DNA from: Dehalococcoidia bacterium
Lineage (GTDB): Bacteria > Chloroflexota > Dehalococcoidia > UBA2979
Direction of reading: 5' to 3'
Assembly (NCBI GenBank): GCA_963667465.2
Contig: CAXXDN010000002.1
Coordinates: 1,696,001 to 1,760,000 of the forward strand
Length of the DNA stretch: 64,000 nt
The first letter of the stretch is position 1. The number at the start of each line of letters is the position of its first letter. The notes under the pieces are model-generated. The model was not told where the DNA came from, searched no databases, and saw nothing but the letters and a program-made list of their open reading frames with translations. Below, piece after piece: positions 1 to 64,000 of the stretch. A program made the translations under genes and the position numbers.

Positions 1-101
1 CCCCTGCCGCGCAGCCGCACCCCGGCCGCCTCCACGACGTCGCCCAGCGGATGGCGCTCCTTGAGCGCCGCGATGTCCACCGGCGCGTATCCGGCGGTCA
101 C
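1..101 (-). CDS. Partial gene (N-terminus), probable CHC2 zinc-finger/DnaG-like primase
   Basis: GTG at 101 overlaps the upstream stop (GTGA). Reads MTAGYAPVDIAALKERHPLGDVVEAAGVRLRGR, like the leader before a zf-CHC2 domain. Runs off the window before the Cys motif. Confidence 0.5.
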   Translation of the reverse strand, partial: MTAGYAPVDIAALKERHPLGDVVEAAGVRLRGR

Positions 102-571
102 TGCGAGCCGCCCTTCGCGAGGGGCCGGAGGCCCCGCAGGCTGCGCCGCGAGACGAGTTTTCCAACAGGCCAGCGCATGCCCAGGACGGCCAGCACCTCC
201 AGCGCCCCGCCGGGGTGCGGGGCGAGCACGGCGGCCCGGCCCGTGCCGGGGCTGTAGACGACCGCCTCGCGGTCGCCGAAGCGCCTGCGCGCCACGCCGA
301 GCCACTCGCCGTACGCCCAACGCGTTTCCTCGGCCGTGGCCCGCTTCAGGTCCACGCTCGCGAGGACCGCGAGCGCCCCGTCGAGGTCGCCCGCCTGCCG
401 CAGCCGCCGCGCCTCGTGGACGCTGCGGGCGATGCCCTGCGGCGGGGTTGTCTCCGGGGTCGCTCCGAGGAGCGCCTCGAAGATGCGGTCAACCAGTTCC
501 TCGAGGCTGCGTCCGGGGCGGCCTCCCACCGTGGTCGCAGCCGTGCTCATCGTCGTCGTTGCCATCGTCAT
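98..571 (-). CDS. Hypothetical protein (157 aa)
   Basis: AAGGAGG RBS (584-578) before ATG at 571; coupled to the next gene by GTGA overlap. Confidence 0.75.
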   Translation of the reverse strand: MTMATTTMSTAATTVGGRPGRSLEELVDRIFEALLGATPETTPPQGIARSVHEARRLRQAGDLDGALAVLASVDLKRATAEETRWAYGEWLGVARRRFGDREAVVYSPGTGRAAVLAPHPGGALEVLAVLGMRWPVGKLVSRRSLRGLRPLAKGGSQ

Positions 572-607
572 CTCGCGCCTCCTTCTGGCGTCTGTGCTGT
601 TCGCGTC

Positions 608-659
608 TCGTGCGCCCTCGCGGGCAAGAAGTGGGGCCGCCCCCGGAGGGACGGCCCCA
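608..659 (-). repeat. Intergenic structured repeat, copy 1 (11-bp stem + GCGA tetraloop hairpin)
   Basis: Minus strand GGGGCCGTCCC-TCCG-GGGGCGGCCCC-ACTTCTT-GCCC-GCGA-GGGC-GCACGA; near-identical copy at 1341-1392. Confidence 0.85.
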
Positions 660-696
660 TGGCTGGATGGATGTGGTGGGGCGAAGCCCCGGGTCG

Positions 697-1203
697 TCAG
701 GAGCGGAAGGCCCTCCTCGTCTTGCCGGGAAGCCCCGCGAGGAGCGCTCCCGCAACGCCGAGGGCGGCAACGTTCGCGGCGGCCGTCTCCAGCCCGTGGC
801 CGAGCAGCAGCGGCGCCGCGAGCAGCGCCGCCAGCCCCGCGATGACCGCGAGCCTCCGCGTCGGCCACGGCCTGCGCGGAGCCCCGGCGACGGGCTCGTC
901 TACCGGCTCGTAGGCCGTCCAGATGGGCAGGCCGATGAGGCCCTCGAGCGCTGTCACGATGTGGCCGCGCGTGCAGCCGCCGCTGTGGCAGCGCACGTCG
1001 ATGCCGTTGCCGTCGGGCCGCTGCCGGAACGCCAGCCCGTCGGGCTCATCGCCCTCGTGGCAGACGGCGGCGCTCGTCCGGAACCAGCCCCGCTCGAAGC
1101 TCACTTCGTGCGGGATGAGGCCCGCGATGCGGCCTGCGCTCGGTCCCGTGTACCGCTGCGCTGCCGCTCGCATCTCCATGGCGTCCATGTGCTCTGCGTT
1201 CAT
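697..1203 (-). CDS. Zn-finger-like protein with C-terminal membrane helices (paralog A)
   Basis: VCHEGD...DGNGIDVRCHSGGC motif, then two hydrophobic segments; GAGGAGG RBS; paralog of 1427-1951. Confidence 0.8.
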   Translation of the reverse strand: MNAEHMDAMEMRAAAQRYTGPSAGRIAGLIPHEVSFERGWFRTSAAVCHEGDEPDGLAFRQRPDGNGIDVRCHSGGCTRGHIVTALEGLIGLPIWTAYEPVDEPVAGAPRRPWPTRRLAVIAGLAALLAAPLLLGHGLETAAANVAALGVAGALLAGLPGKTRRAFRS

Positions 1204-1340
1204 TCCGTGACCTCCTCGTCACTGCGTGCTCGTTGCTGTTGCTGGCGACTCGATCCGGCATCCCTGGCGCGGGTCATGGCTCAGTTGCTGCTGGATACAC
1301 TCCGCCCACGGTCGGATGCCGGACCGGGGGAACGGGGTGG

Positions 1341-1392
1341 TCGTGCGCCCTCGCGGGCAAGCAGAGGGGCCGCCCCGTCAGAGGCGGCCCCA
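1341..1392 (-). repeat. Intergenic structured repeat, copy 2
   Basis: Minus strand GGGGCCGCCTC-TGAC-GGGGCGGCCCC-TCTGCTT-GCCC-GCGA-GGGC-GCACGA. Confidence 0.85.
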
Positions 1393-1426
1393 GTTCGTGA
1401 TGGCCGTGCGGTGCGGGTGCCGGAGG

Positions 1427-1951
1427 TCAGCCGTGGCGGCGGGCCGCCCGCAACCAGCCGGTGGCGAAGTGCCCCATGAGGGCGTAGCCGAGGCTGTACC
1501 CGACCACGTTCAGGAGGGCCGCGTCGTAGCCGTGACCGAGCAGCAGCGGGACCGCCAGCGCGAGTCCCCCGCCGCACCAGAACAGGAGCCGCTCCGTGGT
1601 CACGAAGTGCGCCGGCGCGGCGGTCGCCGGAGCGGCCTCCGCCGGCGCATAGGCCGTCCAGATGGGCAGGCCGATGACGCCCTCGATCGCCGTGATGACG
1701 TGCGCCCGCGTGCAGCCGCCTGTGTGGCAGTGCACGTCGATGCCGTTGCCGTCGGGGCGCTGCCGGAACGCGAGTCCGTCCACGTCGTCGCCCCCGTGGC
1801 AGACGGCCGTCGTCGTGCGGAACCAGCCCCGCTCGAAGACGACCGGGTGGGGGATGCGCTGCGCGATGTCCCGGGCGCCTGGTCCGGTGTAGCGCTGGGC
1901 GACGGCGCGCAGCTCCATCGCGTCCATCCCTGTTGCGTGTTCTTCATGCAT
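1427..1951 (-). CDS. Zn-finger-like protein with C-terminal membrane helices (paralog B)
   Basis: AAGGAGG RBS; VCHGGD...DGNGIDVHCHTGGC motif; shares MDAME.RA.AQRYTGP, FERGWFRT and IGLPIWTAY with 697-1203. Confidence 0.8.
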   Translation of the reverse strand: MHEEHATGMDAMELRAVAQRYTGPGARDIAQRIPHPVVFERGWFRTTTAVCHGGDDVDGLAFRQRPDGNGIDVHCHTGGCTRAHVITAIEGVIGLPIWTAYAPAEAAPATAAPAHFVTTERLLFWCGGGLALAVPLLLGHGYDAALLNVVGYSLGYALMGHFATGWLRAARRHG

Positions 1952-2412
1952 GGTCGTTGCGACCTCCTTCTTCCTGGTGGAGTGGTTGCTGGTGGCCTCG
2001 ACTCCGCAGCGGGAATCGGGACCGGGGCTGGGTGGACTGGCTCTCAATGCGTCCGGTTCGGGGCGCAGTGCTCCCAGGGACTCCGGGGCCGAGTGCTGAA
2101 CGCGACTCGCCACGCGGTCTCCCGGCGTTCGAGGCGGCCTCCGGGGAGCAGAGCTCGACCCTTCGGACGCCTCCCGCCGCGGGAAGCGGTTGTCCCTCAC
2201 TGGCCGGCCTTCGGGAGAGCGAGGCTCGATCCGTCGGGTCGTCCGGGTCCGGGATGGACCCTCCAGGTTTCTCAGGCAGGAAACGCTGGAAAAGCCGGAA
2301 ACTGCGTTCGAGTGTCGGAAACGCCTGCGCGGAAGGGAAGGGGGTTCGGGGCCGTTCCGCCGGAATCACTTGCCCCGCTGCGACAGGAAGTCGGCTGTGC
2401 TGCGACAGGCGC

Positions 2413-3246
2413 TTACTTCGGCCACAGTCCGAGGGTGAGCAGGCGCCGCACGCGGCGCCGCCAGAGCGCGCTCTTGCGGTCTGCGCGCACGTCCGCGAGC
2501 ACCTGCCGTCGCTGCCACAGCTCGTTGCGGCGGTCGGCGCGGTCCCAGGGGTAGACCGCCGGCGGGAGCGTCAACTCGTGGTCGCCGATGAGCATCAGCT
2601 CGAGCTCGCGCATGCGCAGCTCGGCGTCGAGCCGCTCCAGCCTCCCCCGACCCTCGCGCGCCTCCATGCGCGCCTGCCGCCAGGCGACGACGTGCGCGGT
2701 CGCCTCGCCGTAGAGGTGCTCCTCGCCGGGCTGCGGCTCTGCCGTCACGAGCTGCGGGTACGGTCGCCACGGCAGGTCCCGGTCGCCCGCTGCACGCGCG
2801 TCCGTCCGCGCACTCCGTCCCGCCGACACGGGCGTCGCCTGCGCCGGCCGCGGTTCCCGGCGGCGCGGCGCCGGGGCCCCGCTCTCCCTCAGTCCCGCAA
2901 GCTCGCTCCGCAGCGCGCCGAATCCGGCCTCCAACGAGTCGTCCAGCGCGGCGAGCCGCCCTTCGAGGGCGGTCACCCGCTCCTCGACGGCGCTGAGCGC
3001 GGCGCGGTCGGCCGCCACGAGCCACTGCTCCAGCGCGTTCGCGAGGTGCGGGGTGAGCCGGCCCGAGGTCATGCTCCGCCAGATCGTCTTGCGGCCGATG
3101 CCCAGCAGCTCCGCGGCCTCGCCCTGGCTGTGCCGCTCCACCAGGTCGCGCAGGACCGCCAGCAGCCGCAGCTCACGCACGGTGTCGAGGTTCGGCGCTG
3201 CTCCGTCACCGCCTGTCACGTCGTTGCCCGCGCCGTCTGCATCCAT
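2413..3246 (-). CDS. HTH + coiled-coil hypothetical protein
   Basis: SQGEAAELLGIGRKTIWRSM HTH-like motif followed by a heptad-like segment; start uncertain (ORF open to 3447). Confidence 0.7.
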   Translation of the reverse strand: MDADGAGNDVTGGDGAAPNLDTVRELRLLAVLRDLVERHSQGEAAELLGIGRKTIWRSMTSGRLTPHLANALEQWLVAADRAALSAVEERVTALEGRLAALDDSLEAGFGALRSELAGLRESGAPAPRRREPRPAQATPVSAGRSARTDARAAGDRDLPWRPYPQLVTAEPQPGEEHLYGEATAHVVAWRQARMEAREGRGRLERLDAELRMRELELMLIGDHELTLPPAVYPWDRADRRNELWQRRQVLADVRADRKSALWRRRVRRLLTLGLWPK

Positions 3247-3255
3247 GTTCCCGCT

Positions 3256-3339
3256 TGACCCATTTCCCGGGGTTTCTGACCCATCCGGCCGCGTCCGCGG
3301 CTGCGCCCGATGACCCAATTCCCGGGGTTTCTGACCCAT
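3256..3339. repeat. Two 29-bp direct repeats, each with two TGACCCA boxes
   Basis: TGACCCA(T/A)TTCCCGGGGTTTCTGACCCAT at 3256-3284 and 3311-3339 (one mismatch). Confidence 0.9.
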
Positions 3340-3505
3340 GGACGTGGAACGCGCCCCGGACTGCGACTTCGCGTCCAGCCCGTCCTGTAGGGGCCGTTTC
3401 CCCCTGGAATCACTGTGGTTTCGGGCCTTGCCCCATTCCGTGACCAACGTCTTTTCTCCTTACACGGCTACCACATCACACCGCGTCCCGGCCGCCCACG
3501 CCCCA

Positions 3506-3533
3506 TAAGGGGGGCCACGCGCGGCCCCCCTTA
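3506..3533. promoter_or_regulatory. Perfect 11-bp inverted repeat upstream of the transfer operon (oriT or operator candidate)
   Basis: TAAGGGGGGCC-ACGCGC-GGCCCCCCTTA in the divergent intergenic region. Confidence 0.5.
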
Positions 3534-3609
3534 CAAGGCATTCCGCAGCGCCGCCCCCCTCTACACACTCGATTGCCGTCACTGCCACCGACCACAAGGA
3601 GGCCACGGC

Positions 3610-4239
3610 GTGCGACGGCACACGAACACGAAGACCACATCCGGTAGGGCGAGGCGCCTGCGGGCGCTCGGAGCGGCGCTGCTGCTGGCAGCGCTCGCGG
3701 CCGTCCCCTCGAGCGGGACGGCCCTCGCCCAGCAGCCGCCCGACCCCGACTCCCCGATCGTCCTCGTCAACGCGGACGACGAGGACCTCGTCGAGCGCAA
3801 GGGCGACGGGCGCTTCATCGCCCGGCCCGTCTTCGACCGCGAGCTGCCGATCGTCTACTTCGGCGTGCGCGACGGCGACACGGGCGAGTGGGTCGTGCCC
3901 ATGTACCGGCTGCGCGGCGGCGAGAAGGAGCGCCGCGACGGCTGGGAGTACTCCTTCGAGTACCCCTTCGAGGACGGCCAGACCGCACTCGACCCGGAGC
4001 GCCCCTACCTGCTCGTGATGCTCGCGAAGAGCTGGGCGGAGGTGAACGGGCACTTCTACGCCGTCATCCCCATCCACGAGCCGGGCGGCATCTGGAACAA
4101 AGTGCTGGGCGCGCTCGACCCCGAGCGCTGGGGCCGGGCGATCGCCGCGTGGCTGATCGAGGGCGCGCACGGGATGCTCTGCGGCGTCGTCGAGCGCGCC
4201 TCTGGCGCAGACGCCGAGGCCTGCGAGGTCTCCCCGTGA
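3610..4239 (+). CDS. Secreted/exported protein, first gene of transfer operon
   Basis: AAGGAGG RBS and GTG at 3610; signal peptide RARRLRALGAALLLAALAAVPSSGTALA. Confidence 0.75.
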   Translation: MRRHTNTKTTSGRARRLRALGAALLLAALAAVPSSGTALAQQPPDPDSPIVLVNADDEDLVERKGDGRFIARPVFDRELPIVYFGVRDGDTGEWVVPMYRLRGGEKERRDGWEYSFEYPFEDGQTALDPERPYLLVMLAKSWAEVNGHFYAVIPIHEPGGIWNKVLGALDPERWGRAIAAWLIEGAHGMLCGVVERASGADAEACEVSP

Positions 4240-5237
4240 GCGACATCTTCACGGGCACGCCCGCCGGCCTCACCTACGACCACGAGATCGTGCGCCAGGC
4301 GTGGATGGCCGTCTGGGTCGTTACCTCCGGGGCGCTCGTCGTGATCGTCGGCTGGATGGGCATCAGCCTGATCGTCGGCGACCACGTGGGCAGGGCGCAG
4401 GCGGGCTGGCGCGAGCTGGTCCCGCGCCTCGCGCTCGGACTGGTCGCCGCCGCCGCGTCGCTGTGGTGGTGCGCGCTCGTCATCGACATCGCCGACGCGG
4501 TGTCGGGCTTCATCGCCGCAGAACTCGGCGTGACCGCCGGCGACATGCTGCGCTCGACGCTCGAGACGCTGCTGCGGGCGGTGCAGGTCGGCAGCGTGGG
4601 CATGGCCCTGCTACTGGCGCTGATCTACCTCGTCTACGGCTTCTTCGTGCTCTACCTCGTCGTGCAGATGGTGCTGCGCCTGGCGCTGATCGACATCCTG
4701 CTGGCGCTCGCGCCGGTCGCCCTCGGGCTCTGGATCCTGCCGCACACGGCGGGCTGGGGCCGGCACTGGCTGCGGCTCTTCATGACGACCGTCTTCCAGC
4801 AGGCGATCCAGCTCGTGGCGCTGGCGCTCGGCATCGGCTTCCTCAACGAGTACGCCGCGATCGGCTCGGGCGACGCGATGCAGGACCTCGCCTGGAAGCT
4901 GCTGATGTCGCTCGCCTTCATCTACCTGGCTACGCGCGTGCCCTCGATGCTCGGCAACGCCGGGACCTTCGACGCCTGGCTGCACACCCTCTACTTCGGC
5001 ATGTCCCTCCCCGGCTCGCTGGCGCGCTCGGCGCGCTCGGTCGGCTTGCTTGCGGGCGGCGGCGCGGCCGGCGGTCCCGCCGGTGCGGTCGCAGCGGGAG
5101 CGGCGGGAGCCGCCGCGGGCGCTGGTGCGTCTGCAGCCGCGTCCGGCGTGAGCTCCGCAACCCAGTCCTCGACGCCCTCCGCCGGCGGCGGCAACGCCGC
5201 GCCCGGCTCGGGCCTGCCCCGCAGCAGCGGCGAGTAG
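4236..5237 (+). CDS. VirB6/TrbL-like polytopic conjugation membrane protein
   Basis: GTGA overlap; several TM helices, RLALIDILLALAPVAL..W..W pattern, Gly/Ala-rich tail typical of TrbL. Confidence 0.75.
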   Translation: MSDIFTGTPAGLTYDHEIVRQAWMAVWVVTSGALVVIVGWMGISLIVGDHVGRAQAGWRELVPRLALGLVAAAASLWWCALVIDIADAVSGFIAAELGVTAGDMLRSTLETLLRAVQVGSVGMALLLALIYLVYGFFVLYLVVQMVLRLALIDILLALAPVALGLWILPHTAGWGRHWLRLFMTTVFQQAIQLVALALGIGFLNEYAAIGSGDAMQDLAWKLLMSLAFIYLATRVPSMLGNAGTFDAWLHTLYFGMSLPGSLARSARSVGLLAGGGAAGGPAGAVAAGAAGAAAGAGASAAASGVSSATQSSTPSAGGGNAAPGSGLPRSSGE

Positions 5238-5337
5238 CCCCAACCACGACGACGAGCGGAGGAGCGGAGCGATGTGCCGGTAGGCGAACGAGCAGCACCG
5301 AGAGACGACCACACAGCAACTGCAAGGAGCGAAATAA

Positions 5338-5634
5338 GTGCAAGACCTGGTTCAAACGATCTCAAACCTGGTGGGCATCCTGCTCGGGGTCGTCGGCGCG
5401 ATCGGCGTCGGCTTCTTCATCTACGGGTCCTACCTCTACCTCACCGCCAGCGGCGCGCCCCACCAGATGGAGCGTGGCAAGAGCGCGATGATGACGGCGC
5501 TCGCCGGCATCGTGCTGGCGATGGTCGCCTTCGGCGTCGTCGAGCTGGTGATGGACGCCGTCGTCAACCCCGCGGTCAAGGTGGGCGACGTTCCCGACCC
5601 GAAGGCCCTCCCGACGCCCAAGGCGGGAGGCTAG
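5338..5634 (+). CDS. VirB2/TrbC-like pilin
   Basis: 98 aa with two TM helices flanking YLTASGAPHQMERGK; AAGGAG RBS. Confidence 0.75.
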   Translation: MQDLVQTISNLVGILLGVVGAIGVGFFIYGSYLYLTASGAPHQMERGKSAMMTALAGIVLAMVAFGVVELVMDAVVNPAVKVGDVPDPKALPTPKAGG

Positions 5635-5636
5635 CC

Positions 5637-7376
5637 GTGCGAGCGCACGAAGTCCCCACCCACGTGCAGGCCGAGGACCGCGTCCTGCTGTGGCTGACCT
5701 TCCCCCAGATCGTGGCGATGACGGCCGTCTGCGCCCTCGCCTACGGTCTCTACCACTACGCACCCGTCGGTCCCGCGGGCGTGCGCATCGCGGCGGCAGG
5801 GCTCTTCGGGCTCGTCGGCTTCGCCGTCGTGGCGGGCCGCGTCAACGGCAGGCGGCTGCCGCTCGTGGCGGCCGACCTGCTGCGCTACGCCTTCGGGGCG
5901 CGGCGCTACGCCGGGCCTCCCGCCGAGCTCGTGCGCGGCGAGCCGCCCGCTCCCGTGCAGTCGCCCGGGGGCCGCGAGGGCGATCCTCTGCGGCTGCTGG
6001 CGCGGCGCATGCTGCGCAGGACGCGGCGCACCGCCCGGAAGCGGAAGGAGGGCGAGCGCCGCACCGGGCGCCTGCCCTTCCGCCCGCAGCGCCTCTTCGG
6101 CAGGCGGCGCGCCGGCGAGGAGCCGGACGGAGCACCGGCGGCCCGCGAGGACCGCGAGCAACGGCTCGGCCAGCAGCGGCGCGGGAAGCGCGGCTTCTGG
6201 AAGAGTTTTCTCGCGGCGGCCGCCCTCGCGCTGGTCGCGCTCAGCACGCTGCCGCTGGCGGCGGCGCTCGCCCAGGAGCCGGGCGAGGCGGGATGGAGCT
6301 CCGAGGAGATCGAGTTCCAGCCACCACCCCCGGTCGCCGGACGGCGGCTCTTCGTCGAGGGCCTCACGGTCAGCGGGGAGCGGGCGGAGGTCGTCCTGCG
6401 GGCAGCCACGGAGCTGCGGCTCACGGTACGCGTCTACGGCGGCCCCGAGGGCGACACTTCGCGCTACTACGCGACCACATCCCTCGATGAGGGCGAGCGC
6501 GCGACGTACGACCTGCCCCTCGACGGGCCGAGTCCGTCGGTCGTCTTCTCCTGGCGGGACGGGCTCGGGCAGGCGGGGGCGCTCTCACTCGACGGCGAGC
6601 GGCTGCCGTGGCCGCTGCCAGTAGTAGCAGGCGAGCTTTGCAGCCTGCGCGTCGTCTCCCTCAAGTGGAGCGCGGGCGCTGTCGAAGGCGCCGTTGCCTC
6701 AGCGTGCGTGAGCGCGATCGAGGAGCGGGTGGACCTGCCGGTGAGCGCGGGCCACCACTCCCAGACGGTCACGGCGCTGCTCGACGCGGAGGTCACGGCC
6801 GTGACCGGGACGCTCACGGTTTCGTCGGGCGCGAGGGAGACGGCAGTCGCCTTCGTCGCTGGCGGCGAGACCCGCTTCCGGCTGCCGGTGGCGGCGAGCG
6901 AGGGCGTCCACGCGCTTGCCATGGAGGCGGCGCTGCAGGCAACGCTGCGTATCCCGCTGCCGCCGCTGGTGGAGCTCACCCATCACCCCGAGCGCACGGA
7001 GCGCCTCACCGAGACTGCATCGGTGAGCATCCCCGCTTCCGGGGAAACGGTGACCATCCCCAACGGGGACGGCACCTTCACGGAGCACAGCGTCACCGCG
7101 AGCTGTTCCGTCCCGGCCTCGACCGTCAGCCAGGACGTCGTCTTCACCGTCGTCCACGCCGAGCGGATCGAGGCCGCGGTGGTTGAGCGGGCGCCTCTCA
7201 CGCGCACCCGGACGGAGACGCTGGCGTTCTCATCGAGCCTGTGGTCGGACGACGCCTACCGGGCGCTCACTGTCCCGAAGCCCGAACCCGAGCCCGAGCT
7301 TGTCACGCCGGTACCCGCCGGCAGCGGCGAGCTGGGCGAGTGGTTCGAGGAGCTCGGCTGGGAGTGGCCGTGGTGA
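5637..7376 (+). CDS. PrgI (VirB3-like) domain fused to a large exported domain
   Basis: N-terminus HEVPTHVQAEDRVLLWLTFPQ plus two TMs fits PrgI; internal signal-peptide-like stretch then a ~370-aa Val/Thr-rich domain. Confidence 0.75.
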   Translation: MRAHEVPTHVQAEDRVLLWLTFPQIVAMTAVCALAYGLYHYAPVGPAGVRIAAAGLFGLVGFAVVAGRVNGRRLPLVAADLLRYAFGARRYAGPPAELVRGEPPAPVQSPGGREGDPLRLLARRMLRRTRRTARKRKEGERRTGRLPFRPQRLFGRRRAGEEPDGAPAAREDREQRLGQQRRGKRGFWKSFLAAAALALVALSTLPLAAALAQEPGEAGWSSEEIEFQPPPPVAGRRLFVEGLTVSGERAEVVLRAATELRLTVRVYGGPEGDTSRYYATTSLDEGERATYDLPLDGPSPSVVFSWRDGLGQAGALSLDGERLPWPLPVVAGELCSLRVVSLKWSAGAVEGAVASACVSAIEERVDLPVSAGHHSQTVTALLDAEVTAVTGTLTVSSGARETAVAFVAGGETRFRLPVAASEGVHALAMEAALQATLRIPLPPLVELTHHPERTERLTETASVSIPASGETVTIPNGDGTFTEHSVTASCSVPASTVSQDVVFTVVHAERIEAAVVERAPLTRTRTETLAFSSSLWSDDAYRALTVPKPEPEPELVTPVPAGSGELGEWFEELGWEWPW

Positions 7377-7690
7377 GGCGGGCCACGTCCGTCCTGCTGC
7401 TCGCCGGGGTCGCGCTGGTCACGGCCGGCGCGGCCCCGGAGGAGGAGCAGGCCATGCTCGACGCCTTCGACGAGGCGCTCACGGCGATGGCCTACGCCGC
7501 CTCGGGGCTGTGCGTCTTCTCCCTGGTCTGGGCGGGCTTCCTGCTCATGGCCGACGGCGCCGAGGAGCGCGGCCTCGGGCGTGCTCGCAGCGCCGTCTTC
7601 CTGGCCGTGGCCGGCCTCGCGCTCGTGCTCTCCGCGAAGGGCGTCGCCGCCCTCCTGCGCGCGGGCGTCCTTCCCTTCTTCACGCCCTGA
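7373..7690 (+). CDS. Second pilin-like membrane protein
   Basis: GTGA overlap; WAGFLLMADGAEERGLGRARSAV between hydrophobic helices, same topology as 5338-5634. Confidence 0.65.
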   Translation: MRRATSVLLLAGVALVTAGAAPEEEQAMLDAFDEALTAMAYAASGLCVFSLVWAGFLLMADGAEERGLGRARSAVFLAVAGLALVLSAKGVAALLRAGVLPFFTP

Positions 7691-7713
7691 CCCTCAAGCA
7701 AAGGACGATCACG

Positions 7714-9948
7714 ATGAGACAGCTACTTCAGATCACGAGGCGTGCGGCGACCGAAGAGGAGCACGCCGCGCCGAAGCCCCCGCTCGGGCTGCCGCTCGCC
7801 TTCATGCTCTCGCACCTCGAGGACGACGGCCCCGTGCGCCTCGACGGCCAGAAGCTCGGCGTCTGCGAGGTGCTGGGGCTGGAGCTGGACGAGCCGAAGC
7901 TGGGGGCCTTCGCGGGCGCCCTCAACGCCTGCGACTTCCCCCTGCAACTGCTCGTGCGCCAGCACCCGCCGGGCCTGGGCAAGCTGCGCGACGACCTTGA
8001 GGCCGCTCAGCCGGAGGGCCTGCCGGCACGGACACGCGCGGCGGCGGAGTCGCTCAGGCGGCTGCTGGGCGAGCTGGAACGGCGCGAGGGCATCCTCGAC
8101 CGCCGCTTCTACGCCGTCTGCGAGCGCGAGCGCATGGACGAGCTGCGCTCGCTGCTCGTGCGCGCCGGCCTCTCCATCCACCCGCTCACCGGCCGCCAGT
8201 TGCGCATGCTCGTGCTGGCCTCAGCCCTCGGCGGCTCTCCCAGGGAGATCAACGAGGAGACGGAGGTGGCGGTCGAGCTCAACCGCCGCGAGATCCGACT
8301 CGGGGGCCATCTCGCGCGCTCGCTGCACCTTGCGAAGTGGCCGCGCTCGCTCTCTCCCGGCTTCCTGCAGGGGCTGCTGGCGACGGGCGCGCCCATGGAC
8401 CTCTCCCTCCACCTCGGCCCCATTCCTGCCGCCGTGGCCGCGCGCACGCTGGAGTGGCAGAAGGTGCGCTTCGAGTCGGCGCAGAGCCTCTCCGTTCGAA
8501 AGGGCAAGAGCCTCTCCTCGGAGGCGGAGATCGCCCTCGAGGACGTGATGCGGCTGCGCGACGAGGTGCAGCGAGGACGCGAGCGACTCTTCCACTCCTC
8601 GCTCTCGCTCACCCTCCACGCCCCCGACGAGGACTCCCTCGCCGAGATCACGCAGACGGCGAAGGCGCACTTCGCGTCGACGCTCGGCAAGCTCGACGCC
8701 CTCCCCTTCCGCCAGCGCGAGGGGCTGCTCTCGACGCTCCCGCTGGGCCTCAACGCCGTCGCCTCGTGGCGCACGCTCGACACCAGCTCGCTGGCGATGC
8801 TCTATCCGTTCTCGCCGCCCGACCTCGATACGCGCGGCGGCGACCTGCGCGGCATCGATCTGCGGGCTTCGTCGCCGGTCGTCTACGACCCCTGGGACGG
8901 CACCCACCTCAACGCCAACACCGCCGTGCTCGCGCGTTCCGGCTCGGGAAAATCGTTTGCCACCAAGCTGGGCGTGTTGCGCGGGATCTGCCGGGGCGTC
9001 GTCGCCTACGTGATCGACCCGGAGGGCGAGTACGCCGACATGGCCCGCGCGGCCGGCGGGCGCGTGCTCTCGCCCGGCGTGGACGGCCAGGGCATGAACC
9101 CCTTCGTCATCGACTCCGGCGACGCGGAGGAGCTGCTGCAGCGTATCGGCAGCCTCAGACGGCTGATCGAGGTGATGGTGGGCGAGTCGCTGGGCGCAGA
9201 GCGCCGGGCCTCGCTCGACCACGCCCTCGCCGCCTACTACGCGCAGTCAGGCGAGCGCACCGGCTTCTCCGACTTCTACGCATTCCTGAAGGGCGACGAG
9301 GCCGACGGCGATCCGGCGCTCGCGAGGCTGCTGCGGCCCTTCGCCACGGGCAGCCTGCGCCACCTGCTCTCCGACGAGGGCGACGACCTGCTCACGAACG
9401 AGGCACTGGTGACGGTCTTCGACCTGCATCTGCTGGAGCCGGAGCTGCGCCCCGCCGCCACGATGGTCTGCACCGAGACGGTCTGGGCTGCCGCCGCGCG
9501 CGACCCTCGCCCGCGTCTGCTGGTCGTCGACGAGGTCTGGTCGATCATGCAGCACCCCGAGGGCGCGGCCTTCATGGTGAGCATGGCCAAGCGCGCGAGG
9601 AAACACCGCCTCGGGCTGCAGTTCATCACCCAGGATGTGCAGGACCTGCTCTCGGAGGATCCTTCGCGCGCGATCACCGGCCACTCGGGGCGCGCCCTCC
9701 TCCAGAACGCCGCCTTCAAGCTCCTCCTCCAGCAGGACGCCGCCGCCATCTCGACCGTCGGCGACGCCTTCGACTTGCCCGCGGACCTGCAGCGCTGGCT
9801 GCTCTCCTGCCCGCGCGGCGACGGGCTCCTGCTCGCGCGCGGCAACCGCTTCCCCATCCGCATCGAAGCGACGCCCGAGGAGGCCGAGCTGATCGAGTGG
9901 CGGCCCGCCTCGCAGCGCGAGCGCGCCGCCGACCGCGACGACCGATAG
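7714..9948 (+). CDS. virB4: VirB4-like conjugation ATPase
   Basis: Walker A ARSGSGKS, VIDPEGEY, Walker B LLVVDEVW, KRARKH, ITQDVQD; position after PrgI. Confidence 0.9.
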   Translation: MRQLLQITRRAATEEEHAAPKPPLGLPLAFMLSHLEDDGPVRLDGQKLGVCEVLGLELDEPKLGAFAGALNACDFPLQLLVRQHPPGLGKLRDDLEAAQPEGLPARTRAAAESLRRLLGELERREGILDRRFYAVCERERMDELRSLLVRAGLSIHPLTGRQLRMLVLASALGGSPREINEETEVAVELNRREIRLGGHLARSLHLAKWPRSLSPGFLQGLLATGAPMDLSLHLGPIPAAVAARTLEWQKVRFESAQSLSVRKGKSLSSEAEIALEDVMRLRDEVQRGRERLFHSSLSLTLHAPDEDSLAEITQTAKAHFASTLGKLDALPFRQREGLLSTLPLGLNAVASWRTLDTSSLAMLYPFSPPDLDTRGGDLRGIDLRASSPVVYDPWDGTHLNANTAVLARSGSGKSFATKLGVLRGICRGVVAYVIDPEGEYADMARAAGGRVLSPGVDGQGMNPFVIDSGDAEELLQRIGSLRRLIEVMVGESLGAERRASLDHALAAYYAQSGERTGFSDFYAFLKGDEADGDPALARLLRPFATGSLRHLLSDEGDDLLTNEALVTVFDLHLLEPELRPAATMVCTETVWAAAARDPRPRLLVVDEVWSIMQHPEGAAFMVSMAKRARKHRLGLQFITQDVQDLLSEDPSRAITGHSGRALLQNAAFKLLLQQDAAAISTVGDAFDLPADLQRWLLSCPRGDGLLLARGNRFPIRIEATPEEAELIEWRPASQRERAADRDDR

Positions 9949-10094
9949 GGACACGGAGGACCAGGCCCGATGACCACGACCGCGCGCCCATGACCACCGC
10001 ACCAGACCACCCACGTTCAGAAAGGAGTCGCCACATGCGACGCAACCCGTTCAACCGATCGAACGCGAACCACAGCACCGAAAGGAACCACACC

Positions 10095-12698
10095 ATGCGA
10101 TTCAACCCCTTCCACCAGTCCACTCCCACCGAGCCCGTGCTGCTGGCAGTGACACCGCCGCGCACGGGCGAGCGCACGCTCCTCGCCGTCGAGAATCTTC
10201 TGGCGTCGATCGCCGCGCCCGAGCCCTTCTCGCTCGAGCTCTGCGGCGACGCCGACGGGGTTACGCTGATGGCGCGCTGCCTGGATCAACAGGTGGTCCG
10301 GCAGCAGCTTTCCGCCCGTTACCCGCAGGCCCGCATCGACCGGCTGGAGTCGGCCGAGGACCCGCTGCGACTGGAGGCGGGCGAGCAGGCGTGGGCGATG
10401 ACGCTGCGCGCGAGCGGGCCGGAGTATGTGCCGCTGCGGGTCTTCAGCGACGACGACCTGCTGGACGCCGGCTCGGACCCGCTGCTGGCCCTCCTCGGCG
10501 CCCTCTCGGACGTGGGCGCGGGCGAACGCGTTGTGGCGCGGCTGCGGCTGCGCTCGCTCGGCCCCGACTGGTCGCGGGGCCACCAGGCCAGGGCGCACCA
10601 GCCAGCCGTGCAGGACCGGGCCGACTCGTACCAGATCAGCGAGTCGCGGCGGCACCGCGTCGAGCTCACGGGCGCCGCGCTGCTGGCGGTCGCCGGCGCG
10701 GGGCTCCTCCAGGGCTACCGCTGGTGGCAGGCGGGGGAGGAGTGGAAGACGGTCGCCCTCGGGACGGGCGTCGCCCTCGCGCTCGGCGTCGCCGGCTGGG
10801 CGTGGGCGCGCTGGCAGCGCTCGCGCAACCGCGTCCACGACCCGCTGCTGATCCGGGAGAAGGTCTCGCGCGTCGCCTTCGAGGCCGACATCGAGGTCGT
10901 CGCCATCGTGCCCGGGACGAAGCCGGACGAGGGTCGAGAGCGGGCCGAGGCGCTGCTCGGGGAGGTGGCGGCCGCCTACGGCAACTACGACCACCCCGCA
11001 GGGGCGCGCTTCCGGATGGGCCGGATGCGGCCCGCCCTGCCCGATCCGGCGGCGCTGCATCCGGCCGGCCCCGGCCTGCTCGGCGCCCGCAGCGTGCTTG
11101 GCGTGCGCGAGGTCGCCGCGCTCTGGCATCCGCCGGGGGCGAAGGACGAGACGCCGCTCGTGGAGCGCTCGGGCGCGCGCGTGCTGCTCCCCCCGGTGAG
11201 CGGCGTCGCCCGGGGCGCGCTCGTGGGCGAGACCACCGCCGGCGATCCCCGGCCGATTCATTTCTCCCACGACTTGCTGCGCCGCCACCACCTCTACGTG
11301 GCGCGCACGCGCATGGGCAAGTCGACGCTCATGCAGCATCTCGTCGTCCACAAGCTCGAGGAGAAGGCGGCGGGAAGGGATGGCGACGCGATCGTCGTCG
11401 TCGACCCCCACGCCGACCTCGTGGAGAGCATCCTCGAGCAGGTGCCCGAGTCCCTGGCGGGGCAGGTGCGGCTGGTCGACCTCGCGGGCAGTGGCGGCTA
11501 CCCCGGCGTCAACCTGCTCGACACGCGCGTCTTCAGCGACCGCGACCGCACCGCCGACTCGGTCGTGCGCGTGGCGCGCGGGCTCTGGGAGCAGTGGGGC
11601 CCGCGCATGCAGTCGATCCTCGAGCAGGTCGTGAAGACCCTGCACGAGTACAACGCCCACCCGGACACGCCCGCCGACGAGCAGCTCACGATCCTCGACG
11701 GGCTGCGGCTGCTCTCGCACGATAAGTTTCGCTCACTCGTGCGGGAGCGGGTCACGGACGAGTTCCTGCTCGACTGGTGGGCGCGCGACTTCGCCTCGTG
11801 GACGCGCCAGTACCAGGCCGACGCGCTCGCGCCCGTGCAGACGAGGCTCTCCTACTACGCCTCGTCGAAGCGCGCGCGGGCGATCCTCGGCCAGCCCCGC
11901 TCTACGATCGACCTCAGGCGCACGATCCTGGACGGGGGCGTGCTGCTGGTGTCGACGGCGCAGGGCGCGGCCGGGCGCGACGTCGCTGCGCTCGTCGGCG
12001 CCTCCGTCCTCAACCTTGTCGACGCCGTGATCCGCGAGCAGGGCGAGCTGCCGCCCGAGCAGCGCCGCGGCGCTCTCGTGGTCGTCGACGAGATGCAGTC
12101 GATGCCGGGCGTCGACTACGAGTCGATGCTCTCCGAGCTGGGCAAGTTCGGGGCGTCGCTCGTGCTCGCCACCCAGAGCCTCGCCAAGCTCGACGAGCTC
12201 TCGCCGACGATGCGCGACACGCTGCTCGCCAACATCGGCTGCCTCGCCGTCTTCCAGGTGGCGGGCACGGACGCGCGCCAGCTCGTCTGGGAGCTGGACC
12301 GCGAGCGCGTCTCCGAGGAGGACATCGTCTCGCTGCCCGTGCACCACGCTTACGTGCGCGCGACGGTCGGGACGGAGCGCACGCCCGCCTTCTCGATGGA
12401 GGTGCTCAAGCCCGACGAGGGGAGTGCGGAGACGGCGGCGCGTATCCGCTCGGAGGCATCCGCCTACCTGCTCACCGACGAGGAGATCGCGGCGCAGCGC
12501 GCCGAGGGGCGCAGGCGCGTCGAGCGCCGGCTCGAAGAGCGCGAGAAGGCTGGCAAGGCCGAGGACGGGACCAGCAACGGTGGACCCGATTCCTCCCCGG
12601 ACAAGGCCGGTGCGTCCGGGGAGGAGTCGCGCGGGAAGCGGTCGCGCAGCAAGCGCAACCAGACGCCGGACGGCGCCTCCGCCGAGGGCGCGGCGTGA
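10095..12698 (+). CDS. Type IV coupling protein-like ATPase (VirD4/TraD/HerA fold); alternative start 10035
   Basis: Two TM helices, Walker A ARTRMGKS, VVDPHAD, Walker B LVVVDEMQ, LSELGKFG..LVLATQSL. Confidence 0.85.
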   Translation: MRFNPFHQSTPTEPVLLAVTPPRTGERTLLAVENLLASIAAPEPFSLELCGDADGVTLMARCLDQQVVRQQLSARYPQARIDRLESAEDPLRLEAGEQAWAMTLRASGPEYVPLRVFSDDDLLDAGSDPLLALLGALSDVGAGERVVARLRLRSLGPDWSRGHQARAHQPAVQDRADSYQISESRRHRVELTGAALLAVAGAGLLQGYRWWQAGEEWKTVALGTGVALALGVAGWAWARWQRSRNRVHDPLLIREKVSRVAFEADIEVVAIVPGTKPDEGRERAEALLGEVAAAYGNYDHPAGARFRMGRMRPALPDPAALHPAGPGLLGARSVLGVREVAALWHPPGAKDETPLVERSGARVLLPPVSGVARGALVGETTAGDPRPIHFSHDLLRRHHLYVARTRMGKSTLMQHLVVHKLEEKAAGRDGDAIVVVDPHADLVESILEQVPESLAGQVRLVDLAGSGGYPGVNLLDTRVFSDRDRTADSVVRVARGLWEQWGPRMQSILEQVVKTLHEYNAHPDTPADEQLTILDGLRLLSHDKFRSLVRERVTDEFLLDWWARDFASWTRQYQADALAPVQTRLSYYASSKRARAILGQPRSTIDLRRTILDGGVLLVSTAQGAAGRDVAALVGASVLNLVDAVIREQGELPPEQRRGALVVVDEMQSMPGVDYESMLSELGKFGASLVLATQSLAKLDELSPTMRDTLLANIGCLAVFQVAGTDARQLVWELDRERVSEEDIVSLPVHHAYVRATVGTERTPAFSMEVLKPDEGSAETAARIRSEASAYLLTDEEIAAQRAEGRRRVERRLEEREKAGKAEDGTSNGGPDSSPDKAGASGEESRGKRSRSKRNQTPDGASAEGAA

Positions 12699-14329
12699 CC
12701 GTCGAGCGCGACCTGTTGCGGCTGCTCGGAGAAGCGCCCTTCCTGGACCGGCTGGAGATGGCCGCGCTCTCCGGCTGGTCGAGGGGCGCGGTCTACGCCA
12801 ACTGCGAGGCGTTGGAGGAAGCAGGGCTCGTCGCGTCCCTCCCCCACGCCTTCGAGCTCGTCGCCCCGACGCAGCGCTACTCCCTCACGCTCGCCGGGCT
12901 GCAGCGGCTCGCCGAAGAGCAGGGAATGGGCCTGGACGAGTTGCTGCGCTCGCGGCCGCTCACGGCGCACTGGCGGCGGCTCCTGCTGGAGCGCCTCGAC
13001 GCGGTGGCCTCGGTCTACCGGCTCGCTTCGGCGATCACCGGCCAGTCCTGGCCGCTGCGCTTCCGCTGGTACCGGGCGCAGCCGATGGACGCCGCGGTCG
13101 CGCTCCCCGACGGGCGCACATTGTTCGTCGTGCGGCAGGGCGAGACGGCCGACCGCACGTCCTTCGCCAAGCGCCTCTGGCGGCTGCGCGAGGGGCCGCG
13201 CCCGGGTGCCTACCTGCTGCTCGTCCCGGACCCCGTGCGGTTGCGCCACACGGCGCGGCTGATGGCGCGGGCGTCCGCCCCCTCCTTCCTTGGACTCGAA
13301 CGGGATGTGGTCGCTTCCGGGGCTGCGGCGCGCGTCTGGCGCACGGCTGCCGGCTCGCCGTGGCTCTCGCTCGGCGAGGCGCTCACGCACGTGGGGGACA
13401 GTCGCGCCTGGCCGCAGGAGGAGCCGCTCACCCGGGCGACGGTCCCACGCGACCTCCAACTGGCCGAGCTCCACCGGGCGCCGGGCTGGCTGCTCCCCGC
13501 CCTGCTCAGGCCGGCGGAGAAGCGCGTCCTCGGCCTCATCGCCGACTGGCCGTGGATCGCGCCCGCCCACCTGGGCGAGCTGCTCGGCGTCTCGCCGCGG
13601 CGCGTCTCGCAGCTCCTGCAGCCGATCGAGGAGGCCGCCCTCGCGAACCGCGTCTCGGGGAGGCTCGTGCTCGGCGACCGCGGGCTGGAACTGCTCGCGC
13701 GCCGCGACCGCTCCGCCGTCCATCTCGCTCGCTCGCGCTGGAGCGCCCGGCCGCTGCACCCCGCCGCGCCGCTCGGGTGGCGCAACGTCTCCGGCAGGCG
13801 CAGCCGCCAGCTCCTGCGCACGATCGAGCACACGGCCGCCGTCCACTGGTTTGTCGCGGCGCTCGCGAAGCAGGCGCGGGAACACGGCCGGGAGGTGGTG
13901 CAGATCGACCCGCCGCACCGCGCCTCGCGTTACTTCCGGGACGGAGTTGCCGTCTACTCCGTCCACCCGGACGCCTTCGGCGTCCTGCGCACGGACGGGA
14001 AGCCGTGGCCGTTCTTCCTGGAGTGGGAGCGCCGCGCCGTGAGGCCCTCGACGATGACCGCGCGCCTCGCGCCCTACCTGCGCTACTACGCCTCGCAACG
14101 CCCCACGGACGACCACGGCGTCCGCCCCGCCGTGCTCGTCGTCTTCGAGGACGAACTCGCCGCTCACCACTTCCTGGGCGTCGCCCGCGCGCAGATGAAA
14201 CGCGCCCCCGTCGAGGTTCCGCTAGGCGTCTCGCACCGCGCGCTGCTGCAACGGCAAGGGCCGCTGGGAGCCGCCTGGCGCACGGTTGCCACCGCCGAAC
14301 CCTCGCGCCCCTGGCGCCAGTCCGCCTGA
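12695..14329 (+). CDS. Replication-relaxation (Replic_Relax) family relaxase, internally duplicated
   Basis: HTAAVHWF, HPDAFG, FFLEWER, RLAPYLRYY PD-(D/E)xK pattern; coupled to the T4CP gene by GTGA overlap. Confidence 0.8.
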   Translation: MTVERDLLRLLGEAPFLDRLEMAALSGWSRGAVYANCEALEEAGLVASLPHAFELVAPTQRYSLTLAGLQRLAEEQGMGLDELLRSRPLTAHWRRLLLERLDAVASVYRLASAITGQSWPLRFRWYRAQPMDAAVALPDGRTLFVVRQGETADRTSFAKRLWRLREGPRPGAYLLLVPDPVRLRHTARLMARASAPSFLGLERDVVASGAAARVWRTAAGSPWLSLGEALTHVGDSRAWPQEEPLTRATVPRDLQLAELHRAPGWLLPALLRPAEKRVLGLIADWPWIAPAHLGELLGVSPRRVSQLLQPIEEAALANRVSGRLVLGDRGLELLARRDRSAVHLARSRWSARPLHPAAPLGWRNVSGRRSRQLLRTIEHTAAVHWFVAALAKQAREHGREVVQIDPPHRASRYFRDGVAVYSVHPDAFGVLRTDGKPWPFFLEWERRAVRPSTMTARLAPYLRYYASQRPTDDHGVRPAVLVVFEDELAAHHFLGVARAQMKRAPVEVPLGVSHRALLQRQGPLGAAWRTVATAEPSRPWRQSA

Positions 14330-14475
14330 GGTACGGCAGCGGGCGGCCCCCTCATCGGGTGCGCCGCTCAACGTCCACCGGAGGTCGCGCTCACGCCCCG
14401 TGCAGGTCCGCGACACCCCGTCGGGCGCGGCTCCCCTGCCTGCTGAGCCCGTCACATATATGATACGCTCCATGC

Positions 14476-14823
14476 ATGCCGGAGGTCGTCTACTACGAGA
14501 CAGCGAGGGGGGACGAACCCGTTGCCGCGTACGTCGAACGACTTGGGCGCTCGGGGGACAAACGCGATGTGGCGGCGATCCTCGATCTGATCGTGGAGCT
14601 GGAGGAACAGGGGAGCGCGCTGCGCATGCCTGATGCCCGCATCATCGACCGCAACGCGCGCATCTTCGAGTTGCGCCCGCGCTCGCACCGGATTGCCTAC
14701 GCCGAGCATGGAGGTCGCTACGTCCTCCTCCACGCCTGGCGGAAGCAAGCGCAGCGCCTCGATCGAAGAGCGCTCGCCACCGCCCAGCGGCGGCTTGCAG
14801 ACTGGAGGAGCCGTCATGGCTAG
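14476..14823 (+). CDS. RelE/HigB-like (Gp49-type) toxin
   Basis: YYETARGDEPV, IFELRP, RIAY, VLLHAWRKQ; toxin-first order. Confidence 0.85.
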   Translation: MPEVVYYETARGDEPVAAYVERLGRSGDKRDVAAILDLIVELEEQGSALRMPDARIIDRNARIFELRPRSHRIAYAEHGGRYVLLHAWRKQAQRLDRRALATAQRRLADWRSRHG

Positions 14824-15115
14824 GAACGCCAGACCACACATTGAACAGATCGTCACCGCCGATCCCGACATCCAGGCGGAGTACGAGACCCTGCGACTGC
14901 GCCGCGCGATCGTCGGCCAGCTGCGCGCCCTGCGCGAACGAAAGCGCTGGACCCAGCAGCAGCTCGCCGACGCCGTCGGAGTGCCGCGAAGCGCGATCGC
15001 CCGTCTCGAGTCGGCCGAGCACAGCCCGCGCCTCGAGACCCTGCACGCCGTGGCGCGCGTGCTCGGCTACGACGTGGATGTTCGCCTGAAGCGCCGACGG
15101 GTACCGGTCGCGTAA
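14816..15115 (+). CDS. HigA-like XRE antitoxin
   Basis: LRERKRWTQQQLADAVGVPRSAIARLES HTH; overlaps toxin end. Confidence 0.85.
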   Translation: MARNARPHIEQIVTADPDIQAEYETLRLRRAIVGQLRALRERKRWTQQQLADAVGVPRSAIARLESAEHSPRLETLHAVARVLGYDVDVRLKRRRVPVA

Positions 15116-15202
15116 TCTCGCCCAATCGAGGGCCGCTCGCTGTTTGCCGCACCGCCCCTCTCGGACCCGATGACAAGCGAGGCGGCTCGCGATCTGCCGG
15201 GC

Positions 15203-15475
15203 TCAGGCTGCTGTCGGTCGCTCCTCGGAGTGCGACGCGGCGAATGCCCGTCCTTCGTCCGTCAGCGTGATCGCGCGCGCCCGTCCGGGGACGCGCCTGA
15301 TAAGGCCGGCGCGCTCGCACGCCGCCAGCCGGTACGCGACCACCGAAGTGGAACTCGCACCGGTCCGCTTCTGCAGGTCGCGGACCGTCGGCGGGTAGCC
15401 GTGCTCGGCCCCGTGCTCGGCGATCGCCTCGACCAGGGCGGGCATCCAGTCTCTTCTGGATACTGTGACTCTCAT
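15203..15475 (-). CDS. Stand-alone LexA DNA-binding domain protein (no peptidase domain)
   Basis: HGYPPTVRDLQ...SSTSVVAYRL...GLIRRVPGRARAI matches the LexA N-domain; 90 aa; ATGA-coupled to the upstream gene. Confidence 0.85.
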   Translation of the reverse strand: MRVTVSRRDWMPALVEAIAEHGAEHGYPPTVRDLQKRTGASSTSVVAYRLAACERAGLIRRVPGRARAITLTDEGRAFAASHSEERPTAA

Positions 15476-15912
15476 GGAATACCTCCGTTCTCGGGGAGCC
15501 GCGCCTGCACCCGCACTACCTCGCCGGGCACTCCGAAGTGTTCCGCGACTTCCCATGCGTAGACGAAGCCAGCTTCCAGCGCCTCGTCCTCGTCGATGAG
15601 GAGCGCGTGCGCGAAGTCCTCCGCCTCGCGCTCCCATGGGCGCGGCAGGTCGGTGTGCTCGCGCTGCTCGATGTGATTGCCCGGATGCATCAGGCGGTGC
15701 GCGATGGCGTGGGCGATCACCCAGCGCCGCCACTCTGGTTCCAGTCGCTTCGCCACCGCGATCTGGCCGTCGATCTGCATCTCCTTCTGCACCTCGAAGT
15801 GCCACGGCCAGACCTCCAGCCCGAGCTCGTTGGCGACCGCCACGGCGTCCACGCGCCCGCGCAGGCCCAGCTTCTGGCGCAGCGTCCCCGCCCGTCGCCG
15901 CGCCCGGGTCAC
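15472..15912 (-). CDS. ImmA/IrrE-family protein with degenerate HExxH (HAIAH)
   Basis: RRWVIAHAIAHRLMH...EREAEDFAHALL; catalytic Glu replaced by Ala. Confidence 0.8.
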   Translation of the reverse strand: MTRARRRAGTLRQKLGLRGRVDAVAVANELGLEVWPWHFEVQKEMQIDGQIAVAKRLEPEWRRWVIAHAIAHRLMHPGNHIEQREHTDLPRPWEREAEDFAHALLIDEDEALEAGFVYAWEVAEHFGVPGEVVRVQARLPENGGIP

Positions 15913-16277
15913 CGCTCGCCTCGCTTGCGCCTCTGGCGCCGCCGGCGCACGAAGTCGATGAACTCCTGGATCGACTGCACGTCCTCATCGGGCAGGTCGT
16001 CGACGGCGTCACGGAACGAGACCTCCGCCTCCTTGCGTAGCTCCGAGATGACGACGTCCCGGCCTTCCAGTTCGCGTACGCCGGTGCCGCAGTGGAAGGC
16101 GATCTCAACGAGGTTGTCGTGGACCGGCTTCATGCGGCCCGCCTCCCAGGCCCAGGCGGTGTTCGAGGCGACCCCGACGAGGCCGGCCAGTTCTTTCTGG
16201 GTCAGGCCCGCGCCCATGCGCGCCGCGCGGATCCGGGCGCCGAGTGCCTTCCAGCGGTAGCCCTGGTCATCGGCCAT
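15909..16277 (-). CDS. ImmR-like XRE repressor
   Basis: LGARIRAARMGAGLTQKELAGLVGVASNTAWAWEAG; divergent from the Cro-like genes. Confidence 0.85.
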   Translation of the reverse strand: MADDQGYRWKALGARIRAARMGAGLTQKELAGLVGVASNTAWAWEAGRMKPVHDNLVEIAFHCGTGVRELEGRDVVISELRKEAEVSFRDAVDDLPDEDVQSIQEFIDFVRRRRQRRKRGER

Positions 16278-16325
16278 GGCACGCAACTCCTGTTCATTGC
16301 TGCGGATCCCCGGCGTCGTTCCGTC

Positions 16326-16355
16326 TTGACACCGACTCTGTGTATACATAGAGTC
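16326..16355 (+). promoter_or_regulatory. Sigma70-type promoter overlapped by a 22-bp palindromic operator
   Basis: TTGACA (16326-31), 17-bp spacer, TAGAGT (16349-54); palindrome GACTCTGTGTATACATAGAGTC (16334-16355, one mismatch). Confidence 0.8.
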
Positions 16356-16398
16356 TACACCTCTAAGCAGAGAACGCCAACGAGGAGTCCCGCAGCCC

Positions 16399-16644
16399 AT
16401 GCGACACCCGGCACGACCCGTGGCCATGCTCAGGCAGGAGGCGTTCTGGCAGCGCCTGAACGTGCTCGGGCGCTCGCAGAACTGGGTCGCGCGCGAGGCC
16501 GGCATCAGTCGCGGCTACCTCTCCATGCTCGCCAATGGCAAGCGCGCGGCCTCCGGTCGCGTCAGGCGCGGGCTGATGCGGATCCTCGAGGTGGAGGACG
16601 TTCATGAGCTGTTCTTCTTCAGGCCACCGCCAGACGAGGCATGA
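16399..16644 (+). CDS. Cro-like HTH protein 1
   Basis: RSQNWVAREAGISRGYLSMLANGKR; GAGGAG RBS. Confidence 0.8.
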   Translation: MRHPARPVAMLRQEAFWQRLNVLGRSQNWVAREAGISRGYLSMLANGKRAASGRVRRGLMRILEVEDVHELFFFRPPPDEA

Positions 16645-16681
16645 GGTCGCTCCGCGCCTGTCGCACTACGCTGGCGGCCCC

Positions 16682-16954
16682 GTGATCGCTGGCCAGCCTG
16701 TGCCCTTCGGCAACGGCGCGCTGCCGCCGGATTTCTCCGCGCGCGTCGACCGCCTGAAGCGGGCCAGCGGCCTCACCTGGGACGCCTTCGCCGAGGCGCT
16801 GGGAGTGGAGGCGAAGCAGGTGCTGCGCTGGCGCCGGGGCACGGAGCCGTGCGGCGGGGCCCACCACGCCCTCGTCAGGCTGGCGCGCTGGATTCCGGGC
16901 GGGCTCGACATCCTCATGGGCGAGGACTTCCTCCCCCGACGCGGGGAGGGCTGA
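16682..16954 (+). CDS. Cro-like HTH protein 2 (start uncertain)
   Basis: DFSARVDRLKRASGLTWDAFAEALGV; paralog of the next gene. Confidence 0.7.
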   Translation: MIAGQPVPFGNGALPPDFSARVDRLKRASGLTWDAFAEALGVEAKQVLRWRRGTEPCGGAHHALVRLARWIPGGLDILMGEDFLPRRGEG

Positions 16955-16958
16955 GGCC

Positions 16959-17222
16959 GTGCCGCGCCAGCGCCCTCGCTCCCCGCGCGCCGCCTACGAC
17001 GTGCCCGGCGACTTCGCCGGAGCGTTCGAGCGCCTGAAGGAGGCGTCCGGCCTGACGTGGACGGAGCTGGCCCGTCGGCTCGGCACGACCGACTCCAACC
17101 TGTGGCGCTGGCGCAACGGCGTGCTTCCGAATACCCGCAATCTCCTCGCACTCCAGGATCTCGCGCGCCGCCTTGGCCTCGAACACTTGCTGCCCACGGC
17201 GAGCGCCCGCGAGCGCTGGTAG
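16959..17222 (+). CDS. Cro-like HTH protein 3
   Basis: DFAGAFERLKEASGLTWTELARRLG; GGAGG RBS. Confidence 0.75.
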   Translation: MPRQRPRSPRAAYDVPGDFAGAFERLKEASGLTWTELARRLGTTDSNLWRWRNGVLPNTRNLLALQDLARRLGLEHLLPTASARERW

Positions 17223-17367
17223 AACCGGTCGTCATGCCCGCCAACGCCGGCGTCCCGCACCACTGCATCCGTGCAGTGCCCTTCGGGGGATTACGGAACC
17301 ACCTCCCGTCCGGCCACGATCGAAGCGGCAGCACGCGTTCCGTGCGCGAACGCTACGGGAGTGGCCC

Positions 17368-17577
17368 GTGTCGAGCAGTAACGAGCACCCACTGGCCGGC
17401 CCGGCCACCGATGATGACCCCACGTCGTCCCGGATACGGGTCAGGTGGAAGTCTGGACCGCGGACGCGCGCCTGGGACGAGCTGTGGCGCTGGCTGCTCG
17501 CTCCCGACGAACTCCTTCCCCCTCGCTCCGAGGGAGCGTCCGCAAGCGGTGAGCGGGAACGGCGCCGAGGACGCTGA
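17368..17577 (+). CDS. Small protein upstream of recombinase (directionality factor candidate)
   Basis: GGGAG then GTG; RIRVRWKSGPRTRAWDELWRWLL; function suggested by position only. Confidence 0.45.
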   Translation: MSSSNEHPLAGPATDDDPTSSRIRVRWKSGPRTRAWDELWRWLLAPDELLPPRSEGASASGERERRRGR

Positions 17578-17691
17578 CCAGCGCCCCTCTCCCCGGCTCC
17601 CGCCTTCTACCCGGCCGTTTCGCTTGCCTCGACCGGTAGGCTGGAACGAGCGATGCCGATGACTCACATCCCCGACCCGACGGAGACTGCT

Positions 17692-19254
17692 ATGCGAGCA
17701 ATCATCTACTCCCGCGTCTCGACCGACGCCCAGGAACGCGACGGAACCTCGCTCGATACGCAGGAGCGCGCCCGCGACGAGGTGGCCGCCGACCGCGGCT
17801 GGCGTGTGGTGCGCCGTATCCGCGAAGCCGCGAGCGGCGGGATGCTCGAACGTGACGGCCTCGACGAGTTGCGGGAGGCGCTGCGAAGGGGAGAAGCGGA
17901 GGTGGTCGTCGCCTTTGCCGTTGACCGCCTCTCACGCAGCCAGAACCACATCGGCATCCTCTTCGACGAGTTCGAGCGCGCTGGCGTGCGCCTGGAGTTC
18001 GTGACCGAGCGCTTCGAGGACACGGCCGTGGGGCGCTTCATCCTCGCCGCGCGCGCGTTCATCGCCGAGGTCGAGCGGGAGAAGATCGCCGAGCGCACGA
18101 TGCGCGGCAAGGAGGAGCGGGCGCGCAGCGGGCGCCTCCCGCAGGCGTTCGGGCGCGGCTGCTATGGATACACCTACAACGCCGGCACCGGTCGCCGCGA
18201 GGTTGAGCCGTTCCAGGCTGCGGTCGTCCGGCGCATCTTCGAGCGCTACGCCGCAACCCGCAGCTTCTCGGCCGTCTCCAACGAGCTCAACGAGGCCGGC
18301 ATCCCCGCGTTCTCAGGGGGGCGCTGGTACCCGATCACCGTCCGTCGGTCGCTACTCAACGAGGCCTACATCGGCCGCACGGTGTACCGACGGACAAAGC
18401 GCGTTCGGGTGCCGGCCGCCGGGAGGCGCAGGCGGACGCGTGTCGTCGAGCGGCCCGAGGAGGAGCGGATCGAGATTCCGGACGCCACGCCAGCAATCAT
18501 CGAGCACGACCTGTGGGAGCGCGTCCAGGCGATCCTGAACGACCCCGAGCGCACGAAACGGCGTTCCACGCCGAAGCGAGACTACGTGCTGCGCGGCCGT
18601 CTGCGCTGCGGCGTTTGTCGCAGCGCGATGGTGGGACACACGCTCAGCGCCAAGGGCAAGAGCTACGCGTACTATCGCTGCCGTCACGCCTACGCTCGCA
18701 ACACGGGCCACCACTGTACGGCTCGCTACGTCCCGGCGGAGGCGCTGGAGCAAGAGATCCACGCCGAGGTGCGCAAGGTGCTTACCGCCCCGGAAGTCGT
18801 CCTGAGCGAACTACGACAGCAGGGCGGGTCGGACGCCGACAGTGAAGCGCGCGAGGGCCTTGAGGCGGAACTGGCGGCGCTCCAGAGGCGCGAGGAGCGC
18901 CTTGTGCGGCTCTTCGGCTACGACGAGGTCGACGGCGACGTGGTCCGCGCGCAGTTCCGCGAGGTGCAGCAGCGGCGGGCGATGCTCAACGGCGAGTTGG
19001 CCTCGCTCACAAGCGCCCGAACGCCGCTGGGTGAGGATGTTGATGAAGGGCTCCTTCATGAAGCGTGTGCAGCCATTGCCGCGCGACTCGATGAAGCCGG
19101 ACCGGCGAATCAACAGGTCGTGCTCGAGGCGATGCAGGTGAACGCCACCGCGACCCGCGAAGAAGTGACGATCGAGGGGATTCTGCCGCTCAAACCCGCA
19201 GAATCTGCTCAATCCTGCACTGAGTTTAAGACCATTGAACAAACATCGGTATGA
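17692..19254 (+). CDS. Large serine recombinase (integrase)
   Basis: IYSRVSTDAQ catalytic Ser motif, DRLSR, recombinase domain, zinc ribbon CGVC...YYRC...C, coiled coil. Confidence 0.95.
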   Translation: MRAIIYSRVSTDAQERDGTSLDTQERARDEVAADRGWRVVRRIREAASGGMLERDGLDELREALRRGEAEVVVAFAVDRLSRSQNHIGILFDEFERAGVRLEFVTERFEDTAVGRFILAARAFIAEVEREKIAERTMRGKEERARSGRLPQAFGRGCYGYTYNAGTGRREVEPFQAAVVRRIFERYAATRSFSAVSNELNEAGIPAFSGGRWYPITVRRSLLNEAYIGRTVYRRTKRVRVPAAGRRRRTRVVERPEEERIEIPDATPAIIEHDLWERVQAILNDPERTKRRSTPKRDYVLRGRLRCGVCRSAMVGHTLSAKGKSYAYYRCRHAYARNTGHHCTARYVPAEALEQEIHAEVRKVLTAPEVVLSELRQQGGSDADSEAREGLEAELAALQRREERLVRLFGYDEVDGDVVRAQFREVQQRRAMLNGELASLTSARTPLGEDVDEGLLHEACAAIAARLDEAGPANQQVVLEAMQVNATATREEVTIEGILPLKPAESAQSCTEFKTIEQTSV

Positions 19255-19350
19255 AGCTCCGGTCGTGCGAAAAAGGGTGCGCCAGGTTGTACCTGGCGCT
19301 CTCGTTCTGACGTCCGTCACGCCCGGCGCTCATGATCAGTCCTCGTGCGA
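19231..19350 (+). repeat. att-like repeat copy 1 (overlaps recombinase stop)
   Basis: ACCA-N16-ATGAAGCTCCGGTCGTGCGAAAAAGGGTGCGCCAGG; 36-bp core 19251-19286 is identical at 28248 and 34129. Confidence 0.9.
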
Positions 19351-19413
19351 CTCCTGCAGCCACACCTTCCACGTGGGCTTGGGTGCTCGTGTGCCTGAGC
19401 CGCCTTCGAGAGC

Positions 19414-19575
19414 CTAGCCTTTGTCGCGTTGGAGAAGCCTAGTGCAGTTGGAGCAGACTGGCTTGTCGCCGCTGCCCTCGATGCGTCGCGCCAGCGACAC
19501 GGTCTTCCAATCTGGGCATTCAGTGCTGATGTGGTGCGTGAATCCGCCTGCTGCGTGCATAGGGTTCATCCTCAT
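19414..19575 (-). CDS. Small putative metal-binding protein
   Basis: HH...C...GSGDKPVCSNC motif; start uncertain. Confidence 0.45.
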   Translation of the reverse strand: MRMNPMHAAGGFTHHISTECPDWKTVSLARRIEGSGDKPVCSNCTRLLQRDKG

Positions 19576-19796
19576 CACAGCCATCCTTTCGTCGGCCCAG
19601 CGGGCCTGTGTTGAGGGAAGCGCTCCCGTCTCGCACCGGACGCAGGCGCTGGCTCTCATGCGGGAGTGCCAGATCCTGTTCGCCAACGAACGCGAGGTCC
19701 AGTTTCTTGTGACGCTCTTTGGCCGATCGTGCCCGTGTCAACTCTGGGCACGCTGCATGGGGAGTGCGATTGTAGGCCACACGGCCGGCCTGCGCG

Positions 19797-20513
19797 TTAT
19801 GAGCCTGCCCTCTGCTCCCACCTCTTGAGCAAGCTGCCCCTGTCCCTGATGGGACCCCAGTCGAGGCCTCTGAAGCTGCGGTCGGCATTGATCCGCTCGA
19901 TGATGTCGCGCAGCACCGCAACGCCCGCCTGGGACCAACCGTTAGCCAGGGCCCACGGGACTATTTCGTCGGCGTTGAGATCATGATCCCACCGCCTGAG
20001 GTACTGAAGTCTGCGTATAGCGTCAGTCCGGTCTCGACCTGTTGCAAGGTCGTTTGCCAAGTTGACGACAGTTGTGATGTCCTCCATGGCGGCTAGTACA
20101 ACGCCGTCCCTGATGCCCGGAACGAGAGGCTCACTGGCGGGCGCAGTGACGTCTCGGGCCCCGCGAGCTGTTAGCCAATCCCGACAGCTGTCTTCCACCC
20201 ACTTCAGGATGCATACGGAGGTAATGCGCTCGGACCAGCGATCGATGCACTCAAGAACCTTGTCATCGGACCAAGGAGCGAGCACGGGACCACCCGGCCA
20301 GTCGTGAGGCGGGAAATTCCTCGGGATGCTCCACCGCACACCACTCGACGTGAGCGCGCGGATTACATCGTTCGATGACGCCTGCCTAGTCGTCGGCACA
20401 AGAATGAATGCAATGCCCTCGCGCGCATGCTCGGCGAGCCACCGCCTTCCCAGTTCGGCGGCCTGAGGGCTGCCGCCGAGCGCTTGGACGTGTGGAACGT
20501 AGTACACGAGCAC
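19797..20513 (-). CDS. Hypothetical protein (238 aa)
   Basis: Globular-looking ORF with GGGAGG RBS; no recognised motif. Confidence 0.65.
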   Translation of the reverse strand: MLVYYVPHVQALGGSPQAAELGRRWLAEHAREGIAFILVPTTRQASSNDVIRALTSSGVRWSIPRNFPPHDWPGGPVLAPWSDDKVLECIDRWSERITSVCILKWVEDSCRDWLTARGARDVTAPASEPLVPGIRDGVVLAAMEDITTVVNLANDLATGRDRTDAIRRLQYLRRWDHDLNADEIVPWALANGWSQAGVAVLRDIIERINADRSFRGLDWGPIRDRGSLLKRWEQRAGS

Positions 20514-20672
20514 CTGATACCTCCCGACCTATCCAGTTGCGGGTGTGCGGTCACAAGTCGCGTTCGGAGCGCTCACCGTGCTCTGCAGGGAGCGGACCCG
20601 CGCAGAACCAGAAACATGGGCCACTAAGTGCCAGGCCGGAGGAACTGATGGTCCCTGAGACTGGCTTCCCCT

Positions 20673-21251
20673 CTATCGTGGTGCAACTCGCTTGCGCTTC
20701 CGCGCCGCGTTCTGTCTCGCCACCCCGGTGACGTTCAAACGGTACCGCGCCATGGTCTCACTGACGCCGTGACGCTTTGCGATATCGCTTGCGGTCGCCC
20801 CTCGACGGATCTCCGCAAGGAGTAGCGGTCGAGGAAGGAGAAGGCACCCAGACAACCAGGCTGCCTCCTCCTCCTGAACAGGATCACAAGAGAGGAAGGT
20901 GACGTCGCCGAGCGTTTCGATTCGGCTCAGGTCGTGGTCGAGCAGGATGTGCCCGAGTTCGTGCGCAAGGTCACTCGCCCGGCGGGGGGGCGCAGACAGG
21001 GGATTGAACACGATCACTACGCGATCGTCTGAAGGACGGAACGTGCAGGCTGAGAACGCATCGGGCTGTAGCTCATCGAGGGCAACGAATCGGCTGCGCG
21101 GGATCAAGTCCTCTCCCGATCGGACCTCGACACCGAGGAGTTCCGCTAGGGCCTCGGGCGTGACCGGGTCAGCAGCCGCCAACCCGAGGTCCACCCTCAC
21201 GCTCTTCGCGATCCTCTCCGCTTCTGACTTGAACCCCCTACGAAGCGCCAT
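20673..21251 (-). CDS. ImmA/IrrE (CapP-like) metallopeptidase
   Basis: Intact LAHELGH and QEEEAAWLSGCLLLP. Confidence 0.9.
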   Translation of the reverse strand: MALRRGFKSEAERIAKSVRVDLGLAAADPVTPEALAELLGVEVRSGEDLIPRSRFVALDELQPDAFSACTFRPSDDRVVIVFNPLSAPPRRASDLAHELGHILLDHDLSRIETLGDVTFLSCDPVQEEEAAWLSGCLLLPRPLLLAEIRRGATASDIAKRHGVSETMARYRLNVTGVARQNAARKRKRVAPR

Positions 21252-21708
21252 CCTGTGATTCCCTCAAGAGCGCCTCGTGCAGGTCGTTCACCAGTTCCCC
21301 GAGGGTGTGAGCAGCGTCGGGCCTGAACGTCTTCGCTGCCCTCAGATGCACCGCCGCGACTCTTTCAGGACGGGCCAACGCCGCGTAGAGGTCCTTTACG
21401 ATCCCTGCGATTCGATCAGCCGCATCCGGGGGAAGATTGCGATCCGAGCGAAGGTGCTCCGCGATCACGTCAGTGGTCACCGCAGCTTTCTCGAGGGGCT
21501 CGAAGAACTCGGCGATGTCCGCCCCACACCACTCGACGAGACGCTTGAACTTCGGTAGGTCCGGTACGTGGCCTTTCTCGACTCGGGCCAGGGTGTTGAA
21601 CGGAATCCCGACGGTGTCGGCGGCCTCGCGGAGACTCATTCCGCGCCGGTTCCGCTCGGCCGCGACGAGCCGTCCTAGGTCACCGAGGTCGCGGTTGCCA
21701 GCCGCCAC
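21238..21708 (-). CDS. XRE-family (CapH-like) regulator
   Basis: RGMSLREAADTVGIPFNTLARVEKG HTH; overlaps the peptidase gene and is divergent from the Ubl operon. Confidence 0.85.
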   Translation of the reverse strand: MAAGNRDLGDLGRLVAAERNRRGMSLREAADTVGIPFNTLARVEKGHVPDLPKFKRLVEWCGADIAEFFEPLEKAAVTTDVIAEHLRSDRNLPPDAADRIAGIVKDLYAALARPERVAAVHLRAAKTFRPDAAHTLGELVNDLHEALLRESQDGAS

Positions 21709-21751
21709 ACGTCCCCCTGTGCGTAAAGTGGTACGCCGCACCAAGCGCAGT

Positions 21752-21804
21752 TTGACACAACTGGCCGCCGCGCGCTAGGTTGGTGCTGTACCGATTACGG
21801 TACA
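21752..21804 (+). promoter_or_regulatory. Promoter and palindromic operator of Ubl operon
   Basis: TTGACA 21752-57, TAGGTT 21776-81, then TGTACCG-ATTA-CGGTACA 21787-21804. Confidence 0.65.
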
Positions 21805-21837
21805 CCAGTGCACAAGTGGTTCAGAGGAGGATCCGCG

Positions 21838-22089
21838 ATGCCTGACGACAAGGACAAGATCACGATCATTGTGAACGGCCGCGAGCGGATCGTCACGTCG
21901 GACGAGCTCTCGTTCAGCGAAGTGCTCGCACTCGCCTTCGACCCGTTGCCTTCGGGTCCGAACTGGGAGTTCACCGTCACCTACCGTAACGGCGCTGGCC
22001 GCCCGCCCGATGGTCGGCTCCGCCCCGGCGGTCAGGTCAAGGTCGAGGACGGAACCGTCTTCAATGCCACCGCAACTGATAAGTCGTAG
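21838..22089 (+). CDS. Multiubiquitin-domain (Ubl) protein
   Basis: ITIIVNGRER...LSFSEVLALAF...FTVTY...VKVEDGTVFNATATDKS beta-grasp pattern; GAGGAGG RBS. Confidence 0.85.
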   Translation: MPDDKDKITIIVNGRERIVTSDELSFSEVLALAFDPLPSGPNWEFTVTYRNGAGRPPDGRLRPGGQVKVEDGTVFNATATDKS

Positions 22090-23236
22090 CCCCGATCTCC
22101 AGCGGCTCGCGGACGAGGGCTACGAAATCGAGGTGCGCGGCGGCCACCTCCTGCTGAAGCAAGTTCCCTACGTAACCGAGGAGCGTGTCGTCGAGCGCGC
22201 CACTCTCGTCTCCCCACTCGACCTCGCAGGGGATGTCGCTGCCCGCCCGAGCAGTCATGTCGTGATGTTTACTGGGCGGGCACCGTGCAACAGCGACGGG
22301 AAGCCTCTAAGCAACATCATTCATTCTGCTGGTCAGTGGGACCTGGGCGGCGGCCTGGTCGCTCGGCACAAGTTCTCAAGCAAGCCGGCAGCCGGCTACG
22401 CGGACTACTACGCGAAGATGTCGACGTACGCGGAAATCCTGTCCGGCTACGCGCAGGCCATCGACCCTGCAGCGACGGCTCGGACGTTCATTGTGGTCCC
22501 CGAGGAGGACACAAACTCGGTGTTCCAGTACGTCGATACAGCGTCGAGCCGGTCCGAAATCGCTGCGATCACAGAGAAGCTCACGCTCGCTGCGGTAGCG
22601 ATCGTTGGGCTCGGGGGCACGGGATCGTACATTCTCGATCTCGTCGCGAAGACGCCGGTCGGCGAGATCCACCTCTTCGACGGCGACGTCTTTGGCCAGC
22701 ACAACGCCTTCCGGGCTCCCGGCGCGCCATCGGTCAACGTACTCAGGGCACGACCCAGGAAGTCCGACTACCTCCGCAGCATCTATTCCAACATGCACCG
22801 CAACATCATCGGTCACGGCTACCTCGATCAGGGCACAACCGACATTCTGTCATCCATGGACTTCGCGTTCGTGGCCGTGGATGACGCCGATGCCAGGAGG
22901 CTGGCGGTCGAGACGCTGCTGGGCGCCGGCGTACGGTTCGTCGATGTGGGGATGGGTGTTAGCGAGGTTGACGGGGCGTTGCTCGGGCAGTTGCGAGTCA
23001 CGTCTGCGACGCCGGACGACCGCGATCACGTTCTCTCGACGATCCCACTTATGCCCCCACCCGGGGATGACGACTATTCGCAGAATATCCAGATCGCGGA
23101 CCTCAACGCGCTGAACGCCGCCCTCGCCGTCCTTAAGTGGAAGAAGCTCATGGGGTTCTACCTGGATCTGGGACAGGAGCACTCCAGCTGGTACCAGATT
23201 GACGGCAACCACCTGGTCAATGAAGCGCGAGCATGA
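22064..23236 (+). CDS. DUF6791 (E2-like) + ThiF/E1 fusion
   Basis: LISRSPDLQRLADEGY N-domain; IVGLGGTGS nucleotide loop; DGD...HNAFRAPG. Confidence 0.85.
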   Translation: MPPQLISRSPDLQRLADEGYEIEVRGGHLLLKQVPYVTEERVVERATLVSPLDLAGDVAARPSSHVVMFTGRAPCNSDGKPLSNIIHSAGQWDLGGGLVARHKFSSKPAAGYADYYAKMSTYAEILSGYAQAIDPAATARTFIVVPEEDTNSVFQYVDTASSRSEIAAITEKLTLAAVAIVGLGGTGSYILDLVAKTPVGEIHLFDGDVFGQHNAFRAPGAPSVNVLRARPRKSDYLRSIYSNMHRNIIGHGYLDQGTTDILSSMDFAFVAVDDADARRLAVETLLGAGVRFVDVGMGVSEVDGALLGQLRVTSATPDDRDHVLSTIPLMPPPGDDDYSQNIQIADLNALNAALAVLKWKKLMGFYLDLGQEHSSWYQIDGNHLVNEARA

Positions 23237-23598
23237 GCCGTAGAGCGGCCCTCGATCACGAGTTCGTCCATCACATCCCAGAGCATCTTGCCGATGGGGT
23301 GCTGTACGTCTCTGTCGCCTTCGCGACGGCCCTGCACAGGTGTTGCTGCGGATGCGGCAACGAGGTCGTGACCCCGCTCAGCGCACACGATTGGAGCCTG
23401 ACCTTTGACGGCGAGTCGATCTCTCTCTGCCCGTCGATAGGCAACTCGAGCTTCGAGTGCCAGTCGCACTACTACATCCGGCGCAACAAAGTCATCTGGC
23501 TGCGCTCCTTCGCGGAGACGGAGTCCGAGCCACGCCTGCCTCTCTGGCGGCGGATCGTGCCGAGGTGGCTGAAGGTGCCGAGAGCGGGTCGAGGGTGA
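23233..23598 (+). CDS. DUF6527-family protein
   Basis: HRCCCGCG..VVTPL...W...PSIGN...CQSHY; ATGA overlap. Confidence 0.85.
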   Translation: MSRRAALDHEFVHHIPEHLADGVLYVSVAFATALHRCCCGCGNEVVTPLSAHDWSLTFDGESISLCPSIGNSSFECQSHYYIRRNKVIWLRSFAETESEPRLPLWRRIVPRWLKVPRAGRG

Positions 23599-23683
23599 CC
23601 CGCGCGAAACTCGGAGACACACGTTGAGGGTCGACCAGTGAGGCAACACTAGCCCGGCGGCCCGCAAGCTCAGGGTATGAACC

Positions 23684-24550
23684 ATGGCTGAAAACGCTGA
23701 ACCGCGACCACCCTTTCCTGCAGACTACGAATCCTCGCGCCGGCGAGTCACATTGGCGCTCGTCGCGTACCGCTACAACGACTTCGCGAGGCTGCACCAG
23801 ATGCTCACTTGGTGCGATCCGCGAGTCCCGCGCAACTGGTCAAGCTGGGCTCCCCTCTTCCTCCCGGCTGTGCTTCTCGTGATCATCGGGTCAGTACTCG
23901 ATCACGCACGTGTGACTGATGCGACGGAACTTGCAGCTGCACTCTTCCTGCTTGTCGGGATCCCCTTCTCGTACGCGTTCCTCGTTGGGTTTCCACTGGC
24001 TTGGCTACTGACGAGTGCGCTCAGCCCCCAAGTTAGAGCGTCCCTCGAGCGCCGAGTGCGTGAGTGCTTGGTGACGTTCTTCGATCTGTACGGCAAATCG
24101 ATCCCCACCGGAGACGGAAATCGAGGCTCGCTCACCGCATTGGGGGACGACCTAGGGCCCGTGAATCGGCCACGCCCGAGCCTATCGGCCTGGAGTAAAG
24201 CCTGGGTGCTCCTCATCGGCACCTCTGCGGTGTTCGTGCGCAGCTGGGTTGGAGACGGGAGCGATGCGGAATCGCTTACCGCGTTCGTTGAGGCATCGTC
24301 CTCGTCCTGGAGCATTCCTGCGCTCCTGATTGGGCTCTCGCTCATCGTCACCTCGCGCTTGGCCGAACAGGCAAACCGCGATCTCTATGAGGCTGAACTG
24401 CAACCCCCACTGAAGGAGCTGTCCGCAGAGTTCGGGAATGTGGCCGACTTGGCTCGATACCCCGGTTCTCTTGTGACCGACGTTGTCGGTGTGGCGGGGG
24501 TGGCCTTGGTCACAGCGGCGGTCGTGGCACTCGCCGCGAACCTAACGTAG
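23684..24550 (+). CDS. Hypothetical multi-pass membrane protein
   Basis: About five hydrophobic segments; no recognised family. Confidence 0.6.
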   Translation: MAENAEPRPPFPADYESSRRRVTLALVAYRYNDFARLHQMLTWCDPRVPRNWSSWAPLFLPAVLLVIIGSVLDHARVTDATELAAALFLLVGIPFSYAFLVGFPLAWLLTSALSPQVRASLERRVRECLVTFFDLYGKSIPTGDGNRGSLTALGDDLGPVNRPRPSLSAWSKAWVLLIGTSAVFVRSWVGDGSDAESLTAFVEASSSSWSIPALLIGLSLIVTSRLAEQANRDLYEAELQPPLKELSAEFGNVADLARYPGSLVTDVVGVAGVALVTAAVVALAANLT

Positions 24551-24733
24551 CGACGGTACACGCAGCCGGCGTGGCGAGAGCTCCACGACGGGACGCGCAT
24601 CACCCCTGGCGCGTGAGGTCCAACATCCTGAGCTGAACCCCGCCCTACGAGCTCGCGCGGGGGCAAGCCAGTGCGTGCCAGCTGGAGCAGGGTTTGCTAG
24701 CATCCACGCTAGAGGAAACGACGGGGAGGGTGC

Positions 24734-24964
24734 GTGCCTGAGCCACAGAACGTGACAGACGCCGAACCTGCCGAGGTTGGCCGCACGATGGCGAACCAGC
24801 TGCTAGCGTGGCGCCCAACAATGAACTCGGAAGATGTATCGAGAGCCATGATGCGTGCTCTTGAGCACTATTCCGCACGAACTGAAGGATCGTCTGAGTC
24901 AGGACTCCGAGGGATCATCTACCACTTGCAAGATGCCCTGGAACAGCGGCTGAAGTCCATCTAA
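24734..24964 (+). CDS. Small hypothetical protein
   Basis: GGAGG RBS before GTG; helical-looking sequence. Confidence 0.45.
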   Translation: MPEPQNVTDAEPAEVGRTMANQLLAWRPTMNSEDVSRAMMRALEHYSARTEGSSESGLRGIIYHLQDALEQRLKSI

Positions 24965-24973
24965 GGGGCAGGC

Positions 24974-26182
24974 CTACGGCGCCCCTGACGCTTGCGTGCC
25001 GGCGGCCGACGGGAGCGCTGGGATCGCTCGGGACTCTGGGAATTCGATAGCGTAGTTCGGAGTGAACGGCTGGGTTGTGACTCGGGCCGACTCGATGCGA
25101 TCAAGCCGGTACGCTCGGTGCTCACGACTCTCCGCCCGTAGCGCGTGGAGAAGGATGTCCCCCGCCCGTGACTGCCTCAACGAGTACGGCTCAATCAGCC
25201 GATTCCCACCCTGGTACCCAAGATCAACGAGCAAGCGGTTCACAGCTGCAAACCGGACGGGCTCAATGCGGTTCCCCAACCCCGTCGTCCAGAAGGTCGG
25301 TGGCGGTGTCCAGAGATCGTCCTCCGCCGCCAGCGGTACGGGCTCAGGGGACTCTTCACCGTTGAGCCAGGCGAAGAGCCGCGGCAGCTCGGACCAGAAG
25401 TGGTTGAAGTCCGGGAGGGCTCTCAACTGGTGGTCGAGCATGTTCGCCCACTCGGTTTCGAGCTCGTCGAACATCGGGGAAGTCCGGATGCTCTCGACTG
25501 AAGGGATGGCGATCCCTTTCGACGAGCACTTCTCGGCCAGGATCTCGCGGACCAGTGCGGCGTACGGCAAGAGGTCCGGCCGACGGAAGAGGTTGATGAT
25601 GTCGTAGAGGTCCCGCGGCCTCGACCGCTCGCCCATCGCGCGCAGCTTCTCGGCGAAGACCTCCTCGAAGCCGTAGCAGCGAACTTGCGCCGGCTCGGGC
25701 AGTGCATCGGGATAGTCGTGGCTGATGGACCTCAGGACCGACGGCCGCACCACGACTTCGTCTGTGGTCAGGTCGAGCTTGATGCTCGCTGGACCGGGCG
25801 CGTTGCGCGGCCCGCGATAGTAGAGTCGCCCCTCTGCTGATGCTCCGGACGAACGGCTCCTGCAGATGGGTGGTCGCACCGCGAAGTCGATGCCGGACTC
25901 CTGACTGACACGGTCGAGTACACGCTCGACCGCCGCGAGCACCTCTTCCGGCTCTATCGGCCCCTTTTCAAGAACCGTGAAGTCGAGGTCCTCGGAGAAC
26001 CGGTACGTCTCGATGTAGCACTTCTTCAGGCACGTCCCGCCCTTGAAAACCCACGTCCGGCCGAGTAGTGGGTCGGCCCCGATACCCCATAGCACCCACC
26101 CGAGGGCGTAGTCCTTCTCGACTACGTCCTCGCGGAGACCCCAGGCGCGCACGCGGTCGTCGATGTCGGCACGACCGATCAC
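24974..26182 (-). CDS. AbiEii nucleotidyltransferase toxin with C-terminal WYL-like domain
   Basis: VEKDY, FKGGTCLKK, RFSEDLDF, EKLRA, RPRDLYD; tail LIEPYSL...RAYRLDRIESARVT is WYL-like. Confidence 0.88.
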   Translation of the reverse strand: MIGRADIDDRVRAWGLREDVVEKDYALGWVLWGIGADPLLGRTWVFKGGTCLKKCYIETYRFSEDLDFTVLEKGPIEPEEVLAAVERVLDRVSQESGIDFAVRPPICRSRSSGASAEGRLYYRGPRNAPGPASIKLDLTTDEVVVRPSVLRSISHDYPDALPEPAQVRCYGFEEVFAEKLRAMGERSRPRDLYDIINLFRRPDLLPYAALVREILAEKCSSKGIAIPSVESIRTSPMFDELETEWANMLDHQLRALPDFNHFWSELPRLFAWLNGEESPEPVPLAAEDDLWTPPPTFWTTGLGNRIEPVRFAAVNRLLVDLGYQGGNRLIEPYSLRQSRAGDILLHALRAESREHRAYRLDRIESARVTTQPFTPNYAIEFPESRAIPALPSAAGTQASGAP

Positions 26183-27015
26183 GGTCGAGCCTCCTCAACA
26201 GGAGCAAGCCGCCCCACGTTCACGCGGAGATTCCAACGCGAGACGATCCGGCCTTCCCGCGGGCCGGCAGGATCGAGCCAGCTCAAGCCACGAGTGATCC
26301 GGCTGTGACACGCGCCGATGAAGCTCGTGTCCGCAAGCTGCTGCCGCTCCACCAGGTACCCGAGCCGCTTGAAGACGGTACCGCGGCCCAGCCGGTCGCC
26401 GTACTCCAGGAGACGTGCTGGATCGGCACCGGCACTCTCGAAGTACGTGGTGAGGACTTCGGAGGCATGCAGCGCACCTCCCGCCGCACCCGGCACGTCG
26501 AGAACATCGATGATGGTGCGGTGTGGGTCGGACACATCGACAGCCACCTGTCGGCGCCAGACACGCCGCGTGCCGAACAGTGCCTCCCTGGGCACGCTCC
26601 GAATGGTGAAGTCCGTACCCTGAACCAACTGTCGAGTAGGCGTGACCTTCTTTCCAGCGACGACGTAGATGACGCTGAAGATCTGGTCCGTCAGCCCCCA
26701 GTGCTCTGCGGCGCTCCAACCTCCGATGTAACCTGGACTGAACAGGGTTGCGGCCACGATCCATGGATCTTCTCGCCACTCGCTCGGCTCGGAGGCCTCA
26801 AGCGGGACTGCGATGTACCAGCCTGGGCGCACACGCGAGAGCCAGCCGCCAGCAGCGAGCGCCGCGAGCAGACGGCGCGTGGGTCCGATCGCCGTACCGA
26901 GCACCGACGCTGCCCGAGTGGCGTTGAACGGACCAGGGAACCTCCGATGAAGCACGGCCAGCTGCGCTCGCCGCCGACGCCCGAGGCCGGCTGCCAAGCT
27001 GCCCTCGCGGTACAT
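26179..27015 (-). CDS. AbiEi type IV antitoxin
   Basis: N-terminal wHTH (GWLSRVRPGWY), YIGGWSAAEHWGLTDQ, SDPHRTIID, KRLGYL; GTGA-coupled to AbiEii. Confidence 0.85.
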   Translation of the reverse strand: MYREGSLAAGLGRRRRAQLAVLHRRFPGPFNATRAASVLGTAIGPTRRLLAALAAGGWLSRVRPGWYIAVPLEASEPSEWREDPWIVAATLFSPGYIGGWSAAEHWGLTDQIFSVIYVVAGKKVTPTRQLVQGTDFTIRSVPREALFGTRRVWRRQVAVDVSDPHRTIIDVLDVPGAAGGALHASEVLTTYFESAGADPARLLEYGDRLGRGTVFKRLGYLVERQQLADTSFIGACHSRITRGLSWLDPAGPREGRIVSRWNLRVNVGRLAPVEEARP

Positions 27016-27317
27016 CGTGACTCGATTGTCTTCTGTAAGACTGGACACTTTGCCCTCGCAATGTAGGTCAGTATATCAGAGGACGTGACTTTTCTTCCAT
27101 AGAGTGGACTGTGGACTTTCAGTATACCGAGGCCCTCCTCCAGAACAGCGACCCGAGATCCCGACGCTCACCGCGAACGAGCTCGAATCGGGTAAGGATG
27201 CCGCCCACGGCGCTCTTCCGGCTCACCCCAGGAACTCCGGGCCCAGACATCGGCGAGGCGGTGATGTAATGTCGGTACTTATTGACATCGTCCAACGTAT
27301 CAAAGCACTATCGGACC

Positions 27318-27920
27318 ATGAGCAAAGCGGGCACGGAAGAGATCCTCGACCTCGTGCGAGAGGCCGGGCTGGTACGTCCGCGCGACCTCGAGTCGGCCGG
27401 CGTTCCGGGAGGCTCCCTCGCGCAACTGGCGCAGAGAGGTCTGCTGGAGAGGCTCGGCCGTGGCCTGTATGCGGTGCCCGGTGCCGCACCAAGTGAGCAC
27501 CGCTCGCTCGCGGAGGTCTCGAAGCGGACGCCACGAGCGGTAGTCTGCCTGCTCTCGGCACTGCGCTTTCACGGACTCACTACCCAGGCGCCGGCCGAGG
27601 TCTGGCTGGCGATCGGGCCAAAGGATCGGGCCCCGAGGGAGCACAGCGTGCACCTGCGGATCGTGCGCGCCTCGGGCGAGGCGCGCGATGCAGGCGTCGA
27701 GACACATGTCGTCGAGGGCGTGCCTGTCCGCGTCTACGGTGCGGCGAAGACCGTGGCGGACTGCTTCAAGTTCAGGAACAAGATTGGCACCGACATCGCT
27801 GTCGAGGCGCTGCGCGACTGCCTCGAACAGCGCCGCTGCACCGCCGACGAACTCTTCGAATACGCTCGCGTCTGCCGCGTCTCGCGCGTGATGCGCCCCT
27901 ACTTGGAGGCACTCGCATGA
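27318..27920 (+). CDS. Orphan AbiEi-family antitoxin
   Basis: LERLGRGLY, CLLSALRFHGLTTQ, KTVADCFKFRNKIG, RPYLEAL; no toxin gene downstream. Confidence 0.85.
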   Translation: MSKAGTEEILDLVREAGLVRPRDLESAGVPGGSLAQLAQRGLLERLGRGLYAVPGAAPSEHRSLAEVSKRTPRAVVCLLSALRFHGLTTQAPAEVWLAIGPKDRAPREHSVHLRIVRASGEARDAGVETHVVEGVPVRVYGAAKTVADCFKFRNKIGTDIAVEALRDCLEQRRCTADELFEYARVCRVSRVMRPYLEALA

Positions 27921-27939
27921 GTCCCGAGCTTCTGTGGTC

Positions 27940-28190
27940 CCTATCGACGCCCGGGCGGGACGCGCCTGATCGGGGGTTCCGAGACGAAGGCGTCTCCTTC
28001 GGGGCTCGCGACTGCCGCTTCAGCGCCGTGAGAGCCTCGATGAGTTCCGGGGCCTCGCACCGCCCGGCGTCTTCGACAGCGAGCTGGCATGCGCTCGCGA
28101 AGAACACGATCCAAAGGCTGACACCGGCGAGGGCCCGCTCGGAATCGGGCGCGCCTTCGTAGGGCGTCTCTGAGATGCCCCTACCAAGGG
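27940..28190 (-). pseudogene. Fic 3' relic with internal deletion
   Basis: Minus strand YEGAPDSERALAGVSLWIVFFASAC...EAPELIEALTALKRQ aligns by eye with the C-terminus of Fic at 32795-34066; ends approximate. Confidence 0.7.
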
Positions 28191-28227
28191 CGCTGACACC
28201 CTCCGAGACCGCCAACCGCGATTTCTC

Positions 28228-28310
28228 ACCACGGGAGGAAACAAGGCATGAAGCTCCGGTCGTGCGAAAAAGGGTGCGCCAGGCTGTATCTGGCGCTCTC
28301 ATTCTGAGGC
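28228..28310 (+). repeat. att-like repeat copy 2
   Basis: 36-bp core at 28248-28283, with ACCA exactly 20 nt upstream as in copy 1. Confidence 0.9.
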
Positions 28311-28486
28311 GCCGAGCTGCGCGGCGCTCCCGTAGTCCGAATCCTCGCGGGGCGACCCCGCCCGTTACCCTCTCCGGCAGACGGTGCCGCTCGTGGCGAG
28401 CGTGGCAGGGGTGGCGCACACCCGCGTGGATCCCTCTCCGGCTTGCTGCTCGTTCCTCCAGCGGGAGTACCGAGGAACATTGATAG

Positions 28487-31400
28487 TCACTCAAGGGGAG
28501 TAGAGCCCGTCGTCTCGGCATGACCTGCCTCGGACTCCGACTCGTCAGGTGGAGGCTCCGGTGGTTCTGGTTCAATCCCGAGAGCGTCAGCGAGTCTGCG
28601 CACCGCCTCAGAAACCTCTTCACCTTCTCCCGTTGGGTCCAAGGCCCTGCGCACCCGACTGCGGAAGTCTTGGACAGCGCTCCGGTCGCTGTGCTCCCCA
28701 AGAAGGTCCGGTGCCGAGCGGAACACGTCCGCGAGCCAACTGAGGCCGTTGGCATTGTTCTGGACAAGGAACGGTCGGCACACACGGTCGACGAAGCCGC
28801 GCTGCGTCAGCAAGAAGGCCTTTTCGGCGACGAGTCCGCCGTAGAGGTCGAAGAATGGCCTCGTCGCCGTTCCATCAGCCCCCTCGAGGGCCTCATACGC
28901 GCGGCGAGTCAGTAGATCCTCGTTCTCGTCACCCAGGACTTCCACTAGCTCGGGTAGAGACTCACTGATGCCGCTGTCGCCATCCGCGCTTACGGCCGCT
29001 TGAGCGTGTGACGTGAGGCCATCCAGATAGTCCGTTCCCAGCTCAATGGTCTCGCGGCGCCGGTGTAGTTCTAGGACTAAGGCAACGAGGTCATCGTTCT
29101 CCTTGAGCGACTCAGCCCAAGTTTCCGCTGCAACGGACCGCAGGCCGACAGCGCACCAGGCCGATAGCGCTTCATCATCACCGGCTCGCAGGATGGCCAA
29201 GTAGAGTGGAGCGCCACTTGGCTCGAACCGCCCAGTGACGATCAGTGCCGAAACATCGGTCCGTGACGGCAAGCCCCGCACGAATTCTTGGAATGCATCG
29301 GTAGCGTCGCCGTCTTCTGGATCTGGCAGATTCGACCGGATCTTGCCCCAATGCCCCTGGACAAACCCGGAATCGTTCACGGCTGGATCATCGTCGATCA
29401 GATCCCTGAAGGCCTCATTGAGCAACGTGGGTTCGGGTGGCTCCTCGTCGAGGATGCGCGCCAGCTCTGGTAGCCCTCCCTCTTGGCGGGCGATGGAAAC
29501 GAATTCGTCGAGCGCACCAGGCACGCTGTCCGGATTGCGCAACAACTCAAGAAGCGGCTCATGCCCGAGCGGCGAGTTGCCGATGTGTTGGTTCGGCTCC
29601 CGGGCGTCAGGAATCGACTGGAGGTACGCGAACGCGCATCTGGCCGTGGCCTCGGCGTGCGCCTCGGAGACAGCCTGATACAAGTGGTGGAGCAGGGATC
29701 CCTCCGTGGCAAGGCGCTCGTAGCTTGCGTTGTCGACGAGACCCGCAGAGCGGCAAGCTGTCAGCGCTCGCATCACCAGTGCGATCTGTTGAGCACCCAC
29801 TCCTTCGGCGTTCCGGACGCTGTCGAACAACTGGTTCGTGGTACGCGTGAGTGACCCTGTAGCCGGGGTGCGCAGGGTTACTTCGAGCAGCGAGATGATG
29901 TCGCTGTCAATCTGCTCCGGTGTGCTGCGCTCGGAGAGGGCAGTATCGATCTCTTCCGCTTCTATCAGCTCAAGCCGCTGCCACAGGCGTCCGCCCGGGT
30001 CGTCGCTCCGGAATTGCGGAGCGACTTCCAGCCATTGATCCGCGGACAGCGGTACTCGGAGTGCCGAAGCGACGCCGAGTTCGTCCAAGCCTCGAAGCAG
30101 GACGAACGCCGCACTCATCCACCCATGAGGGGACACTTGCGCGCCGGAGGGCTCCTCCTGCTCCTGTTGGACGCTAGCCGCAGCAACCGCGCTCAGGAGT
30201 TGCTCAGTGAACGAGGTCTCGGTACCGGCAACCCGGCAGAGCGAGACCAATCCCCCGGCGGCCTCCTCGGTGAACGGCTGCCACGCCCTTACTGCGACTG
30301 CAGCCGCGCTAACACGCTCCAGAACCGATGCTGCTTCCCGGCGCTGCGGCGGAGCCGAGTCTCCGAAGAGCCCGCTCGTGTCTAGCGCCGTCGCTGCCCG
30401 CGCGAAGTCTTGCGGCCCTACGTCACCCCATTCTCCGGCGCCAGCCGGGACCGAGTCTTCGAAGACGGCCCAGAATCCGTCGCCATGAGCGGCTTCCAGT
30501 GCGCGCAGTGCTTCGCCGTCAGCAGCGCTGAGGGCGGTCTCGATCGGGTCTCTGAGGACCATCTCTCTGGCTTGCCTGATTGGAGCATTGAAGTAGAGGA
30601 CTGCCAGGGTGTCCCGCCACCCGTCCCCAAGCAATTCCTCCGCGAACAAGGCGTCTTCGTTTCCTGCCGCGGAGCGAAGTGCTGTCTCCGCAACTTCATC
30701 ACGCTGGAGCAGCACGAAGCAGGCGAGGTCCGAGAGCGTAAGCCCGTCTGCGTGCTGCCACTGCCGATGGACCGCGCCGAGCTCATTGACGAACAACTTC
30801 AGATCGCGCGGTTTCGGTTTCGCAGCCTCGAGTCCGCTGCGCAATGCGAAGGCGCGGTAGACACCGTGGAAGTCCTCCTCCGAGTGCTCCGGCAAGGCCT
30901 CGGCGAGGGCCGCGCTGAGGTAGTTGCGCCAGTTCGATATGGCTGGAGGTGGGATTCGGAAGCGGATCTGGAAGGTCTTGTCGAGGAAGGACTGGGCGAC
31001 CGCACCCTCGCGCTCACCCGTGATGCCGTCGCCCCATAGACTCAGGATGCCGGTACGGTCGAACGGGACGAGTACCCAGAGTCGGCGAAACCACTTTGGG
31101 CGTTCGTGCTCGCTGTACTGCAGGAAGGTCTGTAGGGTCGACCATACGGCCAGCGCGTTTTCGGGATCCACGCGATCGAGGTTATCAATCGCCAACACCA
31201 ACTGACGTTCCCCCTCGTCTTCAAGGGCCTCGTCGCAGAGATCCCGGAAGATGGATTCGAACTCCACGGAGGTGGGATCGTGCGTCTCAGTGACCAATGT
31301 CCGGCTCTCCGTAGTGGATTGGCCCGTTACCAATGCGGGCAATCCGCCTGAGTGGTCGTCAGCCGCCTTCGCCCCGCATTCGCCACGGCGGCGCACCCAT

Positions 31401-31993
31401 CGGTGAATCCCGGCCGCCGTAAGAACGAGAAGCGGGGCCAGAACCCCAACGAGACCAATCCCGAGGAACCGGGCCGCGCCGACAGTTGATGGGTTCTCAG
31501 CAGTGAGCGCCGTCGCGCCTGCCGCGATCAGGGCCGATCCGGTTGGGATCGCAAGTAGCGAGAGCGCGAAGGCGATCCCGTACCGGGTAAGCTGCGGAAT
31601 CACGCGCTGAGTCTCTTCGCGCCGTCGCTTCGTCAGGTGCTCAACGCGCTTATCCCAGTTGTCACGATGGACCCAGCCAGCGTCCTGCATATGCCGGATG
31701 AGCTTCTCAAGGAACGTCCGCCGAAGAGGGTCTCCCTGGTGTGCCCACACGTCGAATACGGCAACACGCGTGTTCCCCGCACCGCCTTCTTCGAGCCTTT
31801 GGGTGACAAGCGTCACGACCGTGGACTTGCCTGCACCCCAGCCTCCTTCGAGACCGATGGCCTTGCCGCCACCCTCGTGGCGAACAAGATCAGCGATGGC
31901 CGTGGCGAGTCGGTCGTGCGGACCACCGAACGTGTCCTCAGCAGCGGGCTCATCAGAAAGAAGCCGTGTGCGGCAGTGGTTCGAGTCGGTCAC
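28487..31993 (-). CDS. KAP-family P-loop NTPase with TM insert and long C-terminal helical region
   Basis: LLSDEP, Walker A GGWGAGKS, FDVWAHQGDPLRR, two TMs, Walker B LVLAIDNLDR, FLDKTF, PRDLK. Confidence 0.9.
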   Translation of the reverse strand: MTDSNHCRTRLLSDEPAAEDTFGGPHDRLATAIADLVRHEGGGKAIGLEGGWGAGKSTVVTLVTQRLEEGGAGNTRVAVFDVWAHQGDPLRRTFLEKLIRHMQDAGWVHRDNWDKRVEHLTKRRREETQRVIPQLTRYGIAFALSLLAIPTGSALIAAGATALTAENPSTVGAARFLGIGLVGVLAPLLVLTAAGIHRWVRRRGECGAKAADDHSGGLPALVTGQSTTESRTLVTETHDPTSVEFESIFRDLCDEALEDEGERQLVLAIDNLDRVDPENALAVWSTLQTFLQYSEHERPKWFRRLWVLVPFDRTGILSLWGDGITGEREGAVAQSFLDKTFQIRFRIPPPAISNWRNYLSAALAEALPEHSEEDFHGVYRAFALRSGLEAAKPKPRDLKLFVNELGAVHRQWQHADGLTLSDLACFVLLQRDEVAETALRSAAGNEDALFAEELLGDGWRDTLAVLYFNAPIRQAREMVLRDPIETALSAADGEALRALEAAHGDGFWAVFEDSVPAGAGEWGDVGPQDFARAATALDTSGLFGDSAPPQRREAASVLERVSAAAVAVRAWQPFTEEAAGGLVSLCRVAGTETSFTEQLLSAVAAASVQQEQEEPSGAQVSPHGWMSAAFVLLRGLDELGVASALRVPLSADQWLEVAPQFRSDDPGGRLWQRLELIEAEEIDTALSERSTPEQIDSDIISLLEVTLRTPATGSLTRTTNQLFDSVRNAEGVGAQQIALVMRALTACRSAGLVDNASYERLATEGSLLHHLYQAVSEAHAEATARCAFAYLQSIPDAREPNQHIGNSPLGHEPLLELLRNPDSVPGALDEFVSIARQEGGLPELARILDEEPPEPTLLNEAFRDLIDDDPAVNDSGFVQGHWGKIRSNLPDPEDGDATDAFQEFVRGLPSRTDVSALIVTGRFEPSGAPLYLAILRAGDDEALSAWCAVGLRSVAAETWAESLKENDDLVALVLELHRRRETIELGTDYLDGLTSHAQAAVSADGDSGISESLPELVEVLGDENEDLLTRRAYEALEGADGTATRPFFDLYGGLVAEKAFLLTQRGFVDRVCRPFLVQNNANGLSWLADVFRSAPDLLGEHSDRSAVQDFRSRVRRALDPTGEGEEVSEAVRRLADALGIEPEPPEPPPDESESEAGHAETTGSTPLE

Positions 31994-32231
31994 AGGCGGC
32001 AACTCGATACCCGGCTTAAGAAGAAGGAGACATCGCCGAACGTCGAGGGCATGGATCCCCCTGTGGTGCCACGGTGGGGAGGCCTGGCTCAAGGATACTT
32101 GGAGAGGCAGCAATGCGGGCGCGAGCGAAGCGCACCCGAACCCCTACGGCGCGCCCTATGGTCGCCCTCCGGGCGCCAACCCGTGGCGTCAGCCAGTTCC
32201 GCCACATCCGCCCGAACGCTCCCGACACAAC

Positions 32232-32257
32232 GCGAGCGGCGCCGTCGGGCCGCTCGC
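32232..32257 (-). terminator. Possible terminator hairpin
   Basis: GCGAGCGGC-N8-GCCGCTCGC directly after the stop of 32258-32464; weak U tract. Confidence 0.35.
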
Positions 32258-32464
32258 TCAGTTGCTGGTGCGGGGCAGCTTGGCGGGCAGCACTTCACGT
32301 AAGTGATTGAGCCGCTTCATCAGCAGGTCATCCCCGATGCTGTTGTAGTCGCGCGCTGCTGCAAGATCGCGGTACTCACGCCACAGCATGGTGTCGGCGA
32401 GCCTGTCGAGTGCTTCGGCGATATGAAACAAATGAAGATTGTTAGACTCGTCGAGATTCGTCAT
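32258..32464 (-). CDS. Small hypothetical protein (68 aa)
   Basis: AGGAAAGG RBS before ATG at 32464. Confidence 0.5.
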   Translation of the reverse strand: MTNLDESNNLHLFHIAEALDRLADTMLWREYRDLAAARDYNSIGDDLLMKRLNHLREVLPAKLPRTSN

Positions 32465-32794
32465 CTGCGCGTCCTTTCCTGACCGCGTAGACTCTCGCAC
32501 GCCACCCCGCAGCGGCACAACTGCGCACGTCGCCCCGGGATAGTTTCCATTCACTTCCCGATGCCCTAATCCCGTCGCTGGTAACCCGTCGCCCTTGGCG
32601 ACGAGTGGCGTGATGGCCCGGTTGACGTACGGGCTGATAGGTCTTTCTGGATGCGGTGGCCCTCGGGTCGCCCCGTCTCCTGCGACCCGAGCTCGCGTAG
32701 CGGGATCCCAGCGGGTCGTGCAGGCGACCCTAACCTCCGATAGCACGGCTCCATATAGGAGGTTATCTGGTAACATTCAGCACGAGAGGTTGAT

Positions 32795-34066
32795 ATGGCT
32801 GGCTACGAGCGCCGACAGTGGCAGGGGAGCCCGACCGGGCAGACCTACCGCGAGCGGCGGCCCTGCAACTACGACACATACCTGCCGGATCCGCTCGCCG
32901 GCCGCGACTTCGCGCTCTCGGGCGAGGTAACCGCGGATGTCGCCGCGGCCGAGGCCGCGCTCGTGCGTCTCGATGAATCGGCTACCGCGCTCGCCGGCAC
33001 CCGCTCCCTCGCCCGACTGATCCTGCGCGCCGAATCTGTCGCGTCGTCTCGCATCGAAGGACTGGTGGTCGGGGGCCGGCGGCTGCTCCGTGCCGATGCG
33101 GCGCGCCGTCTCGGCAATGACCCGCGGGATCGTACGGCCGAGGAGGTGCTGGCCAACATCGACGCAATGTCGATGGGCGTCGAGACCGTGGGGCCGGGCG
33201 ACCCGATTGAGCCGGCTGTCCTGCTGGAGATGCACCGCCTGCTGCTCGCCGGCACGCCGCTTGAGGAGCACGGCGGGCGACTGCGAGACCAGCAGAACTG
33301 GATCGGAGGCTCCGGGTACAACCCGTGCGCCGCGGCGTTCGTACCGCCACCCCCCGAGATCGTGGAGGACCTGTTCGATGACCTCTGCGCCTTCGCCAGC
33401 GCCGATGCGTGGCCACCGCTGGTCCAGGCAGCGATCACGCACGCGCAGTTCGAGACCATCCACCCGTTCGTGGACGGCAACGGACGCGTGGGCCGTGCCC
33501 TGATCCATCTGGTGCTGCGGCGCCGCGGCCTGGGCCTCCGCGTCCAACCGCCCATCTCACTGGTGCTGGCGACATGGTCTTCGGCCTACGTGTCCGGCCT
33601 GACCGCGACGCGCTACGTCGGGCCGCCCGACAGCGCCGAAGCGCGAGACGGCTTCGACCGCTGGGTCGCGCTCGCCGCCGAAGCCTGCCTGCGTGCCGCG
33701 GGCGACGCTGCGCGCTTCGAGGAGCGGGTGCAGGCGCTCCAGGCGGAATGGCTCGAGCGAGCCGGTCCCGCGCGGCGCGACTCGGCGCTCCGCCTGCTCA
33801 TCGACACGCTCCCCGAGGCGCCCGTTCTGACCGCGTCCGTCGCCGCGGATCTCATCGGCCGCTCGCAGCGAGCGACGAGCCAGGCGATGGACCAACTGGT
33901 GCGCGCGGGGATCCTGGTCCAGATCACAGTCGGCCGACGCAATCGGGCGTTCGAGGCGCCCGAACTCATCGATGCGTTCACAGCATTCGAGCGAGGTCTC
34001 GCGAGCCCGGAGGGCGATACGGCCATCGCGGATCCCTCACGCCCTGTGCCCCAGCGGCCGAACTGA
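32795..34066 (+). CDS. fic: Fic-family protein with C-terminal HTH
   Basis: Canonical HPFVDGNGRVGR; ESVASSRIEG inhibitory-type motif. Confidence 0.95.
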   Translation: MAGYERRQWQGSPTGQTYRERRPCNYDTYLPDPLAGRDFALSGEVTADVAAAEAALVRLDESATALAGTRSLARLILRAESVASSRIEGLVVGGRRLLRADAARRLGNDPRDRTAEEVLANIDAMSMGVETVGPGDPIEPAVLLEMHRLLLAGTPLEEHGGRLRDQQNWIGGSGYNPCAAAFVPPPPEIVEDLFDDLCAFASADAWPPLVQAAITHAQFETIHPFVDGNGRVGRALIHLVLRRRGLGLRVQPPISLVLATWSSAYVSGLTATRYVGPPDSAEARDGFDRWVALAAEACLRAAGDAARFEERVQALQAEWLERAGPARRDSALRLLIDTLPEAPVLTASVAADLIGRSQRATSQAMDQLVRAGILVQITVGRRNRAFEAPELIDAFTAFERGLASPEGDTAIADPSRPVPQRPN

Positions 34067-34108
34067 GCACGATTGCCTCGCCCCCAGAGCACCGAGGGCC
34101 GGTTTCTC

Positions 34109-34228
34109 ACCACTCGAACAAGAGGGGTATGAAGCTCCGGTCGTGCGAAAAAGGGTGCGCCAGGTTGTCTCTGACGCTGGCGTTCTGAGGCCCGTCGCAC
34201 GCGGCGCCTATGATCGGTCCTCGAGCGC
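34109..34228 (+). repeat. att-like repeat copy 3
   Basis: 36-bp core at 34129-34164; similarity to copy 1 continues to ATGATC.GTCCTCG. Confidence 0.9.
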
Positions 34229-34631
34229 TATCTCACCGCTGGCCGGGCTTCGCGATCGGGTCGGCGAAGCCGGCTGACGTAGTCCGCATCGGCAGTGACT
34301 ACCGGTGACGACGCCGCGCCTTCGAGGAGCTGGACCCGCAGGCGCTGGCAATCCTGGTCCTTGCGGATCAATTGACTGGCGTACTCGCTCGACGAGCTAT
34401 AGCCACGGTCGCTGCTCAGGACGCAACGCTAGCAAATTCTGGCAAGACGCCGCGCCACCCTAGGTCAGAAGGGCCGTCCAAGACCGCTACGGTATCCAGA
34501 CGAGGCTCCGGTAGTGGATGGAACGGTGGACGGCTCACCAGCTCCGTGCCCGTGCTGCAACTTGTGATCGCCATGTGATGTAATGTGGGATATCTACTGG
34601 TACACTCTGTTCGCACGGAGGAGGTGGCTGA

Positions 34632-35024
34632 GTGACATCGACACCCGTTGCCCGCCCGGACTACGAAGCTCATGTGCGTGCCACCCGCTCGACGTTCCCC
34701 GAAGTAGTTCGCGAGGTACGCGATATCCTCGGCCCGAGGCTCTGCGCGTACCTGGGCTCGGTCAAGGAAACGCGCGCTGTCCACCAGTGGGCGGACGGTT
34801 CGCGCAAGCCGAACGCCGATGTCCAACGGCGGCTGCGCACCGCGCTGCAGGCTGCCGCCCCGATCGCCGCCGCGGACTCGGCCGCCATCGCGCAGGCCTG
34901 GTTCCAGGGGCTCAACCCGCAACTTGACGACCGCTCCCCGCTGCGCCTGCTCCGCGAAGGCGATCTCGACGAGGTGGGCCCCGAGGTGATCGGCGCCGTG
35001 CGCGCCTTTCTGGCGGGCGGATGA
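34632..35024 (+). CDS. Xre/MbcA-like antitoxin
   Basis: HTH region then AQAWFQGLNPQLDDRSPLRLL; ATGA-coupled to the RES gene. Confidence 0.8.
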   Translation: MTSTPVARPDYEAHVRATRSTFPEVVREVRDILGPRLCAYLGSVKETRAVHQWADGSRKPNADVQRRLRTALQAAAPIAAADSAAIAQAWFQGLNPQLDDRSPLRLLREGDLDEVGPEVIGAVRAFLAGG

Positions 35025-35708
35025 GTTGCGATCTGGAAACCGTAGCCCCCGCCGGTCCGGTTTTCCGCCTCGCCCGCGCTCCCGAACCCTGGTCATGGCC
35101 CGACTGGAGCCAGGCGAGTCTCGACGGGACCTTCGGCAACCGCTGGGACGATCTGGAGGGAGCGTACCGCGTCCTCTATGCCAGTTCGACCCGCTTCGGT
35201 GCACTGCTCGAGACGCTTGCCCGGTTCCGCCCGGACCTCGCCGTCATCGCAGGGCTCAGTGAGATCGCCGGTCGGGACGACCCGATTGCAGCGGGGACGG
35301 TTCCCAGGGAGTGGTTCGACAACCGGCTCATGGGTGTGGCCGAACTCATCGGAACCTACGCGGACATCGGCGCGGCCGCGTCGCTCTCGTTAGTACGCGC
35401 GCCTCGCGGGCAGAGCGATTCATCATGGCCTAACGGACATCGATGCAGCCGCGATTCGCCTCACAGCTCCCCGTGGCTTCACCCAGGACGTCTCGCGGCT
35501 CATCTACGAGTGCCGCACTGCCGGAGCCGAACCGCTCGCCGGCATCCGTTACCACTCTCGCCTCGACGACAGTACATCCAACTGGGCCGTCTTCGAGCCG
35601 GCCTCAGGCTCGCCCGAGCCGCTCCACCTGCTCGATGCCGAACCGGTCCAGCCCGACGATCCCCACGTGACTCACGCACTCGAGGTCTTGGGGCTCCAGA
35701 TCGCGTGA
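35021..35708 (+). pseudogene. RES-domain toxin, frameshifted near 35400
   Basis: GNRWDD...YRVLYAS...LLETLA in one frame; GIRYHSRLDD...NWAVFE continues in another frame to TGA 35706-35708. Confidence 0.8.
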
Positions 35709-35779
35709 CCCCAACTGAGTCCAGATCGTCGTCACCGCCGGCGACAAGAAAGCCGTCACACACGGGCGGGCCGCGACAG

Positions 35780-35900
35780 CACGGATACCGAACTCCTGGC
35801 TCACGCGGTCCCACACGCGCCTAATCGCCGCCCGCACCGCTCCTGGCCTATCCTCAAGAACCGTGAATTCGCGGTCTTCCGAGAACCGATACCGGAGGAC
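35780..35900 (-). pseudogene. AbiEii fragment
   Basis: YRFSEDREFTVLE...DRVSQEFGI matches YRFSEDLDFTVLE...DRVSQESGI of 24974-26182. Confidence 0.7.
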
Positions 35901-35984
35901 GCGCCTTTTCTGCCCAGGGGGAAAGATCCGAGCCGCCGCATACCGGGCGCCGGGGGGACGCGCTCTGAGACGAGCGTTTCCCTG

Positions 35985-36065
35985 CTCGTCCAGTTGCCGC
36001 TCCCGTGCCTTGATCGTCTCGATGAGCTCGGGGCCTCGAACGCACGGTTGCACGGTCCGAACGTC
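35985..36065 (-). pseudogene. Fic 3' relic
   Basis: NRAFEAP / ELIETIKARERQL (frameshifted) versus NRAFEAPELIDAFTAFERGL in intact Fic. Confidence 0.6.
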
Positions 36066-36221
36066 ATCTGCGTGAGAATTCCAGCTCCACGGCCGCTCGC
36101 CCGGCTCGTCGCCTAGAACGGCCGCCCGATTGGTCGGCCTTCTCGCGTCGCACCCAGTATCTCCCGCCGTGACCCTCATTCCGCCACGGTTGCTGACGTG
36201 GTGATACCACGCTAGACTCGC

Positions 36222-37022
36222 GTGGACATGACGAAGACGTTCGACCGTCTACGGGCAGAGCTCGACACCGTCCTCACAAGCGAGCGCGTCGCGCTTGACC
36301 GCTTGATCGCGCAGGTGGTGGACCCGACGGTGGATCCCGTAGCACTCGTGGGTGCGGCTGAGTCTCAGGCGCGCTTCGAGCGAATGCGCTCCAGGCTCGT
36401 CAAGGAGCTTCAAGAAGTCGCGAGTGAAAGTAGGCGGCGAGAGGAAGAACGCTCGACACGGCAGTTCGTGCTGCGGGCGCTCGAGACGATCGGATGCCCC
36501 CAGAATGCCGGCTTCCTTGAGGAGTACGTGTGGGCGAGCGAACGCGTTTCGCTGAATACACGTGGATTCGGTGCCCTGCGTCGTGACGAGCGTCGCGCCT
36601 GGGGACGCCACCCGGGCCATAGGCTCGCGTACATCGTTCCGTGCCTGGACGCGGAGGCACGGCCTCTAGCGAAATGGATGGCCCGTTCCGATTGGCCGCT
36701 CCAGGTTCGTATCGTAGTGGAGGGCGCTGGGGAGCTGTTCGAACTGAAGAGGCTCGCCTGCTTGCTTGAAGCCGAGCGGCGGGGTGACACGGGCAACGGG
36801 TATGACCCGTTCTTCCCACTTATCGAGAAGTATGGGGAGTCGATTCTCGACTGGGAGCCGGCCCGCGTGATGGAGCGACAACGCGGCGCTTGGCTCGCCG
36901 AGTTAAACGCGGAGGTCAATGCTCGCCTGGCGCACTTGGCCCTCCCTGTAGAGAGAGCACAATCCGCAGCCGCGGAGACACTTGAGGCCCTCTCGGAGGA
37001 CGACAAGCTGTGGGGGCAATGA
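36222..37022 (+). CDS. Hypothetical protein, first gene of helicase operon
   Basis: 266 aa; coiled N-terminus, LRRDERRAW...YIVPCL...SDWPL core; no function recognised. Confidence 0.75.
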   Translation: MDMTKTFDRLRAELDTVLTSERVALDRLIAQVVDPTVDPVALVGAAESQARFERMRSRLVKELQEVASESRRREEERSTRQFVLRALETIGCPQNAGFLEEYVWASERVSLNTRGFGALRRDERRAWGRHPGHRLAYIVPCLDAEARPLAKWMARSDWPLQVRIVVEGAGELFELKRLACLLEAERRGDTGNGYDPFFPLIEKYGESILDWEPARVMERQRGAWLAELNAEVNARLAHLALPVERAQSAAAETLEALSEDDKLWGQ

Positions 37023-37071
37023 TCCCGACCCTACCCGGGGATGGGCGCGATAGTGCGAATGGGGAGCAACG

Positions 37072-39224
37072 ATGACGGACCTCTCCTCGGCTGAGCGCCT
37101 GACGCTGCAGCAACTGCGGCTTCGCGAGTGGATCGGCAGATCGGCTCGAGGCGGAGACGCGCAGCTCTCAAGTCGTCCGGAGCCAGAGCGTGGGCGCGCC
37201 GCCGGCCTGCCTCAAGCCTGGCAGATGACACGGAAGCTGGGGCTGCACTCGTGGCAGGAATCCGCTTGCGAAGCGTGGTTCCGCGGGGATCGACGTGGCA
37301 CCATCAAGGTTGTCACAGGTGCGGGCAAGACCGTTGTTGCGCTGGCCATCATTGAACGTCTCCAGCGCCTCGATCCCGAACTTCGCGTCGCCATCGTCGT
37401 ACCCACCATCGTCTGATGAACCAGTGGTACGAGATGATACGTGAGCACTCGAACCTTCCGGAGCAGTCCGTCGGCCGCCTGGGAGGCGGCCAATTCGGCA
37501 CGTTTGACGAAGCGACACGGATCCTAATCGCCGTGCTCGCCTCCGCCCGGAAGAAAATGCCGCAACTGGTCGGTGAGGATTTGGGGCGGCACCTACTGCT
37601 CGTGGGGGACGAGTGTCACCGTGTCGGGGCGCCCGAGATGTCGCGCGTCCTCGACACGCGTCGGGCTTACTCCCTCGGTCTGTCCGCGACGCCAGAGCGT
37701 GGCGACGGCGAGGACGACGAGGGGACGGGCGCACACGTCGAATGGGCGCGCAACGGGTTCGGTCCGATCGTCTACGAGATGAGCTTCGCTCAGGCGCTCG
37801 ACCTCGACGTGCTTCCGCCCTTTGAGATTGACCACTATGGCCTGCCACTGACGGCGAGGGAGGTACACCAATACACCACGCTGAGCAACTCGATCACCGA
37901 AACGAGAAGGGATCTGCTCCACTCATCCGCCACAGCACGTAGGGCGGGCGGAGGAGAGCGCCTGCTGTCCTGGGCGCGACGGGTTGCGGCCCGGTCTGGT
38001 GATCTTGCTGGACTCGCGTCTCGGTTCGTGAACGATACAACCCGACGCAAACAGCTGTTGTACCGAGCGCAGGGCAGAAAGAGCGCAACGCTCGCTCTTG
38101 TGCGCGAGACTCTGGAAGCCCGTCCCGGTGCGCGCGTGATTCTGTTTCACGAGAGCATCGACGAGGTTGTCCGCCTCTTTGAGCTACTCGAGTCCGAAGA
38201 CGTGCCCGCGGTCATGGAACATAGCGAGCTCCCGGCGGAGTTGCGTGAGACCAGCCTGGAGCTCTTCCGAAGCGGTGCTGCGCAAGTGGTCGTATCGGCA
38301 CGTTCGCTCATCGAGGGATTCAACGTCCCCGAAGCAGATCTTGGGATCATCGTCGCCTCCTCGAGCTCACCACGCCAACGGATTCAGAGCATCGGTCGCG
38401 TCCTTCGGCGCCATCGCGGGCCCGAGGGCGAAGAAAAGACATCGCGGGTTTGTGTTCTCTACGTCCGGGACACGGTCGACGAGGCGATCTATGAGCGGGA
38501 AGACTGGAATAAGCTCATCGGCCTCGATCGAAATCGTTACTTCACGTGGGACCCCCCGGCGGAGGCAGTCGAACTCGGCGCACCACCCCGTGCTGCGATC
38601 CCGGCCGAAGGCGGCATCGACGCCGCCGCCCTCGCCCTCGGCGACGAGTGGCCCGGGCGGTACGACGGCGAAGAGTTCTCAAGCGATTCTCTCGGGAACG
38701 TCTCCTCCCTCGATGGGCGGATCGCGGTCAATCCTCAAGATGTCCCGGAAACAATCATCAAGCTGAAGGGGCAGCCAGGTCGATTCAAGGTTACGCCTCA
38801 GCAGCAACTCGTCCTGGTGCTCGTGCCAAGTCAGGGCGGCGGCTGGATCGTACGTTTCGGCGGACGCCTAGCGGAGCCATTCGATTTCGGCGCTAACCAT
38901 GCGCCGGCTCGCGTCGACGCTAGCGGATTGTATCCGGGCGATCTGTATGACGGTCCACTAGAGCCGGCGCAGGAACTCAGATTCCGCAGGCGCCGAGCGG
39001 GCGTTGTCGCGATGCGCCGTCCTCGCGGGGGCGAGGTGTTCGCCTCTGGCGATCAGGCTGAGACGCTCGTCGATATCCTGAGGCGGCTCAATCGCACCCA
39101 TGGTCCGATATCGAAGTTCTTCGTTAACGAGCTCGGACACGCATTCTGGCGCGAGAAGGGCACCGCGCGCTTCATCATCGCGGAAGCAGGGAACCTGTTC
39201 CCAGTTGAGGAGCACGCCCCATGA
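37072..39224 (+). CDS. SF2 (ResIII/XPB-like) helicase with C-terminal repeat domains; split by 1-nt frameshift at ~37413
   Basis: Motif I VTGAGKT and Ia VVPT in 37072-37416; DECH, SAT, LIEGFNVP, QSIGRVLR in 37416-39224. ATCGTCTGATG would read IVLM with one extra C. Confidence 0.85.
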
Positions 39225-39919
39225 CTCCGTTCGCAGTCGCCCCGGTGACGCCGCACCTATGGTCGGGACGCTACGCGAGGATCCCGGGGGAGACCACCGC
39301 CTTCCACGTGCGGCTCGTCGATGACCTGTGGTGGCCAGTTGTCGAGTGGGCGTTCGACGGCATGATTGCTGAGTGTCCGATGGTTGACTCGGCCGGCGCC
39401 GCTGCACTCGCCTCCGCCGTCAACCGGGGAAAGGCATTCCTCGGCGGAGGACAAGGTGGCTCTTTCCTCATCAACGAGTACGGACAGATCCTCGTCCCGG
39501 CACCGACTCCGGGCGACCCGCGTGTCGCGATCGTGGCCGAATGCACGGGGCCGCTGGAATTCATGAACAACGCAGTCGGCTACGGGACTTTTGATCTCGC
39601 AGACAACTCTGTTCTGAGTGCTGGCGACGTCTGGAATCGCCCGTACGTCGGCGTGCCGCACCACCTGAGTCGTCGGAGCGAGCTCTACTTCTGGGGGGTT
39701 GGTGAAGGTGGGGGCGGGAAGCTCCTTCCACGGGCTCAGGACAGCGAACTGATCAGTGCACTACGCCACCTCCGAGGACATGGCGCTGTCCGCTTCCTGG
39801 CCGCCTATGGCGGGTTCGTGTTAACGAAGGTCCCGGTCGGAAGCTGGCCGTACGAGCGCTGGGAACCGCGCTATGTCGGTCGCATCGAATTCAGGCAGTG
39901 GTTCTTGAAGGAGGGCTGA
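39221..39919 (+). CDS. Two-repeat protein of unknown family
   Basis: GGSFLINEYGQILVP, LSAGDVWNRPYVG, RYVGRI; ATGA-coupled to the helicase. Confidence 0.8.
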   Translation: MTPFAVAPVTPHLWSGRYARIPGETTAFHVRLVDDLWWPVVEWAFDGMIAECPMVDSAGAAALASAVNRGKAFLGGGQGGSFLINEYGQILVPAPTPGDPRVAIVAECTGPLEFMNNAVGYGTFDLADNSVLSAGDVWNRPYVGVPHHLSRRSELYFWGVGEGGGGKLLPRAQDSELISALRHLRGHGAVRFLAAYGGFVLTKVPVGSWPYERWEPRYVGRIEFRQWFLKEG

Positions 39920-39920
39920 G

Positions 39921-40595
39921 ATGAGCGCATTCCCAGTGTTCGGGGGAAACTGGCCACGGAACGTCAATCGCGACGCGAAGTACGCCGTCCGGACGATCGA
40001 GGGTCGTCCGGTTGTCGCGCTCCGCTACCTGAGCGGAGACGGGGAGGAATGGCTCGCGACCACCAAGAGCCACCCCGATCTCGTGGAGATGGTGAACGCC
40101 GTCAAGACGTCTATGGGTGAAGGGCCAAACGGCCCGTTCTACGTCAACGAGTACGGCCAAGTCATCGTCCCGGTCGTAGACGGCACCTACTACGTCGCCG
40201 GTGACTATGACATGCCCCTTCGATTCGAGTTCGAGGGAACGACGCTCTCAGGCGAGGGTGTCGACCTGGCAGGACGGCCTCTCTCGCCCGGAGACATTTG
40301 GGACGGGCCTCACCCCGGAATCCCCTACATCCTGAAGGCTGGGGGCGGGGATGTGTACTACCGGACACAACTGCGGCCGAACGTGACCAGGAACGTCACG
40401 CTGAGTTCAATGGTCGGGATGGCTGCGGCGCGCGCCTTTGCAGACCGCACTCAGGCCGTGAAGGGTTGGCAGGGCGGACGCTTCTATGTCAACGAGTGGC
40501 ACGAGCTCTTCGCCCCGGTCGACCACGGCAACGGGCTCACCTACGTCTACATCGGGCACCTCGACCAGAACGAACCTTGGTACCCAAGGCCATAA
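39921..40595 (+). CDS. Two-repeat protein of unknown family (paralog of previous gene)
   Basis: GPFYVNEYGQVIVP, LSPGDIWDGPHPG, GGRFYVNEWHELFAP, YIGHL; GGAGG RBS. Confidence 0.8.
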   Translation: MSAFPVFGGNWPRNVNRDAKYAVRTIEGRPVVALRYLSGDGEEWLATTKSHPDLVEMVNAVKTSMGEGPNGPFYVNEYGQVIVPVVDGTYYVAGDYDMPLRFEFEGTTLSGEGVDLAGRPLSPGDIWDGPHPGIPYILKAGGGDVYYRTQLRPNVTRNVTLSSMVGMAAARAFADRTQAVKGWQGGRFYVNEWHELFAPVDHGNGLTYVYIGHLDQNEPWYPRP

Positions 40596-40824
40596 GTACA
40601 AGCTTGACCCGCGCCGAAGCGGCCGATCGGCGTAGCTTGGTCACTCGGGAGGCTGCCGCGACGGACGTTCTGGACCTCTCCTCGCTGATTGTGCGCGGGG
40701 CGAGGTCAATCGTTTGTCTGGTCCCCTGTCGCTGGGCGCTGGACCACGAGATAGTGAGTCTCATCATTGTCGGGCGCAGGCCGTTCCAAAGACCGTCGTC
40801 CCGACTCCAGGCAAGTGGGGAAGA

Positions 40825-41007
40825 ATGCTAGAGTCAGTCCTGCGCCGCACGGCTGAGAAGCTCGCCGCGTCGGGTGTGCTCGACGTCGCTGAAGTTGCAC
40901 ACGTGATGAAAGCGCTCGCCGCCGGCCACCTCAGGTCTATCGCCGAGCTGAGCGCGTTGATCGAGGAGCCCGCGGATACAGCCGAGGCCCAAAGCGATGA
41001 AGATTAG
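40825..41007 (+). CDS. Small hypothetical protein overlapping ATPase start
   Basis: 60 aa helical-looking ORF with 11-nt overlap into the next gene. Confidence 0.55.
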   Translation: MLESVLRRTAEKLAASGVLDVAEVAHVMKALAAGHLRSIAELSALIEEPADTAEAQSDED

Positions 41008-43435
41008 CTCGCTGACCATCACTGACTTCCGCGGCATTCGCCACCTCTCGATCCCGCTCGAGGGACGAAGCGCCGTAATCTGGGGTGATAACGGGGTCGG
41101 GAAGAGCGGGGTCGTCGACGCCGTGGACTTCCTCTTGCGCGGCGATGTAACGAGACTGTCCGGGCGCGGTGCGGGCGGACTGTCGCTCCTGCGGCACGGC
41201 CCACACGTCCGCACAAAACCGGAGCACGCCCGGGTCGACGCCGAGGTGATCCTGGACGATGGCGCAACACACCAAGTCAGCCGCTCGGTATCTCAACCCA
41301 ACGCGCTCGTAGCTGATCCGGCAGTCTCTCCAGAGTTCCTCCGCGTGTCAGGCCGCGGACAACACCTTCTGACTCGCCGAGATATCTTGTCCGTAGTCAC
41401 CGTTCCTCCAGGCGACCGCGGTGCCCAAATCAACGAACTCCTCAACCTGTCACCGATCGAGCAGGTCCGCAAGCAGCTTGTCACCTTGCGGAACGCCGGC
41501 AAGACCGCTGACACCGCGGCAAGCGATCGAGTCGCGCAGCAGCGCATGCGCCTGGCGGCGATATCACACGTTCCGGCTTACGACCATGACGCCATCGTTG
41601 GGGCCATCAATGAACAACGCCAACTGCTTGCCCTCGAACCGATCGCCACTCTCGATGATGATGCCGCGGCAGGGGCTCCTCCAACGCGACCACTCGACGA
41701 AGCTGCCGCAAGGCGGGTTACCGCGCGCACGGCAGTAAGCACTCTTGCAGAGCTACTCGTCGACTCTCAACTACTCGCGGACGTCCGGCGCGACTTCCAG
41801 GACGCGTGTGAAGCATCCGACAGCCTCATGGCAATCGTCGACCACGAGCGAATCCTGTCTCTCGCGGCCGTGGTGGACGGGGGGATATCGCTCCTTGACG
41901 GGACCGGCATGTGCCCACTTTGCGACACACAGTGGGACGCGGGACGCCTCGCCGACCACCTCAACCGGAAGCATGACACGACCCGCACAGTGCGAGAAGC
42001 TAAGCAGAAGATCGCAGATGCCGCCGAGCGCCTGCGCACACGCTTAAATGGCGTTGCAGCGCGTACGTCAGCTGCTCTCGATGCTGTGGCCGAAATGGAT
42101 CCCGCGGTCTTACCCCAATGGTTCTCCGAATGGAACAGGACACTTGGCCAAACGGTGGCGGCGTTGGCCGATCCCATTGACGCGCTTTCAACCGTTGAGC
42201 AGCGCGTAGTGATTGCTGCGGCGATAGTGCCCGACGAATCGTTGGCGCAGCGCTTCGCTGACTTCGCCGCCGCCATTCCGATAGAACAGGAGCCGCAGGC
42301 CCGCACTCAGGCACGCGAGCAACTGATCCGGACTGATCAAGAAGTCCGGAATCTCCGGGATGCCGAGACGGAGACAAGTGCTGCTCGGCGGCTTGCCACG
42401 AGTGCAACACTACTACACGACAGCTTCCTTGCGTCGCGCGATGAGGTACTGCACGAACTCTACGATGCAGTTCGGGATCGGTTCGTCGAGCTCTACCGCT
42501 TCCTTCACCCAGAGGAAGCAGAATCCTTCGCCGCCGACCTCGGGCCGGACCAACGCGGGGGAGTCGACCTCGCTGTCGACTTCCACGCGGTGGGACGGTA
42601 TTCCCCTAACGCCGTCCACAGCGAAGGCCACCAAGACAGCATGGGGCTATGCCTCTTCCTCGCGCTTGCGGAAGTCCTCACCGGTGGCGCTGCCCCTGAC
42701 CTACTCTTGCTCGACGATGTCGTCATGTCCGTTGACATGGATCACCGGGCCAAGGTCGCGGAGCTGCTGAAGGTCCACTTTCCAACCACCCAGTTCATCC
42801 TCACCACTCACGATCGCGCGTGGGCGAGCTACCTCCAGTCATCCGGCGTCATTCGCCCTGCTGATCGATGGGAGTTCCGTACATGGAATCTAGAGAGCGG
42901 ACCGTCCGTAGGCAGGGCGGTGGATGTTTGGACTCGAATCGAAAGCCAGCTCGATGACGCAGACGTGCCCGCAGCAGCCGAGACCCTGCGCCGCCATGTC
43001 GAAGAAACACTCTTCAACGTCTGCGATGCGATTCGTGCACCGGTTCGCCTGCGCGCAACCGCCCAGTACCAAGCTGGGGATCTCGCTGGACCAGCGTTTG
43101 AGACACTCAAGACGCTGATCACGAAAGGCATCCGTCGAGCGCAAGACTTGAATAACGTCTCGGCGATTCAGCGGCTTGAGGATCGCCAAGCCGCGCGCGC
43201 TCGTGCGCACACTGAGATGAAGATTCACGAGTGGTCCGTCAACGCCCAGATACACTGGAACGAACTCTTGCGCTTGTCGGCAGCGGAATTCCGGCTCGTT
43301 ACCGCCACCTATCGAGAAGCGCTAGCACTCTTTGGGTGCGAGCTTTGCCACAGTCCCATCCATTTGCTTGTTGACGGAGGAGGCCGGCCAAGCGCCGTCC
43401 AGTGTCACTGCGCGAGCGTCGCTTGGGCCCTGTAG
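40997..43435 (+). CDS. Rad50/SMC-like ABC ATPase with zinc hook and possible HEPN-like C-terminus
   Basis: Walker A GDNGVGKS, hook CPLC, signature HSEGH, Walker B LLLLDD, LTTHD; C-terminal LRRHVEE...VNAQIH and CELC...CHC. Confidence 0.85.
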   Translation: MKISSLTITDFRGIRHLSIPLEGRSAVIWGDNGVGKSGVVDAVDFLLRGDVTRLSGRGAGGLSLLRHGPHVRTKPEHARVDAEVILDDGATHQVSRSVSQPNALVADPAVSPEFLRVSGRGQHLLTRRDILSVVTVPPGDRGAQINELLNLSPIEQVRKQLVTLRNAGKTADTAASDRVAQQRMRLAAISHVPAYDHDAIVGAINEQRQLLALEPIATLDDDAAAGAPPTRPLDEAAARRVTARTAVSTLAELLVDSQLLADVRRDFQDACEASDSLMAIVDHERILSLAAVVDGGISLLDGTGMCPLCDTQWDAGRLADHLNRKHDTTRTVREAKQKIADAAERLRTRLNGVAARTSAALDAVAEMDPAVLPQWFSEWNRTLGQTVAALADPIDALSTVEQRVVIAAAIVPDESLAQRFADFAAAIPIEQEPQARTQAREQLIRTDQEVRNLRDAETETSAARRLATSATLLHDSFLASRDEVLHELYDAVRDRFVELYRFLHPEEAESFAADLGPDQRGGVDLAVDFHAVGRYSPNAVHSEGHQDSMGLCLFLALAEVLTGGAAPDLLLLDDVVMSVDMDHRAKVAELLKVHFPTTQFILTTHDRAWASYLQSSGVIRPADRWEFRTWNLESGPSVGRAVDVWTRIESQLDDADVPAAAETLRRHVEETLFNVCDAIRAPVRLRATAQYQAGDLAGPAFETLKTLITKGIRRAQDLNNVSAIQRLEDRQAARARAHTEMKIHEWSVNAQIHWNELLRLSAAEFRLVTATYREALALFGCELCHSPIHLLVDGGGRPSAVQCHCASVAWAL

Positions 43436-43487
43436 GCCGTGCCTGCGTCGCTGAGCATCAAGCCTGTGCCTGCGGTGAGGGGGCAAC

Positions 43488-43625
43488 GTGCCTGTGTGCG
43501 GCGGACGACGCGGCGCGATTCAGGCGCCACGCCTGCTCGTCGACGCGCTCCCGGAGGCGCGCATCCTGCCTACGTCCGTCGCCGGTGACCTGATCGGCGG
43601 CTCGCTACGGGCGACGAGCAGGCTG
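43488..43625 (+). pseudogene. Fic internal relic
   Basis: DNA similarity to ~33685-33880 of intact fic (RLL.D.LPEA..L..SVA.DLIG.S.RATS). Confidence 0.65.
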
Positions 43626-43996
43626 ACCTGACCCCTCGTGCGCAAGGCCGGGCTGGTACGTTCCCGCGACCTCGAGTCGGCGGGCGTTCCAGGAGGCTCC
43701 CTCGCGCAGCTGGCACGCAGAGGTCTGCTGGAGAGGCTCGGCCGTGGCCTGTATGCGCTGCCCGATGCCGCACCAAATGAGCACCGCTCGCTCGCGGAGG
43801 TCTCGAAGCGGACGCCACGAGGGGTTGTCTGCCTGCTCTCGGCGCTGCGGTCCATGGTCTCACTACGCAGGCGCCGGCCGAGGTCTGGCTGTCAACAGCG
43901 CTCGGAAAGTGATCCAGGTCAGCGGCCGGATGGTGATCCACTCCGGTGCGATGATCCCTGCTGGCGTTCCTGGTGCTGATTCCTTCGTGGATCAGG

Positions 43997-44747
43997 TCAG
44001 GTCTGTGTTCTGTGGCGGGTCCGGTAGGAAGCGCCGCGCGTCGTGAGGATCTGAGCGTGGTGCCCGAGGCGGTCGAGCAACGCCGTGGTGAGCTTCTCGT
44101 CGCCGAAGACCTGCACCCACTCGCTGAAGGCGAGGTTGGTGGTGACGATCGTCGAGCGCCGCTCGTAGCGGTCGGCGAGGAGGTTGAAAGAGGAGCTCTC
44201 CGCCGGCGCGCTCGAAGGGCACGAAGCCGAGCTCGTCGACGATCAGCAGCGCCACACGCAGGTAGCGCTGGTGCAGCCGCGAGAGCGTGAGCTCGTCGCG
44301 CGCCTCGACCAGCTCGCGCACGAGGTCGGCCGCGCGCACGAAGGCGACGCGGTGGCGGCGGCGGGCGGCCTCGACGCCGAGCGCGATCGCGAGGTGCGTC
44401 TTGCCGGTGCCGATCGGCCCGGCGATGACGATGTCCTCGGCGCGCTCGATGTACTCGCAGGCGGCAAGCTGGGCGAGCTGCGGCCGTGCGACGCCCTGCA
44501 AGGCATCCCAGTCGAGCTGCTCGAAGGTCTTGAGGTCGGGGAAGCGCGCCTGGCGCAGCAGGCGCGCCACGGCGCTGTCGCGGCGGGCCAGCACCTCGGC
44601 CTCGAGCAGCTGCACGAGGAACTCCTCGTAGTCCCAGCCGTGCTGCGTCGCCTCGCGCACGAGCTCGGGGTAGGAGCGGCGCACCGTGGGCAGCTTCAGC
44701 TCCCGGCAGTGCGCCTCGATGACGGCCGCGCGCGCCACCTCGCTCAC
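43997..44747 (-). pseudogene. istB: IstB ATPase with +1 frameshift near 44188
   Basis: GPIGTGKTH and LLIVDELGF; C-terminus [18 protein letters not shown]...ALLDRL lies in another frame. Confidence 0.9.
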
Positions 44748-46204
44748 GGCGCCGCCGCAACGAGCAGCCGGTCGTAGACGGAGGCCGGAGTGCGCTCGAC
44801 CTCGTAGCCGCGCAGCGCCTCGGGCACCGTCACCGCCGCCTGGGCCTGCGCCGCAGCGAACAGGCGCTGCACGGCGAGCTCGTCGAATGACCCGCCGGCG
44901 AGCGCCTGCTCCAGCACCTCGCGCACCCGCTGCTCGCCGTGCTCGTCCACGGACCGCAGCAGCCGCGCGAGGGTGCGCGCCCCCTCCTGGGCGCCCTGCT
45001 CGCGCTCCAGTCGCGTCCAGAGCCGCCCGAAGGGCTCGCCCAGCGCCGCGACCAGCTCGGGCGCCACCTGCCGCACCGCCTGGGGCTTGCGCGCCAGCTC
45101 GGCGAGGTAGTGCCGGTAGTCCACCCGGCGGCCGCCGAAGCGCTGCCGCGGGTGTACGACCTCCTCGCCGCGGCAGCGCAGCGTCAGCTCGTCGGTGCCG
45201 ATCAGCGCCGTTGCCCGCAGGCCCGCCCAGCGGCTCGGCGCCGAGTACCAGGCCCCCTCGACGCGCACCAGCGCACTGCGGCTCACCGCGACATCCCGCA
45301 CCCGCCGCGCCTCGAACGCGACAGCGGGCTCGGGGCGCAGCAGTGGCCCTTCCTCGGCGAAGCGCTCGCGCACCCGCGGCGCGGCGTGGCGGTCGACCTC
45401 CCCCTGCAGCAAGTCCGAGAGCGCGGCCAGCGAGTCGCCGCGCGGGATCGGCGTGAGGTGCTGCAGCCGCACACCCCTGCCGCGCGCCTCGACCCCGCCC
45501 TTGTCGTGGCCCTCGCCGGGCCGCGCGAAGCAGGGCTCGTACAGGTAGTGGCTGACCAGCGCCTCAAAGCGCTCGGTGAGCCGGCGCCTGGGGAACTGCA
45601 CGCGCTGTACCGCCGCTGCGAGGTTGTCGTAGACGATGCGCGCGGGCACCCCGCCGAAGTGGGCGAACGCCCGTACGTGGCCGTCGAGGAAGGCGATCTG
45701 GTCCTGGCGGTCGTAGAGCCGGACGAAGTCGCGGCCCGAGTACATCAGCCGCATGAGGAACTTCCAGGCCTTGCGGCGCTCGCCGCCCACCTCGACGGTG
45801 ACCTCGAAGAAGTCGACCTGGGCCTCGTCGCCCGGGCGGTGCACCAGCGGTACGAAGACCTCGGCGCGCTGCCGTCGCCACTCCCGCAGGTAGCCGCGCA
45901 CCAGCGTCACCCCGACCTCGTAGCCCTCCTCGCACAGCTGGCGGTGCAGCCTGGTCGCCGTCAGCCGCTGCTTCGGCGTCGTGCGCCCCGACCACTCCTC
46001 CAGCAGCTCGTCGAGTCGCGGCTGCACCCGTTCGAGCACCGGCTTCCTGCGTGGCTCGCGCTCGACCCGCACCGGCTCGGCCAGCGTCAGGTAGCGCCGC
46101 ACGGTGTTGCGGCTGATGCCCAGCTCCCGGGCGACCTGCCGCCGGCTCAGCCCCTCGACCAGCACCTTGTGCCGCAGCACGTGCACGTCTTGCACTCGGA
46201 GCAT
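44744..46204 (-). CDS. istA: IstA DDE transposase
   Basis: HTH VARELGISRNTVRRY, AQVDF, IVYDN, DKGGVE. Confidence 0.95.
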   Translation of the reverse strand: MLRVQDVHVLRHKVLVEGLSRRQVARELGISRNTVRRYLTLAEPVRVEREPRRKPVLERVQPRLDELLEEWSGRTTPKQRLTATRLHRQLCEEGYEVGVTLVRGYLREWRRQRAEVFVPLVHRPGDEAQVDFFEVTVEVGGERRKAWKFLMRLMYSGRDFVRLYDRQDQIAFLDGHVRAFAHFGGVPARIVYDNLAAAVQRVQFPRRRLTERFEALVSHYLYEPCFARPGEGHDKGGVEARGRGVRLQHLTPIPRGDSLAALSDLLQGEVDRHAAPRVRERFAEEGPLLRPEPAVAFEARRVRDVAVSRSALVRVEGAWYSAPSRWAGLRATALIGTDELTLRCRGEEVVHPRQRFGGRRVDYRHYLAELARKPQAVRQVAPELVAALGEPFGRLWTRLEREQGAQEGARTLARLLRSVDEHGEQRVREVLEQALAGGSFDELAVQRLFAAAQAQAAVTVPEALRGYEVERTPASVYDRLLVAAAP

Positions 46205-46649
46205 CCCTTCCCCCAGCCCTCCGCGGCCCCGCCGCTGGAGATGCTGGGACACGCCCCGAGGTGGATCACCATCCGAGCGCTGTTTGGATCAGTTTCCGAG
46301 CGATGACTTCAGCTGGCTGGCGATCGGCCCAAAGGATCGGGCCCCGAGGGAGCACAGCGTGCACCTGCGGATCGTGCGCGTCTCGGGCGAGGCGCGCGAC
46401 GCCGGCGTCGAAACCCACGTCGTCGAGGGAGTGCCCGTGCGCCTCTTACGCCGCAGCGAAGACCGTGGCGGATTGCTTCAAGTTCAGGAACAAGATCGGC
46501 ACGGACATCGCTGTCGAGGCGCTGCGCGACTGCCTCGGTCAGCGCCGCTGCACCGCCGACGAGATCTTCGAGTACGCACGCGTGTGCCGCGTCTCCCGCG
46601 TGATGCGCCCCTACATGGAGGCGCTCGCCTGAGTCCAGAGCGTTCGCCG

Positions 46650-46795
46650 GTACTACGGGCGCCTGCGCGTCACGCGGCTGATCGGCTCCGAGACGAGGGT
46701 GTCTCCCTCGGGGCTCGCGAACTGCCGCTCCAGCGCCGTGAACGCCTCGATGAGCTCGGGGGCCTCGGACGCACGGTTTCGCCACCAGCCCGATC
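46650..46795 (-). pseudogene. Fic 3' relic
   Basis: RNRASEAPELIEAFTALERQFASPEGDTL versus RNRAFEAPELIDAFTAFERGLASPEGDTA. Confidence 0.75.
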
Positions 46796-46865
46796 GGCGC
46801 GGAGGCTTCTATTTCATCGACGCTGCCTCTTTAGGGTGCCACCGACTTACGAGTCCCGAACCACG

Positions 46866-49172
46866 TCAGGAATTGAGCCAGGGCGCTACCTGCGCCCAAG
46901 CTAGACTCAGAATATTCCTCGTCCGGTTCTGTATGATCTCGTCGGTCCACTCGTCCACCGCGACGACCGGATCGAGCAGGTGCAGCCTCTCCTGACCGCG
47001 CAACAAGTTCTCTGTCTTTCTGCCGAATCCGTATCCAGCCCTTTTTGCTTCTTCCAGGAAGCCCTCGCGCTCACCGCTATCCTTAGAAGCAAGGGCCGCA
47101 TAGAACGCCTGCTTCTTCGACCAGGGCGCGTTTCCTATCGCCTGGTTCTCCTTTTCTGGAAGCAGAATGAGGTTGCCCAATAGGTTCCGAGTGATCTGAC
47201 GTCGGTATATCTCCGCCTGCCACCCAGCGCCAGGATCGCTCTGGGGTGCGACGTGTTCAACAGTCGCGTACTTAGTCTCGACCCAATTCCCATGGGTGAA
47301 AAAGACAATGTCAGACCCCGGAATAACATTCTCCGTCGTGAGCATGCCAGGCTGGCTATCGTCGCGGCGCGCATTGTGGTGGGCGGCGAATAGCAGGAAG
47401 CGATTCAATGCTTGTGGGGCGCGCGCTCCGAGGTCTACCTCCGCCGCCTTGTCTCGCCATGCGTCCTCGTTCTCCAGATCGATATCTTGACGCAGCAGGA
47501 GCCACCGCAACTCGGCCTGCAGCTCCTCCACGGTCATGACATCATTACTCTGCGTCACTCCAGCGCAAAGAGGATGACCGCCCGTCGCCGGTTGGTCCTT
47601 CATGAGCTTTCGGAAGTCGCTATCGATCCCGGCCGTTCCGGCCGTAGTAGCACGCCTGATGGCGAGAAATGCTGCGACCGCCTTCGTAGCGCGCAGGAAC
47701 GACCTGCCGCTATCGCCATCCCCATGATGAACCCAGTACCGCGCGAGTATAGGTATTGCCAACGTAGTGTTCGTATCTGCGATGAAGCGGAGGCAGAGCC
47801 TTAGCATGTCGGAGTCGGCTGGGCCGAGCGCACTGACTCCAAGGGCGTCTATCGCTGCCACGTCCCAATATTGTGCTCGGAACTCAGCGACACGCGCTAG
47901 CCCAGCAACCAGTGCTCTGGCATTCTCAATACGCGATTGCTCCGCTCGCCGGAACCTGTCCCGCAAGTAGTATCTCTGACTAGCCGCATCCAGCGGGAGC
48001 TTGGAGCCGTCCAAATACAAGGCAAACGATGTCAAGAGTCGCTTAGATTCGTTCTGGCGTCTCGAGGGATCGGGGTACTTTGACTTCAGCGTCCCTTCCA
48101 GCTCATCCCACCGCTTCTGTGATACCGAACCAAAATATCCATCTCCTCCCCGATTCTCGAGATCCGCCACACGCGGCTTGAATGTCTCCAGCGCCGTGAG
48201 GGGCTCGCCTGTCGTGTTGAGGGAATCGAACATGTCCCACGCATATTCCTCGTCCTGCGACTCTACTCTCGTAAGAACAACTCGCTGCATAAAATATGAA
48301 CTGAACAGCAACAACCTGGCAAGACCTTCGCAGATGCTCGATCCTGTTGTCAGCTCGACCTGATGGTCCCGTATCTGTTGCGATGTCTCGTCTAGCCTTC
48401 TCCAGAGTGCGACGTAGCCAAGGCGATTGAAACTTGTGCGCTCGACGGTGCTAACGGCAATGGGTCCGTCGTCATTCTTGAATTTGTTCTGGTACAGATA
48501 GTCAGAAAGACGCTGACTTACGAGTCCATAGGTAGACAGTAAGTGATCGGAGGCAGGCCCCGGTAACGCCTTGGGTGGAAAGGTGGCCAGAGGGTTCGAT
48601 GAATATGTCTCAAAAGCTGTTATGAAACGAGCGATTGGCGATTGGTATTCCGACTCATGAGATCTGCCGCGGCGGTCTTCCATACGGACGAGGCGGGGGT
48701 AGAAGACATCGCCTTCGAGTCCATGGATCTGCCCAAGGGCGCATTGCCTAAGCGAAACTAGCTGGCGGTCGCATTCGGCGTTTAGCCAGTCGTGGAGCTC
48801 TAAGTCAGAGTCATCGATGTCGTTCCTGTGTGCTGTGATGAGCTGAAAGAGAGAACACGCCGTGAGAATCAGAGAGGTAAGCCTCTGCTGGCCGTCAATG
48901 ACCCAGAGTGATACTCCGTCAAAAGTGGATTCACGCCCTCCTCGTGTTAGGATAATGCTCCCTAAGAAGGTGAATCCCTGCTTGCCGGGTTGGGCGAGGC
49001 GTGAGAAGCCATTAAGACAGTCTTCAAGGAGTCGCTCGATGTTGTCACGGTCCCAAGTGTATTCGCGCTGGTATTCGGGGACCTTATAACCAGCAGAGCT
49101 GTTGTGCGCCATAAACGTTTCCCAAAGGCTACTGGTTTGCGCTTCGAACAGATCCTTAGCCTCAAGGTTCAT
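46866..49172 (-). CDS. sspE: SspE-like effector (DUF262 NTPase + DUF1524 HNH)
   Basis: VPEYQREYTW, VIDGQQR, FDSLNTTG, TVEHVAPQ, LGNLILL; 768 aa; downstream of sspBCD. Confidence 0.85.
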   Translation of the reverse strand: MNLEAKDLFEAQTSSLWETFMAHNSSAGYKVPEYQREYTWDRDNIERLLEDCLNGFSRLAQPGKQGFTFLGSIILTRGGRESTFDGVSLWVIDGQQRLTSLILTACSLFQLITAHRNDIDDSDLELHDWLNAECDRQLVSLRQCALGQIHGLEGDVFYPRLVRMEDRRGRSHESEYQSPIARFITAFETYSSNPLATFPPKALPGPASDHLLSTYGLVSQRLSDYLYQNKFKNDDGPIAVSTVERTSFNRLGYVALWRRLDETSQQIRDHQVELTTGSSICEGLARLLLFSSYFMQRVVLTRVESQDEEYAWDMFDSLNTTGEPLTALETFKPRVADLENRGGDGYFGSVSQKRWDELEGTLKSKYPDPSRRQNESKRLLTSFALYLDGSKLPLDAASQRYYLRDRFRRAEQSRIENARALVAGLARVAEFRAQYWDVAAIDALGVSALGPADSDMLRLCLRFIADTNTTLAIPILARYWVHHGDGDSGRSFLRATKAVAAFLAIRRATTAGTAGIDSDFRKLMKDQPATGGHPLCAGVTQSNDVMTVEELQAELRWLLLRQDIDLENEDAWRDKAAEVDLGARAPQALNRFLLFAAHHNARRDDSQPGMLTTENVIPGSDIVFFTHGNWVETKYATVEHVAPQSDPGAGWQAEIYRRQITRNLLGNLILLPEKENQAIGNAPWSKKQAFYAALASKDSGEREGFLEEAKRAGYGFGRKTENLLRGQERLHLLDPVVAVDEWTDEIIQNRTRNILSLAWAQVAPWLNS

Positions 49173-49341
49173 GACGACCCCCGCGGTGCTAGGACATCTG
49201 AAACGACGTCAAGGGGTTGAACCTGAGAACCACTGGGAATCGTTGAAGACGTTCGTGAGCGGGGGATGACGCGTTGCTGCCCGCGCGCCGCACCTGTGTC
49301 GTCACGCATTGGTCCAGGTTCTCCGCGGTCCGGCGAAGAGC

Positions 49342-50169
49342 TCACTTGTGGCACGCAATGCAGACCTTCGTTTGCCCGTAGAGCTCATCGATGTCGATGG
49401 GTTCATCGTCCGGACGGAGTGGGTTGGCCTGCCGTGTCGCCCGAATTTTCGTCAGCCGCTGCTCGTGATCCTGCCTGATTTGCTCCACCCGTTCAGGCTG
49501 CGTCAACTCGTCCAGTGACTCACCGTAGCTCCACGTGAAGGGGGATCCATCGTCGAGGGCAGTCTTCTCGTAGCGGCGCGCTTCCTCAAAGAAGTCTGGG
49601 TGGCGTTCCTTCAGTCGCACCCACTCGATCTTCTGCTGGAAGAAGCAGAACGTGCAGCCGCTGCGCGTCCGCCATTCGTAGTAGGCCGGCAGTCCCAGGC
49701 CGACGCCGTCGAGTATCTCCAGGACGCCCGCCTTGTCGACGCCCGCATCCTTCAGCGGCAGTCTGACTATGAGGCGGTCGTGCTTGGAAGCATAGCCCTC
49801 TCTGTACTCCTCGTCGGCACGGATGGCGACGTAGCTGAACACGGTGTGGCCGTCCTCGAGCATGGGCGCGACCCAGCGCTCGAACGGGCGGATCTTCAGC
49901 TGGCGGGTGCACCAACGGGTCTGCGGAGAGGGTAGGAAGTTGTTGTACTGCTTGAGCCAGAAGTCGAAATTCCGGTCCGGGTTCAGGCGAGTGATGGGCT
50001 TGCCGAGGAAGCCCTCGAGCTGTGCGAGGAAATCATAGACCTCGGGCAGCTCCTTCCCGGTGTCGGTGAAGAAGTAGTCGACGTCGATTTCCGGGTGGTG
50101 CTCGCGCATGTAGACCGCGAGGGCCGCGCTGTCGCGACCACCAGAAAGTCCGAGCACGTGACGTTCCAT
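49342..50169 (-). CDS. sspD: PAPS-reductase-family protein (SspD)
   Basis: LSGGRDS PP-loop, DTGKE, RWCT, RSGCTFC, terminal CIACHK. Confidence 0.85.
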   Translation of the reverse strand: MERHVLGLSGGRDSAALAVYMREHHPEIDVDYFFTDTGKELPEVYDFLAQLEGFLGKPITRLNPDRNFDFWLKQYNNFLPSPQTRWCTRQLKIRPFERWVAPMLEDGHTVFSYVAIRADEEYREGYASKHDRLIVRLPLKDAGVDKAGVLEILDGVGLGLPAYYEWRTRSGCTFCFFQQKIEWVRLKERHPDFFEEARRYEKTALDDGSPFTWSYGESLDELTQPERVEQIRQDHEQRLTKIRATRQANPLRPDDEPIDIDELYGQTKVCIACHK

Positions 50170-50180
50170 ACTGGCGCTCC

Positions 50181-53100
50181 CTACTCGTGGATCATTCGCC
50201 GGGCGCTCACTTCAGCGAGCGCCGCGAGGACGACGTTGTCTCGATTGTCGCTGCTCCCATTGAGCACGCCCTCGATTCGTGCTCGCAGCGCCTCGATCTC
50301 GGGACGGTCGGCGTCCGTCACATCAAACTCGTGGTGCGCGAGTTCACGGTGCCCGTCCATGCCGATAACAACGGCCATCGCATGACGCTTGTCCGCCCGA
50401 CCCTTCACGTGTGCGAAGGCTTCCTTGCGAACAAACTCCTGTGCCATCGAGGCGAGCACCACCGACGCGTGGTCCGCGTCCTGGTCGTTCCAGGCATCCG
50501 GAGGCTTGTTGAGAGCAAGGCCGGCGAGCCCCTCCATGTCTGCATGCGTCCCATAAAACTGGGCTACGCGCACCGCAAACGCCTCCTGCCGGTGATCGGC
50601 GCCAAGTTCCCGAATGTTCTCGGCACGAGCACGCAGCTCGTCCAACGAGCGGCTCGATGCGTTCGGCACTTGCAACTCTGTCAGCAGCGTTTGCTTCAAG
50701 CGGCGCAGCATCGCGGGGTACGCGTCCCGTAGTTCGTGCAGCCCCTCTCGCACGCGTCCCGCGACGACTCTGAGGCTCGTCTCGTGGCCAAGCTCCACTG
50801 GATCGCTCAGCGCCTGTGGGAGGTCGTCAAAGAGTAGTCTGTTGGGATCCTTAGCGTGTTTGAGCGACTGGCGCACGAGGCTAGCATTCGCCGAGAGGTT
50901 GCGAGTGCGGCCCGTCCAGAGCGGCAACTCGTCATGGATCGCGACCAGCCCTCTCGCCACGTCGATTGGCTGAAGGTCCGGGAGTTGGTTCCGGTCGTCG
51001 ACCTCACGAACGATGTCGGCGAGGTCCGACAAGAGTTGGCGGGATACGTCCGGAAGGTCCATCCACCGGACCTGAACGTCGCTCGCGTCCCCAGCGAGGA
51101 AGTCCATGTCGAGGTCGGTGATGCGTGCCTGGAATACGCCCTCTCGATAAGAGGCGAGGTCTCGCTGGTTGGAGAGCATGAAGGCCGCGGCCAGCACCGG
51201 GAGGAGCCCAGCCTTGATGCCGAACGGGGGCTCGCGCCAGATGTCGTACAGCTCGGCCATCGACACCGTCCGGTGGGAGTTGCTGCGCACGAGGTCCTCC
51301 GCAGCCCGCCATGCGGCTGCGAGTTTGCCGTGCGCCCGCGGACGTACGAATCGCCAGCCATCGGCCGCCTTGGCGTACAGCCCGGGCCCCTCGATCAGTG
51401 AGGTGAACAAGCCGCCCTCCGCGGGGAAGCCTTCAATGCCGAGCCGCTCCTCGCCCTCGTTCAACGCCATCCGGCGGAGCAAGATATTCCGTGCCGCAAT
51501 AGCGTTGCTCGATGGCTTGGTTCGATTCAGGAGCTCGTTGTGCAGGTGTGGCGCCTGGGGGAAGCGCTCGTCGGCGAGGTCCGAAGCCAGGCTGTTGAGC
51601 TGTGCGTGGTCGAGTTGTGTCACGCGATGGCCGTGGCGTCGCCATCGCGCCCCGCTGAGGGCCTGCCCGAGTTCAGTCTCGATCCGCCCCTGGAGCTCGA
51701 TGATGCGGCCGCCCACCTCCATACGAGCGACGCGATCCCCCTGCAACTCCGGCGTGTGATCGCGAACGCGTTCCAGCGCAAGGAGATCCCTCGCGAGCGT
51801 AGTGACCGCCCACGCTGGCCGATCGGCAACGCCGATCACCAAGTCGTGGCTGTCATTGCTCGCCGTTGCGGCGAGCGCCACCCGCTCGGCTCGTTCCCGC
51901 GAGTCGCCCTCGGTCGGCAAGGCGAGGAGGAACGCGCCGCAGGAGCCGTCCCGGGGCTTATAGCTCGCCGCGGCCTCCGACAGTTCGCCCAGAGGCACGA
52001 TGGCGGTGTCGTACCACCTGAGCGTGCCGGTCTCGTGGTAGTGGCGTTTCGCAACGATGGGCTGAAAGTCCGCGAGGGCGGTCAGTCGTGCGTGGTCGAG
52101 CGTGCCAATCGACTCGTAAGCTTCCTCGACCGCCTGTTCAATATCGAAGTCACTCCCCTCGAAGATGCTGTAGGCGTCCGTGTACTTGCGATAGATGATG
52201 AGCGATGACTGAAGGAGGTCAGAAAGGGTTCTCTCGATATCCTCGGGGGGGTGCGCCTGGAGCGCCATCCTCAGCAGCTCGAGGCTCGGCGCCAATCCAG
52301 ACCGCTCCTTGAAGAGATCGACCAGCCCGATAGTCTTCAGCAGCCGGAGGTGCAATTCGCCGGCACCCATGGCCTCGAGTCGCTCGACCGCGTCGACGGC
52401 CAGGGCCCAGCGGTGTCCGTCGGGGGAAGCCATGATGGAAGGCTCGAGGTTGAACCGGAGGTAGCCCCACAAGAGTTCAGGCGTGTACAGATCAGCGCCA
52501 GCAGCGGTTCGAAGGAAATCCTGAAAACCCTGCGGCTCAGTCGAGTTCAGGAACCCGAAGATGCTGCGCTGGTTTTGCCCGAATCGGCGCCGTGATATTG
52601 GGCCGAGGAGGCACGCCACGATTGGGTGTAGTGGCCAGCAACCCTCCAACAGGTCCGCAATGGCAGGCTGTCGCGCTAGGGCCGCGACGTTCGTCGCGCA
52701 TTCGCCGGGCACAGCCGGCTGGCGTCCGTTCTCGATTGCGCGACTGACGAGATCAATCTGCTCTTCAGGCGCGGCCGTGATCGCGAGGTCAACGAACCGT
52801 CCCTGGATCTTCGCCCATTCGTCTCGCATCTCCCGCGAGAGCCGGTGTGCGTACTCCTCGAACGCCTGATGCAGGATGCCGATCACGATGAGCCGGCGGT
52901 CGCTACGCGAGGCCAACTCCGCGAGCTCTTGGAAGAAGTAGATGTCGGTTCCGTCGTGCGCAGCCCCTTCGAGGAACTTGCCCATCTCATCGATGAGAAC
53001 GACAAGCCCGCCGCTTGTACGCGGCGTGCGCCTCGCGGCTTCGGACAGCTTGTCGAGTACCTCGCCATCGCTCCACTCCGCCGACCGGCCACGCCTGACG

Positions 53101-53510
53101 AGCCGCGCGTCCTCAAGTGCCTCGCCCACTGCCTGCGCCGGATGTCCGCGCTTGCCAACCACAGGCAGGATCCGCCAACCCTTCTCCCGCGGCGGCAGGG
53201 CGCTCCGGATTGCCCCGGCGGTCGCGTCGCCCAGCGCTGCCCCTGCTGCGCGCTGCAGTTCGCCCCGGCCGCTCAGCGCGGCAGCAAAGGCCACCGCGAG
53301 GCTCGACTTGCCGACTCCGTATGGTCCAGTCCAAGTGAACGCCGCGTGCGCGGACTCGCCGACGTGCCGCGCCATCGCCACAAGGGCGACAGCCGACGAT
53401 CTTGGGCAGATGAACCCTTCCAGCGACGCCAGATCCGCTAAGTCCGCGTCGATCCGGACGGACCTCTGGAACCGGCGCGCGACGCGAACGCGGTCAGCGA
53501 GGGGCGTCAT
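50181..53510 (-). CDS. sspC: Large P-loop ATPase (SspC)
   Basis: RFQRSVRI, TGPYGVGKS, VLIDEMGKFLE, EWAKIQGRF, PLHP, QNQRSIFGFL. Confidence 0.85.
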   Translation of the reverse strand: MTPLADRVRVARRFQRSVRIDADLADLASLEGFICPRSSAVALVAMARHVGESAHAAFTWTGPYGVGKSSLAVAFAAALSGRGELQRAAGAALGDATAGAIRSALPPREKGWRILPVVGKRGHPAQAVGEALEDARLVRRGRSAEWSDGEVLDKLSEAARRTPRTSGGLVVLIDEMGKFLEGAAHDGTDIYFFQELAELASRSDRRLIVIGILHQAFEEYAHRLSREMRDEWAKIQGRFVDLAITAAPEEQIDLVSRAIENGRQPAVPGECATNVAALARQPAIADLLEGCWPLHPIVACLLGPISRRRFGQNQRSIFGFLNSTEPQGFQDFLRTAAGADLYTPELLWGYLRFNLEPSIMASPDGHRWALAVDAVERLEAMGAGELHLRLLKTIGLVDLFKERSGLAPSLELLRMALQAHPPEDIERTLSDLLQSSLIIYRKYTDAYSIFEGSDFDIEQAVEEAYESIGTLDHARLTALADFQPIVAKRHYHETGTLRWYDTAIVPLGELSEAAASYKPRDGSCGAFLLALPTEGDSRERAERVALAATASNDSHDLVIGVADRPAWAVTTLARDLLALERVRDHTPELQGDRVARMEVGGRIIELQGRIETELGQALSGARWRRHGHRVTQLDHAQLNSLASDLADERFPQAPHLHNELLNRTKPSSNAIAARNILLRRMALNEGEERLGIEGFPAEGGLFTSLIEGPGLYAKAADGWRFVRPRAHGKLAAAWRAAEDLVRSNSHRTVSMAELYDIWREPPFGIKAGLLPVLAAAFMLSNQRDLASYREGVFQARITDLDMDFLAGDASDVQVRWMDLPDVSRQLLSDLADIVREVDDRNQLPDLQPIDVARGLVAIHDELPLWTGRTRNLSANASLVRQSLKHAKDPNRLLFDDLPQALSDPVELGHETSLRVVAGRVREGLHELRDAYPAMLRRLKQTLLTELQVPNASSRSLDELRARAENIRELGADHRQEAFAVRVAQFYGTHADMEGLAGLALNKPPDAWNDQDADHASVVLASMAQEFVRKEAFAHVKGRADKRHAMAVVIGMDGHRELAHHEFDVTDADRPEIEALRARIEGVLNGSSDNRDNVVLAALAEVSARRMIHE

Positions 53511-54460
53511 GCTGCGACACTCTCGTATTCTGAGCGCAGGAGGTCGAACGTCTCCTCGCATGCAAGGGGTCGGACGCGAATGAGTTGCTTCAGGCCCGCC
53601 GTTTCAGACCATAGGTAGCGGCCGTCGGACGCGACCTCCAATGCGCCGAGCAGCTCGACGAGGTCGTCTTCTCCGAGAACGAAGACCCGACCCGGTGAGC
53701 CCGGCTCGTGGGCTAGCGCCTCGAACGAGAGCGTAGTCGAGTTCTTGGAAAAGCGCTCCCAGAAGTCGGTGACGGCGTATCCAAGCACGCCTACTCCGAG
53801 GGATGGCTTCGGGCCGCGCACAAACCTGAAGCCGTCGCGCCTGCCGACCCGCTTGATCAGCCCGAGCTCGGCCAGCGGCGACTCCAGTGAGTCCTCGTAG
53901 CCGCCCGACGTCGACGCGCTCTGCCGTACGTATGTGCGCACGAAGCAAGCCACATCTCTCCTGATCGTCGCGATTGATGCCCGCGGCCATGCTCGTTCCT
54001 CGGCCAGATTGGTCACGCCACGAACGAGGGTGTCGCGCTCGAACGCGAGCGCTGCGAAGTGGCTGAACGACCAGAACCACGTAGTCCTTTCGGGGTCGCC
54101 GGACACGTTCCAATGCGCGAGCCAAGAGGTGGCCGGCGCCTCCATGTAGGGGTCGAGGCCCTCGGTGCGGTCGAAGAGGAGCCGCCCGAGGTCCGTGGGC
54201 TCGAGCTCCTGATGAGCGCGGTCCTCTCGGATGACGCCGGCGGCAGTCGCCCAATGCCGCATTGAGGCGACCATGTTCTTCCCGACGCCGAAGCGCGCGA
54301 TGGCGTCCTCGGCGGAGAAGACCGCTCGCTTTTCCTCAGGGGTCTCAGCTTCGCTCAGGGCGTCGTATGCCTTCTTGAGCCACCCGTGGCGGAGCGGGAA
54401 CGTCTCGTGGCCCGAGAGCTGTGGGCGATATCCGTCGTCGTATAGTGGGCCCCTGATCAT
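53507..54460 (-). CDS. sspB: DUF4007 protein (SspB)
   Basis: SGHETFPLRHGWLKK, FGVGKNMVASMRHW, DPYME, SPLAELGL, ETAGLKQ. Confidence 0.88.
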   Translation of the reverse strand: MIRGPLYDDGYRPQLSGHETFPLRHGWLKKAYDALSEAETPEEKRAVFSAEDAIARFGVGKNMVASMRHWATAAGVIREDRAHQELEPTDLGRLLFDRTEGLDPYMEAPATSWLAHWNVSGDPERTTWFWSFSHFAALAFERDTLVRGVTNLAEERAWPRASIATIRRDVACFVRTYVRQSASTSGGYEDSLESPLAELGLIKRVGRRDGFRFVRGPKPSLGVGVLGYAVTDFWERFSKNSTTLSFEALAHEPGSPGRVFVLGEDDLVELLGALEVASDGRYLWSETAGLKQLIRVRPLACEETFDLLRSEYESVAA

Positions 54461-54586
54461 CCGGCTTCCCGACTGGACGCTTCGTCCAGCGCGACGGTAA
54501 CACACGGCCCGATGTACTGTACACGCAGGCTATCCGGTCCGCGGCGGCAGCCTGTCCGCCGGATGCCGGGCGTGTGAGCGAAACTG

Positions 54587-55744
54587 ATGAGCGACACCGA
54601 AACAATCTACGCTGACTATCAGGCGACTACTCCTGTGGACCCGCGGGTCGTGGAGAAGATGGCGCCGTATTGGAGCGAATCTTTCGGCAATCCTCACTCG
54701 GACGACCACGTCGAGGGCTGGCGCGCTGCCGAGTCCGTCCGTCAGGCAGCGTCGTCGATCGCCGCGCTTATTGGCGGCGACCCCGACGAACTGGTGTTCA
54801 CATCGGGAGCGACCGAGGCGAACAATCTCGCGCTGCTTGGCTTGGGCCGCCGTGCCCCGGCCGGCCGCCGACGGATCCTGGTCAGCGCGATCGAACACAA
54901 GTGCGTACTTGCCGCGGCCCGCGTCCTTGAGGAGCGAGAGGAATTCACGGTCGAGGTGATCCCGGTGGACGAAGCCGGTTTCGTGCGTCTCGATGTACTC
55001 GAGGACATGCTCGACGACTCGGTGCTCGTCGCCTCAGTCATGGCCGTAAACAACGAGGTCGGAACCATTCAAGACATCCCGCGTATCGCAGGAGTGCTCA
55101 GGAGTCACGGCGCTCTGTTCCACTGTGATGCTGCTCAGGCCCCCTCCGCGATGGACATTGGCGATCTCACGGTTCATGCCGATCTTGTGAGCCTGTCCGG
55201 CCACAAGATGTATGGTCCCAAGGGCATCGGCACCCTGTACGCTCGTCGCGAGTACCACGATCGCATCGAGCCACTAATCTATGGCGGGGGGCAACAGGGC
55301 GGACTGCGCTCCGGCACCGTTCCAGTGCCACTGTGCGTTGGCATGTCGGCGGCCGCCGACATTCTTCGCTCGGAGGAAGGTGCGCTTGAGCGCGAGCGTG
55401 TGTCGCGATTGCGCGACTCGTTCGTGCAAGGCCTCCTCGGTAGCCCTGCCGCCCTCGAACTGAACGGGCCGACGTGGACCAAACGGCACCCAGGCAACGC
55501 CAACGTGAGGTTCGGGGGCTTCGATGCCCAGGACATCCTGGGCGCTTTGCAGCCTCGACTTGCGGCCTCCACCGGCGCTGCCTGCGCGTCCGGCATACCC
55601 GAGCCATCGCATGTGCTCCGTGCCCTCGGCCTGAGCGAGGCTGACGCACAGTCGTCAGTGCGATTCAGCTTTGGGCGCTTCACTACCTCGGGCGAGGCTG
55701 AGGCCGCGGGCGAACTCGTGCGCGATGTGATCGTGGATCTGTAA
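54587..55744 (+). CDS. sspA: Cysteine desulfurase (SspA/DndA/IscS type)
   Basis: YADYQATTP, FTSGATEANN, SGHKMYGPKG (PLP Lys), STGAACASG; divergent from sspB. Confidence 0.9.
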   Translation: MSDTETIYADYQATTPVDPRVVEKMAPYWSESFGNPHSDDHVEGWRAAESVRQAASSIAALIGGDPDELVFTSGATEANNLALLGLGRRAPAGRRRILVSAIEHKCVLAAARVLEEREEFTVEVIPVDEAGFVRLDVLEDMLDDSVLVASVMAVNNEVGTIQDIPRIAGVLRSHGALFHCDAAQAPSAMDIGDLTVHADLVSLSGHKMYGPKGIGTLYARREYHDRIEPLIYGGGQQGGLRSGTVPVPLCVGMSAAADILRSEEGALERERVSRLRDSFVQGLLGSPAALELNGPTWTKRHPGNANVRFGGFDAQDILGALQPRLAASTGAACASGIPEPSHVLRALGLSEADAQSSVRFSFGRFTTSGEAEAAGELVRDVIVDL

Positions 55745-55924
55745 GTGCCCGACCAAACCGAGTTTCTGCTGCCCACGACCGCCTCCTTCGCGAGCCTCGC
55801 TTGTTCTGCTGGTGCGCCAAGATTTGGTTCGCCGAACAACCCCTCTCGGGAGCGTAGGATTGCGGAACTGAGGAACCCCTCGGGGGATGCGTCAGTCCGT
55901 GGTGGCCGCTAGATTGAGCCGGCC

Positions 55925-58210
55925 GTGGCGCTCATGGATCTGGAGCCGGAAGCTATGCGGATGGATCTCGTGGGAGACCTGCTCGCCACCCTGAGGATCG
56001 AACCACAGGACATTGCTGACAGCGGTTTGTCTCTGCACGGCAGGCTTGATCGCCTAAGCACCGACGAAATCCGCGACCTTGGGCGCGTAGCAGCGCCCGA
56101 GCTGGTCAACCGTTGGGACACGCCGATTGGAGCGATGCTGCCAGGACTGCTCCACTCGCAATCTGAACAGGTGTCGACCGCTTCCCTCAAGACGCGCAGC
56201 TACAACGCGTTGCTTCGCGAGGGTGTCGCTACATGGGGCGACGTCGCGGAATTGACTCCTGCGCAGCTTTTCGGGCTCCGGAACGTGGGCTGGCTCACCG
56301 TCATCGATATCCTGACCTCTAGCGTCGAGCAATCGCTCCGCTCGCATCAAGCCCGTGATGCCGTGGAGGATAGCGCCCCCGAAGACCTCGATGAGGAGCT
56401 CGACGAACCGTCTGAGCACCTCGTCGCCGACGAGGATCAGTTGGAGACCGCGATGGCCGATTTGCGTAACTCCGGAACTTGGGGCATCAACGTCGCGAAC
56501 TCGCTAGGCGCACTCCGCACCCTAGCCACCTGGGGTATCAGGGAACGCGATGCCAAGCGGTTGGACGACATCCTTGAACTGAACCCCGACTCGCGGCCTA
56601 TCCCTGCCGACCTGTCAGCGATGTGGGATGACTTCGGGCTGGTCGCTCTGGCGGACTGGGCGGATCCCGCACTGTTGGATGTGACCCTCGATGAGCTGGC
56701 CGAGCGACTTTTTGCAAACATGGACGAGCGGCAGCACACCATATATCGCCGCCGCGTGATCGATGGCGTGACGCTCGAGGTAGTCGGGAGAGAGCTAGAT
56801 GTCACGCGTGAACGCATCCGGCAATTGCAACTGAAAGCAGAGACGCAGATCGCGGCCGCTCTGAAGAGAAGTCCCTTCACCTTGCTCCATTGGCGCGCGG
56901 CGGACCTGAGATCGTCGCTTGGCGCCACGGCGCCAATCGCCCACGACATCACGCAGTCGGCACTGGAAAAGAGTCTGCGCGGGGCTAGCCAAAATGCTGC
57001 TGAGCTCCTGCGCCCGCTCATCCTCCGCCTGGCTGGGCCATTCCGGGAACGCGACAGCTGGATGACACTCGAGCAGGCCGACATCCCGGAACCCGCGGAC
57101 ATCGAGGCGATGGCCGACGAGTTCGGTGTTCTCCCGCTGGTCGACGCGCGAGACTGCCTCGCTGCTCACGGTATACGCTCAGAGTTCCACGATGCGTGGC
57201 TTGAGCACTCCGGTCGATTCCAACACGACGGCGACAGATTGTTGGTCTGGTCGGGCAGCGTGGTCGACAAGTCCGTTGCCCTACTTGCAGCCCGCGGCGA
57301 GCCAGAGGATACAGAAAGCATAGTCGCACTTGTCGGCGAGGGTCACAGCGTTCGCGGTGTGCGAGCTCGGTTCTTCGAGGACGAGCGGCTAGTGCGGGTC
57401 AACCGGACTCACTGGGCGCTTCGGGCGTGGGGCATGGAGGAGTACACAGGCATCACCGACGAGATCGCCCAACGTATTGAAGGGGCCGGGGGCGAGATCG
57501 AGGTCGCTGCGGTTGTACGTGAAGTCGTGAGCCAATTCGGCGTCAAAGAGAATTCTGTCCTGGTGTACACCGCAGCACCGATGTTCGTGGTTGAAGGGGA
57601 CCGCATCCGACTGCGAATGGACGACGAGCCGATCGACGTAGGGGGGAGCCTCGAGAACTGTGCCGGCGCCTTCCGGTCGTCAGAACGCTCCGTCAGTCTC
57701 TTGATCCCTGCCGATGCTGACCTCCTGCGCGGCAGCGGTCGCCCTCTGAGCGGCTCCGTCGCGGTAGCCCTTGGTGTCTCGCCCGGCCGACCGCGCTCGT
57801 TCCTGCATGCGTCTGGTGCACTCAACGTCACGTGGCCGATGACTGCGGCGATAGGCCCCTCGCTTGGATCAGCGCGCGTATTGGCGACCACAGCAGGAGC
57901 CACCGCAGGCGAACGAGTGCGCCTCGACTTCGATTTGGAGCAGGGACGCGTAAGCGCCGAGCGTGTCCCTCAACACATCGACTCCCATGAAGACATAGAC
58001 GCAATCCGCCTGCTGACGGGCATCACCGCCGACAGCGAAAACGCCCTGTCCTTAGTGGCTGATGCGGTTGACGTCTCGCCCGCGAACGTGCGGCGAGCGC
58101 TGAGTGAGCGAGGAGACATGGAACTTGCGGAACTCCTACCAAGACCCGAAGTCGATGCGCATCTACGGTCTACTCTGTCTAACCTCGCGCAACTTATAGC
58201 CTCGGGCTGA
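55925..58210 (+). CDS. Multi-HTH protein: RNAP alphaCTD-like + sigma70 region 4 + wHTH modules
   Basis: LKTRSYNALLREGV...LRNVG (alphaCTD), TLEVVGRELDVTRERIRQL (sigma4), RLVRVNRTHWALRAWG (HARE/delta-like wHTH wing). Confidence 0.8.
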   Translation: MALMDLEPEAMRMDLVGDLLATLRIEPQDIADSGLSLHGRLDRLSTDEIRDLGRVAAPELVNRWDTPIGAMLPGLLHSQSEQVSTASLKTRSYNALLREGVATWGDVAELTPAQLFGLRNVGWLTVIDILTSSVEQSLRSHQARDAVEDSAPEDLDEELDEPSEHLVADEDQLETAMADLRNSGTWGINVANSLGALRTLATWGIRERDAKRLDDILELNPDSRPIPADLSAMWDDFGLVALADWADPALLDVTLDELAERLFANMDERQHTIYRRRVIDGVTLEVVGRELDVTRERIRQLQLKAETQIAAALKRSPFTLLHWRAADLRSSLGATAPIAHDITQSALEKSLRGASQNAAELLRPLILRLAGPFRERDSWMTLEQADIPEPADIEAMADEFGVLPLVDARDCLAAHGIRSEFHDAWLEHSGRFQHDGDRLLVWSGSVVDKSVALLAARGEPEDTESIVALVGEGHSVRGVRARFFEDERLVRVNRTHWALRAWGMEEYTGITDEIAQRIEGAGGEIEVAAVVREVVSQFGVKENSVLVYTAAPMFVVEGDRIRLRMDDEPIDVGGSLENCAGAFRSSERSVSLLIPADADLLRGSGRPLSGSVAVALGVSPGRPRSFLHASGALNVTWPMTAAIGPSLGSARVLATTAGATAGERVRLDFDLEQGRVSAERVPQHIDSHEDIDAIRLLTGITADSENALSLVADAVDVSPANVRRALSERGDMELAELLPRPEVDAHLRSTLSNLAQLIASG

Positions 58211-58649
58211 TAGCCCCTTCCGCGTCCTCACCAATCGCTTTGAGCTGAAGCATTAGGTGGAGGGTCGGTTCATTTTGACCTATCAATTGACCGAGCAGAT
58301 GTGGAAACCCCGCGTTCGCGTACTCGGAGGCCATCCGGATGACATCGCCAGGCCGTTCGAGCGCGTCAGATCCGTTCTCGGCCAACGCCAGTAGTTCGAG
58401 GTGTGTGATTCGCCACGGATCTGAATCGAAAATGCGTCCGTCGATGATCTTCCTTGACTCCCTAGGCAGCGGTGACCGCCGTCCAGAATGCACGCCCATC
58501 GTCATGGCGACCCACCACGCATCGATCCAACGTGAGAAAACCTTCCGCTCGTCCTCGCTCCGCGACACGAAGCTCTCAAGCTGTTCGTGATGGTCTGCCG
58601 CAATGAACACGTCGTAGCTGGTATATGGGTTCGCGCCCCCGAGTGTCAT
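58194..58649 (-). CDS. PbeD/DndE-like small protein
   Basis: 151 aa; FSRWIDAWW..GV...SEYANAG pattern; last gene after the CxC ATPase. Confidence 0.55.
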   Translation of the reverse strand: MTLGGANPYTSYDVFIAADHHEQLESFVSRSEDERKVFSRWIDAWWVAMTMGVHSGRRSPLPRESRKIIDGRIFDSDPWRITHLELLALAENGSDALERPGDVIRMASEYANAGFPHLLGQLIGQNEPTLHLMLQLKAIGEDAEGAISPRL

Positions 58650-60814
58650 GGTGCCCCCACCCCTGTCTCACGAAAACGGACGCCGTGACGCTCGTCGTAC
58701 CGACGAGCGCACAGGCGGCACGAGTGCCGATGATCGCACGCGCAGATGCGCGATACCGGGTAGTCGGTATGCCATGGATGGATCAGATCCGTGGGATAGT
58801 GCTCTGAGCACGAGAGCGTCATCGTGCTGCCGGCACGCTCGTCGACGAGATCTTCCACATCACGTAGTTCTGCCCGCGTCAGGAAGAGGATGACCTGGAA
58901 GTCTGGACCGTCATCGGCCGGGGGCATGGTGATCGCGTCCACCATGCGGTGCTTCACGCCTCCCGAGACCATCCCGAGCGGAGTGTCGATCATCCGCGGT
59001 GCCGTGGCGCCGGACACTTCCATGAGCGCCCAGATGAAGGAGAGCGTGAGCGCCCGCTTGGAGGCACCGTTCAACTCGAAGTCAGGATCGAGTCGCCTGC
59101 CCTCGGCTGTATCAATGACGATGTTGAAGTCGGCATCGAAGTGGACACCGGCGTACAGCTCCGTGCCAAAGTCCGCTCGCACAGATTTGTCTGGTGCGCC
59201 GACGATCTCCATGAATAGTGCGCCCATACGCGCAGACACGCGTCCCACATAGTCACGCTCAAGTACTTTGAGGACGTCGGTTGCTAGGTTCGCCAGGTCC
59301 TCCGCGACGTCACGTCTAGTCGCGAGTGCGAGGCTTACCTTAGCCTCGTCTTGGGCTTGCTTGAGCGCTTGGTCCTGTTCTGACCTCCCACTTTCTGCCT
59401 CTGCCAGGTCGCGTTCTGCCGCGCCGACATCCCGATTCGTCTTCGCGATCTTCGCCTCGACGTCTGCGAGGCGCGCGACCAAGTCGTGCACTCGTGTCGC
59501 ATCGATCTGACTGCGCTTCCTCTCCAGATCCGCGAGTTCGACACCTGCCACCTGGAGCTCGTCGTTTATCGCAGTGAATTGCTGTAGCAGCTCAGCCGAC
59601 ACCTGCTGGAATGCACGCCCGGCTTCGATCCGGGAGCGTTCCTCGGCAGCAGCCTGCCTTGCAACGTAGGAGAGTCCAGTGAGACGCTGATGGTGATCCG
59701 ACACACTTCGCTGTTGGGCCAGGAGTTGTTCCACATGAGCGCGGTGTTCCGTGCCAGGCGCTAGCGACTGACCGCAGATGCACTCGTCGATTCCAAGTCG
59801 GTCCACAAGTACCTCGACGGAGGCCCCTGGGATAATGCGGCGGTCAGCCAAGTCATCGAGATGCTCTAATCCTGTGCGCAACTGCTCCCCGACAAGCATC
59901 CAAGAATACTCCTCGGACCTTAGGAACACCTGCATTTTCTGGATGGCCGCAGAGCGTTCATCCTCAAGTCGGTCTCGTCCCCTCGTTACCCGATCAATCC
60001 GATCGTTGATCTCGTCTATGTCACCTATGCCGCGTAAGCTTCCGAGCTCTTTGTCCCAAGTCGCGCGCTGACCGGCCATATTCGCTTGTCGGTCGCGCAA
60101 CCTCTCGAGTGTCGATTGCAAGCCATCGATGCGGGCATCAGTTGCAGCGAGGCTGGTTTCCAGATCGGCAGTATCTACTCCTCCGGACTTAGCGGCCTCA
60201 AGGCGCAGGTTCCGAAATACCGCTTGGAGATCAGTCTCAGCCACTCGGAATCGCTCGATTCCAAGCAAGTTGCGGACAGCGTTCTGGACCTGCGCTTGCC
60301 TTTGTCGTTCCCCGATCTCAGCGGAGATAAACGTTTGCACCGAATCACCATCCGTGAAGAATACGTCACGCAATTGTTGTGGTAGCCAGTTGTTGATCCA
60401 TGATTCGGGCGCGCTCAGATCTTCCTCTCCGGCTGACGTGATCTTCAGGAGGCGCACGCGTTCAGTCTCTCGGTCGACTTCATCATCCTTGGTTGGTGTT
60501 TCCACGACCGAGCGTACGAGCCGGTAGCGCGCTGTGGTCCCGTACTCGTCGTCGTATTCGAACTCGATCGTCACCGACACTGGGGTCGGTACGTTTGCCG
60601 AAGCCGCCGTTGACGTCAGACGGAGCGATCTCGCTACGGCCGGCAAGCCGGCCATTCCATAGAAGGCCCACTGGAACGCGTAGAGCAGGGAGGTCTTGCC
60701 TGATCCGTTCTCGGCGCGGATCACCGTCAGCGGTCTGTCGCGCTTCGTCGAGAACTCTAGCTGCACATCTTCGAGCAGCTTGAAGTTACGTACGTGAGCA
60801 CGAATGAGACGCAC
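58646..60814 (-). CDS. DndD/PbeC-like ABC ATPase (CxC hook)
   Basis: AENGSGKTS, FFTDGD, hinge CICG, signature LNGAS, MIDTPLG; extra C-terminal CAC...CRLC. Confidence 0.8.
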   Translation of the reverse strand: MRLIRAHVRNFKLLEDVQLEFSTKRDRPLTVIRAENGSGKTSLLYAFQWAFYGMAGLPAVARSLRLTSTAASANVPTPVSVTIEFEYDDEYGTTARYRLVRSVVETPTKDDEVDRETERVRLLKITSAGEEDLSAPESWINNWLPQQLRDVFFTDGDSVQTFISAEIGERQRQAQVQNAVRNLLGIERFRVAETDLQAVFRNLRLEAAKSGGVDTADLETSLAATDARIDGLQSTLERLRDRQANMAGQRATWDKELGSLRGIGDIDEINDRIDRVTRGRDRLEDERSAAIQKMQVFLRSEEYSWMLVGEQLRTGLEHLDDLADRRIIPGASVEVLVDRLGIDECICGQSLAPGTEHRAHVEQLLAQQRSVSDHHQRLTGLSYVARQAAAEERSRIEAGRAFQQVSAELLQQFTAINDELQVAGVELADLERKRSQIDATRVHDLVARLADVEAKIAKTNRDVGAAERDLAEAESGRSEQDQALKQAQDEAKVSLALATRRDVAEDLANLATDVLKVLERDYVGRVSARMGALFMEIVGAPDKSVRADFGTELYAGVHFDADFNIVIDTAEGRRLDPDFELNGASKRALTLSFIWALMEVSGATAPRMIDTPLGMVSGGVKHRMVDAITMPPADDGPDFQVILFLTRAELRDVEDLVDERAGSTMTLSCSEHYPTDLIHPWHTDYPVSRICACDHRHSCRLCARRYDERHGVRFRETGVGAP

Positions 60815-61038
60815 TACTGGGCCTCCCGTTGCGCCGCGTGCACCTTATCGCTGGCCGCTTCGATGATCTGTCTGATTCGCACTCGGCGGCCTCGTTCGGA
60901 AGATCCCGAATCTTGCACCTGGAGTACCTCGATGAGCGCCGTGGCGAGATCGTCGCGGTAGCCCGGAGAGCGCTCCAAGACAATCGCGACTCGATCGCGG
61001 AGCACCTCGAAAATCCGATCTCGGGAGAGCATCACCAT
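60814..61038 (-). CDS. PbeB-like small helical protein
   Basis: 74 aa, tightly packed between helicase and ATPase genes. Confidence 0.6.
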   Translation of the reverse strand: MVMLSRDRIFEVLRDRVAIVLERSPGYRDDLATALIEVLQVQDSGSSERGRRVRIRQIIEAASDKVHAAQREAQ

Positions 61039-61040
61039 TG

Positions 61041-63209
61041 TCAACTCCCAGCCCACACCAGGGATTCGTAGCGCGACATGACACTGCGAGGGCCACCATC
61101 ATCCCACTCATTCTCGGCCAGACTGGCGAATTCCTCTGCGCGCCGCAACTCGGTCCTCAGGATCGATGCACCGGCCGGTGACTCGGTATCGGGCGGCACA
61201 ACGATGAAGTCATGCAGCCGCGCCAGCTGTTTCCCGGGCGCCCTCCGAAGGATCCGTCCACGACGCTGTACCCACTCGCGCCGAACCGCACTCGACGCGA
61301 GCAGGAACGCGGTGTCGGTCTGGGGGATGTCGATGCCCTCATCCAGAACCTTCATAGCGGTGAGTACTTGATAGTCGCCGCGCCCAAAGGCTTCAAGCCA
61401 CCGCGCTGCATCGCGGCGGGAGGTTTCGGCGGCAGTAAAGCGATGACTGATGACCCCCAGCGCTTGGAGAACCTCGTTCACCTGATCGATTTGGGGCGGC
61501 TGCTCCAATATCACTTGTTTCGCTGAGGTGTAAATGAGGCAGCGCTGGATCGTCGATGGCCCCATCGACTCTAGGAAGTCCCGGAGTACTCCGACCTTCC
61601 TTTCGGCCTGCTCGATCACGGCGCGACGCTCACGAAGAAGGCGCTCCGCCTTTGCGGACGGGACCACTGACTGGCCATCGTCGTCGAGTCTGAAGCCCGC
61701 CTTCCTCAGTCCCTCAGTGAGTTCCTTCCACTTGTCGATCTCGCGCTCGGACATCTCCACTTCGTGGAGATGGTACTCATACGGAGTCAGACAGCCCGAG
61801 TCGATCGCATCGCCGAGCCCGAACTCAAAAACCTGTGCCCCGAAGTACTCGAACAGCTTGTCCGTACCATCAGGGTCATATTGCCGCACGGGCGTTGCGG
61901 AGAGCCCTAGTCGCAGGTCCGCGCGCTCCGGGAGGGCGCGGAAGGTCTTCGAGGCCCCAAGGTTGTGCATCTCGTCCCCGATGAGGAATACCCGAACTTG
62001 AGCGGGGAGGCGGGCGAGCAACTCCCGGATGCCGTCATCCTGGGCGAACAGGCTATTGGTGACGACGATCACTTCCGTGCGGGGGGTACCCGCAGCCAAG
62101 GCAACCTCGATCTCTTGCAGTTGCTTCTGCCGCTCAGCGCGGGGGGCACTGCTGGGGAGCGTTGGGGAGATCCCGAAGCTGCGGATATCGTCCGCCCACT
62201 GCTGCATGAGCGGCCTAGATGGCACGAGCACGATAACGAGCATCGGGCCCGGGTGTCGCCGCTGAGCTTCGACGCTGGCGATCAGCGCCGCTCGCGTCTT
62301 GCCACCGCCTGTCGCAATCGCCAGGACACCTCGCCCCTGCGCTTCTAGGAACGCATCCACGGCCACACCTTGATGGGCGTACTGGCCTGTTCGCCACTCC
62401 AAGCCGACTGGCACTTCTAGCAACTTGCGTTGAGGCGGCAGGGCACCGACTGGAAGTTCGGGTTCGAGGCCGGCGGCGTGATCCCGCCGCCACGCTTCCC
62501 AGAAGTCGTCCACAGTTGGAACTCGGCCGGGCTTGGAGCCCCGACCCGCGAATCGGAGTCCCGCGGAGGCACTCAGCGTTAGCGAGCGCGGGTGTTCGTC
62601 CTCCCACTGCCTCCGCCACTGCTCAACGAGCTTCGCCACCCGGCGCTCTGCCACGGCGCCGTCGCGCCAAGCCCTGTCAACGGTCATTTGCTCACCGTTG
62701 ACAAGCAGCCCGCGAGACGTCGCATTGCCAGAACCGTGAACCGCCAGCCAGGCGTCACCTTCGCGGACGAGCCACTGCTTCTTGTGGTAGATGCCGCCCT
62801 CCATGAGAACGAACCGCAACTCGAGACGCTTTACGGCGATGAGGTAGGCAAAGCACTCTCTCGTGTGCTCCACGAGCGCCGATTCTGAAAAGGCGCCACC
62901 CTCAAAGATTTCTTCCGCCAGCCGATCGGCGAGGTCCTGTTCGGTGGCGACGCCCTCCTGTATCGCCGCTCGGTCCTCGGAGCTGATTTCCGGGCTGATC
63001 AGAAGCTTGAGGGGCGCCTCGCCGCGCTCTATGAAGTCAGCGAGCCCAGGGGCGACCTGCGCCAAGCAGCGTGAGCTGAAGTACCCAGATCCGACCAAGA
63101 CTTCGTCGGCATGCGACATGGCCGGGACGATCACCTCACCGATTAGGTCGTCATCAGGAATCTCGTAGACGGGGGCTACATCAGTGAGGGCGGCGAGTAG
63201 ACCGGTCAT
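61041..63209 (-). CDS. PLD(HxK)-nuclease + SF2 helicase (PbeA-like)
   Basis: GYFSS, YHKK...HGSGNAT...NGE; ATGGGKT, DEMH, LSATP, LDEGIDIP, QRRGRILR. Confidence 0.85.
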   Translation of the reverse strand: MTGLLAALTDVAPVYEIPDDDLIGEVIVPAMSHADEVLVGSGYFSSRCLAQVAPGLADFIERGEAPLKLLISPEISSEDRAAIQEGVATEQDLADRLAEEIFEGGAFSESALVEHTRECFAYLIAVKRLELRFVLMEGGIYHKKQWLVREGDAWLAVHGSGNATSRGLLVNGEQMTVDRAWRDGAVAERRVAKLVEQWRRQWEDEHPRSLTLSASAGLRFAGRGSKPGRVPTVDDFWEAWRRDHAAGLEPELPVGALPPQRKLLEVPVGLEWRTGQYAHQGVAVDAFLEAQGRGVLAIATGGGKTRAALIASVEAQRRHPGPMLVIVLVPSRPLMQQWADDIRSFGISPTLPSSAPRAERQKQLQEIEVALAAGTPRTEVIVVTNSLFAQDDGIRELLARLPAQVRVFLIGDEMHNLGASKTFRALPERADLRLGLSATPVRQYDPDGTDKLFEYFGAQVFEFGLGDAIDSGCLTPYEYHLHEVEMSEREIDKWKELTEGLRKAGFRLDDDGQSVVPSAKAERLLRERRAVIEQAERKVGVLRDFLESMGPSTIQRCLIYTSAKQVILEQPPQIDQVNEVLQALGVISHRFTAAETSRRDAARWLEAFGRGDYQVLTAMKVLDEGIDIPQTDTAFLLASSAVRREWVQRRGRILRRAPGKQLARLHDFIVVPPDTESPAGASILRTELRRAEEFASLAENEWDDGGPRSVMSRYESLVWAGS

Positions 63210-63559
63210 CCGGAGGCTGCCTCCATCGAATCTGGACTTCGACTATTGCCGAACAGACGGACCCGTGCGACAGCACGAGCCGACTGCATGAGTATCACAT
63301 GCGGAGACTCACGCAAAGCTACGGCGAGCGGGAACACCACGGTGCCCTGTGCACGTGGCCCTGAGAGGGGCGTTCCCAAGCCGCCTTGCGCGACCCCGAC
63401 CATAGCCAGCTTGCTGACGCAAGCGGCCACGGTCAGCGTGCTGCCTGCGCTGCACCGCCGACCCTCCTCAACGCAGAAGCTCTCCCAGTCACGGCTGCTC
63501 GGGGACTACGAGACAATCCTGCACCCGGCTGGAACGCTCGTTCTTCGAGGACCCTCGAC

Positions 63560-63715
63560 ACCTTGTCGGCCATGGCCAGCAGCACGTCCGGGTCCTCGGA
63601 CAACTCGGCCGCGAGGCGCCGGATAGTGGCCTTTGAAGGGGCAGCCCCCTGGTCGCTCTCGATCTGGCTCAGCTAGGCTGGCCCCTCACGATACGCTAGG
63701 CCACTTGGCGCATAG
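63560..63715 (-). pseudogene. Decayed XRE HTH gene
   Basis: LSQIESDQGAAPSKATIRRLAAELSEDPDVLLAMADKVS preceded by an in-frame TAG and a broken MRQVA segment. Confidence 0.55.
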
Positions 63716-63869
63716 CGCAGGCCGGGTCGCCACGCTGAAAGCCCTCGTGAACCGTCCGGACATATTCCAAGTATTGTGTATACCTCGTAATGCCCACGAG
63801 GGATGACCTGTCAAGGTCGACTCATCGAGTCCAATATTCCACGGGCTCTGGTTCTAGCGGACACGGCGG

Positions 63870-64000
63870 TCAGCCTTCCAACCTGAGAGAAAGAATCCGT
63901 TCCGGTATGGGAACGAACCCCTTAGTGGCGTATCTGCTTACCAAGTCGTCCAGACCAAATCGGCGAATCAACTCTGCCTGTTCAATTGGGCGTTCGCTAT
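63870..64000 (-). CDS. Possible C-terminus of a gene starting beyond the window
   Basis: One open minus-strand frame from the window edge: SERPIEQAELIRRFGLDDLVSRYATKGF...LEG*. Confidence 0.4.
   Translation of the reverse strand, partial: SERPIEQAELIRRFGLDDLVSRYATKGFVPIPERILSLRLEG

Follow-up and report, generated by a model that had tools for sequence, protein, structure and literature searches.

The SCC elements of staphylococci insert at the 3' end of rlmH/orfX with the help of CcrAB or CcrC serine recombinases, whose ccr genes lie inside the element and not across the att site, and they carry no conjugation genes. In composite SCC arrays the elements are separated by repeated integration-site sequences, and some of them lack recombinase genes. 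The ICE/CIME accretions of streptococci (ICESt1/ICESt3) depend on tyrosine integrases and have an identical core in all sites; in them a conjugative element beside an integrase-less, att-bearing element gives at least three direct att copies with cargo between them. Integrons combine a tyrosine integrase, IntI, with an attI site and attC cassettes. The closest precedent for the locus described below is the ssrA islands of Dehalococcoides, with their serine recombinase DsiB. In the original account (McMurdie et al. 2011, PMC3146451), these islands lie in tandem downstream of a single-copy essential gene and are bounded by direct repeats of its 3' end, and a recombinase gene of ~540 residues adjoins and overlaps the att site, its stop codon being dependent on the junction. 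That account describes some islands of the array without an integration module, discusses these as cis-mobilisable elements joined by accretion, and judges the ssrA elements to be mobilisable but not self-transmissible (PMC3146451).

We analysed a 64-kb stretch of an uncultured Dehalococcoidia genome (the window) in which one sequence is repeated three times. We consider it likely that these repeats are att junctions of a family of conjugative elements that encode large serine recombinases (LSRs) and have the 3' end of dnaN as their primary target, and that successive insertions stacked the cargo between them.

The repeated unit and its left arm

A 36-mer occurs in three exact, direct copies on the plus strand of the window (19251-19286, 28248-28283 and 34129-34164), as the preliminary description had it. 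No further match with up to three mismatches is present in the window, where 100 shuffles gave 0 matches, and these are the only three copies of the 36-mer in the whole genome (2,966,484 bases, 2.97 Mb). An nhmmer profile run against that genome added a single partial match, the true dnaN 3' end, and the core, for which a search of this genome and its relatives had been proposed, is thus clustered here and not dispersed. Among the 99 genomes of the same Dehalococcoidia family, the 36-mer with up to three mismatches was found in 8 and the unit, by a sequence model, in 31, which represent 12 of 21 genera. A degenerate pattern scanned across 185,579 species returned nine stretches, all in records titled Dehalococcoidia bacterium.

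Similarity among the window copies extends past the 36 nucleotides to ~126 nt, at 61-80% identity. The 36-mer is part of a ~110-nt unit composed of a left arm that copies the dnaN tail, a near-invariant GG and a conserved right arm whose plus strand holds an open frame of 19 codons (Table 1). The smaller features already reported are visible in the alignment and sequence as well: ACCA lies 20 nt upstream of every 36-mer copy with a variable middle between the two, and a hairpin-type inverted repeat, GCGCCAGG-N5-YCTGRCGC, is present in the window copies, although diverged copies elsewhere do not retain it.

Read on the minus strand, the left arms encode P-M-F-V-Q-W-stop, with variation among copies at wobble positions. 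Among 22 genomes, DnaN ends in VVMPMFVQW in 20; of the remaining two, one ends in FVAW and the other is truncated where its contig stops. Units and dnaN ends are colinear through ACCA..CATCGGCATGACGAC and diverge after it. Against our explanation, the tails in the left arms of copies 2 and 3 are degenerate: copy 2 has P, F, W and the stop in common with the native DnaN tail, and copy 3 only P, W and the stop. Of 52 distinct copies, 44 have the GG at -3/-2, and it lies on the best dyad axis, with 9.79 of 24 complementary pairs compared to 3.96-8.06 for 18 other axes. We infer that crossover takes place at the short core that holds this GG, the shared core of ~11 to 30 nt being the closest that sequence alone places the exact point.

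Table 1 Features of the window and of the adjoining DNA up to dnaN (C2 positions lie outside the window).
Feature	Position	Strand	Basis or remark
ICE1, part inside window	1-19254	+	Pfam; backbone starts ~8 kb left of window, near G000:C2:1687960
TrbL/VirB6-like, channel protein type	3888-5237		Pfam TrbL
VirB4/TraC-like ATPase	7183-9948		Pfam TraG P-loop/AAA_10/TraC
Replic_Relax relaxase-like	11777-14329		Sole relaxase-type match, Replic_Relax E = 6.2e-07
Gp49/HTH pair	14476-15115		Pfam
ImmA-like M78	15472-15912	-	Pfam
HTH	15909-16505	-	Pfam
HTH	16959-17222		Pfam
Unnamed ORF	17173-17577		
LSR1, large serine recombinase, 533 aa	17653-19254	+	N-terminal catalytic Resolvase domain PF00239, residues 16-161, E = 2.1e-30; C-terminal half, Recombinase PF07508 (3.8e-25) and zinc beta-ribbon Zn_ribbon_recom PF13408 (2.6e-13)
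Repeat copy 1	19225-19310	+	GG 19248-19249; ORF 19251-19310; conserved extension to ~19366
Copy 1 left arm	19225-19247		ICE1 P arm; minus strand IPMFVQWS-stop
Cargo block A	19311-28221		Between copies 1 and 2; Pfam, PADLOC
Block A segment absent from G074	19317-20660		1345 bp; ORF 19797-20513 on minus strand
ImmA/HTH pair (A)	20673-21744	-	
DUF6791-ThiF, E1-like (A)	22010-23236		
DUF6527 (A)	23233-23598		
ORF (A)	23684-24550		
AbiEii (A)	24974-26182	-	
AbiEi (A)	26179-27048	-	
Orphan AbiEi (A)	27282-27920		
Repeat copy 2	28222-28307	+	Minus-strand left arm MPCFLPW-stop; GG 28245-28246; ORF 28248-28307
Cargo block B	28308-34102		Between copies 2 and 3; Pfam, PADLOC
KAP-family NTPase (B)	28487-32113	-	PADLOC: weak PifA/QatA-like N-terminus
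ORF (B)	32258-32776	-	
Fic protein (B)	32795-34066	+	PADLOC SoFic model, E = 1.7e-71
Repeat copy 3	34103-34188	+	Minus-strand left arm IPLLFEW-stop; GG 34126-34127; ORF 34129-34188; conserved extension to ~34227
Low-GC cargo right of copy 3	34189-64000		GC profile, Pfam; continues past window to ICE2 backbone
Xre/RES pair	34632-35824		
Helicase	37416-39224		
AbiEi paralogue split by IS21 element	43890-46313 (IS21)		
ICE2 backbone	C2:1761145-1799990		Right of window
LSR2	C2:1798449-1799951		Resolvase domain 1.9e-32
dnaN	C2:1799984-1801117	-	Three beta-clamp Pfam domains

Conjugative elements and cargo beside dnaN

The left part of the window belongs to ICE1, a predicted type-IV-secretion conjugative element of ~27 kb, delimited on the left by the extent of backbone homology. 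Relatives have several copies of its backbone, and its Pfam matches name no coupling protein. LSR1 is, from its domains and position, the predicted integrase of ICE1; its stop codon had been placed in copy 1, and indeed the TGA lies inside an ATGA there, with the last codons antisense to the DnaN-tail copy. The relative G074 has the same ICE (LSR 96% identical), which matches the window at 94% identity along 4023 bp. This homology stops at 19254, inside the ATGA, after which G074 has dnaN. By this comparison the right end of ICE1 maps exactly to copy 1, in agreement with the earlier reading of the repeat as a recombinase attachment-type site. Orthologues of LSR1 (95-97% identity) adjoin dnaN in G073, G074 and G082, convergent to the gene and overlapping its 3' end, and these three genomes have an ICE-specific tail, ...QWS-stop, the same tail that the copy 1 left arm encodes. 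More generally, LSR genes are convergent to and overlap the dnaN 3' end in 9 of the 22 genomes examined; the other 13 have no LSR within 3.5 kb downstream of dnaN. The left junction of the ICE1 backbone, however, has neither a unit nor a dnaN-tail copy, and because of this our explanation must assume one further rearrangement.

A second element, ICE2, occupies dnaN in this genome, 70 kb rightward of copy 3; it and LSR2 lie between copy 3 and dnaN. Its backbone is 72-86% identical to that of ICE1; LSR2 and the backbone adjoin dnaN, and dnaN, LSR2 and ICE2 are co-oriented with the three copies. The locus therefore reads ICE1, copy 1, Ubl/AbiE cargo, copy 2, KAP/Fic cargo, copy 3, further cargo with ICE2, and dnaN. 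Public short-read contigs stop at the repeats; they give the block order no independent support, and no circle or empty-site junction was seen in them. Public runs labelled sponge metagenome contain most of the 112-kb stretch beside dnaN.

Single elements are seen with both ends in two relatives, G072 and G069, where 44-47 kb comprise a unit, 10-14 kb of low-GC cargo, an ICE backbone, an LSR gene and then dnaN. By analogy with these, we propose copy 3 as the left end (attL) of ICE2 and its cargo. G077 has an island of 11.4 kb, with no LSR, flanked by a unit and by dnaN. Thirteen genomes have dnaN and a model match on one contig, and in six of them a co-oriented copy lies within 150 kb downstream of dnaN. 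The other seven have no copy near dnaN, which counts against our explanation and because of which secondary sites or later rearrangements are needed.

The contents of the two intervals are as first reported, with the ImmA/HTH, DUF6791-ThiF, DUF6527, AbiEii/AbiEi and orphan AbiEi genes in block A and the KAP NTPase and Fic genes in block B, and no recombinase ORF precedes copy 2 or copy 3. An ORF and Pfam scan of both blocks detected no integrase and no remnant of one, and this too counts against our explanation. Gene content had been expected to change at the repeats, and in part it does. Over positions 20661-28310 the window shares 98.35% identity with G074; there, too, block A has one unit on each side, but its neighbours differ, consisting of another LSR (39% identical) and different downstream DNA. 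On the other hand, the Fic part shared with G074 (32620-34189, 93.9% identical) starts at 32620, away from any unit, which counts against our explanation.

Probable tandem accretion and competing explanations

Because ICE2 occupies dnaN here, and because two relatives have a lone ICE with a unit at one end and dnaN at the other, we read the window as a tandem accretion at dnaN. Each unit would join a copy of the DnaN tail, which is either the displaced native tail or a tail brought by the element to the left, through the core with its GG to the conserved arm that forms the left end of the next element on the right. Elements would have inserted successively at the dnaN junction, each pushing the older ones away from dnaN. 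Blocks A and B may be remnants that lost their integrase, or passengers, resembling cis-mobilisable elements, with defence and toxin-antitoxin genes, and some of these elements may be mobile today. The preliminary description had suggested, as one option, scars of tandem integrations by related elements, and this fits the succession of ICE1, three units, ICE2 and dnaN.

Its other option was an integron-like array in which one serine recombinase captures or excises defence cassettes. Such an array would be a working platform and not a fossil of whole-element insertions, with LSR1, by itself or together with a directionality factor, taking up and releasing single cassettes as circles at the repeated site. 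In two genomes units flank block A although its neighbours differ, left-arm, right-arm and downstream types are found in varied combinations in different genomes, and arrays of two to four direct copies, 2-8 kb apart, recur in five genomes (G074, G076, G078, G080 and G085), all of which would suit such a platform. However, the 30 ORFs scanned across 14476-40595 include no tyrosine integrase of the IntI type, the adjoining recombinase being a serine enzyme; no common promoter or attI was identified; and the supposed cassettes are multi-gene, lie on both strands and lack an integrase. Serine integrases also pair unlike sites (attP with attB, attL with attR) and not like with like. The block boundary at 32620 is off-site, the unit in G072 and G069 is the far end of a whole ICE, and the contigs, which stop at the repeats, show no circle junction. 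Capture by one recombinase is unsupported by these data, and we regard it as very unlikely.

The right arm raises a different possibility, namely that the unit is primarily a small gene encoding a peptide of 19 residues, or else a REP/MITE-like dispersed repeat, whose adjacency to recombinase genes and dnaN is incidental, the cassettes having been shuffled by ordinary homologous recombination between copies. An intact ATG-to-stop frame is present in 31 of 63 model matches, a count that required exactly 19 codons; dN/dS is lowest in that frame (0.52, compared to 0.68-1.76 in the other five), and in one copy the stop is kept through a change from TGA to TAA. In other genomes the copies are dispersed, with up to eight per genome, and most have no LSR within 5 kb. 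In contrast, about half of the matches are frameshifted or partial, no consistent ribosome-binding spacing was seen across copies, and the unit has no RNA family match and none of 16 predicted pairs covaries. A 10-nt core is invariant at wobble positions too, a sign of constraint on the DNA itself. LSR genes end in or at the unit in 7 of the 63 matches: four diverged ones (~44% identical where measured) stop in the same ATGA, and three more are fused or fragmentary there. In other genomes, the commonest Pfam families among the 88 ORFs that lie nearest to copies are LSR domains (5-7 members) and transposases. Taken with the clustering of the three copies in this genome and the DnaN tail in the left arm, these observations make such a small gene or incidental repeat highly improbable as the primary explanation.

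Accretion at dnaN nevertheless leaves something over, as integrase binding alone does not explain the conservation of the right arm past ~25 nt or its open 19-codon frame. The arm could be both an integrase-binding arm and a real 19-codon gene, joined to the integrase gene through the ATGA overlap only in the circle or behind another element, as in copy 1. We think this unlikely; if true, a small peptide, or read-through into left-end cargo, would be turned on when the element is excised or inserted in tandem, and expression would be tied to the recombination state. The units would then also allow defence blocks that lack an integrase to be moved by that of an ICE.

Comparison with known systems

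The insertion process is of a known kind, and dnaN as its target is apparently without earlier description, as we found none of dnaN as a serine-integrase landing site in the literature. If our explanation holds, it accounts for how the 112 kb beside dnaN came to contain a pair of conjugative elements together with stacked defence and toxin-antitoxin genes, and dnaN joins a short list of essential genes used in this way. The units would also supply natural site pairs for several diverged integrases (~50-97% identical), which are candidate recombination tools.

The likeness to integrons is a direct array of ~100-nt sites that separate cargo genes beside a recombinase gene. In this locus, however, the enzyme is a serine recombinase, the sites copy the tail of a chromosomal gene and lack a conserved folded-strand signature, and the blocks are multi-gene, on both strands, with their own regulators. 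ICE/CIME accretions likewise have three or more direct att copies with cargo between them and integrase-less elements, whereas the dnaN locus has a large serine recombinase as its integrase and arms that vary from site to site. SCC arrays share the serine recombinase at the 3' end of a conserved gene, the repeated sites and the recombinase-less members; they differ in phylum and target gene, and here the LSR gene crosses the att site and conjugation genes are present. The ssrA islands (PMC3146451) come from the same bacterial class and share tandem islands, repeats of the target 3' end, a recombinase stop at the junction and integrase-less members. Their target is the tmRNA gene and not dnaN, their repeat is 20 bp where ours is ~110 nt with a conserved non-target arm and an open 19-codon frame, and their cargo is reductive dehalogenases, compared to anti-phage and toxin-antitoxin genes in this locus, where the integrase also belongs to a type-IV-secretion conjugative element. 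The dnaN locus would thus be a second example, within this class, of the accretion pattern of the Dehalococcoides ssrA islands.

Composition and spread of the repeat unit

The preliminary description had reported a 36-mer repeated three times in direct orientation, with ACCA 20 nt upstream and an inverted repeat beside it, and all of these features were recovered: the three copies lie on the plus strand, ACCA is seen in both alignment and sequence, and the inverted repeat is present in the window copies. No fourth match occurs in the window at up to 3 mismatches (shuffled sequences gave zero), nor does the 36-mer occur outside the three copies across the 2.97 Mb of the genome; similarity among the copies spans ~126 nt. 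Within the same Dehalococcoidia family the 36-mer was found in 8 of 99 genomes (≤3 mismatches), and a degenerate pattern scan of 185,579 species, one genome each, returned 9 stretches, every one from records titled Dehalococcoidia bacterium. Nineteen copies were used to build a sequence-only covariance model, which matched 31 of the 99 family genomes and 12 of 21 genera, with up to 8 matches per genome, some clustered and some dispersed, and an nhmmer search over 50 fetched loci gave 63 hits. The repeat is a lineage-wide unit and not a local duplication.

The left arm of the unit corresponds to the 3' end of dnaN. Elsewhere in the genome a second large serine recombinase gene (LSR2), whose product is 52% identical to the recombinase adjoining copy 1 (LSR1), is followed by a partial unit, the minus strand of which is dnaN, with three beta-clamp Pfam domains. 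This DnaN ends ...HVVMPMFVQW-stop within the left arm, and left arms across the family read P-M-F-V-Q-W-stop on the minus strand, varying at wobble positions; the ACCA of the preliminary description reads as the antisense of the Trp codon beside the stop. In alignment A5, units, dnaN ends occupied by a large serine recombinase and dnaN ends without one nearby are colinear through ACCA...CATCGGCATGACGAC, past which the units run into a conserved right arm and dnaN into its own coding sequence; past the CATGACGAC core, nhmmer finds no homology between right arm and dnaN beyond ~+16. A tRNA or tmRNA target was considered and rejected: the tmRNA gene lies outside the window, which has only a doubtful 94-nt tRNA-Ala(ggc), called by ARAGORN between the gene for the KAP NTPase and the neighbouring ORF and probably spurious, because Rfam has no tRNA match at gathering score in the window. 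A likeness between left arm and tmRNA 3' end was also considered and given up, since the dnaN tail accounts for the arm.

Among 22 genomes, DnaN ends in VVMPMFVQW in 20, in FVAW in one, and is cut by a contig end in one. In nine of them a large serine recombinase gene is convergent with, and overlaps, the dnaN 3' end; in the other 13 the 3.5 kb downstream of dnaN yielded no recombinase. These recombinases are 95-97% identical to LSR1 in G073, G074 and G082, 73% in G069 and ~50% in our genome, G072, G080, G011 and G075. Wherever the integrase is of LSR1 type (three genomes), the DnaN tail is ...QWS-stop, with one extra C-terminal serine (FVQWS, read at loci L122, L139 and L104), as it is in copy 1. 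An occupied site therefore owes its tail to the element. Where an LSR1-type element sits at dnaN, the terminal codons of recombinase and DnaN share ~25 nt on opposite strands.

The sites of serine integrases span 40-50 bp and form an imperfect dyad with a dinucleotide at its centre. In 44 of 52 distinct copies GG occupies -3/-2, and complementary pairs are most numerous about the axis between the two G (9.79 of 24, compared with 3.96-8.06 for 18 other axes); we therefore place the crossover at or near this GG, at a position within the shared core that sequence alone cannot fix.

The right arm and its open frame

The plus strand of the unit has an open frame of 19 codons, which begins with an invariant ATG and is closed by a stop. 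This frame is intact in 31 of the 63 hits (30 distinct sequences), a count made by requiring the frame itself. In diverged copies the inverted repeat is destroyed and the peptide is similar, and of the six frames this one has the lowest pairwise dN/dS (0.52; the remaining five, 0.68-1.76). Against a plain gene, however, count a 10-nt core that is invariant even at wobble positions, the partial or frameshifted state of about half of the 63 hits, often within the A/G run, and the absence of a consistent ribosome-binding spacing before the frame among the units compared. Many frame breaks lie in the A-run/G-run right after the invariant core (L024, L064, L065, L069-L071, L076, L077, L087 and L089), and could be assembly homopolymer errors or genuine length variation. 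Conservation of the right arm extends over 60 nt, up to the plus-strand stop codon, and exceeds the needs of an integrase half-site. The frame may be translated; at a tandem junction like copy 1, or in a circle, the ATGA overlap would place it after the recombinase gene.

Two other readings of the unit were given up. That of a free-standing micro-gene acting as attB was revised after the dnaN tail and single-element loci were found. A hairpin or terminator was dropped on RNA folding: the consensus fold of 19 units has -6.9 kcal/mol, and compensatory changes were seen at 0 of 16 predicted pairs. No Rfam family matched anywhere in the window at gathering thresholds.

Layout of the locus and proposed serial insertion at dnaN

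The recombinase gene before copy 1 was correctly recognized in the preliminary description: its product has the Resolvase, Recombinase and zinc-ribbon domains of a large serine recombinase, and its TGA falls within the ATGA opening copy 1. Upstream lie TrbL/VirB6-like, VirB4/TraC-like and Replic_Relax proteins, the backbone of a conjugative element (ICE1) of which this recombinase is part, together with a Gp49/HTH pair, an ImmA/HTH pair and small HTH genes. The backbone starts ~8 kb left of the window, giving ~27 kb in total. Over 4023 bp the window shares 94% identity with an ICE copy in G074 whose recombinase is 96% identical; this homology stops exactly at 19254, with unrelated sequences beyond, and the right end of ICE1 is therefore the start of copy 1. 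The ICE end so mapped in G074 is one of the recombinase-occupied dnaN sites. No unit was found at the left junction of the ICE1 backbone, so a rearrangement has to be assumed there, plausibly between multi-copy ICEs: the ~11-kb conjugation backbone has at least 4 copies in G074 and several in G076 and G080, ample substrate for homologous rearrangement. A first placement of this junction, at GG followed by GCACGACG, was not confirmed by comparison with G073. Two 286-nt segments inside neighbouring minus-strand ORFs of the ICE are 81% identical.

A second ICE backbone in our genome (ICE2), 72-86% identical to ICE1, ends with LSR2 at dnaN. The 112-kb order is therefore read as ICE1, copy 1, block A, copy 2, block B, copy 3, a low-GC cargo stretch of 31 kb, the backbone of ICE2, LSR2 and dnaN, with all sites co-oriented. 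The order of the blocks is that of the assembly only; in four public runs, compared as contigs, the contigs cover the blocks without differences and stop at the repeats. One contig of one run has a joint going back from 27929 to 19243, the letters between them not being known, which a strain variant would explain more simply than a circle.

The feature is probably an att-site repeat that arose as serine-integrase elements inserted successively at the dnaN end. Each newcomer would insert at the dnaN junction, which would stay usable since every element carries a tail of its own, and tandem accretion would result; each internal junction would then read tail copy, GG, left-end arm. Copy 1 would be the junction of ICE1 with block A, copy 3 the left end of ICE2 and its cargo, and blocks A and B integrase-less remnants or passengers; no recombinase remnant was found in either block. 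The wider locus supports one suggestion of the preliminary description, scars of tandem integrations. Its other suggestion, an integron-like array in which one recombinase captures or excises defence cassettes, gained no direct support, and we regard it as improbable for the small blocks. A change of gene content at the repeats is seen in G074 for block A, which is 98.35% identical there and also has a unit on each side, adjoining another recombinase (39% identical) and other downstream DNA, but not for the Fic block, which starts off any unit. The Fic segment ends at the copy 3 stop in both genomes. The comparison of block A and of the Fic segment end fits tandem accretion; the start of the Fic block and the window segment 19317-20660, missing from G074, are not readily accommodated by it.

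Single elements are seen in G072 and G069, where 44-47 kb comprise a unit, 10-14 kb of low-GC cargo, an ICE backbone (TrbL and VirB4 in both, a relaxase homologue in G072), ImmA/HTH, recombinase, dnaN tail and dnaN. By the logic of site-specific insertion, this unit is attL, in which the native tail, now displaced, adjoins the element's left-end arm (P'). G077 has an 11.4-kb island without a recombinase between unit and dnaN. Among 13 genomes with dnaN and a model hit on one contig, six carry a co-oriented copy at most 150 kb downstream of dnaN (our genome, 70-85 kb; G077, 11 kb; G072, 44 kb; G069, 47 kb; G068, 53 kb, a weak hit; G075, 135 kb, a partial hit), and none was found in the other seven (G076, G078, G079, G085, G004, G003 and G082). 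Many units of other genomes sit far from dnaN. Blast of unit flanks from G072, G077, G069 and G068 (locus L059) against our genome gave nothing useful.

The cargo is as first described: an ImmA/HTH pair, E1-like DUF6791-ThiF, DUF6527, AbiEii/AbiEi and an orphan AbiEi in block A, and a KAP NTPase and a Fic protein, the latter a match to the SoFic model, in block B. At 19000 GC drops from ~0.72 to ~0.63, with low values from there to the window end. Block A opens with the second of two ImmA-like (M78)+HTH pairs, the first lying by the ICE1 recombinase module, as if block A had retained a lost element's regulation module. Further right, an orphan AbiEi paralogue and its downstream region are split by a 2.4-kb IS21-family element with IstA and IstB genes and 31-nt inverted ends, of which G080 has at least 20 copies at ~91% identity. 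An inverted patch of ~80 nt at the Fic end lies near two units.

Coordinates of features in the window and, where marked C2, on contig CAXXDN010000002.1
Feature	Position	Strand	Remark
ICE ORFs	697-1203; 1427-2200	-	resemble tandem paralogues; without Pfam family
286-nt segments	903-1188; 1642-1927		inside these ORFs
Conjugation backbone	3378-14284		
ImmA-like+HTH pair, ICE1	15472-16505	-	
LSR1	17653-19254		
Copy 1 (36-mer start)	19251	+	left arm, minus strand: IPMFVQWS-stop
Segment missing from G074	19317-20660		
Block A in G074 comparison	20661-28310		
ImmA-like+HTH pair, block A	20673-21744	-	
Copy 2 (36-mer start)	28248	+	left arm, minus strand: MPCFLPW-stop
tRNA-Ala call	32118-32211	-	
Fic block, start	32620		
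Fic C-terminus DNA	33940-34020		resembles, as reverse complement, 28013-28051 (just upstream of copy 2) and paralogue 46699-46781
Copy 3 (36-mer start)	34129	+	left arm, minus strand: IPLLFEW-stop
AbiEi paralogue and downstream region	43634-46783		86-93% identical to 27350-28011
IstB	43992-44747	-	
IstA	44744-46252	-	
tmRNA gene	C2:765203-765557		
ICE2 backbone	C2:1761145-1799990		
LSR2	C2:1798449-1799951		

Comparison with known integration systems

The process itself is known and has parallels in the SCC arrays at rlmH and in streptococcal ICE/CIME accretion. The closest case is that of the ssrA islands of Dehalococcoides, in the same class as our genome. According to the published account, these islands are tandem and have 20-bp repeats of the tmRNA gene 3' end at their borders, the gene of a ~540-residue serine recombinase, dsiB, overlaps the att site, and some islands of the array are without an integration module, for which the authors discuss cis-mobilisable elements joined by accretion (PMC3146451); these features are shared with the locus described here. 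A search of full-text literature for islands or integrases that target dnaN found nothing relevant. Compared with the known systems, the target here is dnaN, the unit is long and has a conserved non-target arm, the integrase appears to come from an element of self-transmissible type, and the cargo consists of defence and toxin-antitoxin genes.
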